From positions 144,460,001-144,524,000 of the forward strand of contig OZ260661.1 in NCBI GenBank assembly GCA_965285935.1: a stretch of 64,000 nucleotides of DNA. The letters run 5' to 3'. This stretch comes from Ophelia neglecta. Lineage: Eukaryota. A program made the position numbers and the translations under genes. Below, piece after piece: positions 1-64,000 of the stretch; positions within the stretch are counted from its first letter, which is position 1; every line of letters begins with the position of its first letter. The notes beneath the pieces were generated by a model. That model was not told the DNA's origin. It saw nothing but the letters and a program-made list of their open reading frames with translations, and searched no databases.

Positions 1-139
1 CCTGCCATAACAGCCAACCCCCCTTAGAGATCGGCAGCTGGGCCCGAAAACAGACCCAGTGCTCTATACAGGCGATAAGGCCACATTAACCCCTCTCGTG
101 TACATCTAAACATATGGGATTCCGAATGTTCTCGAATAA

Positions 140-625
140 CGCTCCGGACAACTAGTTAGCAGAGACCACTCAGTGGCATGTGATGTTCTCTTGCTCCGGA
201 CATCTAGTTAGTAAAGACCACTGCTCCGGACATCTAGTTAGTAAAGACCACTGCTCCGGACATCTAGTTAGTAAAGACCACTCGCTGGCATGTGATGTTC
301 TCTTGCTCCGGACATCTAGTTAGTAAAGACCACTGCTCCGGACATCTAGTTAGTAAAGACCACTCGGTGGCATGTGATGTCTCTTGCTCCAGACATCTAG
401 TTAGTAAAGACCACTGCTCCGGACATCTAGTTAGTAAAGACCACTCGCTGGCATGTGATGTTCTCTTGCTCCGGACATCTAGTTCGTAAAGACCACTGCT
501 CCGGACATCTAGTTAGTAAAGACCACTCGGTGGCATGTGATGTCTCTTGCTCCGGACATCTAGTTAGTAAACACCACACGGTGGCATGTGATGGTAACTT
601 GCCCTACCACTCGATGGCATGTGAT
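140..625. repeat. Compound minisatellite: 30-bp unit gctccggacatctagttagtaaagaccact interleaved with a ~22-bp spacer
   Basis: About 11 visible copies of ccggacatctagttagtaaagaccac. Confidence 0.95.
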
Positions 626-1244
626 GTTGACGAGATTATGAAAGCAGTATATTTAAAATTTATCTTCATCACATTGGTGCCATTATCAGATTATCCACAA
701 TAGAAATTATGATGTCGAAGAAAAACAGAAATACAGCAGTAACACCTGGCCCCGGATAAGAACTTATATAATTATCACAGGCCATTGCTGTTTATACATT
801 CACAAATATCCGGGCTAAGAAGATCTCGTTCTTAAACAAGTTGTACACGTTATTCGCATAGGGCTGCTTACGGGACATTTGTTTTAAACCTAGTATATGC
901 ACCAATGGTCCTTAGAGATGAACCCAGAGACTGCCTGAAATCAATGCACATTCCCATCCCCCGCTCTCAGTGTAGTCACATTATACACAGGCCGCCGACA
1001 GCCGACACAGAAACCGACACCATCAGAGATGATGTATAAGTTTCAGGGTAGAAGTCTCGCACAGAGGACCCACAGGAATTCCTATTGGAGAATGACACGC
1101 TGATGAATTCACAAATCATTTCAAGCGTCTGACTGAGTCAACGCCATCTGTAGGAAAGAACGAAACCGATAAAGCTGGTTTAAGAAATAATATAATCAAA
1201 AAATGCTATAGTGGAGTTTGAACCACAAGTATGCGAAATACACT

Positions 1245-1410
1245 CTATATGGGACCCCTTGTGGTCATTGACATTTTTTTTATATTTAGCCATTGGGGTC
1301 ATGGATATTATATATATGGGACCATTGGTGTCAAAGTCATTAAATTATATATGCAGTCATTAGGTCAATAGACATTTGAGATATGGGACCATTGGGGTCA
1401 TGGACATTTA
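1245..1410. repeat. Degenerate short tandem repeat (atatgggaccattggggtcatggacattt-like)
   Basis: About four diverged copies. Confidence 0.6.
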
Positions 1411-1631
1411 TGATAGGGATACAACACACGGATATATATGAATCGTAGGTTGTAAACGCCTGTAATGAAACGCCACATCTTATACAAAATACAGGAGACA
1501 CGCTGTAAGGATAAAAACGAATCACAAGTAATGACATGGCTGTTGCCATTATGAATAATCAACCTGTAAATAAGCTAAAACAAGGAAATATCTATAATTA
1601 ATTTCTCTTGGCCAATGCATTGTTTCTGCGT

Positions 1632-1850
1632 GCAGGGCCCGGTTTTCGGAAGCTTTATTAACAATTAACTAAGATTAAAAGCAGGATTGAAGTGTTTAAT
1701 CGGCCTTAACTTGCTAATCGGGGTTTCTGGGAGCTGGATTCGGTTTTAAAACTAATCTTATTGGTTAAATTATTAAGTTAATCCGGCTCAGTAGACTAAC
1801 TAATCGGCAATATGGTAATCTAGTCCCTAAACTTAGATTCCTTTCAGAAA
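1632..1850. mobile_element. Diverged MITE, same family as 1981-2223
   Basis: Starts cagggcccggtttt; internal ttaacttg(c/a)taatcggg..agctgg shared with the next copy. Confidence 0.6.
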
Positions 1851-1980
1851 TCGCATACAGGTAATGTTCCCATACATTTATGGGACATTCTCATGCAGGA
1901 AATCATCACGAATTAACAATGGGAGCCATAATGTCCTCTGCCCAAAGTATAATCTGTCACCTAGCTACTGCACAATCGTA

Positions 1981-2223
1981 CCTGGGCCCGGTTTCTAGAA
2001 ACGGACTTAAGTCTTAACTCGGATTAATCCAGGAATAAAATGCTTAATCAGTCTTAACTTGATAATCGGGTCTCTTAAAGCTGGTATTGGTCTTAAACCT
2101 AGCCATTTTGGTGTTAAACTTAATCTTGGTCAATGTTAAAGCCGATTGACGTTGTCTTAGATAAAGGGTAATAAGCTAATGTAATCCAAACACGTAAGAC
2201 TGCTTCAAGAAACCTGGCCCTGG
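1981..2223. mobile_element. MITE with ~20-bp TIRs
   Basis: cctgggcccggtttctagaa ... ttcaagaaacctggccctgg; further copies at 57849-58078 and partial 58125-58265. Confidence 0.8.
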
Positions 2224-3507
2224 ATTACAAATGTCCAGAGGTCAAAATAGTCCGTGGCAATTTACGTCAACGGCAAAAACCGTCGAAATCGTTCTGGTTA
2301 TCAGTGATTACCTTAAATGAAATATCCATCTGGTATTCTGTGGACATGAATTACAATGGTCGAATAACTCACTGTGGCCTTATGGGTTTTCATGGCAGTG
2401 TGCTCCCCTAATCGATATTGAGCAAATATCCCTACAGAAAACAGACCGAGAAAACATCTGCCTCCGTGGCCTACTGTCCCTTGAGTAATTGCTGGTGCCG
2501 CCTTAAGGCCAGACATGTTCTGTGTGAACGCAATTGTTTACTCATATAGCTAGATCTAATTAGCAAGAAACATCTGCCATGTATAATTCATTGTGGGAGA
2601 ATTATAACAGTAATATGTCAAACAAAAAATGAGCTCTAGCCTGTTCAGAACTGGAAACTGTCATTTCATCCTGACCAAAGAATACGCCATTCAAAAGCAA
2701 CCGACTATAATCCGTGAACAAGAGATCATGCACGACACGGGTGATAATGACATCAGCCCCACATTCGGTAGTACATATAACATTATTCATACAAGATACA
2801 TTTACTAGTGAGAACCTAGAGCACCTCAACACAGCAGAAGCACGTGTTAATAACTTATGGCAGGCAGATGCGACATTTGTTCGAGCCTTCATTCACGTGC
2901 TTGGTTAAGCGGCAGCCTTCAAATCCTGCACCTGTATGTGTGGCGCTGCTAAGGGTTTCTGCCATTTATGTTTTAGGTTGTATGTTTTGAACCTATCTTG
3001 AGTTTCAATACAACTTTATTTCCAATTTGGTGAAAACTCTTATTACCTATAATTAATGATTGTAGGCTATGGTCAGTTTTAAAAATGCCTATAGCATTTT
3101 GAAATGTTTCAACAACAATAAAACCAACTTTCGTATATTCGTCTTTTTGCCTATTCTTAATGCATTCCTTACTATTCTTTTCCCGGCGTTTGAAGGATCA
3201 CGAGAAATTTTCTTGTATGGTAATTGTTCCTGTTCTTTAAGTATTCCCACTTCGTCCAAACCGTCTAATTCTTAATATGACATTCCATTATACAGGCGTA
3301 TCGACTGTTCAGCAATTTATAATAAAAAACTTGGCATGTCGGGTCATTTGAAGAATCTGCAACAAACTATGTTAAATAGGGAGTCAAATTACCACCCGCA
3401 GGTCACATTAGCACGAGGGGGTCACGATACCACCCGATGAGCGCAATACTACAAGAAAGTCACATTACCAGGGTTGTACCACAAAGGAAGCCGATTACAA
3501 TTGTAGT

Positions 3508-3632
3508 GTTTTGCCATAAGGGATAGTAATGTACGATAACAATTGGGGCGTTTTGCCATAAGGACTAGTAATATACGATAACAATTGGGACGTTTTGCCA
3601 TAAGGGAAAGTAATATACGATAACAATTGGAG
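3508..3632. repeat. 42-bp tandem repeat, 3 copies
   Basis: ttttgccataaggga..gtaatatacgataacaattgg. Confidence 0.9.
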
Positions 3633-4985
3633 CCTTCCCTCATTATGCCCTCCCGGTATCCTACATTGTTCTTGTTTCATAGGTGGTAAGCGCAGATTCT
3701 GTTACCCGGTTTAATTGTTATAGACTCGCACATACTCTCTTGCTGAATGGTTTACAAAGGACAAACTCGGGCATAGGATTTCAATCTCTAGAGTCTAAAG
3801 GCACAACCTGCATTACACATTTGCTGTATTGTGGGTTTATCCAGACTTAACTCCCCTAAGCACACAGTACCCATCCCCTCGGCAATGATAAACAGTCCCC
3901 CTGAAACCAAATGGTCTATGGCGACACTCCGTCATGCTACCTCTAATGGATTGAACGTTGATTGTCGAGATTATATTCCGAGCAGAAACCCAAATGAGGC
4001 AAGATAATAGTGATACATAAGCTTGGCAACTGCCTGCCTATTTGGTCTTAGTACATGCATAGCTTGTTTCGCCAGCGTTTGGATTGAGAAAGGGAGCAGA
4101 CCCAACAGATGATCGAGAGGTAATTGATCTGACAGTTGACATTTTTTCGGATAAGTACCGGGACTGAGTGTGCTTAACATTTATTAGTCCGTATGTACTA
4201 CTCACTGGGAGGATCTAGGTCACAGTGGCAAGGCTGTAAAACACCAACTCGAATCCCATTGGTTGACTTTTGGCATTCGAATAAAATTCCGTAACATTAA
4301 AACGATTCTAGCTGCTTAGCTGTCAAAAAATGTATCATCCAATGTTCATATAATATAAAAAAAAATTCATTGTAGTTTATTTATGTCCACATACTATCAG
4401 GAAATCATGGCAGGTTATTCATGTCCACACAATATCAAAAAGTCATGGTAGTTTTTATTGTTTTTTTGTTCAGTAGATCGTGTTTTGTGAGGTCCTCTTT
4501 ATTTGCGCATGCGTAATCGGCATATCACTCACTAAGGGTACTACTACAAGAGCAGCCACAAATTCTGAAAACGGATAAAATATTTATATTTTATAAATAT
4601 TTATAAATGGTGAATTTTCGTACACCCATAAAGACACGCACATTGTCCAGATTAGTGTACAAATAAATGCCCATTTTGCCACAATCCAGGGTTGTAGTTT
4701 GGTTTATCAAGGTTTCTATTCAACTAGTAACGGTCTAGTCATATGCATGCCAATAAGCGTACTAAACTATTATAAACAAATTAGTTGTGAAATAAAATGT
4801 GGCGTTTCCTATCACTTCACGCTCTACACTTGAAACGAGAGACAACTACTTCCCCCAAGTGTAAATACATGGTTCTTTGGTTCTGTGTACCTCATGGTGT
4901 GCTTACTACTATTTCCGAGAGTTGCTTGTCTAGTTTGATATTCTATTTATCAAGCTGTGAAGTAGTATTACCTTGGTGCGTTGAT

Positions 4986-7084
4986 GGCAAAGCATATAAC
5001 ATATAGCGGATACGAGGGAGCACTACTTCTTACCAACATTTTTAATGAAATCATAAAGCAAGAATACATACCCATGAACTTTAAGCGAGGCATCGAAATC
5101 CCGCTCTATAAGGGTGGTGATAAAGACCGCCATAGTCCTGATAGCTACAGAAAAATCACATTACTTACCTCAATATGTAAAGTATTCGAGGGAACCCTTC
5201 TTGGACGGCTGGACACTTGGCTCAAAACGGACCGACGACTCGGCAGACTCCAAGGTGGATATGTTCCTCAGTGCTCAAGTCTACACACTACTATCGCCCT
5301 ACGTGAGACAATAGCTATTAACATGACAGGAGGAGGGGAGGTATATGTCGCCTTCCTCGATTGTCAAAAGGCGTTTGACTCGGTTTGGATCCCTGGTTTG
5401 TTTTGTAAAATGTTCCAGATGGGGATAACAGGTAAAATGTGGAGACTGCTACTTACCTGGTATGATGGTTTCCAGGGCGCTGTACGCATTGGCGACACAC
5501 TGTCAGACTGGTTCCCTGTTCAACAAGGAATACACCAGGGGGGCATGATGTCAATGCCAACATTCATGATGAACTTCGCTGGTCTTCTTAACCTTATTGA
5601 GGAGGCTGGCGTTGGGTGTCACTTGCAGGATATACCTACATCGTGTCCTTGTTTTGCCGATGATGTCTCTCTTGTCGCCCTCTTCCGCAGGAATCTCCAG
5701 ATAATGTGTGACATAGCAAGGAATGGCGCTTCCATTTCAATGCTTCTAAATGCGAAGTGATGACTTTTGGTTTAAAAAGACCAACAGAGAGTGCAGGTAC
5801 TATACTCCTGGGACTATCTCCGATGCGTGAAGTGACTGAGACAACCCATATGGGAGTACCTATTGTGACTGATTGGAGGAAACTCAAGGAGTTTATAGAA
5901 ACCCGTATAAGCAAAGCCAGGAAGAAGTGCAATGCAATGTGGGGACTTGGCCATTGCACGCGAGGTGGACTTCTCCCTTCTGTCGCATCAAAACTTTACT
6001 GGACAATTGTAGTTCCGTCGTTAGTCTACGGACTAGAAATCCTGCCGCTTAGTGACCCACTCTTAGAGAGGATGGAGGCAGAACACCGGCAAATGGCGAA
6101 GGCATTCCAGGGGCTTCCCTCGCGATGCGCTAACCCGGCCCCGACAGCTCTTTTGGGATGGTGGTCTATAGCCTCGCACATAGACAAACGGCGACTTACT
6201 CTTCTCAGGGACCTCATCGCTCTGCCAAGCTCAAATGTCTACAAATGTATGGTAAATTGTGTCTTGTCCAGCATATTAGAAGGTTGCTCATTCAACCCCA
6301 TGAGTCCTGTCAGCATCTTGTTTGACACGGCAGTGAAGTATGGCCTTGACGGAGAATTTAGGAACATGGTATTGACTGGACATTTCCCTGGGAAAGAATC
6401 CTGGAAACGGAGAGTCAGAGGAGTTGTTAGCCTTACCCAGAGCTATCATTGGAAAATTAGCGTACTAATGTACCCAAAACTCACCGTATTCAGGGATGCA
6501 GCATATGACATCGAACAAAACATATGGTGGCGTACGGCAGAAAATTATCCTAGCACATTAAAGGCATGTAAAACAATGGTGCGTCTTATTTGTGGGGAGG
6601 GTTTCGGCCCAACAGAAAAAACTTGTTGCTTATGTCATGGGCAACCAACTCTACAGCACCTCCTTTTTATGTGTCCGGCCCTTGCACCCCAACAATCGCC
6701 TCTATCAGCGGCGCTCGCACAGTCTTTCGAACTGAAGTCAGCATATTTGGTATGTATCGATATCCTCGCTTCTGGGAACCCCGACTTAGCTAATATTGTC
6801 GATAATATATTGACTACAAGGTCCCGACTCATTAATGGCCACTAGGACACGTTACTAAGTATTAGAGAAAAAAGATAAAAAGTTAAGCATACCCACTCTA
6901 ATCAGCATCGTTTTGTGATTATAATGCTTACTTTATGTGTTTATAACATATTATACAACTCCATATATCTATGTATTTTGCTTTTCTGCATTAATTTTGT
7001 CTCTTCTATTTTCACCTATATATATATAAATGTTTGTACTCTCTCCAACGTGGAGGTAAAATAAATAAACAAACAAACAAACAA
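4986..7084 (+). mobile_element. 5'-truncated non-LTR retrotransposon (LINE): RT domain plus C-terminal CCHC, one frameshift near 5720
   Basis: RT motifs YRKITLL, LDCQKAFDSV, QGIHQGGMMS, FADD; frame changes into WRFHFNASKCEVM; C-terminal CCLC..LQHLLFMCP; stop at 6845; 3' hairpin ctcc..ggag then aataaataaac(aaac)n tail; possible TSD ggcaaa (4986-4991 / 7085-7090). Confidence 0.92.
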
Positions 7085-7732
7085 GGCAAAATCATAAGTC
7101 AAGAATATTTCAATTAGTCGGTCCGAAATTCATATCAAGTATATGTGTAATTAAAGGCAAGGGTTGACTAGAAAACCTACTATATGTTCAAGGTCACAAG
7201 TGTGTCATGAATAATACTATTCTTCACAACCGATTAATATGAACTAACCAAAAGAAGTCTTCGTTCAGAGCATTTCTGTTTCACCAGTAGAATTGATTAC
7301 ATGATAATAGATTATTGTTTTAGACCAATGTCTAAGACACATGTCACGCAGACCGTTGAGTGACGCGTGTTTTGCATGGGTTTGGTATTTTGGCTTCCTG
7401 CACCTGCAGTCACATGTCAAGACAAATAGTGTGTCTATTGCACAAGGGCGCGGCTCAGGATCATAGACTAGAGGCTTAAAAAACAGATACTGCCTCGAAT
7501 GTTGTTTAATTCTGACAATAAACTATTGCAATAGGCATAGGTTATATGAAGATAATTTATGGACGAAACACGAAGGCGTTGGGTAAGTTTGATATAAGCA
7601 CCATACGCACACAAGGAATAACCAAATATAGTCTGGGCAGGGTCGTTAGTAGTAAAGATCTAATTGGGTGATTTAGGCACCGGAAGTAGTCGTTCATCCA
7701 GACAGGAGAGTTTATAATAACCGAACGATTTT

Positions 7733-10700
7733 ATGTTTGTGGGCCTGTTCAGGACGGAACTGGGATTGGTGTTTGAGGGCCTGTACGGGACGGAACTGGG
7801 ATTTATGTTTGTGGGCCTTTAGAGGACGGAACTGGGATTGATGTTTGTGGGCCTGTTCGGGACGGATCTTGGATTGATGTTTGTGGGCCTGTAGAGGACG
7901 GAACTGGGATTGATGTCTGTGGGCCTGTAGGGGACGGAACTGGGATTGATGTTTGTGGGCCTGTAGGGGACGGAACTGGGATTGATGTTTGTGGGCCTGT
8001 AGAGGACGGAACTGGGATTGATGTTTATTGGCCTGTAGAGGACGGAACTGGGATTGGTGTTTGTGGGCCTGTAGAGGACGGATATTGGATTGGTGTCCGT
8101 GGGCCTGTAGGGGGCGGAACTGGGATTGATGTTTGTGGGCCTTTAGAGGACGGAACTGGGATTGGTGTTTGAGGGCCTGTACGGGACGGAACTGGGATTT
8201 ATGTTTGTGGGCCTTTAGAGGACGGAACTGGGATTGATGTTTGTGGGCCTGTTCGGGACGGATCTTGGATTGGTGTTTGTGGTATGTACAGGATGAAACT
8301 TGGATTGATGTTTATGGGCATGTAGAAGATTGACCTGGGATTGATATTTGTTGGCATGTTCAGGACGGAACTGGGATTGATGTTTGTGGGCCTGTAGAGG
8401 ACGGAACTGGGATTGATGTTTGTGGGCCTGTAGAGGACGGAACTGGGATTGGTGTCTGTGGGCTTGTAGGGGACGGAACTGGGATTGATGTTTGTGGGCC
8501 TGTAGAGGACGGAACTGGGATTGATGTTTATTGGCCTGTAGAGGACGGAACTGGGATTGATGTTTGTTGGCCTGTAGAGGACGCAACTAGGATTTATGTC
8601 TGTGGGCCTGTAGAGGACGGATATTGGATTGGTGTCTGTGGGCCTGTAGGGGGCGGAACTGGGATTGATGTTTGTTGGCCTGTAGCGGACGGAACTGGGA
8701 TTGATGTTTGTTGGCCTGTAGCGGACGGAACTGGGATTGATGTTTGTTGGCCTGTAGAGGACGCAACTGGGATTTATGTTTGTGGGCCTGTAGGGGACGG
8801 AACTGGGATTGATGTTTGTGGGCCGGTAAGGGACGGAACTGGGATTGATGTTTGTGGGCCTGTAGAGGACGGAACTGGGATTGATGTTTGTGGGCCTGTA
8901 GTGGACGGAACTGGGATTGGTGTTTGTGGACCGGTAAGGGACGGAACTGGGATTGATGTTTGTGGGCCTGTAGTGGACGGAACTGGGATTGGTGTTTGTG
9001 GGCCGGTAAGGGATGGAACTGGGATTAATGTTTGTTGGCCTGTTGAGAAAGTAACTGGGATTGATGTTTGTGGGCCTGTAGGGGACGGAACCGGGATTGA
9101 CGTTTGTGGGCCTGTAGAGGACGGAACTGGGATTGGTGTTTGTGGGCCGGTAAGGGACGGAACTGGGATTGATGTTTGTGGGCCTGTAGGGGACGGAACC
9201 GGGATTGACGTTTGTGGGCCTGTAGTGGACGGAACTGGGATTGGTGTTTGTGGGCCGGTAAGGGACGGAACTGGGATTGATGTTTGTGGGCCTGTAGGGG
9301 ACGGAACTGGGATTGATGTTTGTGGGCCTGTAAGAGACGGAACTGGTATTGATGTTTGTTGGCCTGTAGGGGACGGAACTGGGATTGATGTTTGTGGGCC
9401 GGTAAGGGACGGAACTGGGATTGATGTTTGTGGGCCTGTAGGGGACGGAACTGGGATTGATGTTTGTGGGCCTGTAAGGGACGGAACTGGGATTGATGTT
9501 TGTGGGCCTGTAGGGGACGGAACTGGGATTGATGTTTGTGGGCCGGTAAGGGACGGAACTGGGATTGATGTTTGTGGGCCTGTAGAGGACGGAACTGGGA
9601 TTGGTGTTTGTGGGCCTGTAGAGGACGGAACTGGGATTGATGTTTGTGGGCCTGTAGAGGACGGAACTGGGATTAATGTTTGTTGGCCTGTAGAGAAAGT
9701 AACTGGGATTGATGTTTGTTGGCCTGTAGGGGACGGAACTGGGATTGATGTTTGTGGGCCTGTAAGGGACGGAACCGGGATTGATGTTTGTGGGCCTGTA
9801 GTGGACGGAACTGGGATTGGTGTTTGTGGGCCGGTAAGGGACGGAACTGGGATTGATGTTTGTGGGCCTGTAGAGGACGGAACTGGGATTGATGTTTGTT
9901 GGCCTGTAGGGGACGGAACTGGGATTGATGTTTGTGGGCCTGTAAGGGACGGAACTGGGATTGATGTTTGTGGGCCTGTAGGGGACGGAACTGGGATTGA
10001 TGTTTGTGGGCCTGTAAGGGACGGAACTGGGATTGATGTTTGTGGGCCTGTAGAGGACGGAACTGGGATTGATGTTTGTTGGCCTGTAGAGGACGGATAT
10101 TGGATTGGTGTTTGTGGGCCTGTAGAGGACGGAACTGGGATTGGTGTTTGTGGGCCTGTAGAGGACGGATATTGGATTGGTGTCCGTGGGCCTGTAGGGG
10201 GCGGAACTGGGATTGATGTTTGTGGGCCTTTAGAGGACGGAACTGGGATTGGTGTTTGAGGGCCTGTACGGGACGGAACTGGGATTTATGTTTGTGGGCC
10301 TTTAGAGGACGGAACTGGGATTGATGTTTGTGGGCCTGTTCGGGACGGATCTTGGATTGGTGTTTGTGGTATGTACAGGATGAAACTTGGATTGATGTTT
10401 ATGGGCATGTAGAAGATTGACCTGGGATTGATATTTGTTGGCATGTTCAGGACGGAACTGGGATTGATGTTTGTGGGCCTGTAGAGGACGGAACTGGGAT
10501 TGGTGTCTGTGGGCTTGTAGGGGACGGAACTGGGATTGATGTTTGTGGGCCTGTAGAGGACGGAACTGGGATTGATGTTTGTGGGCCTGTAGTGGACGGA
10601 ACTGGGATTGATGTTTGTGGGCCTGTAAGGGACGGAACTGGGATTGATGTCTGTGGGCCTGTAGAGGACGGAACTGGGATTGGTGTTTGTGGGCCTGTAG

Positions 10701-12440
10701 AGGACGGAACTGGGATTGGTGTTTGTGGGCCGGTAAGGGACGGAACTGGGATTGATGTTTGTGGGCCTGTAGAGGACGGAACTGGGATTGGTGTTTGTGG
10801 GCCGGTAAGGGACGGAACTGGGATTGGTGTTTGTGGGCCTGTAGAGGACGGAACTGGGATTGATGTTTGTGGGCCTGTAGGGGACGGAACTGGGATTGAT
10901 GTTTGTGGGCCGGTAAGGGACGGAACTGGGATTGATGTTTGTGGGCCTGTAGGGGACGGAACTGGGATTGATGTTTGTGGGCCTGTAAGGGATGGAACTG
11001 GGATTAATGTTTGTTGGCCTGTTGAGAAAGTAACTGGGATTGATGTTTGTGGGCCTGTAGGGGACGGAACCGGGATTGATGTTTGTGGGCCTGTAGTGGA
11101 CGGAACTGGGATTGGTGTTTGTGGGCCGGTAAGGGACGGAACTGGGATTGATGTTTGTGGGCCTGTAGGGGACGGAACTGGGATTGATGTTTGTGGGCCT
11201 GTAAGGGACGGAACTGGTATTGATGTTTGTTGGCCTGTAGAGGACGGAACTGGGATTGATGTTTGTTGGCCTGTAGAGAAAGTAACTGGGATTGATGTTT
11301 GTTGGCCTGTAGGGGACGGAACTGGGATTGATGTTTGTGGGCCTGTAAGGGACAGAACCGGGATTGATGTTTGTGGGCCTGTAGTGGACGGAACTGGGAT
11401 TGGTGTTTGTGGGCCGGTAAGGGACGGAACTGGGATTGATGTTTGTGGGCCTGTAGGGGACGGAACTGGGATTGATGTTTGTGGGCCTGTAAGGGACGGA
11501 ACTGGGATTGATGTTTGTGGGCCTGTAGGGGACGGAACTGGGATTGATGTTTGTGGGCCTGTAGAGGACGGAACTGGGATTGGTGTTTGTGGGCCTGTAA
11601 GGGACGGAACTGGGATTGATGTTTGTGGGCCTGTAGAGGACGGAACTGGGATTGATGTTTGTGGGCCTGTAAGGGACGGAACTGGGATTGGTGTTTGTGG
11701 GCCTGTAAGGGACGGAACTGGGATTGATGTTTGTGGGCCTGTAGAGGACGGAACTGGGATTGGTGTTTGTGGGCCTGTAGAGGACGGAACTGGGATTGAT
11801 GTTTGTGGGCCGGTAGGGGACGGAACTGGGATTGATGTTTGTGGGCCTGTAGAGGACGGAACTGGGATTGATGTTTGTGGGCCGGTAAGGGACGGAACTG
11901 GGATTGATGTTTGTGGGCCTGTAGTGGACGGAACTGGGATTGATGTTTGTGGGCCTGTAAGGGACGGAACTGGGATTGATGTTTGTGGGCCTGTAGAGGA
12001 CGGAACTGGGATTGATGTTTGTGGGCCTGTAGAGGACGGAACTGGGATTGATGTTTGTGGGCCTGTAAGGGACGGAACTGGGATTGATGTTTGTGGGCCT
12101 GTAGAGGACGGAACTGGGATTGATGTTTGTGGGCCTGTAAGGGACGGAACTGGGATTGGTGTTTGTGGGCCTGTAGAGGACGGAACTGGGGTTGATGTTT
12201 GTGGGCCTGTAGAGGACGGAACTAGGATTTATGTCTGTGGTCCTGTAGAGGACGGATATTGGATTGGTGTTTGTGGGCTTGTTCAGGACGGATCTTGGAT
12301 TGATGTCTGTGGGCCTGTAAGGGACGAAACTGGGATTGATGTTTATGGGCCCGTAGACGATTGACCTGATATTGATGTTTGTGGGCCTGGGATTGATGTT
12401 TGTGGGCCTGGGATTGATGTTTGTGGGCCTGTAGAGGATG
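7733..12440. repeat. 4.7-kb satellite array, 36-bp unit gatgtttgtgggcctgtagaggacggaactgggatt
   Basis: About 130 tandem copies; explains ORFs 8901-10259, 10286-12499 and 10592-12364. Confidence 0.98.
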
Positions 12441-13527
12441 GTTCCGGATGAAAAATAAAAGTCTTGATAAGAGTTTAGGTGTGTCTGCCGAGTAATCATT
12501 CTGGCTTTTATAGGCCTTAATAATTTGATATGCGTCCCACATATTAAAGATAACTCATCCTACCACTCGGTTTGTTTGTCGAGTATCGGTCCCCATTCCT
12601 CAACGTGCCAGGTAGGAACTGATTTAGTGAAATTCTAATACATATGGTTACAGTCAACCGAATGAAAGAACATAAATCCGTCACTTTCGCCTGCGAAATA
12701 ATTTTCCAGGATATATACTACTATGTTAATCAGCAATAACTTCATACATTCCATACCTCGCTGCGTTCTTAAACATGTCTACCACATAGTTATCATTGAT
12801 TTTCATGAAGACAAACAGATGTTTTACCGGTCTGGTATCCTAAATTCTGAATTGAATAATTTAAGTGGAATAATCCCCCACATTCTACACAAATCTTTGA
12901 GACAGGGTTAAGTAGAATTCATGGCATATCATTTAAATCCAGTATTATCCTCCCAACTACGCGGGAAATCTGGTTGGGGCATGGCAGCTATTTTGGGATG
13001 TTTGTTGTGCACCATGGAATAACAGCCGACGGGAGAATAAGTTGTTCTATGACAACCTACATCAGAACGTCGATTTGAATCTTGAAACCCATGAATCACA
13101 ACTGGAAATTAGTGAAAAGCTAGATTATTACTGACATTTAAGAAAGAAACCTACAGTCAACAAATTCTCCATTTAAAAGCTGTTACCCAAGGAATGTCAC
13201 TATAAACTGGCCTTAAAATATGTCTCGTGGAGTATGTTCGACCGTGGAAGCTTCTGCAGGCTAGTCTGGTGGAATCAAAAGACTCTGGAACAGAGAATAC
13301 CCAAAAGCAAATGACATTTGTGAAAAGAACAATTTGACATTGCCAGCCGAAAGAATGGAACACGGACGTAGATACGTTAGCCTGTGTCACGAACCAAATA
13401 GCTTAGACTTTTCTAACACTAAATGCAGGGTTGAAAACTCTCAAAGCCGATAACAGGTGTAGTTTTAATGACCAGAACATAAGACCTCCATACACAGTCA
13501 TCGCCCGGGCCCTAGCCTAAAAACCAC

Positions 13528-14240
13528 CAAAGCGTGGCCGAGTGGTTAGGGCATCCGCCTCGCAAGTGGTAGATCGGGGTTCAAATCTCGATCGCGTCAA
13601 ACCCAAGACGTAAAACTAGGTACTGATAGCTCCCCTCTCAGGCGCCCGGTATTTCGGGCATAGATATAGAGAATATAGAGAGAATCAACATCATTCTGGC
13701 CGTTTGTAGGTGGTGTTCTGCTTAAGCTTCGACGGCCTTTCCGTTTTTGGAGCGAGGGGGGTCATTTATCTGGGTGATCCTGGATAGCAGATAGTACGCT
13801 GACTGTGTCCATAAGCTCATCGCCTGACAAGCATTCCAATTCCCACTCCGATTCAATATTATCCGTATCTACCTCAGTCTCCGTCAGAATTATCTGGTCC
13901 CAGTTTATGTAAACCCTATTATTCGCTCGCCTTTTTCGTGCCATTGTAACAGAATATATCCAAATCGATCGGTAGCGTAAAAGTAAACACAGTGAAAAAT
14001 TTGCAAGATGGCTGCCGCTGACGCGCACGTTTGAAATCTCTCGATAATTGCCGATATTTAGTGTATTTTGGATACAAGAGGCGACACCTAGCGGAAATTT
14101 TCCAAACTGCTAGAGCGAGGCTAGGATCTTATAATGGCGCTTATGGCAGCTGCGTATCTATGGATTATACATATCTATGTTTCGGGGGAGTATCAGGACT
14201 GGTCAACCCGGTGTCAGTATAATGTGACTGGGTGGGGAAA
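13528..14240 (+). mobile_element. tRNA-derived SINE interrupted by a DNA-transposon insertion
   Basis: A box tggccgagtgg (13535), B box ggttcaaatct (13578). Body matches the uninterrupted minus-strand copy at 45215-45520 and resumes at 14180 (gtatcaggactggtcaacccggtgtcagtat). Confidence 0.85.
13659..14179. mobile_element. 521-bp non-autonomous DNA transposon, P-superfamily-like
   Basis: TIR catagatat...atatctatg; 7-bp TSD tttcggg at 13652-13658 and 14180-14186; CANRG termini with 7-8 bp TSD fit the P superfamily. Confidence 0.75.
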
Positions 14241-15509
14241 AGCCCCGTCTATCTTCTTTAACAGAGAGCCTGGCTGCACCTTGTCCCTTGAAGTAGTATT
14301 TACCCTCGGGTCCTCGCTGCAGATCATACAAATCTTTTGTGATCTAACGTTTTTTTCGACATAGTTTATTTTTACCCGGTATCTACCTTCAAGTTGGGGT
14401 TCACCTTCTACATTACCTGGAGGTAACATCGCGGAAAGGCTGGATCAGTAACAATCGCGACTTCCTCATCGCTTCAGACTGGCTTGCGATGGGGGTGGGA
14501 GTTTCAAACCTACAGGCACAGCTAGTGTGTATTGGTCCTAACAGTTATTTTGTGATAAATGACAGTGCCTCGGTTAGAGGGGGGATGGGGGGGGGGGGCG
14601 ACCACTGGGCGATGTAAGCAGAACCTGGTAATCCCTCACAACTTTCTGAGAAATCAAGTCCTCATATATCGGTATTCAAATTGTCTAAATATATATTTGC
14701 CAACTTAACACTCAACAAAGACATTGGATTTTATCATCTCCCCTTTGTCTTGTTCGATAGGATGGATATTAATTTAGTTCTATGAAAGGCAAACTCGGAG
14801 AATGAGCGCCGAACAAAACTCAGCAAGATGAATTCTAGGATAACTTATTTGCCTCGAGTAGAAGGCATATACACTGGGGGAAATTAGCAGAGATGGAATA
14901 AATATTGATAAATAACGTAATGAGGTTTGCGGGAGCTGCCATTGGTATAGATAGAAAGAGGGTAGGTTACGGGTGTCCCCGTTCCCATATCCAGTGTGAT
15001 AAAGAGCAAATCCCGAATCACGGATGTTTAAAGTCTGGATTTTTCATGCCATTAGGGATAAGGTATTTCCCGTTTTCCAATATACACTGTTTCGAAAAAG
15101 AAGAAACCACGACGGAAATTATTGTTTCATCGTATTTCATGTGGGCTGAACACACAGGTTTTAAGGCACATATGACAGGCCATATATGTGTATATGTATA
15201 TGTGTATTCTAAACCGATTCCCTGAGGGTTTTATTGCCAGTCCAAACCAATTTCTCTTTGCAGCAGCAATATTTTTAACAAAACTTCTGGCCAGATATCA
15301 AACACTTATTCATTGATCGGTGACAACCCTCTCTTCAGACATTCTAAACCACCTTACAGAACAAATTGGTAGTTTTATTCAAAAGGCGCCTGGTTTTCTA
15401 TAAGTTTAGAAGTTTTTGGTTGCTGAATTATCCACGCCATCGGAGTTCTGTTACACAGACCTGGCTTCGACACCAAACGGAAAATCATCAATCAAACGAT
15501 AAATACATT

Positions 15510-16595
15510 GACATTTGAATACTGCTATTCAGCAAAGATGAGTAGGGAGCACTTCTCAACAATAAGAGAGATTACTAGTGATGGTTTCCATAAGAGGAGA
15601 CTGAGACTTGGTACATTTGAATACTGCTATTCAGCAAAGATGAGTAGGGAGCACCTTTCAACAAAAAGAGAGATTACTAGTGATGGTTTCCATAAGAGGA
15701 GAAATTCCTAGCGATGCTGCCCATATCAGGAGAGATTCCTAGCGATGCTGACAATAGCAGGAGAGATACCTAGTGATTCTGCCCATGACTGGAAATATTG
15801 CCAGTGATGCTGCCCGTAACATAAGGGATTCCGAGGGACGCTGCCCATATCAGGAGACATTCCTAGTGACGCTGCCCATATCAGGAGAGTTTCCTAGTGA
15901 CGCTGCCCATAGCAGGAGACATTTCTAGTGACGCTGGCCACAACAAGAGAGCTTCATAGTGATGCTGCCAATGACTAGAGATATTTCTAGCGATACTGGC
16001 CACAACAAGAGAGCTTCCTAGTGATGCTGCCCATGACTGGAGATATTTCTAGTGATGCTGCCCATATCAGGAGAGATTCCTAGCGTTGCAGCCCATAGCA
16101 GGAGAGATTCCTAGCGATGCAGCCCATAGCAGGAGAGATACCTAGTGACGCTGCCCATAACAGGAGAGATTCCTTGTGACGCTGCCCATAACAGGAGATA
16201 TTTCTCGTGACGCTGCCCGTAACATAAGGGATTCCTAGTGACGCGGCCCATAGCAGGAGATATTTCTAGTGACGCTGCCCATAGCAGGAGAGATTCCTAG
16301 TAACGCTGCTCATAACAGAACGGGAGAGATTCCTAGTAACGCGGCCCATAGCAGGAGATATTTCTAGTGACGCTGCCCATAGCAGGAGACATTCCTAGCG
16401 ATGCTGGCCACAACAGGATAGATACCTAGTGATGCTGGCCACAACAAGAGAGATTCCTAGTGACGCTGGCCACAACAAGAGAGATTGCTAGTGATGCTGC
16501 CCATGACTGGAAATATTACTAGTGATGCTGCCTATAGCAGGAGAGATACCTAGCGATGCTGCCCATAGCAGGAGAGATTCCTAGTGATGCTGTCC
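15510..16595. repeat. ~100-bp direct duplication followed by a 30-31 bp minisatellite (ttcctagtgacgctgcccatagcaggagaga)
   Basis: acatttgaatactgctattcagc twice (15511, 15613), then about 29 short units. Confidence 0.93.
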
Positions 16596-17018
16596 ACATT
16601 ACAAGTCATAACATGGTGGCCTTGATCCTGTCATGAACTGTCCTTCTGGCAGCATTTGATACCAGGAAGTGCTAAAATGACTTCAACACCACAGGGAGGG
16701 GACTTGGGGAGGTGGGAGAGGGGTTGTGCATGATTGTTGGGGGTTAATGACGATGGTGGGATGCGGGGCCGGGTAGTCTCATCGGCAGTCAATGGCTCAC
16801 GGACCTGTAGGTCTTCCTGGAGCGGATATATTGAATGGCATTCGTTACGGCGACCACAATGCGGAGTGGTTCTGTACATCGATCACATCCGGACATAATT
16901 AGGATGGCACTGCTCGTGATATCGACCACTATTCTGAACATCTCACCCCACGACGTGACAATCACCACAGTAGATTACTAAGACCGATGGGACCATCTCT
17001 ACGATATACCGTGCGATG

Positions 17019-17154
17019 TTTAGTGTGCGTTTCCATTGAAGCGGGAGTGCTTTATTTACCGGTTCAGTGGTGATAGAGTTCATTAGCTTTGGTCAGACAA
17101 GCAGAGTTACGCAACATCGACGCAATAGGGGCTTCAATGGAAATGCACACTAAA
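17019..17154. mobile_element. Small MITE (PIF/Harbinger-like, TWA flanks)
   Basis: 24-bp inverted repeat with 1 mismatch: tttagtgtgcgtttccattgaagc / gcttcaatggaaatgcacactaaa. Confidence 0.75.
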
Positions 17155-17219
17155 TCGGTTAAGTTAGCTAACACCTCGATTGACTCACCGCCCTATCCGA
17201 AGTAACTCTGTCCTATATA

Positions 17220-17395
17220 CAGTGAAACCTGTGAATTAAGACCACCCAAGGTACTGGAAAATGCTGGTCTGATTTTGGAGGTGGTCTGTTCAGAAAGGTT
17301 ATTTGACATTGAAAGTATAGAGCATGGTCCTCATATGGTGGTCTGAATTGACAGGTGGTCTGATTATAGAGGTGGTTTTAAGCCAGGTTTCACTG
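17220..17395. mobile_element. Tc1/mariner-type MITE (TA TSD)
   Basis: ta|cagtgaaacctg...caggtttcactg|ta; three copies in the window. Confidence 0.88.
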
Positions 17396-17557
17396 TATAA
17401 TTGTTACTTACACCAACAAGGGCGGGACCCTACAATAAGCTGTAATCAATCAATGAAAATAGCTACCAGGATGTAGCTGGTGAAGAGCGATACCACAGGG
17501 CTTTGTGACAGGCACTAACACACTTACGTTCTGTCGTCAGTAACAGATGTGTCCTGG

Positions 17558-17702
17558 TCAGAATCAGAATCAGAAGTTTATTTATTTTGTCCAATCACGA
17601 GTATATACATACAATAAACAATCAAAATAGGCTTTACATACATGAAATGAACAGGGTGACCCTCACTAAGGCTGCTGTGCTGCCGCTAGCGTGGGGGCCA
17701 CC
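17558..17702 (-). mobile_element. 3' tail fragment of a LINE (CR1/L2-like)
   Basis: (tcagaa)n tail next to tttattt, and a GC-rich hairpin gggtgaccctcacta...tagcgtgggggccaccc. Confidence 0.55.
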
Positions 17703-19083
17703 CTCTATATAAAACCATCTATCGATTCGCCGAAAAAGTAGATAATAGTAAATAAATGTTATAATAATGAAGAATAACAAGCAAATTATATCAAAGTACA
17801 ATATACAACATACATGTGATTACAAAGGAAGATGATTGCGATGAAATATGAATCATAAAAGAAAACATTTTGAGGCTAGTGGACCGCTATTTTAGGGCTC
17901 AAATCGCAAGAAAGCCCACGCAACATGTTTTAACTATAGCATGTCAGAGCTCACCAAGCGTCTCAGAGAAGTACACTATTCCGAAGTCATTCAGCCAACA
18001 GGAGGAGTAATTTAGTTCGTGTTCATCTAGGCATTCACTGTCGTTTTCTTGTGGGTATCGAATAATTCAGACCTATCTTCCTGGAAATGTTCGCCGCGTT
18101 ATCATAGCTGATGCGGTAAAACGACGGATCTAATCAGCTTAATTGTACATTTGACTAGTGAGGTGACTTAATACTCGTCACAAAGCTTGTGTGTCATTAC
18201 CCTGCGTGACGTCATTGATATCTGTACTAGACGTCGGATATTGAGCAATGAATTTCGCGTAATGTACGTAGGATTCTTGCCACATATGTGAATTTGACAG
18301 GTGCCTGATGAATATCAAATGAAATGGACCCAAACAATGTCAAGAACATGCAACCCGAGTCAGACAATAACATACAGGCCGGGATTTCACCTTATAAGGA
18401 TCTCGACAGACGGCTGTGGGTTTTGATACCAATATAAGAGAGTTGGTTTAAGAATTGGCTATTGGTAATTAGCGTCCTCTGTGCGTTGAAAGCAAAGTCA
18501 AAACTCCACCAGATGTAACGTATGCTGATAAACAAACCTCGTTTCGCTCGGGTTTTTTTATTTTTAATTCAAGGCCACTGTAATCCTAGTTCGTAAAATC
18601 TCATGTAATTTCTCCATGTTCGGTTGTATGAGTTTGGTAGAGGTATCAATCTCATGCTTATCAATGATGCCTTAATTGAGCAAAACGTAGTTCACACGCC
18701 ACCGAGACGGGTCAGAAGAGGCAGCCGGCACCTTATCTCGTCTGTAGAGGCCGTTTAAACATCAACTCACACAATAGTTTGATTTATCATTGGCGTTACT
18801 CTCCTCATTCCGCTAGTCTGAATTATACCATCTCATCGCCCACGGAAAGGCAGGTTGCCATAGTAATCAATCTCTGAGCTACTTTATATCTGCTCGCTTC
18901 TCTGAATGGGACAGAAATGGTGTTCGGACATCAGGCATCAGCGTAGTAATACAGCGGAGGAATACCATCTAGTCTGTCTGTCTTTACCTTACTATGGAAA
19001 GAACAAATTTAATTATTTGTAATATGGATTAAGCGATTAAGACAGGCATATGATGCACACTGACAACCCGTTTTATCCATATA

Positions 19084-19261
19084 CAGTGAAACCTGTAAAT
19101 TAATACCACTAAAGGAACTGGAGAATACTGGTCTGATTTTGGTGGTGGTCTGTTTGGACAGGTTATTTTACATTAAAAGTATATAGCAACACCCTCATAG
19201 TTGTGGTCTGGATTGGCAGGTGGTCTGATTATAGAGGTGGTCTTTAAGGCAGGTTTCACTG
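19084..19261. mobile_element. Tc1/mariner-type MITE, copy 2
   Basis: ta|cagtgaaacctg...caggtttcactg|ta, colinear with 17220-17395. Confidence 0.88.
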
Positions 19262-19690
19262 TATTGTGTGCATAGAAGAGCTTTTGCATGGTTGTTTTGG
19301 ATAAGATCAGTAGACATCAGGTTTCTGGTTTGAGTATCAAACAGCCCCAGAAAGTGGCAGAAAGAGATGAACCTGACTGTATGTATACTTACATACAGTT
19401 CCAAACAGTGGCAGAAGATCAAGGGGACATTGACCAGGAAGGAAAAGATCAGGGGCATACTGACCACAGAGGAGATCACCAGGTGCATATAAGCGTGCGG
19501 TATTCAATGAAAGAAGGGCCACGTTTCTCATAAACACACTGTGTTAACTACTACAGTTACCTAGTAGTGATTATATACAATTAAGATGGACAAGATTTGG
19601 TTTTCCACGTGTCTATGAAACAGAGATCCGTTATGTAAAACTCGGATATTAGTAAACAGAAGTGATATTTATCCCTTTTGTTACGCTAAA

Positions 19691-19828
19691 ATGTTGACAG
19701 TGACACAGCACCACCCTACCGATGGACCATCCACTTCGGCGAATATCCCTAGCATCCGGGTACTAAATAGCAAGAAAACCAAAATAGTCCGAGATCCTAA
19801 CCAACTACCAAGTTTAGAGGAATTAGAG
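19691..19828 (+). CDS. Candidate alternative first coding exon: MLTVTQHHPTDGPSTSANIPSIRVLNSKKTKIVRDPNQLPSLEELE
   Basis: aaaATG, 46 open codons, GAG|gtaagg phase-0 donor. Confidence 0.6.
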
Positions 19829-19992
19829 GTAAGGCCAAAGGTAGATTCTTCAGCATGGCTCATTTCAATACAAACAGGTGCAGATTTCATATTCACTAAT
19901 ATTAACCGGCCATTACAGATAAGCCTTCGTGTGAAAAGAATTTACCCGAATTGTTAAACCAGCACATTTCCTATGTACCATTTGTAGACCTT

Positions 19993-20375
19993 TCTGTATG
20001 TGATTTACCTGCGTAACCCTAATATCTGTATGTGATTTACCTGCGTAACCCTAATATCTGTATGTGATTTACCTGCGTAACTCTGATATCTGTATGTGAT
20101 TTACCTGCGTAACCCTAATATTTTCTATGTGATTTGCCGGCATTGGACTGCTTTCTTTGGCATTTGTGTACACAGGCCTTCTTTCTATGTGTCATTTGTG
20201 TACACAGGCCTTCGTTCTGTGTGTCATTTGTTTACACAGGCCTTCTTTCTGTATGTCATTTGTCTATGCGGGCCTAATTTCTGTATGTCATTTGTGTACA
20301 CAGGACTATTTACTTTCTGTATGTCATTTGTCTACGAAGGCCTACTTTTTTTCATGTCATTTGTCTACGCAGGCC
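19993..20375. repeat. ~31-32 bp minisatellite drifting from tctgtatgtgatttacctgcgtaaccctaata to tctgtatgtcatttgtgtacacaggcctt
   Basis: About 12 copies visible. Confidence 0.9.
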
Positions 20376-21205
20376 AACTTTCTCTTCCTGTCTAAGTAGG
20401 GCTACTTTCAGCTGGAAATCACTCTAGCATTAATTAATGACGAAATTCATGTCAACAATTTATCGTTAAGTATGATTAGTGTATTGTTTCTCGCCCATGA
20501 TAAATTCTACGTTTACACTTATAGCTCATAGTGTTAATGCACCTGACTCGTACATATGTCTTTAAAGACCACATTCAATAGTTGGGCCTAGTCCAGCGCA
20601 TTCTGAGGTTCCAGTTCCACACATTAACTGACCAAGCCTGCATATTATCTAGGTTTTGTACAATGTGGAATATCCAAATTATATTTACTCGCCACGAACA
20701 CACGAACACCTGCTCCATATTCCCATCTGGATGCGTGAAAATTTGTGACCTCTCTTTGGGACATGAACAAGCCCAAACCAGTAAACTCTGTCCTCTCATG
20801 AACTGACCTTTCCTTGGACGAGCAATCTATTTCCAGCTCCCTAATCCGTAGACCCTTGCGGTGGCGGCCATTATACGCTATTAAACAATGACCCCACTCC
20901 TCGTAATAAGGTCGCAAGCTGTGATTCAAAATCCCATATATGTAACCTGACGGCAATGACTCGTTCAAGTCTCGAGAGAACCAGAAACCTCTTACAAATC
21001 TGTTATTTTCGCCTTTTACTGCATCATTCGTTTCAGTTTATTGAATTAATCCGCACTTTCCAAAAGAGGGCAGTTCATAAATGATTTCCGCTGCGCAACA
21101 TATGACCAGCAATCGACCATTTTTATATTTTTTTTCCAGCATTCTGACACTGTTAATTAGAAACTTTTTACTAGCAGGACATTTGTGCCAATTTACTATG
21201 AGTGA

Positions 21206-21452
21206 TTAGCCTACGTAGGACGAGGGGCTAATCACTCCCTAGGCTAATTCGGCGACATGTTTAGCATACGTAGGCATATTTTCCAGGGCAAAATCACTCC
21301 CTAGGCTAATTCAGCGACGTGGTTACCCTACGTAGGAATATTTTCCAGGGCGAATCACACCTTAGGCTAATTCGGCGAAATGGTTATTCTACGGGAGGAA
21401 TATTTTTCCAGGGCAAAGTCACTCCCCAGGCCACGTGGTTAGCCTACGTAGG
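21206..21452. repeat. ~60-bp tandem repeat, about 4 copies
   Basis: cctacgtagg..ttttccagggc..aatcactccctaggctaattcggcga. Confidence 0.85.
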
Positions 21453-22017
21453 GCCATTAATGATAACGTATTTTACTGAGTATTGATTGCGTGTTTTCCG
21501 AAAAGAAACACAGTATGATGCTAGGGATAAATGAAAGTCACTGTAGACAATATAATTAGATAACCCTCATCGTTAAAACCCTGGTGGTGGAATACTAGTG
21601 TTTTTTTCGCTCACCGCAAATTAATTGTCAGATGTAGTAGTAATGCCCCAGTGTAGATATTCAGGTGTTTTATCCCCCCCCCCCCCCACACACACACGCA
21701 CACACTCCCGTTGCTATGTTTATGTTATAGATGGTAGCCAGTATTCACAAGATACAGACATCAATCTGATTATCTTGTCGTACTTACCGGCTAACCGTGC
21801 TAGTCATTTCACAAGGCTAAACTCCACAACTACCAGCAATACATTGTCCAATATCAAACTGACATTTTGCAGAGGCAGATTAGGGCACTGTCGTGTGTCC
21901 TCAATTAACCCCAATTATATATTAAGAAGACTAGCCGAGAACTGATGAATATATATTACACGATTATAGCGTTTGCGGGAATATTTACGCTGTATGATAA
22001 AGCTATATAATAAGATT

Positions 22018-22389
22018 TAACCTACTTTGTGTAGCACTTTACCATATATGGAAATTATGATTCGTTATTACCCACTATAGGGGGGTGCAATAAACTCCTC
22101 AGAGCTTCCATTTAATTCTCCTTCCACTATTATGTATCGTTTTTCTATTTATGATTGAAAGTATGTATTCCTATGGATATGTGGTAGATACACTTCACTT
22201 CACTTATGAAGCACGCTAACCTATACCTTGTGTAGCACTTTACCATCTATGTTTATTATGATTCGTTATGGGGGTATGCAATAAGCTCCTTGCAGCTTCC
22301 ATTTTATTCTCCTTCCACTATTATGTATCTACTCTAGTATATATTCCTATGATTATGATATGTAGTAAATAAAATTCACTTTACTTCAG
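22018..22389. repeat. Diverged ~190-bp tandem duplication
   Basis: ttgtgtagcactttaccat...ttctccttccactattatgtatc occurs twice. Confidence 0.85.
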
Positions 22390-25300
22390 TTTATATCTGC
22401 ATATACATCTTAATACTTGTGACACTCATCACCGTGTAATCACTGGGTACGTAGATGTATACACGGCAGACAAAGCGAAATCATTGGTCAAGAACAGTCC
22501 ATTAAATTGGTCAAGAAACACCAGTCACTGGCCCCAACACATCAATCCCCCTCTCCCAACTAGGACTAAAATGTGTAATGCAAAAATAAAGATAAGAAAG
22601 CATATATCTCGGTTATCTTGATATTAATTTAGGAGGTTTCTTTTTTATATGCCTTTTCATCCGTTCCACAGCTTTAAACAACATTAATATAATGTTTTTA
22701 AATTTCTGAGTATTTGTATACATGCCCGGGGGCTGAAGCTACGTCAAATGTATAGTCAGGTATATGCTGTTTTACATCAAGAGTTTATTTTACCATGTTC
22801 CTCTTGAGTATGTAGAGACCTTTTACACCCGTCTCAGGACTTTATCGAGATTAATCCATTTTAACTCACTATTAAGATCCTAGTCCACTACAGACTTTCC
22901 CATTCCATCTCTGTCGTTGAATACTTTATCTTTATTATGTGCTATGCATTGTAGAAAAAAAGTTGACTACTTAAGGTGATATCAATATTTTTTTAACTAA
23001 TTTCATTTCAAACTTATTTATAATTTGGTTTTATCCAATAAGAGAGTCTTGTCTGACTCATTGTACAAAAAAAAAATAATATACATATGTAAACAGAGTT
23101 AACACATTACAGGTCACACAAGTAAACACCAGTAGTAGAACAGAAATGTAATAGGCATATCGCGTTTTATTTTCTCTTCATCAAAGGCAAAGCCGCATTT
23201 TTTGAAAATAACAAGCACATCACTAACCAACGTACTGAAGCAACGCTGAGACGAACAAATAGGGTCTAAAACACTTAAGAAGAATTTTTTTCCTTGGACT
23301 TGGCCAACAATCTGCAGATAAAAACGCATTACGCCACTAGTCATTTCTATACCTGAAAGAAAGACACCACACTCTCCATACATTGCAAGAGTGTTTGTGG
23401 ACTGCTTGACCCAAACTTCATGTTCAGGTGATACAATTTTCTAAAAGACATATAGCAGCTGGGCGGGCGCCCTATAACTCACCTCCATTATGGGTTTAAT
23501 ACTGGAGTCAAATGACGATAAGGACACATCTAGCGGCAATTGACCCATCGATTGGGCCATTTTCTACTAGCAAAAACTGGTTTAAAACCATATCATACAA
23601 ATACCGATAATTCGTTTAAAAGATGTCACCCGAAATAGATCTGACCTCATGAAGTTGGTTACCTATGTATTTGTTCTGCTTAACACGCTGTAGAACATGA
23701 TCGCAAAATTTAATTTCAGCGCTCGCCACGCTTGTACATTCTTTAGCATGACCATGTATTTGGTTTTCGGTCATCAAAAGTTATAAGAGTTTTACTACAA
23801 AAAGTGAATAGCCCGTTGACCAGAGACTGTAGACCGCCGAGACAATCAAGGACCAAGATAAGGTCATCAGCCCATTAAAGGTGCAGAATAGATTCGCCGT
23901 CTATGACAATAGCTGACGTAACCAACTTGGTTCACTCCTGATAGACATTTCATTAAACCGCTCAGGCCCTCCGATCTTTTGACCCTGAACCTAGTTTTCG
24001 AATACTGGTCAAACCAAGTATTTATAACTTTATCGTGCAAATCTGACTTAGAATGATTGAATCTTTTTATAAGGGGTAATTTCATATACATGTATAGTAT
24101 TTTTTCCCCTGGTTCTGAGTCCCTCGGGACGCTAGCTGTAGCCGCTAGGCTGACGCCCATTGGTGCAGGGTGAACATTTATGTTTTAAAGAAAAGAATAT
24201 GTCTGCTAATCACGTCAATCGCCTTTGAACAATCAACAAAACAGACACACATAATTCTCCCAATACATAACTGTATCTGTATTAAGTCCCAATAGAATAA
24301 ACATTGTCACAGGTCCTTTATGAATCCACCGTTAAATTGATCCTTGGGCTAGACATTCAGGGAATTGTGATGTAGTAAATAGTCAAACAAATACTTAAAG
24401 CATGGGTCAAGCTGCGCCTTAATGAATTCCTCTGGAATGCAGTCATGTACGGTGGGTAGTGATCTGCGGAGTGATATCTGTGGGCGTGCAGGTGACAATC
24501 CCTGGTTTCGAACCGATTAACTGCACTATCCTGGAATTATGAATCTATTTGAGAATCAACTCCCATGATTTCTCTATTATTTTCTATAGCTCTTGGTCCC
24601 CCCGTTCCACCCACGGTCCCACGGGTGTCTTGTTCAATTATTTTGTCTCTGAGTTCACTGCGTTCTATGTCATCGTTGCACATCCATCACACATGGTATT
24701 ATGAATCCTTTTCGACTCATTTGAATTGAGCAGTCAAGCTGCCTTGCAATCGCCTGGCTAATTAGCAATCCCATCCAGGCCATTGGGCAGCCGACGATAA
24801 CATATTGCTAATTTGACCCTCAGTGTGGTGTTCCAAGGCCTTGTGTTTTCCGATGTATTGGTGGCAGGGGACTTAGGGCTGGGGGCTGCCGAGAAAATGG
24901 ATTACATAAAACTATAGATATCTCGCACATTGATCGATCGAGACTCGTTAGCGCAGTGTCCGTTGAGTTTAGAATTTAATATTGCTGACTGCTAAACATG
25001 TCTGGGAATTATTGATGGCGATAAAACTATTCCTCCCACATTCCCTCTGGTAATAGCGATATTAAGGAATTTTATCATTTCCTGAGGTGTCGTTCCTAAA
25101 TGTAAGATTTTACCAAGAGTTATTTTTGTGTCTGTTTATTGTTTGTAAGCCAAGGCGGACTCCACGCTTTTACTGACAAGGTTCCCATGAGAATACATGT
25201 TAAGTCTTTACTATGAATAACTGGGTAAACTACTTTACTGAACAAACCTGTTCGTTATAAATTTTGTGTGTCTGGTGGTACAATTTACCATCCCCAAGCA

Positions 25301-27341
25301 GGTTAATCTATTAATGAGTTTAGGAAAATGAGTCCCAGGGACCTAACAAACCAGGGGACTTCAATTACTTGAACGGCAAAAAGTATGTCTGTTACCTAAA
25401 GCACCACCACCGCCCGGCCCTAACAAAAAGGTCGCAATTGGGAAAAACCTACTAATCTAAATTGATATGCATCAGTATTATTGAATTGTTTTTTTCGGAT
25501 TGTCTTTGATCATCTGGAAATTGATTGAGTCAAAAGTCTGTCAAAAGAATTCAAGAATAACCTCTGATTAAAATACCAAGCAGGTAACTTAAGAGATTTC
25601 CTAGCAGAGTGAGTTGATTACTCTGGTCAATGCGCAAATGTCTTTTCATAGCATTGAATATGATAATGGTGATAATGTGAGTCGATACCCGGACGACTAA
25701 TAGAAGCACAACTAGAGATGAAGAATAAGGACATGGATAGTAGGGATTGTGGGTTTAAATCCCCGAGCCCATGGGTTTTCCTTGATTGTCCCTTAGCTCA
25801 CACAAGTTAGAATCGTAATTAGAAAAATCTCTTTAGAGTTATACTGCCAATAACTAAAATATTAGAAAAAAAGTTCTAAAAAGTTTGGACATGGATATTT
25901 TACTCCATAGTCTATGTTTATTGCCATTTTTTTCTGATAATTCTGTCACAAACAAAGGTCTCGAAGTTTCGAAGTGTACACCCCATATGCCAGGGAAATA
26001 GGAATATTGCTATCAAGAAATGGCGAGTTAACAATGGCGAATAAGAATGAATAAGTGCCTTGGACAACCAACATTTTCTTGTTCCACAGCGCTAGTTAAC
26101 GGACCTAACGGTGACCTGAAGGTGACCTCAGGGAGACTTGAACGAGACCTCAAGGTGACCTCAAGAAAATCCCCGTAAGCCCCAGAATCAGGTCACATCT
26201 CAATAGTACGATTACTGATGAAGAATCATCGAAGGCTTCCCCAAAGCTATAACGCCAACAATTCCACATCATATCGAATAAGCGGAAGTTTCCAACAATC
26301 AATAATGACTAAACAGCAGATGCAATAATCATGTGGGAACTAATCTTTGTAACTAGATGTAGCAACTAAGTCTGAGTTTGCCATCATCATATGAAATAAG
26401 CTTTATTGAACAGCTGTGTAATAGTTGAAGTTAGAGGCTTAAGAAGTGACATCCCCTTGTGGTATGGCTTATGTAAGAGAGAACCCGACTTATCAAACTC
26501 ACTTTTCTTTACTACTGTGTAGTGTAGAGTTAGCGGTGCCGCACGGTTAGGACCAGTTGTATACTTAGTACTACTTGTCAGTTGTTCTCGTATGTAGCTG
26601 TAGCTGATGGTAGCTACACTACTCCTGTTGAGGGGATTGATCCTAACTCATAGATGATTGCATTACCACACTGCAGACAGAAAGTCCGTTATGCACTGCG
26701 GTACCTCGATTTATAGCCTTATTCTGGTCATTATATTTGGACCAAATAAATAGACTATTTATCATGTATATATATATATATATATATTCATATATACATA
26801 TTCCAGGGCCCGTTTTCTGGATAATAATCGGGAATTCTGATATTTAGAATTTGTATTACCTGCCAAATGCTTATAGCAGCCTTAAATCTGGTTCTCCTAA
26901 TTCGTTCGCCTAATCCATTCTAGTGGTTGTTTGTTATCTACGGCGGCTGCAGTTTCGCGTTGCCATGGTAGAAAATTACCATAGTGGTGATAACTTACTC
27001 AGAAGGATGATGATAGTATATGATGTGAAAATTGGTGAAATTGGTCATTTAGTAGTTAGAGCGCCAGCGGGGGTACGGAAATTAAAACGCGGACGGGTTT
27101 TAATCAGAAAAGACAGTAAGAGTGAAATATCGTTTACCTCGTCTACACCAGAGCTAAGGCCACCCCAGAGGATCGTTATATTATTGCCCACTCCTTCCTT
27201 TATTGTTAAGGGTGGGCAAGTATTTTAATTATCAGTTTAACGTCGCGAAAATGCCAGCATATATCACCATCACTGTGCGGCCATTATGTGAAGTACGTAG
27301 TCAGCTTTGAAGTATAGGTCATCCTGTACAAAATTGAGCAC

Positions 27342-27468
27342 AATTCAGTTGTAGTCGTCTAAGGGGTTCAAAGTAAACTAATTATTACAATTAATACGAA
27401 CTGGAATTCAGTTGTAGTCGTCTAAGGGGTTCAAAGTAAACTAATTATTACAATTAATACGAACTGGA
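27342..27468. repeat. Perfect ~63-bp tandem duplication
   Basis: aattcagttgtagtcgtctaaggggttcaaagtaaactaattattacaattaatacgaactgg twice. Confidence 0.95.
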
Positions 27469-29211
27469 AACATCTAAGGGGTTAAAGATTATGTGAAATT
27501 GACCGAAAGGGGCAATTTTTGTCAACATTCCCAGCAACGAACAGAGAAATATGCAAAAGAATGAGAATAGTCCTAAGGTATGTCGATCGAGGCGGTCATT
27601 TTGAAAATCGCCGACATGAACAAACCCTGGTTTCCTGTTTGTATTTGGAATAAATGATCAAAGAAGCCATTGCTTACGGGTAATCGGGATATATGTGTGC
27701 GGTTTTTTAAGTGATTGTGGTGGAAAAGAAATCTTACATAATTGCACGATTGACCTAATTTAGTTTGCTATATATTAACCATTGTGGTATCTAGTATAGT
27801 GGCCGTTATTTGCTTTAATACGACGCTTCTCATGCCACTCTTAAAGTTTGTTCCCGGTTCGGCTGTAAACTTGCAAGTCATTGCTATGGTTAAACTGAAG
27901 CCGACTGACAATGAAGATCAGTCATCGACAATATACGTTTATACGGGACAAATATAAGCTGTCAGCTATAGCATTGCGCTAGTTGTTAAAATTATAACGC
28001 AACAAACTTAAGACAATACAATTGTTCAATTAAGTCACTTTCATCGAGAAGAGGACCAAAGTATCCCAAAATGTTAATAAAACAGAATGGCGTAATCCCA
28101 ACGTGGGACTAGTAAGAACTCGTAAAGGGAAAAACACAGGCTCATGTACTGTCGTATTTATAGCAGCTGGATAAAAATGGTTATTATTCTTGTGTATGAC
28201 TGAAATCCTGAAATTGACAACTATCATCAGGCGATAATGAACAACTCTAGGCTGTATTTGCCTGTACCAATGCCATTTTTTATAACTAATTTTTCACAAG
28301 TTTAGTCGGGGAACTGGGTATTGGAGTTTGTTGGCCTGCAGCTGGTGATTCCTGGTGAATTCTGACTATTTTATTTACTATTTTTGATGATTTTGTTTTT
28401 CTGCCGGGTAGCCACCCCTGTTTATCCCCCACTGCGCCATTCCACGACGTGTTTGTTTACATATCTGAGTGCTGATTTTTGTCCATTTGTGTGGTGTAAC
28501 TTTGAGTTGTTTGGTTCCTACAGTTTGCCTTCCTTTCCATGTTCTCTGGGGGAATGTTTACATTTAGTTCTCTACAAACCGTGCTTGTTAATCCAGCTTA
28601 TCCAGAATACATGACTGTTGTCACAGCGTCAACGACCTTTGATGCACATCGGATGCTATGTAAACACGGTAATGCCTAGTTGGCATGCTTCCCCATCCAT
28701 CAAGTCTATCAGAGCTGCCGGCTTCGTGTGTCTGAATATGGCATCATAACCAGGCAACAAGGCGGAGAGCTCCGTTAGAAAGTGGGGGATACAATGGTCG
28801 CTGTATTATCCGGGTCTCTGTATAAAGCGCTGTATTCGGCGCTGGGCGCTGCTGCTCCAGGTCGCATTAGAATTAGAAACTAGTGTTAGGGTAGGCTAAT
28901 CCCATTATTCTTTCCCAGCGCAGCGTTGACAGTAGGGCCCCGAGAACATGGAGCCGTATAACCCCGCGTGGTGGAAAATTGTCACAAAGGAATGCTCAAC
29001 GGCTTAGCGAGGTAGCTAGGATTTAGAGAATAGTCATAGCATTATATATATTTAAACGGAGTAGCAGTAGCGCATACAACACAAATCAGGAAGGCATTCG
29101 TTCAACAATTTTTACACCGAATGCTCTTGGATATTATTCGTTGTAATTTAAAAAGACCCATTACATGGCACCCTAGCTTAAAGAAATATCCGAAGAAGAG
29201 TGATATACTTG

Positions 29212-29277
29212 ATGTCGGCTGTACAGGCGCTGAAAGCAGATGTGGACGAGACGGTCGTTTGGCAGGCTCCGTGGGAG
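29212..29277 (+). CDS. Alternative first coding exon, WQAPWE family copy A: MSAVQALKADVDETVVWQAPWE
   Basis: ATG, 22 open codons, GAG|gtaggt phase-0 donor compatible with the 51671 acceptor; homologous to exons at 31241 and 37112. Confidence 0.8.
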
Positions 29278-30681
29278 GTAGGTGTGTCCATTATTAGTAG
29301 GTCCGAGCATCCGAGCAACGCCTTGGAATATCCACTTCCTACCTCTTAAATAACCACCGCTCAGCCCTTAAATAGCCACTTCCCAGCTCTTAATAGCCAC
29401 TTCTCAGCTCTTAAATAACCACTTCGCACCCGTCAGATAGCCACTTTGGAGCAATATAACCGATTTCCCAGGAAATAAAATTGCGTGGCCCACTTGCTTG
29501 AAGAAATAGGAAATAAGCGAGAATAATTGACTTTTTTTTATCTATCAATACATTCCAGTTTAGGGGAATTGGGAAAATAGGTGCACCAGATAGACCACAT
29601 CACGGACTCGTAATCACATTATCAGCTAACACATAGGGTAATACTCAGTCCGAACGTTGAGAATGGCTGGTAAATTTATTCATATAACTTTTTAAGGCAT
29701 TCCGCTTGTCCCCCCCCCCCCTCCGCGGAGAGTTACAGGCAGGGGGGTCAAATAAGGCAGTATTTTAGACATTCAAAACCGTGTAATGGTATTCCTTTCC
29801 ATCGAGTGGGGTAGGGTAAGGTGTGGGGACGGTGAGTGGGGGTAGGAATGGTTGGAAAGGGGGAGGGGCGGGGGGATGGTTGGCTAGAGGAGGGGCTTGG
29901 GGTTGAGGTTGGGGAGGAGTAGTCTCGGTAAATTAGTGTACAGAAAGGCTTCTCGATAAAGGTTCACCCGAAACAGGTCAATCTAGGAAAAGTAATACCA
30001 AACAAGCGTCAACCAGAATAAACAAGAGTTACAATCATAGAGGGCCGAGCTAGGCATACAGCCCCATCTTGTGAACGTAATACGAAGCAAGCATTTGATG
30101 CATGGTAGATACACTATATTGGCTTATTGCTATCGGAATAAAATCATATCAGAAATATAACTCCAATCGTAGTGGCCAATTTTCCATTGTTCTGCTACCA
30201 GCTTGTATCAATAGACGTCATAAATAGGACATGATTTGCGCACTTTCCACCAGAACGCTGATGGCAGTTGGCCAGAAGACGTCAGCAAAAAATAAGTACG
30301 TCTGCCAAATTGCCTTCTTTATTATAGGAACTAATTGGACTAATAAGAAATATATTTACCACGCAGAGTAAAGAAACGCCGTCGGTTATTTGAAGATTGC
30401 AATCTGCAAGATGTGCCAAAACTATTACTGGATTCACGTGATATTGCCAGCAAAGACGAAGGAATATCTTTGCCACTTATTAGTGGGAATTGAAACGAAT
30501 AAGTATTATCCTTTGATAATTTCGATTCAGCAGGTTGTTAATTGTGCGGTGGAGGACATTAGAACGTCTATTCTAATGAAATTAATCAGTGTAAATGATT
30601 GTGTTTTGTGTTGTGCAACTAACTGAAAGATCGTGCTAGGATGCAGACACACCTAAAGCGGTGAACTAAGGTAACTATGAT

Positions 30682-30750
30682 GCTCTCTAGAAGGCGACAT
30701 AAGCTGCTCTCTAGAAGGCGACATATTGCGCTCTCCAGAAGGCGACATAT
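30682..30750. repeat. ~23-bp tandem repeat, 3 copies, followed by a TATA-like tataaata
   Basis: gctctctagaaggcgacata repeated. Confidence 0.8.
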
Positions 30751-31240
30751 TCGCTGCGACAGGGTATAAATATAGGTTGTGCGTATGTATTGTAGGTACC
30801 TAGAGATTTCTACTGATCGTCTTTGAAAAAGAAGATTTCGCTTTGAGTGGCTAATTCCTGGAATGGAAAGATTGTGCTTGCTGAGGCCAATCCGCTCACT
30901 TTGTTTTCACACCTTTTGAATTAAGTTGCTAAGCACACGCGCTGTGTTCCATCAGAGTGTTTCCTGCTACATCAGGGTGGAAAAGGCGATCGGAAAAACC
31001 TCCCCTCTCCGTGGAGCTTTGTACAGCAGCCGATGACGGCAGCCGATAGAGGGCGCTAATGAGGTACCCAGAGTGTTGTACTGTAGTGTATCAGACCTAT
31101 TGACACCGCTCACCAGTTATATTTACATGTCTATTGCAAGGAGAACTAGTACCTGTATTGTATTCAAACCAATTCTGCCATTTCTTGAAATCATAATAGT
31201 TTGTTATCCATAACGAGACTTCATCCTTGGGAATTACTCT

Positions 31241-31318
31241 ATGGCGGATGTACAAAAAGTTCCAACGATAGTTAAGACAGCGGAAGACGAGGTGCGGATA
31301 TGGCAGGCCCCGTGGGAG
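31241..31318 (+). CDS. Alternative first coding exon, WQAPWE family copy B: MADVQKVPTIVKTAEDEVRIWQAPWE
   Basis: ATG, 26 open codons, GAG|gtaagt consensus phase-0 donor. Confidence 0.82.
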
Positions 31319-31850
31319 GTAAGTAAAATGACTCGACGACAAGGCATGCACCCTTCACATAAAGTGAAGTGAGGATATGGTATGCGCTCTGGAATCGGGT
31401 GGGCCGGGTTGGGGGTGGGTGTGGGGGGTGGGGTGGGGGTGGGGTGGGGTGGGGTGGTGGTGTCAAATACAATGAGGTGCCGATATGGCATGCGACGTGG
31501 GAGGTATGTAAAATGACTCGACGACAAGGCATGCACCTTGAGAGCTACATAGAGTGAAGTAAGGATATGGCATGCGCCGGCGGGTAGGGGGGGGGGGGTC
31601 AAATACAATAGGTTGCCGATGTGTTAAATGAAGTGAGGTTATGTCATACGCCGTGAATCGGGGGGAGGGGGGCTAAATACAATGATTTGCCGTTGTGACA
31701 TGCGCCGTGGGAGGTCAGTAAAATGACTCAAGGATAAGGCTTGCATCATTGAAGCTACATTAAATGAAGTGAGGTTATATCATGCGCCGTGAGAGGGGGG
31801 TGGGGGTGGGGGTAAATACAATGAGTTGCTGATATGGCATGCGCCGTGCG
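31290..31850 (+). repeat. Tandem repeat built from the 3' end and donor site of first exon B, with G-runs
   Basis: atatggca.gc..cgtgggag|gt..gtaaaatgactc recurs at about 31298, 31483 and 31695; partial copies at 31375, 31563, 31775, 31831. Confidence 0.85.
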
Positions 31851-34800
31851 CCATATGGCCTGTGCCTTGGGACATAAGTACAATGAAGTACAGATGATGC
31901 ATGCGAGTTGGGGTTTATACAGCTGCCATACACAGGCCGGAAGGATAGGTGTGTTTTATAACGTTTACACTTTAATGACACTTCCTGACTGAGGGTGACC
32001 TTGTTAAATTCGTTTAAGGTAGCTTAACTTGATCCTGCTCAGGGTGTTTTGTAGGGATTCATGGTTGTGAATCTGCACTCGTCGGTTCGACCCATCTAAT
32101 GGAACATGATTGAGTACTGATTTTCGTTTTGTGTGCCGGGTATCCACTCCCGTTTTGCTACAGTTGATAATACGCGTATGAACAAAGGTCCATTCATGTG
32201 AAGTGTCATTCAATAAAAAAGCCCACACTTTAATTACAAGCAAAATTAATATAGTAGAGCAATTATGTAAAGTGTCTAGTAATAATTGTCACCGCAGTAA
32301 CTGATAAGTATCTGTTAGAACGTATAGAGGTCAGCATCCATTCCTAGTCATACAACTTTTCGCGAGGCCTATTCGTAGTACTACAGATGCGGTTACAACT
32401 ACCAAGTTAGTCATTGTAAACAGTCCTACCTCTCAGAATGTACGCCTCAGTCTTATGTATTAGGACTTTTCTTGATACAGAAAAAATAAACAAAATATTG
32501 GCCCTAAACAATTTTGTTTGTGTTTTTTAGTCTCTAGCTAGCCTACATTGTACCGTGTTTAATATCGGTTATCTGTGGCTTTTTCCGCAGTTGATTTATA
32601 AACATCACTGACCGAGAACGAACCAAGCAGGCACAACACGTAGAAATCACGTGTTGTAACCACGTAGAAATTTGTTTGAGAAAGGAATATATTATATAAC
32701 GTGAATTTTACACGTGGTAAAGACGTGTATGAAAACAGATGAATTCCACAGCATTTTACACGACTCCTCCACAAATTTTCCACCAGACACATGGAACTTT
32801 TACACGTGGCAACGCCGTGTAAATATGTACTAGTTGTACAAAACATAAAATTACATTGCTCGTCAAATTTATTGGGAACATCGTCCCAAGATAGTGACAT
32901 TCTACTTCTCATTCTGGCCTCCTACTGATATAAGGGCGATACCTGCACTGTGATCATGTGCTGGAAATCATGTTTAATAATTGATAGAAGAACCCAACCT
33001 GCCTTGAACACTTATTACACCCAGAACCTAGTATATTTATAATCACATGGACATAATATTCAAAACACTGACAAATGCATTCTTCTCTAAAGTGACATTA
33101 TTTCGATACATTTGGCTAGTCGATGTTGTAGTTGCTAATCGATGAAACTTTTTAAGTTTAAATGAGTGCATAATCCTCGGGGAATTTATTGGCAAATTAT
33201 TTTTTTTTGCAATCAGGGAGATGATAAAGAAAAAAAAATTTAACCCAAAATCAGTTTTATCCTGCTATCATTGTTCTTACTTTCGATTGATCTCCATCCG
33301 CCTTTCAAAAGATTTTCACCGTTAAGTCAACGTTGATTTGTGGTAATATGCCTGCTGGAATTAAATACCACAGGTATGAAGATGAAAAGTTACAGTTAGC
33401 CATAATGTATGTTTTAAAATTACATAATTATACTTCGCCAATAATCCAAATCTTTTCCACGTGTGAATATAAAATCTTTTCCACGTTCCCAAAATCACGT
33501 GGAATGAATGTGGAATTTACAAGTATAATGTCTCGTGATTAACCTCCACCAATAATACACATCTTTCCCACGTGTGAATTCCACATCTATTCCACGTACT
33601 TATAATCTACGTGAGAACAGGTGGATCCACCTGTTCACAAGTTATCCACCTGAATTCCACGTGGAAAACCACATGATGGGCCTACTGGGAACTTAATGTT
33701 CTGTCTAACAAGAGGCCTCAGTACCAATTTAACACAATTCCTATGGCGCATTCCCAAAACTCTTCATTCCAGGGCTTTGCTGCTAGCAATGAGCAGAACT
33801 TCCCGTTTTCGATTTTCTCAAACATGGAGTCAGCTGCCGTGCCAGTGCTATCACAATACCTGTATCTTTCCACAGAGTGCATTAAACAACAAACTCGCTG
33901 AGAGTCGCACAATTTGATGATGGTTAATAAGATAAAATCTCTAGTTCACGACATTGTACGTATAGCTTTATATTCAATTTCAAACAGGTTTAACACAGCT
34001 CTGCATACGAAACATATAAGTGACTGCTGTCAATTTTGACCCTCGAGCGAGTTACAACGACGAGCGCGGTGCATACTACTAACGCGCTATGTAAATTGGA
34101 TTATTGTTTCGTGACTTTCTCGGTCAAGGCTGTATAACAATCTGGACTGGCATATTCTAGAGAAGGGCGAATAAGTTACACATTAGCTGAAAGTTATCTA
34201 GTCTCATTTGTAATGTGTCGTCAGACATTGCCAGACGATCTTCTTCTTTTCTTATTAGTCCAAAATGAACCCCCTAAAGGCACATTTCATCAGTGTCCTA
34301 CCTTGACCACTGACTTGTTGTATTGTACTCGCATCGTGAAAACACCTGTTGACAACTTCTCAAGTTACATCCATTTTTATTGCTTCTTTTTGATTTTATT
34401 AAAAGCTTATTAACTGTTGGGGCGCTTGGGGTTTGAGTATAAGGGCTTGCCGCTGGTGGATCCTGACGATGCTGACCAATATAAACAAACCTTACCTGCT
34501 TTATGATTTTAATTTGCTTGGCGGGCATTCAATTCCGTTGTTATTGTTGAATATGGATATACATGTATTTTCCTTTTTCCACTGCCGGGAAGCTGTGTAT
34601 GCCTTACGAAGTGAGTTACCTTGGCGGTCTCATAAAAACACTCTGGTAGATACAGCCACGGTAAAGAGGCGGGTCGTGGCTATAATGACCAGGCCCATGA
34701 AAGCACATAAAGTATATGCTCTGGAAGATATAGCTTAATGTGCCTCTGAATGGATGGCATCTGATAGGAATGCAACCTTATAAGGCTTGGCGTGTCCTGC

Positions 34801-35059
34801 TAATATCAACGTCCGGGTGGATCCTGGAGTTGTCAGTGGGGTCGTATTGATCATCGCCAATAGCCATACCAATATATTGCCCGTGTTGAACCTCCAATGG
34901 CCAATAGGCAGAAGTTTGTTTTGCTAGTATTGAATATCCAACAAGTTAATACCAGGATTTTATATTGCCCATTTTGAACACCCGATGGCTAATAGATAGT
35001 AGTGTGCTAATGGTATGAAAGTTTAAAGAAATTAATTACACTAAAAAGTTTCGTATTGT

Positions 35060-36685
35060 ACCCCGCCAATAGGCGAACTCTATATTGCACGTTGTACCTG
35101 GCCAATATCCAGTACTTAATAATGTCCGTGTTGTACCTGGCCGGTGGCCAGTGCTTAATATTGCTCGAAATGTACCTCGCCAATAGCCAGTACTATGCTT
35201 ATATTGTACCTCGCCAATAGCCAGAACTTTATAGTGCCTTTGTTGAACCTCGCCAATAGACAGTACTTTATATTGTCTGTGTTGTACCTCGCCAATAGCC
35301 AGTACTTTATATTGTCTGTGTTGTACCTCGCCAATAGCCAGTACTTTATATTGTCTGTGTTGTACCTCGCCAATAGCCAGTACTTTATATTGCATGTATT
35401 GTACCTCGCCAACAGCCAGTACTTTATAGTGCCTTTGTTGAACCACGCCAATAGACAGTACTTTATATTGTCTGTGTTGTACCTCGCCAATAGCCAGAAC
35501 TGTATATTGCTCGCCTTGTATCTCGCCAATAGCCAGCACTTTGTATTGCATGTATTGTACCTCGCCAATAGCCAGCACTTTATATTGCATGTATTGTACC
35601 TCGCCAATAGCAAGTACTTTATATTGCTCGCCGTGTACCTCGCCAATAGCCAGCACTTTATATTGCATGTATTATACCTCGCCAATAGCCGGCACTTTAT
35701 ATTGCATGTATTATACCTCGCCAATAGCCAGTACTTTATATTGCATGTATTGTACCTCGCCAACAGCCAGTACTTTATATTGCATGTATTATACCTCGCC
35801 AATAGCCGGCACTTTATATTGCATGTATTGTACCTCGCCAATAGCCAGTACTTTATATTGCATGTATTGTACCGTGCCAATAGCCAGAACTTTATATTGC
35901 TCGCCTTGTACCTCGCCAATAGCCAGCACTTTATATTGAATGTATTATACCTCGCCAATAGCCGGCACTTTGTATTGCATGTATTGTACCTCGCCAACAG
36001 CAAGTACTTTATATTGCATGTATTGTACCTCGCCAATAGCCAGTACTTTATATTGCTCGCCGTGTACCTCGCCAATAGCCAGTACTTTATATTGCATGTA
36101 TTGTACCTCGCCAATAGCCAGCACTTTATATTGTCTGTGTTGTACCTCGCCAATAGCCAGTACTTTATATTGCTCGCCTTGTACCTCGCCAATAGCCAGT
36201 ACTTTATATTGCATGTATTGTACCTCGCCACTAGCCAGTACTTTATATTGCTTGCCTTGTACCTCGCCACTAGCCAGTACTTTATATTGCTCGCCTTGTA
36301 CCTCGCCAATAGCCAGTACTTTATATTGCATGTATTGTACCGTGCCAATAGCCAGAACTTTATATTGCTCGCCGTGTACCTCGCCAATAGCCAGCACTTT
36401 ATATTGAATGTAATGTACCTCGCCAATAGCCAGCACTTTATATTGCATGTATTGTACCTCGCCAACAGCAAGTACTTTATATTGCATGTATTGTACCTCG
36501 CCAATAGCCAGCACTTTATATTGCATGTATTGTACCGTGCCAATAGCCAGAACTTTATATTGCTCGCCGTGTAGCTCGCCAATAGCCAGCATTTTATATT
36601 GCTCGTTGCTCGTATTGTACCTCGCCAATAGCCAGTACTATATTACTCGGCTTGTACCTCGCCAATAGCCGGCACTTTATATTGC
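35060..36685. repeat. 39-bp minisatellite ttgtacctcgccaatagccagtactttatattgcatgta
   Basis: About 41 copies; explains ORFs 35036-36668. Confidence 0.98.
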
Positions 36686-37111
36686 CCGTAGCTTACGAAA
36701 ATGATTTGGGCGGAGACTAAATAAAGTCTAGATTTCAGCTAACATACTTTATGTGTGGGGACGTCTCCTAAAACACGTTCTTACCCACTTTGTATCGGCC
36801 TTCATACGACAATGTTTCGTAAAAAACACCCCATTAGGGCAAAACAAGCCAACAACAAGCACTGTGCAAACACATACATTAGTAATGAGACGAGCACGTG
36901 CCTGGGACAGGGATGGGAGGCATTGATATTTGAGGCCATCTTAATACGGGGTTCTGGCTGTACAGAACATCAGGTATCATCAACGTTACTCAGATGTGTT
37001 AAGCAGACTGATGTGGATCTTAGCGTGATAAGCCATTATCAGTTTACCCCTCGACATTTCCATAATTAAGGGATACTTCAACAAAAGAAGAGTAACACTA
37101 ATGTAACACTG

Positions 37112-37189
37112 ATGTCGAATTTGAACACAATCCAAATTTCACCGACCGCTGAGGTTGACGCGAACATCATATGGCAGGTCCCCTTGGAG
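37112..37189 (+). CDS. Alternative first coding exon, WQAPWE family copy C: MSNLNTIQISPTAEVDANIIWQVPLE
   Basis: ATG, 26 open codons, GAG|gtaggt phase-0 donor; shares upstream aagaagagt and the start context tgATGTCG with copy A. Confidence 0.78.
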
Positions 37190-40100
37190 GTAGGTCGTCT
37201 TACCGTAGAGTCGGGTTTCAATTTCTCAGGTCCTTTCCCAGCTATTAACTAGGAAAGACTTACCCTTTGAAAGATAATCCTTCAAGGAATACTTACATCG
37301 TTCATTTTAATATAGACTTTTAGAACATACCCATTGGTCGTTGACCAATCAGGAGTCAGCATTTATTTAACTTAAAAGAGCTACAAACCATTGTGGCATT
37401 TATAGTCGGTTGCTACTATTGGTTATATACCCTCCGACATTCTAGCAGCGATAAAAAGTGCATTGATAGCTTACTGGGACATCAATAACCATTTATTAGT
37501 CTGCAGTTTGAAAGGTTAAATATACACGTGGCCCCAAAGAGAAAAAGTGCTAGAATGGATTTAAAAATCATTGGAAGTCACGAAATTTCAAGTCGCATTT
37601 TGCCTGCATTGGCTTGTAGTCGCCTTGCGAACATGGCAGTGATTTTACATAGAGGGTAGAGTCTGTACGGATAGTTTCAATGTCTGCGGACGAGTCTCAT
37701 ACACCAGTCGAGGTTTTTGCAAGGGTATATAGAAAAAACATAGCTAATTGAGAATTTATAAAATGGTCAGACTTTGCATTAGCACTTAAGAAAATTCTTT
37801 GTTGGCAGATTAGGTCATAAAACCTCAACACTATAATGATTTCGTTTCAACAAACAACACTTTGCATTGATAAATTGGTTTCCATAACGTTTTTGCTCCC
37901 GAGATGGGGCATATTTTGAGTAAACAGGGGTACTCCAAACAGCCTATGGGCTACACAATGCAAGTAAGGTAAAGTGATCACAATATAGGAAACTATTGAT
38001 AATGACAAAGATAAAAGTTATAATATTAAAAACAAATAAAAATAATAATTATAGTGACAGTGACACAAATGATAATAACAAAAATATAACAGTAATGATT
38101 ATACAACCATAATCAACAAAACTGTGGTTCTAATAACAAGCACATTTTGAAACAAGCAACAAGAAAATCCTTTTTTTCTGGATTAACATTTACAAACATT
38201 CACAGAAAAGATCAAAATATAAATAGCACAAAGTTAATAATTAATACATAAACGATATAGAGATAAAACGAATAGACAGTGCAAATAAAAATAGTAATTA
38301 TAGCTACATTGGTGGTGGATTATCTTATAAGGATATTTTTGTCGACACATATTTTATGCTTTGATGTCCTTTCTATTACTTTTTGCAGCTGCATGTAGAA
38401 CATTTGGCCGCCCCATAGCGAATTTCAAAGCAGCTTTTATAGCTGTATGCTTCAAAATGGGGTCAAGCTTTGCCATATGAAGTGACACTATTATTTTCCT
38501 GCACTTTTCGCATATCTTTATAGTTGATAGCTCAAAAAACTGCATTACCGCAGGTTCCACTAGTCCAGGTGACGGTTATCTTACCTATGTCAGAATCACG
38601 CCCGCACCGTGTCAGGGGTACCACCATTGTCAAGACTTATGTTCGTGCCTTGCGAGAATAATGGTGTTCTTAGTGTGAATCGGTTTTCACACGTGAATAT
38701 TTCATAGGAGTACACGTTAACAAGCCCCGCTACTTCTTTAATTACTTAAGGCAGAAGGACCTTGATAGATGGCATCATTTAACGTCCTACTAGGGAGTTG
38801 CAATGAATAATAAAAGGACTCAACGTTGGTTGGCTCAATGGTTAGCTTGTCCGTTCTTAACAAACCCCAAGCAAAATCCAGTTGAAAGGTTCATGGTTCG
38901 GGTCAAACTTATAAGAAGGGAAATATTGACTCAATCAACTCAGGACGTCAACTGACTCGTTTAATTAATGATTAAACTCCTTTATTGACCTAGTGCTATT
39001 GTTTAAGCCGTACAATCTCTCATACTTTCGGCATAATGGACGCAACTGGACATTGTCAATATAAAATAGCAGTATATTATTAGTTTGTTTTAAGATATCC
39101 ATAATGTCGACAATCAGATCCTAGGTGTGTACTCCTGGCCTGGTAGTTCTTGTTGAGCCTCTAGATATGTTGTATCCGATGATGACTTGCAGGCATAAAG
39201 TAGCTCTATTTTGGGATAGAAACCGTTAATTGAACTGTTTATATAGCCACGTGTAATCCTGATATGCAGGATGTCGATAGTAACGTCTTCTGTACTCTGT
39301 TTTACACCTGCATTACTGAACATGTTAGCTGTTGATGATCCTAGCTGTCGTATGAAAGCTTGCTTTCGCCTGGGCCTTTGCATTAATTAGACTGTTCCTT
39401 GGATCCCCCCCCCCCCCACGCCCGCGCCCTGAGCATCATGCGTGACCTGCCATGGATTAACCCACCATGCATACATATACTTGTGTTTAATAGGGAGGTG
39501 ACGGCTCTGGTGGGTCAGTAAGCCCCCCCAAAAGTCACCAATGAACCTGGTACTACTGACTTGGACATGATTTTAAGAATATACGGCTGGCGTGTATAGT
39601 GCAGAAGCCATAGCATAGTGTGAAACATTTTTGGGGGAGCTTTGTACCGTAGTTAAAATATTTCTTTGGGAATTTTCCCCCTCAAAATGACACCTATCAA
39701 TAAGGTGTCAATTTAATTCAAATAAGTTCATCTGATCTAGTCTAATTGACGGATTTTAAGTAAATGAAAGGCTTGTATTAGTCGAAAGAACGTCCTCGCG
39801 CTAACGCCTTCTTGTATTTTCATCATTACATAAAGGCGCCTGGACCCAATCTCAATATGTATATATTGTAAGGTGATTAAGAATGCGCATCAGGTTCTAT
39901 GAACCATATTCAGGGTTCAAACGTTCGCAAGTACCTTTGGCATGTACACTTAAATCAAAGCTCAGGACAGGAAGATTTAGTGTACACAGGTGGAATATTT
40001 GATCGTTTGATAACATCTCTTAGTCAAATTGGCATGTTAGATATATAACTTCTTTGTTGTGAATTACTCTTAGGACAAGTGAAATATCTTGAGCGCGTGC

Positions 40101-42676
40101 ATCAGCTGCCCTTACACTTAGCACACGGGATATAGGCTTATGTTCTATGTTTACATTGGATTATACTAAATTCATTCCCTGAATAATTTTATAGATGCCT
40201 GATACTTATTTCATCACAATCATCTTAGCTCATTATCTTCAAAGAAATGCGCTTATTGGGCTAATTTGACAACATGAAAAAGTACTTTCTCCTTACCAGT
40301 TAAGGTAACCGAAACAAAGAAATCAGTAATGACTATTATATAAAAGGGCTTTCCAAATATTTAATGTCTATTTCGGTCCATAACCTACATGGGTTACACT
40401 GGCCATGTAACCGCTGCAAACTGACAATTTTAGCTCTATTATTGCTGTGAAACTGTCGTATGCGGTGCTGTCCCCTTTTGGATTCGGGGACGACACAGGC
40501 TTAGGGATGGCATTTCCGACAGACCCTATTCATTGTGATTTCGTTGCCAATATTACAATTTTTTTTCTCACTGGTTCTAAATAATTAGTTTATTGTGGTC
40601 TCTCTTTTTTCAGTTATTTCATTTTTGTTTGTGCATTTCGTTGTTCAATTTCTGTATTTTAATGTTTGCTTTCATGCCATTGACTACTAAATGCTAATGT
40701 CACTTCTAAAATCACACTATTCTACCTCAATTCTGCTACCACTTTTCACCATCGTCACATTCATAAATAGTGGATGTCCAGTATACACCGTCAGAAAGAT
40801 TAGTCAGGGGAGTGGTCAGCCACGCTGAAAAAGCGTAAATCTTCCACCTAGAACTTCTTTGCCAACTAAAATGGGGAAAAGTGATGCGATCAAGTGATCT
40901 GTAACTCGCGTGGGCCAACGAGCCACTGATTCAAAGTATGGAGCATACACTGTACTGACAACAACGAAAGGTAATTGGAAAACCATTAAAAACAATTACC
41001 TGCACAGGTTATTTTCAGTCACGTGACTGGGTTATAGCTGGGTTATTGCTCTCAATGGATTTTAGCTTACTGCTTGTGATGCACAGCTGGCCACTGTACT
41101 CCCGCACCAATACATTGTGATTCATCGACCATTACTCGAACATTAGCATTATCCTCTTAGTGTATGTGAATGTCTGGACTCTTCCCAATGTTAATAAAGC
41201 ATCATTTCTTTTCAGGGGGGTAAAGACTAGTTCAATCTGTACATATAGCTACTGCAATATCAAATGAATTATTAAGTGAACCAGAATTTATATTATAAGA
41301 TCAATTGCCAAATAATTTGAAGCGTGGGGGAAAGGCGCCTCTGTGCATAGATTAATATAATGTAAGTAAAATTGATTTTATGCAATGATTTTAATCTGTT
41401 CTAGCACTTGATTCGACTGGGCTCCTTTCCACTGCAAATATATTAAGAAACGTTATACAGTGCTGCCCTCTAGTAGTAGTGCTACCAATAACACAAACCA
41501 ACTCGAGTAACTTGCAGGTGTAAAACCTACTACTATTTCTATGATAATAACTGCATATGTTTTATGCCACCGAGCAAGCAATATTACAGTTTAAGATAGA
41601 ATGTACCAGTCGTGGCAAGATATGTGGCCATTTTAAACTGCGGGAATTGGATTTATTTGCAAAGAAGATGGCAAAGAAAACGTTTATTTGCGTTCCAGAC
41701 AGTGCGAGAGCAAATGACCCTGTTAAGGATAGTGTGCCATATCTCCTTCAGCCTGTGTTATGCAATGAGTAAGACTTCCCATAAGGCAGAGACGAACGAG
41801 ATAGGAAGTTATGTACTTGCCCAGTCACGGCTGTACAGCTATCGATTATTTCTCCCCCATTGTGGTCAGACACATGTACAGAGCGTCATGGCGCTGAGCG
41901 TCTCCAACCCAGACTACAGGAAGGTACCTGCACATGGCTTAAACTATACGGTTTCTCCGTGCCCTCTTTTCCTGGCACTTTAATGTGGGCGTGCTGAGGC
42001 TTTGTAAAGGGCAATCTGGTGTAAAAAGAGATGTATTTGGAGGCCATGACAGAGCTATAGATGTAGCTCTCTTACGCCCACCACGGCAGTTTATCACCGT
42101 TGCCCTTCGAGTGCCATTTGCTCAAAGCCTTAAGCTCCTTGCCGACACTATGGTGCATCTTGGAGGCAGCACTCTCATGTATAACATCAGCCCTGGGGAC
42201 ATTTAGAGGAGGACAAGATCTGTATGTATTTCATGCAAGACATCTGTCGGATAGGTAGCTCTAGCTTATCAAAGGAATCTCCATGGACATGTTTACAAAG
42301 TAAATATGGCAGGTTCTTTTGGTATGTCATGATTTGGATGTTCTGTAAAGGCCTGTGAAATACTTTGTGACATTGTACAACGGCAGACACCATACTAGCG
42401 TTCATTTTACTAAAGACAACCTTGACAGGTCTGATACCTTGTACACTTTAAAGACAAGTGTTGTTATGCGCAGTCAATTGTTTCTATGGCAATGGAATAA
42501 TTCAGTAAGTCACAAACGTGGATGACTGTGCCTTTTCTCCAGACTCTAACACACACAACAATTTTTATTTGGAAATAATGGTCCACTCCCTGACTTATAT
42601 GTGTGTAATTTTGTCAGTGATGTTCTGGCTGTAGTTGGTATGCTTTAGCGCGAAGAGCCAGAAATCGGACGATAAG

Positions 42677-42677
<1 letters not shown>

Positions 42678-42706
<29 letters not shown>
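42678..42706. repeat. (CA)n microsatellite
   Basis: Directly visible. Confidence 0.95.
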
Positions 42707-42712
<6 letters not shown>

Positions 42713-42729
42713 GTTCCTTGATACTTACC

Positions 42730-42756
42730 ATGGACCCTGCCTATGACAACGACAAG
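42730..42756 (+). CDS. Candidate short alternative first coding exon: MDPAYDNDK
   Basis: accATGG strong Kozak context, 9 codons, AAG|gtaggt phase-0 donor. Confidence 0.45.
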
Positions 42757-42769
42757 GTAGGTCACATTA

Positions 42770-44230
42770 GGTTTTATTATTGGAGAGAAAACTATCCGCC
42801 ATGGGCGGTATTTTATTATTCCAGGGATAATTCTCAACTGGGACCGTGTTTTTTAATTGAAGGGATAGCTCTCCCTTGGGACGGTGTTATTGTTCGAGAG
42901 ATAACTCTCCCTTGGGACGGTGTGTTATTATTAGAGAGATAACTCTCCCCTGGGACGGTGTTTTGTAATTGAAGGGTTAGCTCTCCCTTGGGGCAGTGAG
43001 TTTTTGTTGAATGGATTAATCTCCCCTGGGAAAGTGTTATATTATTCCAGGGATAACTCTCCCTTAGGACAGTGTGTTATTGTTTGAAAGATTGATTGAT
43101 TGATTGATTGAATTCGTTTTATTACGGACGCGAAGATAATTCTCCCCTGGGCGGTATTTTATAATTGAAGGGATAACTCTCCCCTGGGACGGTGTTTTGT
43201 AATTGAAGGTGTGTTATTATTCCAGGGATAACTCTGCCTTGGACAGTGTGTTATTGTTTGAGAGATAACTCTCCGCTGGGACGGTGTTTTGTAATTAAAG
43301 GGTAAGCTCTCCCTTGGGGCAGTGAGTTTTTGTTGAATGGATTAATCTCCCCTGGGAAAGTGTTATATTATTCCAGGGATAACTCTCCCTTGGGACGTTG
43401 TGTTATTGTTTGAAAGATAATTCTCCCCTGGGCGGTGTTTTATAATTGAAGGGATAACTCTCCCCTGGGACGGTGTGTTATTGTTTGAGAGATAACTCTC
43501 CCCTGGAACAGTGTTTTGTAATTGAAGGGTTAGCTCTCCCTTGGGGCAGTGAGTTTTTGTTGAAGGGATAAACCTCCCCTGGGAAGGTGTTATATTATTC
43601 CAAGGATAACTCTCCCTTGTGACAGTGTGTTATTGTTTTAGAGATAACTCTCCCCTGGGCGGTGTTTTTTAATTGAAGGGTTAGCTCTCCCTTGGGGCAG
43701 TGAGTTTTTGTTGAATGGATAAACCTCCCCTGGGAAGGTGTTATATTATACCAGGGATAACTCTCCCTTGGGACAGTATGTTATTATTCAAGGGATAACT
43801 CTCCCTTCGAAGCGTTTCATTATTCGAGGGATAACTCTCCCTTTGGACAGTATTGTATTATTCAAGGGATAACTCTCCCTTCGAAGCGTTTCATTATTCG
43901 AGGGATAACTCTCCATTGGACAGTATGTTATTATTCAAGGGATAACTCTCCCTTCGAAGCGTTTCATTATTCGAGGGATAACTCTCCCTTTGGACAGTAT
44001 GTTATTATTCAAGGGATAACTCTCCCTTCGAAGCGTTTCATTATTCGAGGGATAACTCTCCCTTTGGACAGTATTGTATTATTCAAGGGATAACTCTCCC
44101 TTCGAAGCGTTTCATTATTCGAGGGATAACTCTCCCTTTGGACAGTATTGTATTATTCAAGGGATAACTCTCCCTTCGAAGCGTTTCATTATTCGAGGGA
44201 TAACTCCCCCTGTGACGGTATTTATTATTC
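42770..44230. repeat. ~35-37 bp minisatellite (gggataactctcccttgggacagtgtgttattatt) with a ~70-bp dimeric higher-order unit at its 3' end
   Basis: About 40 copies; cgaagcgtttc and tggacagtat units alternate over 43790-44215. Confidence 0.95.
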
Positions 44231-45214
44231 TCCTAGTGACAATGTACGACCCACTCTCTTGGTATGGCTTACATTAATCAAGCGCTTATTCCCCCAACCT
44301 CACAGTTGCTCAATTATTTAAGCCACGTAGTGCTCGCTTGAATGGCGTGGGAAGCCGTCGGCCTGCTTTATAAAGACATGCTAACTGACTGCATTAGCCA
44401 TTGCATAAGACTACCGCACAAGAGCTGTTTGCAGACTTGTTGCTGGCTACGCCGCCCATGTAAATGTCAGCAGCCATCCAGGTGCCGAGATAAGTTATGT
44501 CTCCGAGGATAGAAGTCATAAGCGTATTGGATTGCCCCATTGTCAAGACCTGGCTTAATAGTATGAATTGCCTGGAGCTGGCGACCGAATATAATAGTAT
44601 AAGAGTATACAATGAAATGTTATGGGTGTGTATGGCCGGGGTGTTCAATACGTATGTTGTTAATTTGAGAAATGGAAAACGAGTGCTATTTTCAACGAGA
44701 AACAGACTTTTTTTTTCTTTTTTTTTTTTGGGGGGGGGGGGGGGTTTCAGTTTTAATCTAACAATTCCAATTTCACTTATTGTCTCTTCACAAACAAAAA
44801 TAGATATAGTAACTTGACAAAACAAGAAGCGGAGAAAGAGAAATTTACTGCTACTGGCGTGTGTGCCATATCAAAATTAGTTGACTACATTTTCCGCGAA
44901 TAATGCTAGCGAATGATGTCCTTTGCACACTATATTATGCAGCACCTTTACACCGCTCTTTGGCTTTGTGCTTATTGAGAATATTTCATTGTTTGTCTCT
45001 AAAAATAAGGAGAGAGCTTAGACTAACATAGACCCTCTTGAGGTATATATCAGCTCCGCACTCTATGCTCTAACCCGCATCATGGAAAACTATTGAATGA
45101 TTCTCATTGCGAGAGATGTTATTTTTATGTTTTCAATTTATTCTCTGCTAGTTTATTTACTTTGGGGCGCTGTGGATTGGGGTTTGTGAGCTTCTGGTAT
45201 CTGAAGGTTTGCTG

Positions 45215-45520
45215 GTTGTTTGGGGATTTATGTGACTTTCAACACTTATCTAGTCATATCACCATGGTGCCTTCTTGTGACAGTGGGCTCAATGCCCTCT
45301 TTAGAGTGCTGCCTCTTGAGTACCGGTCGAAGACACCAGACAGGAAACCCCACCCAGTCACATACTGACACCGGGTTGACCAGCCCTGATACTAACCCCG
45401 AGATACCAGGCGCCTGGCAGGGGAGCTATCAGTACCTTCTTTTACGTTTTGTGTTTGACGCGATTCGAACCCCGATCTTCCACTTATGAGGCGGACGCTC
45501 TAACCACTCCGACACGTTTT
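45215..45520 (-). mobile_element. Full-length tRNA-derived SINE
   Basis: Reverse complement: gtcggagtggttagagcgtccgcc..ggggttcgaatc head, then body homologous to the 13528 copy. Confidence 0.85.
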
Positions 45521-48500
45521 GGTTCCTGATGATGTCGGACTTACTAAGCTTTGCCTACCAGGTACCCACTCCCGATCTTCTGATCAATTATTTTGCATTG
45601 TCATTCAGTTATGCACTCCAGCATGATGATAAACGCATCACACAATCACCCATGTTCTGTCGGCTGTGATAATTCTAATCAAACCCCAATCAGCTAAATT
45701 TATTTTCAATTCGTTGGCTAAACGTCTAGATAAAAAGAAGCACGTACGAATGTTGATTTTCTTGAAAGGAAACCATAAGCTTTCTTAACATATGTGTTTC
45801 CGTTACGCTTGCGCAGTATCCTACCTTCTTGCCTAGTAGTATATTCTGTTATTCTCATTATTGCAACTTCTCAGAATTCAACTACTCGTCCCTATTGAAT
45901 CGACTATATTTGACATGATCCACTTACCCCCCTTAACATCGACCCAGGTTTTTGGCCATTAATTGGCACCGATTGCTTTAAATATAATTCTTTTCGCCAT
46001 TTTATGAGATATTACAGTCCTGTTTTCTGGTATTTCAGTCGTATTTTACAACTCTTTCATGGTCCCACTCCGGGTGATCCTTCAAACGTAATTTGATTTT
46101 GCTGTTATTATGAGTGGTATCGACCATTTTTGCCTGAGGGCAATAACATCAAACCCGTTTGTTATGGGAAATGTTTGTACTTGGCATGATATCTATGGGT
46201 TTTTTCATGTTGAGTGTTTTACCAAGCTTGACATATCACTTAATCAATCGAAACTACGTTCGTGTGATAAAAGCCTAGCAAATCATTTGCCATAGGTCCT
46301 ATAAAAATGCTTTATTTTCTAGCTTATCTTGTTTACCCACGGAGTTAGCTTCTACTAAGAACCATATGCTCACAATGTGTCGATGACAACCACAAGAGAT
46401 CCGACATTAACTAGCACTATCTCATAGCGTATTGGTACTTTGCAAAATAAAGAGAACAAACTACCGGTATCAGCTCGGTAAGAGGAGTGGATACCAAACA
46501 GAAAAATCAAAACCATCAAGCAAGAAATAAATCTGAAATAATCATGAACCGTTAGCCACAGTTTTTAAAATATGAAAACATGCAAAATGTATTCAGTTCA
46601 ATGGTAATCTATTTAATGGACATTCTTTATATCAGCGAAGATATATATGACAGATTTTTTTTTCACACCGGATACTTTATATTTATAACATTATGGGCCA
46701 ACCAGTTGAGACGAGAAAAGAGTCAGAAAATAGATATTGCATTTTTTGAGTTGATTAAAAAGTACAGGAGTAATGCTGTTTATAAAAATCGAGAGTAGTT
46801 ACTTGGGAGACAGAAATCGTTAAATAATTACAGTTCATTTAATCAGTACCCAATCACCAGGAACCACTTAACTCATGCCCAAACAGTCAATAAACTTATA
46901 ATGAAGTAAACAAAATTATTATTCGTATTGAGAAGAAATCAACAGTTGTCCAAGGTGCGAGGCAGCACAAAACACACGGGTCAGTGGTGATTATGGACAG
47001 ATCTAAAATATATCACCTGAGAGTCTATAGGGTAATAAGATCTTTCTTCATTTGGCGACATACGATGAATTTAGCTCAATACACATACGTCCATGGAGAA
47101 ATATTTCCCCAGCTGAGCAAATGACCAATTCAACTCTCATTTCTAAAAACTTCACAAGATGCAATAGAGTAGTTACCTATAGATTCCAGAGTAGTTCTAA
47201 ATTTTAGCTGATAAAGCAAATGCAGAAATCAAGATTTTTCTATTTGTCCTTAAAATGTCCCTGCATGCTAAAGACGACATTGGTATAGTATCACCACGAT
47301 AGCGCAAAGAAGGTTCAAATATGTTAGGCGAATGAGTCGTGCTTTTATCTTTAATGGACACGAGCTTCTGCAACAAAGGTCAGTGTAGATGTATTGAACA
47401 GATTCACATGGTCTATTTCCATGGGAAGAGAAGAGCAGATCACCCTAAAACATTGCGCTCTATAACTCAGGAAATGGCAGTGATTAGTAATCTATATAAG
47501 TTGATCAGACATGAGAATCTTTATTTTCCAGTTACCACAATGCCAAATAAAACGTGTATCAAATCACCCTGCCACGACAGTCCCTTGAGAACGATTAGGC
47601 TATTTGTCAGACAACCACACCCTTACTGTTTAATACGACGCTAACCAGGGCACTAGATCTACAGATTATGGCTATGCATTATTCAACACAAGGGTTTCCA
47701 CCAGTGATAATCCACTTGCTATAACATTGTATAATTACCTTGTGTTATCAGCCACGTTCTTTGTTTAGTAAATGCCTTGATGTTTATAATCAAACAGTTA
47801 GATTGGCATGGTACAAATATTATTATTCAGGTTTGTAGACTTAAGGCAGAACCGCAGGTGGCCTGTTGAATGTCAACAGATTAGGTTAGTGCATGACTAT
47901 CAGCCAGGTTTATGTGGCCTTGCAATATCGGCAAGGTAATATTCAAATATATTGGAATTGGCTGAATAGGTAGAAGTTTTCTTGGGGAAATTGCGAGATG
48001 ACTAAGCGATCATAATATCTATAGGACATTAATTGGAAGTGCAACTTGTCAGGCACCAAGTGAGTTCTAGACATTATATGACCCTCTTGTCTCCTGCCAA
48101 TCGACAGTCAATACGCAACCATCGATATGGCACTCGATCGCAGAGACTGGAGCCATAAATCACACTACTAACAGGATTGTAGCCAGGGGAAAAAACAGTT
48201 ATCATTGTGCAGGGGTTGCGCACAGGACAGCGCTCATAATTTTTGCTGTTAATTTTTGTTCTCATTACCTAATGGGTACTACACCTAATGGCCATGACAA
48301 CCCATGTTGTGTTGGCCAATCAGAAATCGGTGACATATTTGTAAATGCGCCTGTTAGGCACTGTGTCATTATATAACCAGTCCGGGTATACCGCACAATC
48401 ACAGGAATACAGGGACCCAAAAATAGGATTAAATCGTCCGATAGACGGTTATACCTCCTGATCCGAGGGGTTAACTGGTCCAGTGAAAAGGCGCTGACTA

Positions 48501-48644
48501 GCTCATTTCCAGACATGTTTTTCACGTTGTCCTTATTAAGAAGTGATTTATATGCACTACGAATTAGCAAAACTTGAATTAAACCATATAAGCTATATGC
48601 CAACTAACTTACTACATCGAACCTTAGGGTGTAGAAAGCAGTTA

Positions 48645-49112
48645 TTAACGGGATTGTACATCGTGCCTGTCTGTGATCTCTTGACAGTAACGGGGATTGT
48701 GCTTTTTGCTTTTCTGTGTACTCCTGACAGTAACGGAGATTGTACATTGTGCATGACTGTGTTCTCCAGACTGTAACAGAGATTGTACGTTGTGCTTGTC
48801 TGTGTACTCCTGACAGTAACGGAGACTGTATTGTGCCTGTCTGTGTACTCTTGACAAAAACGGGGATTGTTCATTGTGCTTGTCTGTGATCTCCAGACTG
48901 TAACAAAGATTGTACGTTGTGCCTGTCTGTAATCTCCTGACAGTAACGGATATTGTACACTGTGCTTGTCTTTGTACTCTTGACAGTAACGGAGATTGCA
49001 CATTGTGCCTGTCTGTGATATCCTGACAGTAACGGAGATTGTACGTTGTGCTTGTCTGTGAATTCCTGACAGTAACGGGGATAGTACATTGTGCTTGTCT
49101 GTGTACTACTGA
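48645..49112. repeat. ~43-45 bp minisatellite (cctgacagtaacggagattgtacattgtgcttgtctgtgtact)
   Basis: About 11 copies. Confidence 0.93.
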
Positions 49113-49176
49113 CAATTACATTTACATTGGTCGTAATGTAATGACCTAGTTAACCCTGAGGCGTTTCATTTGTGGC

Positions 49177-49302
49177 ATGTCTAGGATAGCGAGCCAGAGC
49201 GGGGCGGGGACCGGTGCCTCCTACCGTGGACTGGACCCCGAATATCGTGACATTGGACTGGTCACCTGCATATGTGAGGTCTGCTCTTGGTGTGTCGGCC
49301 TC
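49177..49302 (+). CDS. Candidate alternative first coding exon: MSRIASQSGAGTGASYRGLDPEYRDIGLVTCICEVCSWCVGL
   Basis: ggcATG, 42 open codons, GC-rich relative to flanks, CTC|gtaagt phase-0 donor, 2.4 kb upstream of the constant exon. Confidence 0.55.
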
Positions 49303-51670
49303 GTAAGTAAACAATTCATGACATGCATTGTTTGGACTCTCGGCCCTATTTTCGGGGCTTTTATAGGTGCAAACTATTCACTTAGGCTGTATCCTAGGGT
49401 TACGCATCATGGATTACGCCCATGGCTAGCTCCTTTTATCAGGTTACGTTCGCGTCTCTCTATATAATCGGATTACGTTAATGCCCGGTTATATAATCGG
49501 ATTTGGGTTGGGTCTGTTTCATGATTTGTTTAAATACTGGTAAATGTGTAGTGTGTTATTACGGTTATGCCTCTTCCCTTTTGGGATTAGAAGGCGTATT
49601 CATACACGGTTAAGGCCGATTCGGTAAGGTTTTATTTAAAACCATCAATTACCGAGAAAGCTTTACTTGCCTTGCTTCTGAAAATCCTTTGGCCCGTTCA
49701 CTCAGCCAAGTGATAAATAAATAAGCCAGGTAGTGGCGATGGGTTATATCCGTTTTACTGTGATTTTTAAATTAAGTCATCAATCTATTTTCTTTATTCG
49801 TGTCTAGTCCGTATCTTGTCGAGCAGTCGACTGTTGGTCTAAAAATAACTAGGTTGATCTTACAATAATAAGCCTCTGACAAGTTGGATTGGTTGATATA
49901 TACATGAACGCCAGGGAACATGTTGAGTATGAGGTCCTAACGCAACCAGACAACTAGTAAGAAGATAATCAGAATTGTCCTTACAGCTACCTTATCATTC
50001 ATCTGAATGCCTACATCGCCGGTTTCAATGGGATCATTCTTTTACTCTTGAAATTTCATTACCGTACTCAGCTATCGCTACCTTAATCCACCAAGCAAAC
50101 AAATCTCTGCCCCTTCCTCATGCTCCCCATCACCGGGTGGATTTATTACAAGGGCCGCTGAATAGATACCCATTGGACCAGGCAGTCCTCCAGGCTATCC
50201 AACAGCGACCCCTAACTACCACTTCTCACTACAAATATCTAAATGTCACCCCCCTTTATAAAAATCATTTGAAATTAGACTATAGACTAACTATCAATTA
50301 GTCGAAAAATATCCTTTAGTGTTATTTATTATAGAATCGAATATTGTCAGCAAGCTACCCAGCCCTAACTTCTCCTGGAATATTGGTTATATAGGCAAGA
50401 AGAGGAGGTGTGATTGTCCCATTGCTGGAACAACCAGAAGTTTACGCTTCACGGGATCCATAGTATAGAATAATTATCCTGAGATTATGTTTATATAAAA
50501 TCATTGACACGGACACCACCTTTAGAATCTAAATTTAAACAGGAAACCGACCATGGGTGATATTGGAATTTTATAAGTGAATGACTTGTACCTTCTTATT
50601 GTTAAAAACAATTATGTACAACACCAAACTCCAGCCGACATGTGCTCACCAGAGGGTGCCACCATCCTGTCTCCGGGGGGTCATTCCATCTTAAAGTTAT
50701 GTTATAGGGATTCTTGTTTTTACTGAATTCATTATGGTTAGAATCAGGACTAACTTTTAATCACGAGGGTAATAAAACCATCACTTATTTATTTACTTTA
50801 TATATTTATACAGATACAGGTAATCGAGACTTTACGGTGATATTGTTGATAATATTGGCTAGACAGGAAGTCTAGGTCAATTGCAAATAAGGAAGACACA
50901 AAAATACATAAAGCGCGACAAAAACATAAAAACAATAAACAGAATACCGCGTGCATCATAGTGTTTAGGTGCAGTTCACATAGATGTAACAGAGGGTTGA
51001 TTTATAAGCTCTCAGTTTGGACAGTTAATTTGGAAATCATCAAATTCCTTGCAGATCTTCTCAACGCGTGTGGAGAGCCGACAAAAGAAGTAACATGTTT
51101 TATTTAATTGTTGGTTTGAGCTGTCTGGTAAATGGGGCTTCTTTTCAAAATATTAGTCTGAGGTTTTTACAAATGAAGGTCCTGGGCCTGTCTGGTGTGA
51201 TAGTAGTATCACCAGGCATGACCTGATTCTAACGTCCTACAGCTACCTTAAAAGTAGTATTATTAATGGTATCTCCATTGATGGCCCAGAGCCTTACACC
51301 CAAAGGCTAATTATACATTGTACGCTTGAGTCAAAGCGAGAATACTTGACTAAAATGTATACTTAATGAACGTCTATTTTAACATTCTTTCGGTACATTC
51401 TTTTAACACCCTGATGGTCTGCCAACTTGTGCCAATTTTTATTTCTTCCAAGTCCCTGCCTTTTCCTCTCGTGATTACGTTTTTCTCGAGCTACATTTGA
51501 GCCGCCCTAGAAACGCGCTTTAATCGGAGATGTCAATGACCTTTGGACTGATACAGGGTTTACTCGAGGCTGCCGGTTACGGGTGGATGAAGACAGATTT
51601 CAATCATAAATCTAGAGCCATCGATTGGTTATATCTGTCTTTTGAATAACACATCACCTGTGTTTTTCAG

Positions 51671-51785
51671 GAGCTGGTCGGAAGTAGTCCTTCGGAGCGT
51701 AACTGGCGTGGGATCTTCATCTCCCTGCTGGTGATCGTCGTTGTCCTAGGTCTCATCGTCGCAGCCATCGTCCTCGTCACCCCAA
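51671..51785 (+). CDS. DPP10: DPP6/10-like first constant exon: juxtamembrane segment plus transmembrane helix
   Basis: tgtttttcag|GAG CTG GTC... translates to ELVGSSPSERNWRGIFISLLVIVVVLGLIVAAIVLVTP, then A|gtaagt. Phase-0 acceptor, no ATG. Confidence 0.95.
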
Positions 51786-54700
51786 GTAAGTGGTCAACTC
51801 ATTAACAACTCATCAACAAATCCGCAATAAATCACCAAAGGCTTGCGACGCCAATAAATTTCTTTAATCGATTTTAGTTAAACAAATTTAAATAAATAAA
51901 CATAGTGTTGTCGTTTGAAATCAAGCTTTAACGACTTTAAAAGTTCCCGATATCGGAATCCCAATGTATAAGATTGTTAGGTCAGCTGGCGGAAAAGTCC
52001 CGAACTCAAACTTAGGAAAACACGCCTGGGGTGGTGAGAAACCAGTTTGTTTGGGACCATGTGACGTTATACACGTGGATTTCCAGACCGGATCCTTAAA
52101 ATTGTTTTAACCCCTACACACCCACGGTTGGGGGTTAGTAAATGTAGTCTGGTGGGGGGGGGGGGGGGGCTTCCATCCAGAGGGCTCCCAAAACGATCAC
52201 ACGGGAGTAAAAACAAAAAGAGTAGATTAAATGGCGGGAAAAATCTTCTTTTTATATAAAGAAAGAGCCTGTAATAATTCATCTGTAACACATTTAGTAT
52301 CAATACATATCATTCTTTAGCTGGACCTACGCATGTAGACATGGCCTTTATTGGCTGGTCTTGGTACGTACTATACGTACGTAAAATACATGCATTGCAC
52401 TCCCCGTTTATGCTCAATTAAACTTCTAACGTTATGATGCTGCTAAAAGAAGAAAGCATCCAGCTTTCTGCAAGCAGAGGGCGAAACTATATTGGAACAC
52501 TGTTGGGCTACCATGCGCATTTCAAATGAATCCTTCCCTGTTGATTTTTCTTCAAATGTCCACTTAGTGTACCCCCCCCCCCCCACGACACTAAGTGTCC
52601 CCCCCCCACGACACTAAGTGTACCCCCCCCCACGACACTTAGTGTACTCCCCCCCACGACACTTAGTGTACCCCCCCCACGACACTTAGTGTACTCCCCC
52701 CCACGACACTTAGTGTCCCCCCCCACGACACTTAGTGTACCCCCCTCCCCCCCATGACACTTAGTGTACCCCCCCCCCCACGACACTTAGTGTCCCCCCC
52801 CAACGACACTTAGTGTAACCCCCCCACGACACTTAATGTCCCCCCCACGACACTTAGTGTACCCCCCCCCACGACACTTAGTGTACCCCCCCACGACACT
52901 TAGTGTACCCCCCACGACACTAAGTGTCCCCCCCACGACACTTAGTGTACCCCCCCACGACACTTAGTGTAACCCCCCCCCCACGACACTGAGTGTACCC
53001 CCTCCCCCCCACGACACTTAGTGTACCCCCCCACGACACTTAGTGTACCCCCCCCATGACACTTAGTGTACCCCCCGAAGACACTTAGTGTACCCCCCCA
53101 CGACACTTAGTGTACCCCCCCCCCACGACACTTAGTCTACCCCCCCCCCACGAAACTTAGTGTACCCTCCACGACACTTAGTGTACCCCCCCCATGACAC
53201 TTAGTGTACCCCCCACGACACTTAGTGCACCCCCCACGACACTTAGTGTACCCCCCCACGACACTTAGTGTACCCCCCACGACACTTAGTGTACCCCCCC
53301 CCCCATGACACTAAGTGTATCCCCAACGACACTTAGTGTACCCCCCCCCCCCCACGACACTTAGTGTACCCCCCCACCACACTTAGTCTACCCTCCCCCC
53401 ACGAAACTTAGTGTACCCCCCCACGACACTTAGTGTACCCCCCCCCCATGACACTTAGTGTACCCCCCCCCACGACACTTAGTGTCCTCCCCCACGACAC
53501 TTAGTGTATCCCCCCCACGACACTTAGTGTAACCCCCCCCCCCCCACGACACTTAGTGTACCCCCCCCACGACACTTAGGGTACCCCCCCACGACACTAA
53601 GTGTACCCCCCCCCCCCACGACACTTAGTGTACCCCCCTACAACACTTTTACTTTTATTGTTATTCCTTACAGATTCGACAGATGTGACCATGGGGGAAC
53701 CGTTTACCTTTGAAGACATGTTAAGCAATGAATTTACACCCAAAACCTTCGATGCAACGTGGATCGGAGGTAATTTATTGTTAACATTAACCTTTAAAAC
53801 CAATAATAATTTGACTCAATTAAATCCATCCTGAAGGTTCTAACCGTTTCGTAATGGTATACCAATGATCGATGCACTGACCGATAGGATACATAATATA
53901 TTAGTATAGATTAAACGTATTTATTCTGTTGGTTTCCCTCAATAGCTAAAAGCCAATCGAGGAGGGTTGCCAAAAATAAACATACAATACCAAAATTCAA
54001 TTTACAGGATGAAGAGACAATTACAACATATAATTTTATACTTAATATGTTCATCTTGGTGTCTAACTATTTTGTTAAAGGACTTTTTAGTTGTGTTGCG
54101 TTGATTCATTTTGTTCCAAACGTATTAGATCACACAAGTCATCCGAGGCTTACACCTTTATACATTAACTTCCTGTTAGATGGTATGAAACTTCTATTTT
54201 TCAGTTTTTTTTCTTTTTCAGAGACCCACACTTACGTATACATGTCCCAGGGCGGTGAGCTAATGGCACACGACGCCGTTACCAACGGGACCATTGTACT
54301 CATGGATAACCAAACCTTTGTGAGTAAAAGGTTAACTGTAATTAATGTTCCCAACACCACCTTTGTGAATAAAGGTTTACCTGTAACTAATATACCTATT
54401 CACACCTTTGTAAGTACAATGGTTCCTGTAATTAATATTCGCCAACCAACCTATTGTAAGTGATATGTTTCCTGTAATTAATATTCCCAACCATAACCAA
54501 TATTCCGCAAATGAGCACAAGTTTAACTTTAACCGATATTCCCCAAATGAGCACAAGTTTAACTTTAACCGATATTCCCCAAATGAGCACAAGTTTAACT
54601 TTAACCGATATTCCGCAAATGAGCACAAGTTTAACTTTAACCGATATTCCCCAAATGATCACAAGTTTAACTTTAACAGATATTCCCCAAATGAGCACAA

Positions 54701-57700
54701 GTTTAACTTTAACCGATATTCCTCAAATGAGCACAAGTTTAACCGTAACCGATATTACGCAAATGAGCACAAGTTTAACTTTAACCGATATTCCGCAAAT
54801 GAGCACAAGTTTAACTTTAACTGATATTCTCCAAATGAACACAAGTTTAACCTTAACCGATATTCCCCAAATGAGCACAAGTTTAACTTTAACTGATATT
54901 CCCCAAATGAGCACAAGTTTAACTTTAACTGATATTCCCCAAATGAGCACAAGTTTAACTTTAACTGATATTCCCCAAATGAGCGCAAGTTTAACTTTAA
55001 CCGATATTCCGCAAATGAGCACAAGTTAAACTTTAACAGATATTCCCCAAATGAGCGCAAGTTTAACTTTAACCGATATTCCCCAAATGAGCACAAGTTT
55101 AACTTTAACCGATATTCCGCAAATGAGCACAAGTTTAACTTTAACAGATATTCCCCAAATGAGCGCAAGTTTAACTTTAACCGATATTCCGCAAATGAGC
55201 ACAAGTTTAACTTTAACCGATATTCCCCAAATGAGCGCAAGTTTAACTTTAACCGATATTCCGCAAATGAGCACAAGTTTAACTTTAACCGATATTCCCC
55301 AAATGAGCGCAAGTTTAACTTTAACCGATATTCCGCAAATGAGCACAAGTTTAACTTTAACCGATATTCCGCAAATGAGGACAAGTTTAACTTTAACCAA
55401 TATGCCCCAACTGTACCTCTGTTGATAAAAGGTTTCCTGTAATTGATATTTTGATACCTGATTTGTGAGTGAGATAGCCTGTTACCAATATAACCTAACC
55501 CCACCTTTGTGAGTTAAAGGTTTCTTGTAACCAATATTTCCTTTACTAGAAATTTGTATTGAACCCATTTATTTTAGACTTTCAAAAAAATGCATTTTGT
55601 AGAGCCCCTGGTTAAGTTGTTTATTAATAAACAACAACTTTCAATATAAAGTTTTTCCAGAAACATGTCCCGTTTGAATTATATCAATAGGTCTGTATTT
55701 ATTTCGTCCCTTTATATTACCTTAGTGTTTCTTATATATTTACTAGCTACCGTCCAATAAATCGTGATTTATCTGCTATTGTATCCAAGAAAAAAATTCA
55801 CGAAATCTCTCATTTTTTCAGAGATTACTGAATATTGACATTTATTTAGTGTCGGATGATCTTAACTATATCCTCTTGGGCTACCACAAGAAAATGGTCT
55901 TCAGACATTCCTTTACCGCCGAGTACATAATCTATGATAGAAGTAAAAAGGACCCAGCTCAGTAAGTACTAGACGTTTTCAGCTACAGACTAAAAACGGA
56001 GCATGCTAATAAGTAGTATACATTTCGAACAGAGGTCAAGGGAACCCTGCCGAGTAAGTAGTATACATAATTTTCGACATCGGGAAGAGGGATGAAGGGG
56101 CCATTAGATATCCAATCACTAGCTGTACGAAGCTAGTTCCGGCACCAATTGTAATATCCTTTTTATCCCGAATTTTCTGATTTCAATGTGAATAATTGAA
56201 ATTTTGACTTCTGGTCTGTTAATTGGTTTACTGCTAGGTGGTCATATATGTGACAATAATAACATTCTGGCCATCTATTTTACGTGTTTTCATTGACACA
56301 AGGGTAGTAAAAGTGGCGCGCTCATGGTTGTGTTTACATAGGGTAGTGTTGGAGAACCGCGTATACCGTGCAAGCTTGTTGGTCATCATGGTCGGCTTTT
56401 TTAACCAGGAATTACACATTTGCTTTTAAATGAGATTTGCTTTAAAAATGTATATGATTTGATTCTGAACGAATGTTTTGAAAAAAACGTTATAATGGTG
56501 GCTTATGGAAAACCTAATGCTCCCCTAATGCCAAAAAAGACGGAGATGCGCAGTAAGAAGAATAAAAAAAATATTCGAAAACTGTAAAACGAGCCAAGAA
56601 TTATAACTAATATGCAGTATATATGTAACGGATGTAGCATGGATCCTGTTGATTGAGTAGAATATTACCCTAGACGGTAAGATGAATCATATGTACATCT
56701 GACCTTGATCTAGACAGTGATTACGATGCAATGAACTAACGACCGGAAATTCTAATTGACGCTTAATATAATAAACATGTTTTACCTTTGCTCAGAAAAG
56801 CTGTTTTTTGTCGTGTCACTCCGTGAGTCTGTGGGCAACATAACTCAAACTACTGGTCCGGAATTGAATTAATTTGATAAGGATGTAGCTGAGGACCAGG
56901 CCTCTAATTGATTAACTTTTGCTTGGCCTACTTTCATTAAGTAGGATATGGCGCCATTTTTAAAGCTTACCTGCTAGCTAACACACTCCTCAGCAGAGCT
57001 ATCGCCAAATGTGCCGTGCAATCAATATGAAACTCATAGTGTAGTGGTTAAAGCACTCGCTTGTCACGCCGGAGTCGGGGTTGAATCCCCGTTTTAAACT
57101 TTTTGTGAACATTCAAGTGCTCATATATCAGTTGTGCATGGGTCCATGGAAGAATAAAGAACCTGGATTATAGCCAGACAATTCATTTATTTAATAAAAG
57201 AAAGAGAGTGCATGCTTGAACAAATGTTAATGCATCCGATTGGATGCACATTTCAGTGGATGATAAAGGTCGTTAACTATTTACATCTTCTTTGCCAAGT
57301 AAACAGAGCCCGTTCCCTACCAGTGCCAATGAGGAGTGGAATGGCAAGAGACTGCAGTTCGCTGGCTGGTCTCCTACAGGGCACCAACTGGTACAGCATC
57401 ATTATTTATGTTATCATTCAAAGTGTTATATGAGTTCAGTCAACGCTTGGCTCAATAGGTTACTTCTCATGTGTTCTATCTATGAATTGGGATAAGGTGT
57501 ATCCAAAATAATTTACATCAAAACAACCTATTACAACGATAGCCCTGTTTTTTACACTGATTATAATATCAAAACTACATTTTGCTGCACCTACTGTTAA
57601 GTAAATAAAATGATTATCTTGTTTTCAGACGTTTGTATATGAAAACAATTTGTACCATCAATCGGACCCATACTCCACGCCAACCCAGGTCACGGAAAAT

Positions 57701-60700
57701 GGACGCCCGAAAATAATTTATAACGGCATCCCTGATTGGCTGTATGAAGGTAAGGCTTTACTAAAATTAACATTATATGTCTTTTTGGCATTTTGGTAGA
57801 ACTCAAATATTAAATTCTTTCATTATTTCTTTATCACCGGATAGGGAACAGAACCCGGTTTCTGGAAGCGTCTTAAATATATTTCGATAAAAATCAGGAT
57901 TAAAGTGCTTAATCTTTCTTAACTTGATAATCTGGAAGCTGGATTTGGTCTTAAACCCAGTCTTTTTGGTCTTAAACAATATCCTGGTCAATGGAAACAC
58001 AGATTAACGCGGCCACAGGTAATCGATATCGGATTATCTAATTAAAACCTTACGATCTCTTCTGAAAACCTGGGCATGGTGATTGATGTGTGTGGACCGG
58101 ACGTTAATAGTTGTTCCTGTTGATTACGGACTGGATTTGGTCTTTAACTTAAACCTGGTCAATGGAATCACTGATTCAATGGAATCACCGATTAAGGCGG
58201 TCTCAGCTAATCAGTAATAGGCTAATGTAATCCCAAACCCAACACATCTAGAAACCAGGCCTTGGTGATCACTGCTATTATTAGGGTTGGTTAATTGGTT
58301 GTTTGTTTGGTGTTTGCCATTTTGGTCTTAACATAATCCTGGTCAATGAAAACACTGATGAATGCAGTCTCCGCAGTCTCGTAACTAGTACTGTTTTGCT
58401 ACAGAATAAAACTGTTAATTGTTAGGCCTGGGTGTAAGCTGACATGTGTTCCCGTTACAGTGAAGAATTGTCACTGGAAACACCGATCGACGCGGGTGAT
58501 AGATGTGTGCGGACCGGAAACTGATAGTTCCTGTTGATAACTGACTGATTTACTATACTAACCCTGATTTACGCTTTTACTATGTCTGCCCCATATCCAA
58601 TCCAGTGTTAATGTGTACTATATCTGGGTTTTATATTCCCCCAGAAGAGGTGTTGGGTAGTAATGTGGCCCACTGGTGGTCCCCAGGCGGTGATTATCTG
58701 TGTTACGCCATGTTTAACGACTCCCAAGTGCCGCTGTACAAATTTCCTTACTACGGAGCTGGCACCAACATCTATGGCAACATTGAATCTATCGCCTATC
58801 CTAAGGTAGGTAGTTTCCTTCTACAATGAATAATGGAACAATTTATTTGTAACCATCAGTCAGTTTTTCAATCCTGTTTCATTCACATTTGGATCAGTAT
58901 ATATATATGTAAAATAGGAAGGAATTACAACATTTTACTTGTTCATATCGATTCGAACCATTTTAAGCAATTATTCTTGTGTTGTGATTTTTTCGTCCTA
59001 GCATACGGGTCGGTAATCATACTAAACTTGGTTATGTTATATATATTCATTAACGTTAATTTGGTAAAAGTTACTGAAGGTATGGTATATAAGTTTGACA
59101 ATCATTTGATTTTGGGTATTTGATTCATTTTTGGTGTGTAGGCCGGGGACCAAAGGGAGAATATCAACCCTACCTTCAAACTATTTGTGGTGAAGAGCTC
59201 CAATGTAAAAGGAGTTCACAAACACCTCCAGCCTCCAGTTGTGACAGGCCAGGGAAAGTACGTATTAAACGAACGTCTCTCTCTCTATAGATACACATCA
59301 ACCACTCAGTAAACGAGTCAAGGCCAGAAACCTTGAATATAATAACCATTCTCTTTGCAATTTTTAATTCCTTCTCTCACAGATTTGTCTATTTTACGAT
59401 GGTGAGATGGAGAGACGATGGTCACGTGATGATCGCGTGGTCGAACCGAGCCCAAAACAAAACGGTCATTACTATCTGTGACGTCATATCTACGGACTGC
59501 GTCAAGGTATCAGTCTAATATATACTAACTTTCCCACTGACCTTGCATTTTCGTTCTTATTTATTCGATTTTGTGATTATCACCCGATAAGTAAGAGCTT
59601 ATTTTGTAAACAGAATCTACAAGAAACTAACCATGAAGGGAAAGGCTGGGTCACTATCGTAAGTTTACCTTTTACAGTTTGTTTTAAGGCAAACATGCCT
59701 GATATTGCTATCTATGCTGCACTGTTTATATAATATAGATCGGTATTTAGTGGGTTAGAGACAACTCCCGATTCCAATGAATGACAATTTGTATTTGTAT
59801 TCTTAATACGGGCATATTTACAGTAATGGAAGTAGGTATTGTTGTTGGTGATTCTGATGATTATGCACAAATTAAATAGACTATTCTAATTCAATGAACT
59901 TGCACTTTCTGTCGGATGTCCATTCCCGTTATTATGCGGAAAACCTCTCATTTGATTAATGTAAAGCGACATTACATATCATTTACGAACTAAGTGTAGC
60001 TTCCTGTTTTTTCTCCAAATCAAATATTCGAGTCAGTATTAAGGGAGTGAGCAGACAGATCAAAGGGTTGGCGCCCCGGTTAGTAAAACGCACTCTAGCT
60101 TTTCCATGTCTATTGAGTAGTATATGAATGACTCTAGACCTACGACCGTGTTGATAATTTTTGTTTAGAACGAAGCAAGATTTATAGACGGAGGCCGTCA
60201 ATACCTCACGATCTTACCACACACGGACGGAGAAAACGGATTCTGGAAACACGTGACAATGGTATCTGCTCCGGTGCGTAGATACATTCTCTTCAGCCGT
60301 AGCCAAAGATATTATCGCTTTTGTTATATTGACCATCTCCTTTAATAAATTTACCATTACTTTTGATACTATTTAGCTCGACATGGCCATGTCACGTGGT
60401 CTATAGTTCTATCAAAGCCATTGTTCACCTGGTCAAAATATATTCAAGCCGATAGTCATTTAAATAATGCATATTGTCAACTGGTTAGTTTCTTTCTTTT
60501 ATATAGCTCGATACAAATGGGAGGGTCCAAGCGCTGACCGACGGGACCCACGAAGTTTCCAGAATACTGGCTTATGACAATGAGAATAAGCGTGTGTAAG
60601 TTACTAAAGAAACAACCGTTGACTGTGTCAGATATAGCACGTGTTTCACGATAAGAAACACTGCACGTATTATTCCGATTATTTTGAACATCGACCGTTC

Positions 60701-63270
60701 GTACACGACATTACTCCTAAAGTATGCTTCATATTGCTATTGTATATTGGAAGCAAAAAGCTACAGTAAGGCATCAAAATTATAATAGCCTTACACTAAT
60801 AAATATGAACACAGTATGTAACTTGACACAGGGTGCTATCCTCCTGCTTTTAATAATGGTATTGAAATTAAACACTCTGGTATCTAACACAATTAAATAA
60901 TTCTGATGGCCTACCTGCACGTTACAATAGAAATTATCCTTTTATTTTGAAATTTGGTTTTTGGGACACAGTATAGTACAAAAATGTGACAACCCCTTGG
61001 AGTGATGTACTAATGATGGCATTACGGTACAACAAAGTTCAACGATAATATCGACACTACACGTGTAGATTACCTAGGAAGTGCCACCTGGCCCGGCGCG
61101 TTTATGTATTAGTATATTCTGGTTCCACAGATAACACAATGCCTAATCGGACTTTGCGTGTCAAGGCAGGTAAATAGCTTTTTTTTTAAACTTTTTTTCA
61201 TCGAACAGCTACTACATAAGCACCAATGGCGATCCTCGAAAGAGCCACGTGTTCTGGGTTGGCCCTCCCTACGGGCCTACCGGCCAATCAACATGTTTGA
61301 CATGTGACCTAGATGATGAATGCCAGTACAACAAGGCGGAGTTTTCAAGGAGCGCAAAGTTTTATATACTACAGTGCCTTGGTCCGGGGGTACCTAGATA
61401 TACACTTAGGAGTACAATGGACGACAGGGGTAAGACCGCCAATTCATGCATAACATGTAGCTAACGGGTAGTCCCATTATTTGTTTGATTTGTCAGCGTA
61501 ATTTTGATCTAGTATAGACCTTGTGCACTTGACGTCACAGTCCATGTGCTCTGGGTGATACAAATATATACGATTGTCTGCATTTATAGAGCTGTTGATT
61601 CTTTTGACATGAGGTTGGTTTGGAAGCTGGTTCCAGGTCTTTCAACAAATAATGTAATGCCATCTAACTCGATGCCTGATTCCATTTTAGTCATTGAGTC
61701 TACAGTTGACAATAATCTGGAGACGTGATCATTCCTCTTCGTGCCAATATCAAAATAGAAATACATTTTCTTATAGTCAGTCTCTCGAGACTACGTCTAA
61801 TGATAGATATTAAATAACATCAAGTAGTCTGCATGTCATTATTTAGGCAATTTAATCACAGCATATTCATCCTATTGTGCTACAATTATATATGCTCATT
61901 TATCGACACCGGCTTACATATAGCTGCTCAACGCAATTATAAGTACTCAAACAAGAGTAAAATCTGGTTAGACAAATTAGCTGTGATAACTGTGCTCGTC
62001 TAATGCAGAGTATGTTTTAACAAATGAAATTGAAAAGCAAGCTTGTGTAAAGCAGAAATTGCTGATTGTAAATATTACCATTAGAGCTGATATAAAATGC
62101 TTACATTAGCTATATACTCTTTACTGTTGATTTAGAGGTTATCCACAACCTTCTTCATCCAGTCTCACCAGGAATCCGGTAAAAGGAAAATTGTTTCAAG
62201 TTTGCTCAGTTAGAGCACCCAACAGAAAGACAATAAGTCATGATATTGAGTATATGTGTTTATCACCATATAAGACTAATCCACGAGATCATTGGCTCAT
62301 GACGTCAGTGCACAAGGTCTTTATATCATAATGTTTTGTCTGATACTAGTATTGTCATCATTCTGTTACATTTAAAGTCGTATGGATATAATGACTTTTT
62401 AATAAAATTTTAAATAGTCACAATCTCTCTTCGTGCAACTAGCCATTGCGTTAGAAGACAATGCGGAGCTGAGATCCAAACTAAAGAAACTAGCTCTTCC
62501 CTCCAAGGAATACTTCCAGTTTACGGCCACAGATGGCACTGGTAAGTAGACATACTTAACAATAGGTACTGTATTATTAACAGTCTAATTGACTAAACAA
62601 GTCCAATTAGACAATAAGGCGCGAACTTAAATATTCGGATATGTACAGACAGTGCAAAATCATTGATAATATGTACATTTACTAAGCGCTCCATTTATCG
62701 TAAATGAACGCAAGGGCGATTATCAATATATAAAAAAGTGCTCTACTTAAAAGCTTAACTTACTAGAATAAACAAGCATGAATCCATATCAGGAAGTATC
62801 CATTTTATCGGTCTGAGTTTATCTGGAACATTTTATTTACAGAAATATATGGTGAGATGTTGTTGCCTCCACTTCTGAAGAAGGACCACATAACTATGTA
62901 CCCAATGCTGGTCTACACGTGAGTGGTAAACATCAAATGTTTAAATAATGATAGTCCACATGGTTTTGTTTATGAATATTTGAATATGAGTTCAGTTGCC
63001 TCATATTTTGACTGATTAACGTCCAGAATTACCTTAGAAACCAAGCTAGATCTGAATACTCCTTCATATATCCAGGTATAATGGTCCCGGGACTCAGCTG
63101 GTGACGGACGAGTTTAAAATTGGGCTACCCACCTATCTCTCAAGCACAGAGAATGTGATATATGTATCCATAGACGGACGAGGCACCTCCGGACGAGGGG
63201 ATAACTATCTACATCATGTATATCACAACCTGGGGGTCACCGAGGTCACAGACCAGATAGACGGCGCCAG
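51671..63270 (+). CDS. DPP10: Dipeptidyl peptidase 6/10-like (S9B, DPP4 family) type II membrane protein; constant exons, 3'-incomplete
   Basis: 16 GT-AG exons join in consistent phase: 51671-51785, 53674-53769, 54222-54319, 55822-55961, 57300-57390, 57629-57749, 58645-58805, 59142-59257, 59383-59506, 59614-59658, 60169-60273, 60507-60595, 61209-61429, 62443-62541, 62843-62918, 63076-63270. Motifs: ELVGSSPSERNWRGI plus TM helix (DPP6/10 signature), FRHSF, NGIPDWLYEEEV, HWWSP, YPKAG, NRAQN, CLGPGVP, YNGPGTQ, IDGRGTSGRG, LGVTEVTDQI. The symbol means DPP6/DPP10 co-orthologue-like; the catalytic GWSYGG region lies outside the window. Confidence 0.93.
52560..53640. repeat. Intronic minisatellite acgacacttagtgta(C)n with variable C-runs
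   Basis: More than 40 copies; ends about 33 bp before the 53674 acceptor. Confidence 0.97.
53674..53769 (+). CDS. DPP10: DPP6/10-like constant exon
   Basis: cttacag|..NSTDVTMGEPFTFEDMLSNEFTPKTFDATWIG..|gtaatt. Confidence 0.92.
54222..54319 (+). CDS. DPP10: DPP6/10-like constant exon
   Basis: tttttcag|..ETHTYVYMSQGGELMAHDAVTNGTIVLMDNQTF|gtgagt. Confidence 0.92.
54497..55405. repeat. Intronic 36-bp minisatellite atattccccaaatgagcacaagtttaactttaaccg
   Basis: About 25 copies; explains ORFs 54377-55504. Confidence 0.97.
55822..55961 (+). CDS. DPP10: DPP6/10-like constant exon
   Basis: ttttcag|RLLNIDIYLVSDDLNYILLGYHKKMVFRHSFTAEYIIYDRSKKDPA..|gtaagt. Confidence 0.92.
57032..57091 (+). mobile_element. 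tRNA-Asp-like SINE head or pseudo-tRNA
   Basis: tagtgtagtggtt A box, ttgtcacg anticodon-like loop, degenerate ggggttgaatcccc T-arm; no acceptor stem. Confidence 0.6.
57300..57390 (+). CDS. DPP10: DPP6/10-like constant exon
   Basis: gccaag|..KQSPFPTSANEEWNGKRLQFAGWSPTGHQL|gtacag; acceptor chosen to fit phase 2. Confidence 0.85.
57629..57749 (+). CDS. DPP10: DPP6/10-like constant exon
   Basis: ttttcag|TFVYENNLYHQSDPYSTPTQVTENGRPKIIYNGIPDWLYE..|gtaagg. Confidence 0.94.
57849..58265. mobile_element. Intronic MITE copy plus partial duplicate (family of 1981-2223)
   Basis: cccggtttctggaa..gtgcttaatc..ttaacttgataatc..ggtcttaaacc..ggtcaatg..gaaaacctgggc; second partial copy ends tctagaaaccaggccttgg. 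Confidence 0.7.
58645..58805 (+). CDS. DPP10: DPP6/10-like constant exon
   Basis: ccccag|..EEVLGSNVAHWWSPGGDYLCYAMFNDSQVPLYKFPYYGAGTNIYGNIESIAYPK|gtaggt. Confidence 0.94.
59142..59257 (+). CDS. DPP10: DPP6/10-like constant exon
   Basis: gtgtag|AGDQRENINPTFKLFVVKSSNVKGVHKHLQPPVVTGQG..|gtacgt. Confidence 0.9.
59383..59506 (+). CDS. DPP10: DPP6/10-like constant exon
   Basis: ctcacag|..FVYFTMVRWRDDGHVMIAWSNRAQNKTVITICDVISTDCVK|gtatca. Confidence 0.92.
59614..59658 (+). CDS. DPP10: DPP6/10-like constant exon (45 nt)
   Basis: aaacag|NLQETNHEGKGWVTI|gtaagt; contains the family GWV motif. Confidence 0.88.
60169..60273 (+). CDS. DPP10: DPP6/10-like constant exon
   Basis: tgtttag|NEARFIDGGRQYLTILPHTDGENGFWKHVTMVSAP|gtgcgt. 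Confidence 0.88.
60507..60595 (+). CDS. DPP10: DPP6/10-like constant exon
   Basis: atatag|LDTNGRVQALTDGTHEVSRILAYDNENKR..|gtaagt. Confidence 0.92.
61209..61429 (+). CDS. DPP10: DPP6/10-like constant exon
   Basis: gaacag|..YYISTNGDPRKSHVFWVGPPYGPTGQSTCLTCDLDDECQYNKAEFSRSAKFYILQCLGPGVPRYTLRSTMDDR..|gtaaga. Confidence 0.93.
62443..62541 (+). CDS. DPP10: DPP6/10-like constant exon
   Basis: aactag|..IALEDNAELRSKLKKLALPSKEYFQFTATDGT..|gtaagt. Confidence 0.9.
62843..62918 (+). CDS. DPP10: DPP6/10-like constant exon
   Basis: tttacag|..EIYGEMLLPPLLKKDHITMYPMLVY..|gtgagt. Confidence 0.92.
63076..63270 (+). CDS. DPP10: DPP6/10-like constant exon (start of alpha/beta-hydrolase domain)
   Basis: atccag|..YNGPGTQLVTDEFKIGLPTYLSSTENVIYVSIDGRGTSGRGDNYLHHVYHNLGVTEVTDQIDGA..|gtaagt. 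Confidence 0.94.
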
Positions 63271-63313
63271 GTAAGTGTCTTTCAGTCAGCTTAGAACGCC
63301 TTTTCTGTAAATA

Positions 63314-63490
63314 CAGTGAAACCTGCATTAAAGACCACCTCTTTATTCAGACCCACGGTCAATTCAGACCACTAGTATGAAGGCCATGCTGCATACTTTC
63401 AATATAAACAAACCTGTCAAAACAGGCCACCTCTATGATCAGACCAGTATTAACAGTCCCTTGGGTGGTCTCAATTCACAGGTTCCACTG
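63314..63490. mobile_element. Tc1/mariner-type MITE, copy 3 (opposite orientation, intronic)
   Basis: ta|cagtgaaacctg...caggttccactg|ta. Confidence 0.85.
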
Positions 63491-64000
63491 TATCTATAGG
63501 CACGGAAATGGTTATCAATGCTTGATAGCCTTCAGCCTTATGCTCTTGAGGATTTGGACATATTTAAGGGAGTATTTTTCAATGATGATTTTCTTTAACG
63601 CCCGGGTGTCGACAGGTTCATATAAAATAGCCTTGCCTTTATATGCAGTTGTGCTATAGTAAAAAGAAAGTTGTGACACGTAGTAACACATAATGGTTTC
63701 TTAACTAGTTTCGATAGTAGCCCTGTCTCTTCAGAAAAATGTGTACATAATGATATAATCGTTATATCTTTGCTAGTTTCGACAGCACTCTCTCTTCTAA
63801 AAAGGTTGCATACATAATGGCTGTATGTTTAAAGTAAACATTATATTTATATAGATTATGAGAGCACCTGTCACAACTTGATTGTGTGGACTTTCATAGT
63901 TCAATTGATACAGGCAAGCGGGAATAAAAGCGGTATCCTTTATAATTGCATTTGGAGGAAATGTGTTTATGGCCTATGACGTGGTAATATGCAGTAAATA

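What the first reader, a model, noticed from the sequence alone, without database searches (positions are those of the whole stretch)
7559..51785. Locus-scale architecture: one constant body, a 30-45 kb variable region with at least 3 and possibly 6-10 N-termini
Seen: I found no other host gene in the 51 kb upstream of the constant exon, only repeats and scattered ATG...phase-0 donor units on the + strand. These are the WQAPWE trio, 19691, 49177 and 42730, plus weaker ones at 7559, 14920, 27551 and 34563. Inference: much of this region is 'intron 1' carrying multiple promoters, giving a repertoire of cytoplasmic tails of very different length and chemistry on the same ectodomain. Caveat: some ATG-plus-donor units are expected by chance in this much DNA.
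Basis: partly seen in the sequence, partly recalled or inferred. Interest (0 to 1): 0.75.

Follow-up and report, generated by a model that had tools for sequence, protein, structure and literature searches.

The report
Alternative first exons of DPP6-like gene

Summary
The constant exon (51671-51785) encodes the ELVGS..RNWRG juxtamembrane and transmembrane segment of a DPP6/DPP10-type protein. A compact peptidase-like body follows it.

Five of the ten listed ATG-to-donor units have comparative support. Alpha (19691-19828), beta-B (31241-31318) and gamma (49177-49302) are conserved from ATG to donor in a tandem paralogue 75 kb downstream. Their flanks are at random identity, and summed dN/dS is 0.28, p 8e-6. 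Genome-wide, every copy with E below 1 lies upstream of a DPP6-like exon 2 on the same strand. Beta-A (29212) and beta-C (37112) are intact members of the WQAPWE family, but their only paralogue counterpart lacks an ATG.

Units 7559, 14920, 27551, 34563 and 42730 have no counterpart. Without the alpha and beta rows, the phase-0 excess is not significant.

A fourth conserved class, delta, lies 2 kb before the window.

No RNA run was available, so splicing and promoters are inferred. The architecture is published for vertebrate DPP6/DPP10 (PMC3973911). The scan had already reported the same design for the neighbouring paralogue (s1-740733).

The parts
19691..19828 (+). Alpha first exon, coding part: 46 codons, MLTVTQHH...SLEELE, with donor gag|GTAAGG at 19829 in phase 0
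   Evidence: The blastn block to the tandem paralogue runs exactly 19691-19834 at 82.6%. Both copies keep an open frame, and dN/dS is 0.44. Genome-wide there are only these two copies. Local score against the paralogue's upstream region: z = 52.
29212..29277 (+). Beta-A first-exon candidate: 22 codons, ...VVWQAPWE, donor gag|GTAGGT
   Evidence: It has an intact ATG, frame, motif and donor. Its only paralogue counterpart is weak (about 110676-110795, E 0.004) and has GTG where the ATG should be. No other copy was found in the genome. z = 6.3.
31241..31318 (+). Beta-B first exon: 26 codons, MADVQKVPTIVKTAEDEVRIWQAPWE, donor gag|GTAAGT
   Evidence: It is 86% identical to the paralogue over 31236-31328 only. 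dN/dS is 0.17. Six further copies exist in the genome, all 2-17 kb upstream of an exon 2 on the same strand. Across the 7 copies, conservation is limited to the stretch from ATG to donor.
31474..31537 (+). Partial duplicate of the 3' end of beta-B with its donor (..IWHATWE|gtatgt) and no upstream ATG; a likely pseudo-exon or decoy donor
   Evidence: It is 92% identical to 31289-31352. A similar second copy sits after beta-B in the paralogue.
37112..37189 (+). Beta-C first-exon candidate: 26 codons, ...NIIWQVPLE, donor gag|GTAGGT
   Evidence: It has an intact ATG, frame and donor. The closest other copy is the ATG-less paralogue unit at about 110670-110744 (48% identity, E 5.3). z = 5.8.
49177..49302 (+). 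Gamma first exon: 42 codons, MSRIASQSGAG...LVTCICEVCSWCVGL, cysteine-rich, donor ctc|GTAAGT at 49303
   Evidence: The blocks 49177-49310 match two paralogue copies at 82.8% and 71.8%. dN/dS is 0.23. A third-locus copy on C9 lies 7.4 kb upstream of an exon 2, with a phase-0 GTAAGT donor. z = 74.
24778..24998 (.). Conserved non-coding island between alpha and beta; a candidate regulatory element or non-coding exon
   Evidence: It is 72% identical to the collinear paralogue site and occurs only at these two places in the genome. Stop codons interrupt all frames.
47749..48318 (.). Two conserved non-coding islands (47749-47894 and 48094-48318) 0.9-1.4 kb upstream of gamma; a candidate promoter or 5'UTR region
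   Evidence: They are 69-72% identical to collinear paralogue sites and unique to the two loci.
51671..51785 (+). Constant exon 2: ELVGSSPSERNWRG plus the transmembrane helix. It opens in phase 0 and ends one base into a codon.
   Evidence: It matches PDB DPP6 chains at E 5.5e-9 over residues 1-38. A library search gave 283 hits. The genome holds 8 copies.
53674..63271 (+). Constant body exons inside the window (exon 3 at 53674-53769, then the exons matched by tblastn); the body continues to about 66800
   Evidence: tblastn with nemertean, amphioxus and mosquito homologues gave about 45% identity. The sequence was read.
7559..7582 (+). Listed unit MDETRRRW|gtaagt: not supported
   Evidence: No counterpart in the paralogue's upstream region (z = -1.3). 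It lies at the edge of a 36-nt minisatellite.
14920..14961 (+). Listed unit of 14 codons: not supported
   Evidence: z = -0.5; no blastn or tblastn hit.
27551..27577 (+). Listed unit of 9 codons: not supported
   Evidence: z = -0.9.
34563..34610 (+). Listed unit of 16 codons: not supported
   Evidence: z = -1.3.
42730..42756 (+). Listed unit MDPAYDNDK|gtaggt: not supported
   Evidence: z = 0.7. It abuts the 38-nt minisatellite at 42770-44230.
4981..6845 (+). Retrotransposon fragment (two ORFs, the first with an RVT_1 domain); not a host gene
   Evidence: Pfam PF00078, E 1.1e-15.

Best explanation
The window holds the 5' half of a DPP6/DPP10-type type II membrane protein gene. Several alternative first coding exons lie 2-32 kb (54 kb counting delta) upstream of a common exon 2.

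Each first exon starts at its own ATG and ends at a phase-0 donor. Each is inferred to have its own transcription start and to splice to the acceptor at 51670/51671. Because no conserved acceptor precedes them, the downstream first exons are skipped.

The products share the ELVGS..RNWRG juxtamembrane segment, the membrane helix and the peptidase-like ectodomain. They differ in a cytoplasmic N-terminus of 22 to 46 residues:
- alpha: 46 aa, mixed charge.
- beta: 22-26 aa, acidic, ending in WQAPWE, in three tandem copies.
- gamma: 42 aa, with a CxCxxCxxC cluster next to the membrane, a plausible S-palmitoylation site.
- delta: 26 aa, just outside the window.

What is shown: the exons exist, are conserved as coding sequence, and always sit upstream of an exon 2. 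What is inferred: separate promoters, actual splicing, and the role of the N-termini. By analogy with vertebrate DPP6/DPP10, that role would be tuning Kv4/Shal channel gating, trafficking or cell-type expression.

The remaining five listed units are chance ATG-plus-GT pairs.
For: Identity of the gene.
- Exon 2 matches DPP6 chains at E 5.5e-9.
- Body exons match DPP10-like and DPP6-like proteins.

Tandem paralogue.
- Its exon 2 lies at window coordinate 126743.
- The only collinear coding islands between the two upstream regions are delta, alpha, beta-B and gamma. Each is bounded by its ATG and its donor.
- Flanks are 24-35% identical in register.

Selection.
- Summed dN/dS over alpha, beta-B and gamma is 0.28 (28.5 synonymous differences on 79.7 sites, 32.5 non-synonymous on 262.3 sites), Fisher p 7.7e-6.

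Genome-wide copies.
- There are 8 exon-2 copies.
- The beta-B query found 7 places, the gamma query 4 plus one weak hit with stops, alpha 2 and delta 2.
- Every hit with E below 1 lies 2-43 kb upstream of an exon 2 on the same strand.

Shape of the beta exons.
- In 7 beta-B-type copies the mean majority fraction is 0.78-0.86 in the coding part and donor, against 0.49-0.53 in the flanks. No AG is conserved upstream.

Precedents.
- Four RefSeq isoforms of a Tubulanus polymorphus DPP10-like protein differ only before ELVGNS. Two Logan proteins of another species differ likewise, one of 798 aa on a 2500-nt contig.
Against: - There is no transcript evidence at all. The one run search listed 3 runs, none on record as RNA.
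- A protein search with the gamma ORF found nothing, and the 150 listed representatives hold no similar N-terminus. The N-termini are therefore known only from this genome.
- Differences in alpha are spread evenly over the codon positions (8/8/9) and its dN/dS is 0.44, so its coding constraint is modest.
- Beta-A and beta-C have only an ATG-less counterpart in the paralogue and may be decaying duplicates.
- One beta copy on C9 carries an in-frame TAA, so members of this family do die.
- Promoters are not shown. A shared upstream non-coding exon with mutually exclusive splicing is not strictly excluded.
- The genome search scores only the best candidates, so its copy counts are lower bounds.
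Confidence: 0.8

Rival explanations
1. Only chance. The ATG-plus-donor units are what 50 kb of DNA gives by accident, and the gene has one first exon, perhaps outside the window.
For: Fisher's test of + against - strand gives p 0.51. After removing the alpha and beta rows, 8 of 18 units are in phase 0, p 0.22. Five listed units have no counterpart.
Against: Alpha, beta-B and gamma are conserved from ATG to donor while their flanks are random. Their genome-wide copies all lie upstream of an exon 2. dN/dS is 0.28.
Confidence: 0.03
2. The conserved islands are real exons but not independent first exons. One upstream promoter and a non-coding leader exon feed mutually exclusive cassette exons that happen to carry the start codon.
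For: No promoter evidence was obtainable. Scattered AG dinucleotides occur 5-38 nt before the ATGs. A conserved non-coding island lies far upstream, at window coordinates -20916 to -20806.
Against: No AG position or pyrimidine tract is conserved among the 7 beta copies, and conservation starts at the ATG. Conserved non-coding islands sit 0.4-0.9 kb before gamma and about 0.35 kb before delta, as promoters would. Vertebrate DPP6/DPP10 use separate promoters (PMC3366920 introduction, passage read).
Confidence: 0.1
3. The islands are conserved for another reason, such as small independent ORFs, enhancers, or exons of an unannotated overlapping gene, and are not joined to the DPP6-like body.
For: Alpha shows no excess of third-position changes. 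Non-coding islands are conserved to a similar length.
Against: All four classes keep an ATG, an open frame without indels and a phase-0 GT donor that fits the phase-0 start of exon 2. Their order is collinear in both loci. Beta and gamma copies accompany exon 2 on another chromosome piece as well.
Confidence: 0.05

Closest known systems
Vertebrate DPP6 and DPP10 (DPLP genes): variants DPP6a/K/L/D/S and DPP10a-d
   Same: A common exon 2 begins at ELVGS..RNW(K/R)G plus the membrane helix. Several alternative first exons each encode a short cytoplasmic N-terminus and join in phase 0. The variable region is long and the core is shared. Sources; representatives listed; PMC3973911 section 7 and PMC3366920 introduction and Figure 1 legend (passages read).
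   Different: The N-terminal sequences are unrelated. One class is tandemly triplicated here. The body is compact (about 15 kb). The catalytic GW|SYGG motif is intact, 1.1-1.6 kb beyond the window, whereas DPP6 and DPP10 have Asp and Gly at the serine position (PMC4873792, passage read). The genome has 8 paralogues against two in vertebrates.
Fly DPP10 (PMC4873792)
   Same: It is an invertebrate DPP10-type protein with the DPP6/10-like transmembrane region and a retained catalytic serine. It was shown to bind and modulate Kv4.3 and to cleave peptides (abstract and passages read).
   Different: That paper mentions no isoforms or splice variants: the words 'isoform' and 'splice' occur 0 times in its text. 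No functional data exist for the gene here.
Tubulanus polymorphus 'inactive dipeptidyl peptidase 10-like' isoforms X1-X4 (RefSeq names)
   Same: It is the closest full-length relative found, at about 45% identity. Its four annotated isoforms differ only in the 16-59 residues before ELVGNS, and the GWSYGG motif is intact.
   Different: Its N-termini share no similarity with alpha, beta or gamma. I did not examine its locus structure.
Clustered variable-first-exon loci (protocadherin, UGT1A); features recalled, not looked up
   Same: A tandem array of paralogous variable first exons (beta-A, B, C) lies upstream of constant exons.
   Different: The variable exons here are 22-46 codons, not whole domains. 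No conserved upstream promoter element is shared among the beta copies. Only three copies sit in this gene.

Membership tests
DPP6/DPP10-type (DPLP) gene | Conserved juxtamembrane ELVGS..RNW(K/R)G motif followed by a single membrane helix, encoded at the start of the common exon 2 | tested here: met
   PDB DPP6 chains at E 5.5e-9, aligned over residues 1-38. 283 library hits, and the vertebrate, nemertean and other spliced entries among the 150 listed begin the shared part at the same point.
DPP6/DPP10-type (DPLP) gene | DPP4-family ectodomain (beta-propeller plus alpha/beta-hydrolase) downstream | tested here: met
   tblastn with P0069, P0095 and others hits exons from 55804 to about 66793 in query order, at about 45% identity. 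No fold was predicted.
DPP6/DPP10-type (DPLP) gene | Several alternative first exons, each with an ATG and a donor in the phase of exon 2 | tested here: met
   Met at the sequence level only. Alpha, beta-B, gamma and delta are conserved from ATG to phase-0 donor.
DPP6/DPP10-type (DPLP) gene | Transcripts that join each first exon to exon 2, from separate promoters | not testable with these tools
   No RNA run was listed.
DPP6/DPP10-type (DPLP) gene | Loss of the catalytic serine (Asp in DPP6, Gly in DPP10) | tested here: not met
   GW|SYGG is split by an intron but intact, at window coordinates about 65141-65560. In this respect the gene resembles fly DPP10, which is active (PMC4873792).
DPP6/DPP10-type (DPLP) gene | Binding to and gating modulation of Kv4/Shal channels | not testable with these tools
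   This needs co-expression and electrophysiology.
Clustered variable-first-exon locus (protocadherin/UGT1A type) | Each variable exon is preceded by a conserved promoter element shared across the array | tested here: not met
   In 7 beta copies compared in register, the 90 nt upstream are at background (0.49-0.53 majority fraction).

The most novel reading that the evidence does not exclude
The array of first-exon classes (delta, alpha, beta, gamma) predates the expansion of this catalytically intact DPP6/10-like gene to eight paralogues. Gene copies multiplied by N-termini would then give a few dozen channel-partner isoforms in an invertebrate.

Within that array, delta opens with MNAGA. The vertebrate exon-1a 'ball' opens with MNQTA and causes N-type inactivation (motif quoted in the PMC3366920 introduction). 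Delta could be the same inactivation particle, which would date that mechanism to before the split of the bilaterian lineages.

The WQAPWE and CxCxxCxxC ends would be new cytoplasmic modules for gating or palmitoyl anchoring.
Probability: 0.12. Interest if true: 0.6.

Novelty: new member of a known kind. Interest (0 to 1): 0.35.

Why it matters
Vertebrate neurons diversify A-type potassium currents partly through the variable N-termini of DPP6/DPP10. The same gene design, with lineage-specific N-terminal classes, is present and under selection in a distant animal whose protein still looks like an active peptidase. This suggests the variable-N-terminus strategy is older than the loss of enzyme activity.

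For annotation, the result gives five exons in the window and one just outside it that gene predictors working without RNA would probably miss. It also removes five false ones. Finally, it shows that tandem paralogues can serve as a footprinting control when no RNA data exist.

Tried and rejected
- RNA evidence. The look-up of sequencing runs (kind rna) on 51400-53800 listed 3 runs of one study, none on record as RNA. They hold 32-65% of the words of a mostly intronic stretch, so I take them for DNA. I did not use read laying, because contigs of DNA runs cannot show splicing.
- Relatives of the N-termini. The search for homologous proteins with the gamma ORF, region 1-42, found no candidate. 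blastp-short of the five N-terminal peptides against the 150 listed representatives gave only short chance matches, best E 1.3. A regular-expression search for WQAPWE-like motifs in those 150 gave none.
- Identity of the organism. The best full-length relatives are about 45% identical, whether nemertean, amphioxus, mosquito or an unnamed Logan species. The phylum stays open.
- Small island at 38689. A short similarity of about 45 nt with 116084 is non-coding and unexplained.
- Island at 22456-22511. It matches several places in the paralogue region and is a dispersed repeat.
- Islands at 17215-17397, 19071-19266, 13523-14237 and 45215-45523. These are dispersed repeats with many hits.
- Wider paralogue comparison. 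Fetching the C9 loci in full, to look for further exon classes, was not possible (see below).
- Supplements. Supplementary files of the papers were not consulted. They may hold alignments of vertebrate N-termini that bear on the MNQTA comparison.

Full report
What the constant part is. The acceptor ttttcag| ends at 51670, and the exon 51671-51785 is followed by gtaagt. Its 38 codons read ELVGSSPSERNWRG followed by a hydrophobic helix. They match DPP6 chains of Kv4 complexes over the full length (7ukg_I, E 5.5e-9). A search of 1.84 billion representatives gave 283 hits at E up to 0.001. Among the 150 listed, the vertebrate, nemertean and other spliced entries all start the shared part at the same ELV(G) point. 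tblastn with the full-length hits maps further exons, in query order, from 55804 to 63271 in the window and on to about 66800. The catalytic motif is split by an intron as GW|SYGG and is intact, 1.1-1.6 kb beyond the window. The gene is thus of the DPP6/DPP10 type at its N-terminus and membrane segment, and of the active DPP4 type at the serine. Fly DPP10 is described the same way (PMC4873792, abstract and passages).

What lies upstream. The 51 kb before exon 2 holds at least eight minisatellite arrays, the largest at 7733-12389, and a reverse-transcriptase fragment at 4981-6845. The ten ORFs I sent to Pfam had no other domain; I picked them among the 35 of 95 aa or more, and the other 25 were not sent. 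There is no Rfam family and no tRNA. No DPP-like exon occurs in the 111 kb before exon 2. A small gene without a Pfam hit cannot be excluded.

I scored donors with a simple weight matrix. I counted ATG-opened frames of 8 codons or more that end at a donor, for each phase and strand, in 1-51600.
- At 4 bits or more, the + strand gave 13/4/6 in phases 0/1/2 and the - strand gave 6/2/6.
- Thirteen of 23 is above one third (p 0.019), but + against - is not significant (Fisher p 0.51).
- Five of the 13 rows belong to 19691 and the WQAPWE family. Without them, 8 of 18 remain (p 0.22).
- The unit at 49177 was not even caught, because its donor CTC|GTAAGT scores 2.2.

The decisive control is a tandem paralogue.
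- A DNA search of the whole genome with 28800-31700 returned one outside hit. It was 93 bases at 86%, covering only the second WQAPWE unit, about 81 kb downstream.
- I fetched 60 kb before and 100 kb after the window. A second DPP6-like gene has its exon 2 at window coordinate 126743 (92% protein identity) and its own WQAPWE exon 14 kb upstream.
- blastn of the two upstream regions gave many repeat hits and a few single, collinear islands: 19691-19834 with 100139-100282 (82.6%); 31236-31328 with 112607-112699 (86%); and 49177-49310 with 124796-124929 (82.8%) and with 123306-123447 (71.8%).
- Each block begins at the ATG and ends a few bases after the GT. The 100 bases on either side are 24-35% identical in register.
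- Over the three exons there are 28.5 synonymous differences on 79.7 sites and 32.5 non-synonymous on 262.3 sites. That gives dN/dS 0.28, Fisher p 7.7e-6. The single values are 0.44 for alpha, 0.17 for beta-B and 0.23 for gamma, against 0.04 for exon 2.
- Against this reading, the differences in alpha are spread 8/8/9 over the codon positions, so its constraint is modest.

Genome-wide copies.
- The genome has 8 exon-2 copies: two on C1 and six on C9.
- The beta-B peptide finds 7 places: two on C1 and five on C9. Each lies 2.3-16.9 kb upstream of an exon 2 on the same strand.
- All 7 have 26 codons from ATG to (I/V)W.AP(W/L)E gag|GT. One carries an in-frame TAA.
- In register, these 7 copies show majority fractions of 0.78-0.86 in the coding part and donor, against 0.49-0.53 in the 90 bases either side. 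No AG position is conserved upstream. This fits first exons rather than internal cassettes.
- Gamma finds four places plus one weak hit with stops (E 1.5). The copy on C9 lies 7.4 kb upstream of an exon 2 and ends LVTCICEIFGL|GTAAGT in phase 0.
- Alpha finds only the C1 pair.

The other listed units. Beta-A (29212-29277) and beta-C (37112-37189, motif WQVPLE) are intact. Their only counterpart is one paralogue unit at about 110670-110795. It reads ...IIWRVPRE|gta and has GTG in place of the ATG. They may be functional, or they may be on the way out. For 7559, 14920, 27551, 34563 and 42730, a local alignment against the 60 kb paralogue region scored no better than shuffled copies (z from -1.3 to 0.7). 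The same test gave z of 36-74 for alpha, beta-B and gamma, and about 6 for beta-A and beta-C. I take these five for chance units.

- A fourth class, delta (MNAGASTSTAVHQSHRRLPQSDSGLE|gtaggt, 26 codons), lies at window coordinates -2058 to -1981. It is conserved from ATG to donor in the paralogue at 84129-84206. The variable region therefore reaches at least 53.7 kb.
- Non-coding islands unique to the two loci lie at 24778-24998, 47749-47894 and 48094-48318, and about 0.35 kb before delta. The last three sit where promoters of gamma and delta would be expected.
- The order is the same in both loci: delta, alpha, beta, gamma, exon 2.

How it most likely works. Each first exon is transcribed from its own start and spliced to 51671, and the proteins differ only in the cytoplasmic tail. 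[quoted passage not shown] It is also stated as 'multiple promoter sites' (PMC3366920 introduction). There the variants differ in expression and in their effect on Kv4 gating (PMC3973911 sections 7 and 13, passages). The design is also annotated outside vertebrates. Four RefSeq isoforms of a nemertean DPP10-like protein, and two Logan proteins of another species, differ only before ELVG. Two full-text searches listed no paper on such variants in invertebrates, though I saw only listings and abstracts for most hits. Function of the tails is inference:
- Gamma's CxCxxCxxC cluster next to the membrane suggests palmitoylation.
- The WQAPWE end of beta is a conserved motif of unknown role.
- Delta's MNAGA start recalls the MNQTA ball of DPP6a/DPP10a (motif quoted in PMC3366920), but three shared residues out of five prove nothing.

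Limits. There is no RNA. The organism is unidentified. Copy counts from the genome search are lower bounds. The C9 loci could be read only in short pieces.

Earlier notes of this scan described the same design for the neighbouring paralogue, with a follow-up that counted at least five conserved first exons there (s1-740733). My mapping of that locus gives delta, alpha, an ATG-less beta, beta-B and two gammas, which agrees with that count.

Verdict. This is a real feature and a new member of a known kind.

Noticed in passing
L006:7942-8019 (window coordinates -2058 to -1981): A fourth conserved first-exon class (delta, 26 codons, phase-0 gtaggt donor) lies 2 kb before the window. A conserved non-coding island sits about 0.35 kb upstream of it. 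Both are collinear with the paralogue.
   Followed up: yes
L007:1093-1400 (window coordinates about 65093-65400): The exon ending ..IAIWGW|gtaagt is followed by about nine 27-nt repeats, each of which repeats the end of the exon and its donor. The next exon starts SYGGF, so the catalytic motif is intact but sits next to an array of duplicate donors.
   Followed up: partly
window 31289-31352 and 31474-31537: A 185-nt tandem duplication copies the last codons of beta-B with its donor (92% identity) but not its ATG, leaving a stray donor. The paralogue has a similar second copy.
   Followed up: partly
G000 C9 (exon-2 copies near 0.71, 7.17, 7.22, 8.90, 8.92 and 9.01 Mb): Six further DPP6-like genes sit on another chromosome piece. 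Several carry beta or gamma first exons. Two beta copies with nearly identical intron starts lie on opposite strands, which suggests a recent inverted duplication.
   Followed up: partly
window 7733-12389, 35053-36685, 42770-44230, 52577-53648, 54494-55410: Long minisatellites with 22-39-nt units fill much of the introns. The one at 52577-53648 is a C-run plus ACGACACTTAGTGTA unit inside intron 2. A related 36-38-nt array stands in the paralogue's upstream region and again 24 kb before the window.
   Followed up: no
window 17215-17397, 19071-19266, 63310-63490: A dispersed repeat of about 180 nt, probably a SINE-like element, has many copies in both loci, one of them 0.4 kb before alpha. The third place was judged by eye only.
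   Followed up: no
window 57030-57095: A stretch in an intron looks tRNA-derived by eye, but ARAGORN and Rfam call nothing there.
   Followed up: partly
window 38689-38740: A non-coding match of about 45 nt to the collinear paralogue site (116084-116134). Its meaning is unknown.
   Followed up: partly

What the first reader, a model, noticed from the sequence alone, without database searches (positions are those of the whole stretch)
29212..37189. Tandemly duplicated family of alternative first exons (WQAPWE motif) for a DPP6/10-like gene
Seen: three mini-ORFs below the ORF-track length cutoff, 2 kb and 6 kb apart. Each starts with ATG and ends at a phase-0 GAG|GTA donor: MSAVQALKADVDETVVWQAPWE (29212-29277), MADVQKVPTIVKTAEDEVRIWQAPWE (31241-31318), MSNLNTIQISPTAEVDANIIWQVPLE (37112-37189). 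They share an acidic patch, hydrophobic residues and W-Q-[AV]-P-[WL]-E, with differing codons (GCT/GCC, CCG/CCC). Copies A and C also share upstream aagaagagt (29193, 37085), the start context tgATGTCG and a downstream ttcccagct.ttaa. The first constant exon (51671) has a phase-0 acceptor and no ATG, so it needs such an exon. Established: vertebrate DPP6/DPP10 are Kv4 auxiliary subunits whose alternative first exons change the cytoplasmic tail and gating; DPP6a/DPP10a confer fast N-type inactivation. Inference: here the variable exon has itself been expanded by duplication into a promoter-choice cassette reminiscent of protocadherin/UGT1A loci, with a conserved juxtamembrane peptide motif I do not recognise.
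Basis: partly seen in the sequence, partly recalled or inferred. Interest (0 to 1): 0.9.

Follow-up and report, generated by a model that had tools for sequence, protein, structure and literature searches.

The report
Duplicated start exons of DPP10-like gene
Three short, related protein-start exons sit in a row in front of a potassium-channel-helper-type gene (DPP6/DPP10-like); their kin lie in front of five sister genes, so they look like real alternative gene starts, though no RNA data exist to show they are used.

Summary
Three ATG-initiated mini-ORFs (29212-29277, 31241-31318, 37112-37189, + strand) each end in W-Q-[AV]-P-[WL]-E followed by GTRRGT. They lie 22.4, 20.4 and 14.5 kb upstream of an ATG-less, phase-0 exon encoding ELVGSS…RNWRG plus the transmembrane helix of a DPP6/DPP10-like protein.

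They are neither chance nor a dispersed repeat. A profile of the peptides finds 15 copies in the 762-Mb genome. All lie on the gene strand, 2-74 kb upstream of six of the eight paralogues that carry this exon 2.

Exon types group across genes (K/K', B/D/E/I/G, H/L31) and keep their order, so the array predates the gene duplications. Exon B differs from its counterpart in the tandem paralogue as the constant coding exons do (pS 0.42, pN 0.10 versus 0.39, 0.084), while the flanks are unalignable. A, C and K are intact but less constrained. One copy beside the paralogue has decayed.

In other animals the alternative N-termini join at the same E|ELV boundary but are unrelated to each other.

Not shown: transcription, splice junctions and separate promoters (no RNA run exists) and conservation in other species. 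The gene keeps the catalytic GWSYGG, like fly DPP10. Verdict: a new variant of a known kind, moderate interest.

The parts
29212..29277 (+). Mini-exon A, candidate first coding exon (22 aa, MSAVQALKADVDETVVWQAPWE), phase-0 donor GAG|gtaggt, 22.4 kb upstream of exon 2
   Evidence: sequence. (profile hit, E 4e-6 to 2e-8); pN/pS 0.42-0.46 against J and B, p about 0.04.
31241..31318 (+). Mini-exon B, candidate first coding exon (26 aa, MADVQKVPTIVKTAEDEVRIWQAPWE), donor GAG|gtaagt, 20.4 kb upstream of exon 2. This is the best-conserved type (B-type).
   Evidence: the only alignable island with copy D of the tandem paralogue is 93 nt, essentially the exon alone; pS 0.42 and pN 0.10 against D, equal to the constant exons. 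B-type clade, support 83/81.
37112..37189 (+). Mini-exon C, candidate first coding exon (26 aa, MSNLNTIQISPTAEVDANIIWQVPLE), donor GAG|gtaggt, 14.5 kb upstream of exon 2. This is the most divergent of the three.
   Evidence: profile E 5e-13; pN/pS 0.3-1.2 depending on the partner. The P-L-E ending also occurs in the conserved H-type copies.
51671..51785 (+). Exon 2, the first constant exon: acceptor ...tgtgtttttcag|GAG (phase 0), no ATG. It encodes [14 protein letters not shown] plus the transmembrane helix. Donor CCAA|gtaagt (phase 1).
   Evidence: 8 copies in the genome; homologous to the juxtamembrane/TM exon of DPP6/DPP10-like proteins of insects, a nemertean, tunicates, amphioxus and vertebrates.
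55813..63276 (+). Constant exons encoding the DPPIV_N propeller and the start of the S9 peptidase domain. Extents are those of alignments, not exact splice sites: about 55813-55997, 57624-57780, 58640-58816, 59136-59278, 59363-59500, 61196-61438, 62450-62547, 62829-62928, 63072-63276. The gene runs on about 2.8 kb past the window end.
   Evidence: PF00930 hits; tblastn of full-length homologues; collinear 72-89% islands with the tandem paralogue; open frames.
31363..31880 (+). Decayed partial repeats of the 3' end of exon B (EVRIW.APWE-like pieces at about 31363, 31480, 31553 and 31793), interspersed with (GGGGT)n, in the intron just after B
   Evidence: HMM hits and translations; tandem repeats. 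A similar 44-nt duplicate follows copy D.

Best explanation
The window holds the 5' half of a DPP6/DPP10-like gene. The gene encodes a DPP4-family type II membrane protein and keeps its catalytic serine. Its cytoplasmic N-terminus is encoded by an array of homologous first coding exons: A, B and C in the window, and probably K 22.6 kb before it. Each exon supplies the ATG and 22-26 residues, and ends in a phase-0 donor that would splice to the single ATG-less exon 2 at 51671. The products would be M...IW-x-AP-[WL]-E|ELVGSS...TM isoforms. The array is old: it existed before this gene family expanded to eight paralogues, and copies were kept in order in several of them. Shown: the exon anatomy, homology, genome-wide restriction to these loci, and protein-level purifying selection (strong for B-type and H-type copies, weaker for A, C and K). 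Inferred: each exon has its own promoter and they are used mutually exclusively, as in vertebrate DPP6/DPP10. Because all copies keep the same C-terminal box but differ in their first half and in their flanks, the array most likely serves mainly to diversify where and when the gene is expressed, with some tuning of the tail. The box sits where the functional determinant of vertebrate DPP6K lies, next to the exon junction. It probably contacts the cytoplasmic face of the Kv4 (Shal) channel complex or the membrane interface.
For: Anatomy. Not chance and not a repeat: the strict pattern occurs 4 times in 762 Mb against 0 in the control. The DNA of A has no other copy. A true dispersed repeat in the same intron gives 1894 candidates with the same tool. 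Profile searches give 15 copies, all on the gene strand 2.3-74 kb upstream of six of the eight exon-2 paralogues. Selection: B against D has pS 0.42 and pN 0.10, against pS 0.39 and pN 0.084 for 399 codons of constant exons. B-type pairs have dN/dS 0.07-0.21. H against L31 has a ratio of 0.16. Flanks are unalignable. Codon usage varies synonymously inside the box: Ala GCT/GCC/GCA, Pro CCA/CCG/CCC/CCT, and Arg with five codons. Age: the clades (K,K') 91/92, (H,L31) 94/91 and B-type 83/81 cut across genes, and the order K-A-B is kept in the tandem paralogue. Contrast: copy A' beside the paralogue has lost its ATG (GTG), a box Trp and a good donor, which shows what decay looks like at this divergence. 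Same boundary elsewhere: the alternative N-termini of Tubulanus, Styela, beetles and vertebrates all diverge right before ELV. Vertebrate DPP6/DPP10 have alternative first exons plus a common core (PMC3973911). A Shal-type channel gene is present in this genome.
Against: There is no RNA evidence at all: the only public runs are DNA contigs of the same sample. No related species could be examined. The best full-length homologues are only about 41-45% identical, and none shows the box. A and C are much less constrained than B (pN/pS 0.4-0.9). A' shows that such copies can be lost. A, B, C and D share a nearly identical 24-nt 3' block with Gln at box position 2, unlike the chromosome-9 copies, so local gene conversion may add to the similarity within the window. 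No conserved upstream motif or CpG signal marks promoters.
Confidence: 0.68

Rival explanations
1. Only the B-type exon is a working first exon. A, C and K are leftovers of old local duplications that are no longer used and happen still to be intact.
For: B and D evolve like the constant exons, whereas A, C and K against K' have pN/pS of about 0.4-0.9. A has a 4-codon deletion. C has A>V and W>L in the box. A' in the tandem paralogue has decayed.
Against: A, C and K all keep the ATG, an open frame, the box and a consensus phase-0 donor, although the exon types are older than the gene-1/gene-2 split (dS about 0.55). At that divergence the flanks are unalignable and A' has lost three of these features. 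Non-B types are themselves conserved between paralogues: K/K', and H/L31 with ratio 0.16. The P-L-E ending of C recurs in the conserved H type.
Confidence: 0.2
2. The mini-exons are real coding exons but not first exons. One shared upstream promoter and non-coding exon feeds them, and they are chosen by mutually exclusive splicing rather than by promoter choice.
For: Nothing here locates transcription starts. No promoter motif or CpG signal was found. AG dinucleotides exist upstream of B and D.
Against: No conserved acceptor or polypyrimidine tract precedes the ATGs: the upstream sequence of A and C is purine-rich, and conservation between B and D starts only 5 nt before the ATG. In vertebrate DPP6/DPP10 the equivalent exons are true first exons with alternative promoters (PMC3973911).
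Confidence: 0.1
3. The similarity is chance, or the segments belong to a dispersed repeat or transposon.
For: The ORFs are very short, and repeats are abundant in the window: a reverse-transcriptase fragment, satellites and SINE-like elements.
Against: There are only 15 copies in the genome, all upstream of DPP-like paralogues on the gene strand. The flanks are unrelated. The pattern of change is coding-like.
Confidence: 0.01

Closest known systems
Vertebrate DPP6 and DPP10 (DPLP) genes with alternative first exons (DPP6a/K/L/S/D, DPP10a-d)
   Same: A type II membrane protein with the ELVGSxPxxRNW[KR]GI juxtamembrane/TM exon 2 that lacks an ATG. Several upstream first exons each supply the ATG and a short cytoplasmic tail, and join at the same E|ELV boundary (PMC3973911). 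Residues next to the junction matter in DPP6K.
   Different: The alternative exons of vertebrates, tunicates, a nemertean and insects are unrelated to each other within a gene. Here they are paralogues of one another and share a conserved I-W-x-A-P-W-E box. The MNQTA-type inactivation peptide was not found. The catalytic serine is kept.
Fly DPP10 (CG9059): Kv4 ancillary subunit with peptidase activity (PMC4873792)
   Same: An invertebrate DPP10-like protein with a DPP6/10-type transmembrane region and an intact catalytic serine motif.
   Different: Binding to Kv4 and enzyme activity were not tested here. The paper text examined does not mention splice isoforms or an array of homologous first exons.
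Clustered protocadherin and UGT1A loci (variable first exons spliced to constant exons; recalled from general knowledge)
   Same: A tandem array of homologous variable 5' exons, each with its own start codon and 5' splice site, upstream of shared constant exons.
   Different: Those variable exons are large (whole ectodomains or substrate-binding domains), number 9-50, and have proven individual promoters. Here the exons encode only 17-26 residues, number 1-4 per gene, and promoter choice is untested.

Membership tests
DPP6/DPP10-like (DPLP) branch of the DPP4 / S9B family | Short cytoplasmic tail followed by a juxtamembrane ELVGSxPxxRNW[KR]GI motif and a single TM helix, encoded by exon 2 | tested here: met
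   The exon-2 peptide hits 283 proteins at E<=0.001. Full-length hits are named inactive dipeptidyl peptidase 10 or DPP6.
DPP6/DPP10-like (DPLP) branch of the DPP4 / S9B family | Extracellular DPPIV_N beta-propeller plus an S9 alpha/beta-hydrolase domain | tested here: met
   PF00930 hits over the cut-off at window 57629-61395 (C1:144517629-144521395). Exon-by-exon tblastn is collinear with the Tubulanus DPP10-like protein over residues 55-833.
DPP6/DPP10-like (DPLP) branch of the DPP4 / S9B family | Catalytic serine replaced (Asp in DPP6, Gly in DPP10), i.e. an inactive peptidase | tested here: not met
   GW|SYGG is intact in this gene and in its tandem paralogue, as in fly DPP10 (PMC4873792) and in the invertebrate proteins that NCBI names 'inactive DPP10-like'.
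DPP6/DPP10-like (DPLP) branch of the DPP4 / S9B family | Binds and modulates Kv4/Shal channels | not testable with these tools
   Only that one Shal-type N-terminal domain is encoded in the genome.
Genes with alternative first coding exons (alternative promoters) | Each alternative exon has an ATG and a 5' splice site in a phase compatible with a common ATG-less exon | tested here: met
   every copy except the decayed A' starts with ATG. All 15 copies end in a phase-0 G|GT donor (weak, gtagaa, in A'). Exon 2 has a phase-0 acceptor and no Met.
Genes with alternative first coding exons (alternative promoters) | Transcripts start at each exon and splice to the common exon, mutually exclusively | not testable with these tools
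   No RNA run exists for this organism. The three runs found are DNA contigs of one sample.
Variable-exon cassette of the protocadherin/UGT1A type | The variable exons are paralogues of one another, arranged in tandem | tested here: met
   Alignments and profile hits. Order is conserved between paralogues.
Variable-exon cassette of the protocadherin/UGT1A type | An individual promoter in front of every variable exon | tested here: inconclusive
   No shared upstream k-mers beyond shuffles and no CpG enrichment. Sequence alone cannot settle it.

The most novel reading that the evidence does not exclude
The I-W-x-A-P-[WL]-E box is an undescribed cytoplasmic module of invertebrate DPP10-like Kv4 subunits. 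The arrays of homologous first exons, kept through at least two rounds of gene duplication, work as a promoter-choice cassette. With eight paralogues and up to four starts each against a single detected Shal gene, they would give neurons a combinatorial set of A-type-current auxiliary subunits.
Probability: 0.25. Interest if true: 0.7.

Novelty: new variant of a known kind. Interest (0 to 1): 0.45.

Why it matters
Alternative first exons of DPP6/DPP10 are how vertebrate neurons tune A-type potassium currents. Here the same gene architecture exists, but the alternative exons are copies of one another, share a conserved Trp-rich box of unknown function, and have been kept in several paralogues. 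If the exons are used, this lineage reached subunit diversity by duplicating the start exon together with its regulatory surroundings, and the box is a new handle on how the DPP tail acts on Kv4 channels. The case also shows that conservation between paralogues within one genome can validate very short first exons when no transcriptome exists.

Tried and rejected
RNA evidence: the look-up of sequencing runs gave only three DNA-like runs of one sample. Read laying on 28600-34599 confirmed the assembly (run X1 identical; X2 and X3 differ at listed SNPs and indels) but says nothing on expression.

Other species:
- The exon-2 search returned 150 listed homologues, none with the box.
- A search with Artemia DPP10-like residues 14-53 reached only arthropods.
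- A search with the ATG-to-stop ORFs of ten copies (alignment A5) found nothing. The length filter limits this search, so the blank is weak.
- Ten kb upstream of two exon-2 homologues in another assembly (ENA ERZ25069866; loci L039 and L040) hold no box. That distance may be too short, and how that species is related is unknown.
- A full-text search for the motif strings found no paper.

Other tries:
- The N-terminal peptides of 127 homologues do not match the locus.
- A 213-nt island shared by intron 1 of both tandem genes is a dispersed repeat (at least 1894 candidates), not an exon.
- No promoter k-mers or CpG islands were found.
Only the 3-kb loci around hits were read.
- Earlier scan notes hold nothing on this locus.

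Full report
OBSERVATION.
- A = 29212-29277, MSAVQALKADVDETVVWQAPWE|gtaggt
- B = 31241-31318, MADVQKVPTIVKTAEDEVRIWQAPWE|gtaagt
- C = 37112-37189, MSNLNTIQISPTAEVDANIIWQVPLE|gtaggt

A six-frame scan of the window finds no other W-Q-x-P-x-E followed by a donor. The exon at 51671-51785 has a strong acceptor (tgtgtttttcag|GAG, phase 0). It encodes [38 protein letters not shown], contains no Met, and has only seven open codons without ATG upstream. An upstream coding exon is therefore required.

NOT CHANCE, NOT A REPEAT. The window is C1:144460001-144524000 of a 762-Mb, 223-contig assembly.
- The strict 24-nt pattern TGGCARGYNCCNYKGGAGGTRRGT occurs four times in the genome: A, B, C and copy D at C1:144572672. 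The reversed control gives none.
- The DNA around A has no second copy.
- As a positive control, a 213-nt island in the same intron gives at least 1894 candidates with the same tool.

THE GENE.
- Exon 2 has eight copies in the genome. One is this gene, one is a tandem paralogue 75 kb downstream (gene 2, exon 2 at C1:144586743), and six lie on contig 9.
- An exhaustive protein search with the exon-2 peptide gives 283 hits at E<=0.001. The full-length hits are named inactive DPP10 or DPP6, from Artemia, beetles, the nemertean Tubulanus, amphioxus, Styela and vertebrates.
- Exon-by-exon tblastn and PF00930 hits place the constant exons from 51671 to about 2.8 kb past the window end. Identity to any full-length homologue is only 41-45%.
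- The catalytic motif is intact (...IAIWGW|gtaagt then SYGGF...) in both tandem genes. The protein therefore resembles fly DPP10, which binds Kv4 and is an active peptidase (PMC4873792), rather than the inactive vertebrate proteins.
- One Shal-type N-terminal domain is encoded elsewhere on C1.
All searches were exon by exon.

THE EXON FAMILY. A profile of the A-D peptides, iterated three times against the whole genome, gives 15 copies with E<0.05. One further match (E 4.3, on contig 12) is at chance level. Every one of the 15 lies on the gene strand upstream of one of six exon-2 paralogues. Distances are from exon 2:
- Gene 1: K (-74 kb, 22.6 kb before the window; MTTLRYAEATPKTEAEEAKIWRAPWK|gtatga), A (-22.4 kb), B (-20.4 kb), C (-14.5 kb).
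- Gene 2: K' (-53.8 kb), A' (-16.0 kb), D (-14.1 kb).
- C9:8920247(-): L31 (-19.6 kb), I (-16.5 kb), L34 (-7.3 kb).
- C9:8899188(-): H (-9.0 kb), G (-2.3 kb).
- C9:9005092(+): E (-16.8 kb), F (-8.8 kb).
- C9:707568(+): J (-61.8 kb).

All copies but A' start with ATG. All end W-x-[AVL]-[PS]-[WLR]-[EKR] at a phase-0 GT donor. H and L31 share a TAA at codon 5 followed by a conserved internal ATG (MSKTE[EL]P[DE]VNIWRAPLE). They are better read as 17-residue exons than as pseudogenes.

SELECTION AND AGE.
- Between gene 1 and gene 2, 399 codons of constant exons have pS 0.39 and pN 0.084. B against D has pS 0.42 and pN 0.10.
- The alignable B/D island is 93 nt, essentially the exon, in otherwise unalignable flanks.
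- B-type pairs have dN/dS of 0.07-0.21 with near-saturated dS. H against L31 has a ratio of 0.16.
- Inside the box the codons vary synonymously: Ala GCT/GCC/GCA, Pro CCA/CCG/CCC/CCT, and Arg with five codons.
- A maximum-likelihood tree of the 78-nt exons is short and mostly weak. It still recovers (K,K') at 91/92, (H,L31) at 94/91 and a B-type clade (G,(B,D),(E,I)) at 83/81. Exon types therefore group across genes.
- The order K-A-B and the 2-kb A-B spacing recur in gene 2. So the exon duplications predate the gene duplications.
- A' shows what decay looks like at this divergence: ATG>GTG, a box Trp>Arg, and the donor gtagaa.
- A, C and K are intact but less constrained (pN/pS about 0.4-0.9; single-pair p 0.009-0.08, and 1e-4 for C against K, uncorrected).
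- Caveat: A, B, C and D share an almost identical 3' block with Gln at box position 2, unlike the contig-9 copies. Some local gene conversion is therefore possible.

COMPARISON. In Tubulanus, Styela, beetles and vertebrates the annotated isoforms diverge exactly before ELV, the same exon-1|exon-2 boundary. Within each species, however, the alternative N-termini are unrelated to each other. Vertebrate DPP6/DPP10 are documented to have alternative first exons and a common core of 25 exons. In DPP6K the residues next to the junction (Met-12 to Met-17) carry the isoform's effect (PMC3973911). The box found here sits at that position. None of 127 N-terminal peptides of homologues matches this locus, and the motif strings appear in no paper searched.

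WHAT COULD NOT BE DONE. No RNA run exists for the organism. The three runs found are DNA contigs of one sample; they confirm the assembly and show polymorphism. No related genome or transcriptome carrying the box could be reached. Promoter signals were not detectable from sequence. Transcription, junctions, promoter choice and any effect on Kv4 therefore remain inferences.

VERDICT. The reading as a family of duplicated first coding exons of a DPP6/DPP10-like gene is well supported by within-genome comparative evidence. Support is strongest for B and weaker for A, C and K. The 'promoter-choice cassette' and any channel function are untested. It is a new variant of a known architecture, of moderate interest.

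Noticed in passing
G000:C1:144437441-144437518 (22.6 kb before the window start; locus L033 1501-1578): A fourth, distal copy (K) of the mini-exon family on the + strand: MTTLRYAEATPKTEAEEAKIWRAPWK|gtatga. It has a counterpart K' 6 kb downstream of gene 1's last exon (C1:144532943-144533020). The DNA between K and the window start was not read.
   Followed up: partly
just past the window end, C1:144525135-144525400 (locus L006, about 1135-1400), and C1:144594100-144594715 in gene 2: The donor end of the exon that finishes ...IAIWGW|gtaagtag is followed by a tandem array of decayed copies of 'SIWGW gtaagtag', in both tandem genes. This is a minisatellite seeded from an exon end and its splice donor. 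The same habit is seen after exons B and D.
   Followed up: partly
window 4981-6845 (+): Open frames with a reverse-transcriptase domain (PF00078, E 1e-15): a retroelement fragment upstream of the array.
   Followed up: partly
window 7730-12445: A long satellite that leaves long open frames on both strands. The same satellite family fills C1:144578770-144582150 in intron 1 of gene 2 (about 67% identity) and the first 590 nt of locus L033 near K.
   Followed up: partly
window 35053-36685: A 39-bp minisatellite of 42 copies between exons B and C. It gives spurious ORFs in several frames on both strands.
   Followed up: yes
window 45215-45427; also 17215-17397 and 19071-19263: SINE-like dispersed repeats. 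The 213-nt element has at least 1894 candidate copies in the genome at about 90% identity. The 180-nt element recurs at least six times in the 184 kb read.
   Followed up: yes
G000:C9 (707568, 7174989, 7223438, 8899188, 8920247, 9005092) and C1:144586743: The genome holds eight DPP6/DPP10-like paralogues with the ELVGS exon, but only one Shal-type N-terminal hit (C1:44938960). The two most divergent paralogues (C9:7174989 and C9:7223438) gave no mini-exon hit.
   Followed up: partly
window 28600-34599: Contigs of runs X2 and X3 differ from the assembly at many listed SNPs and indels in this 6-kb stretch. None of the listed ones falls in exon A or B, but 48 further differences were not shown.
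   Followed up: no
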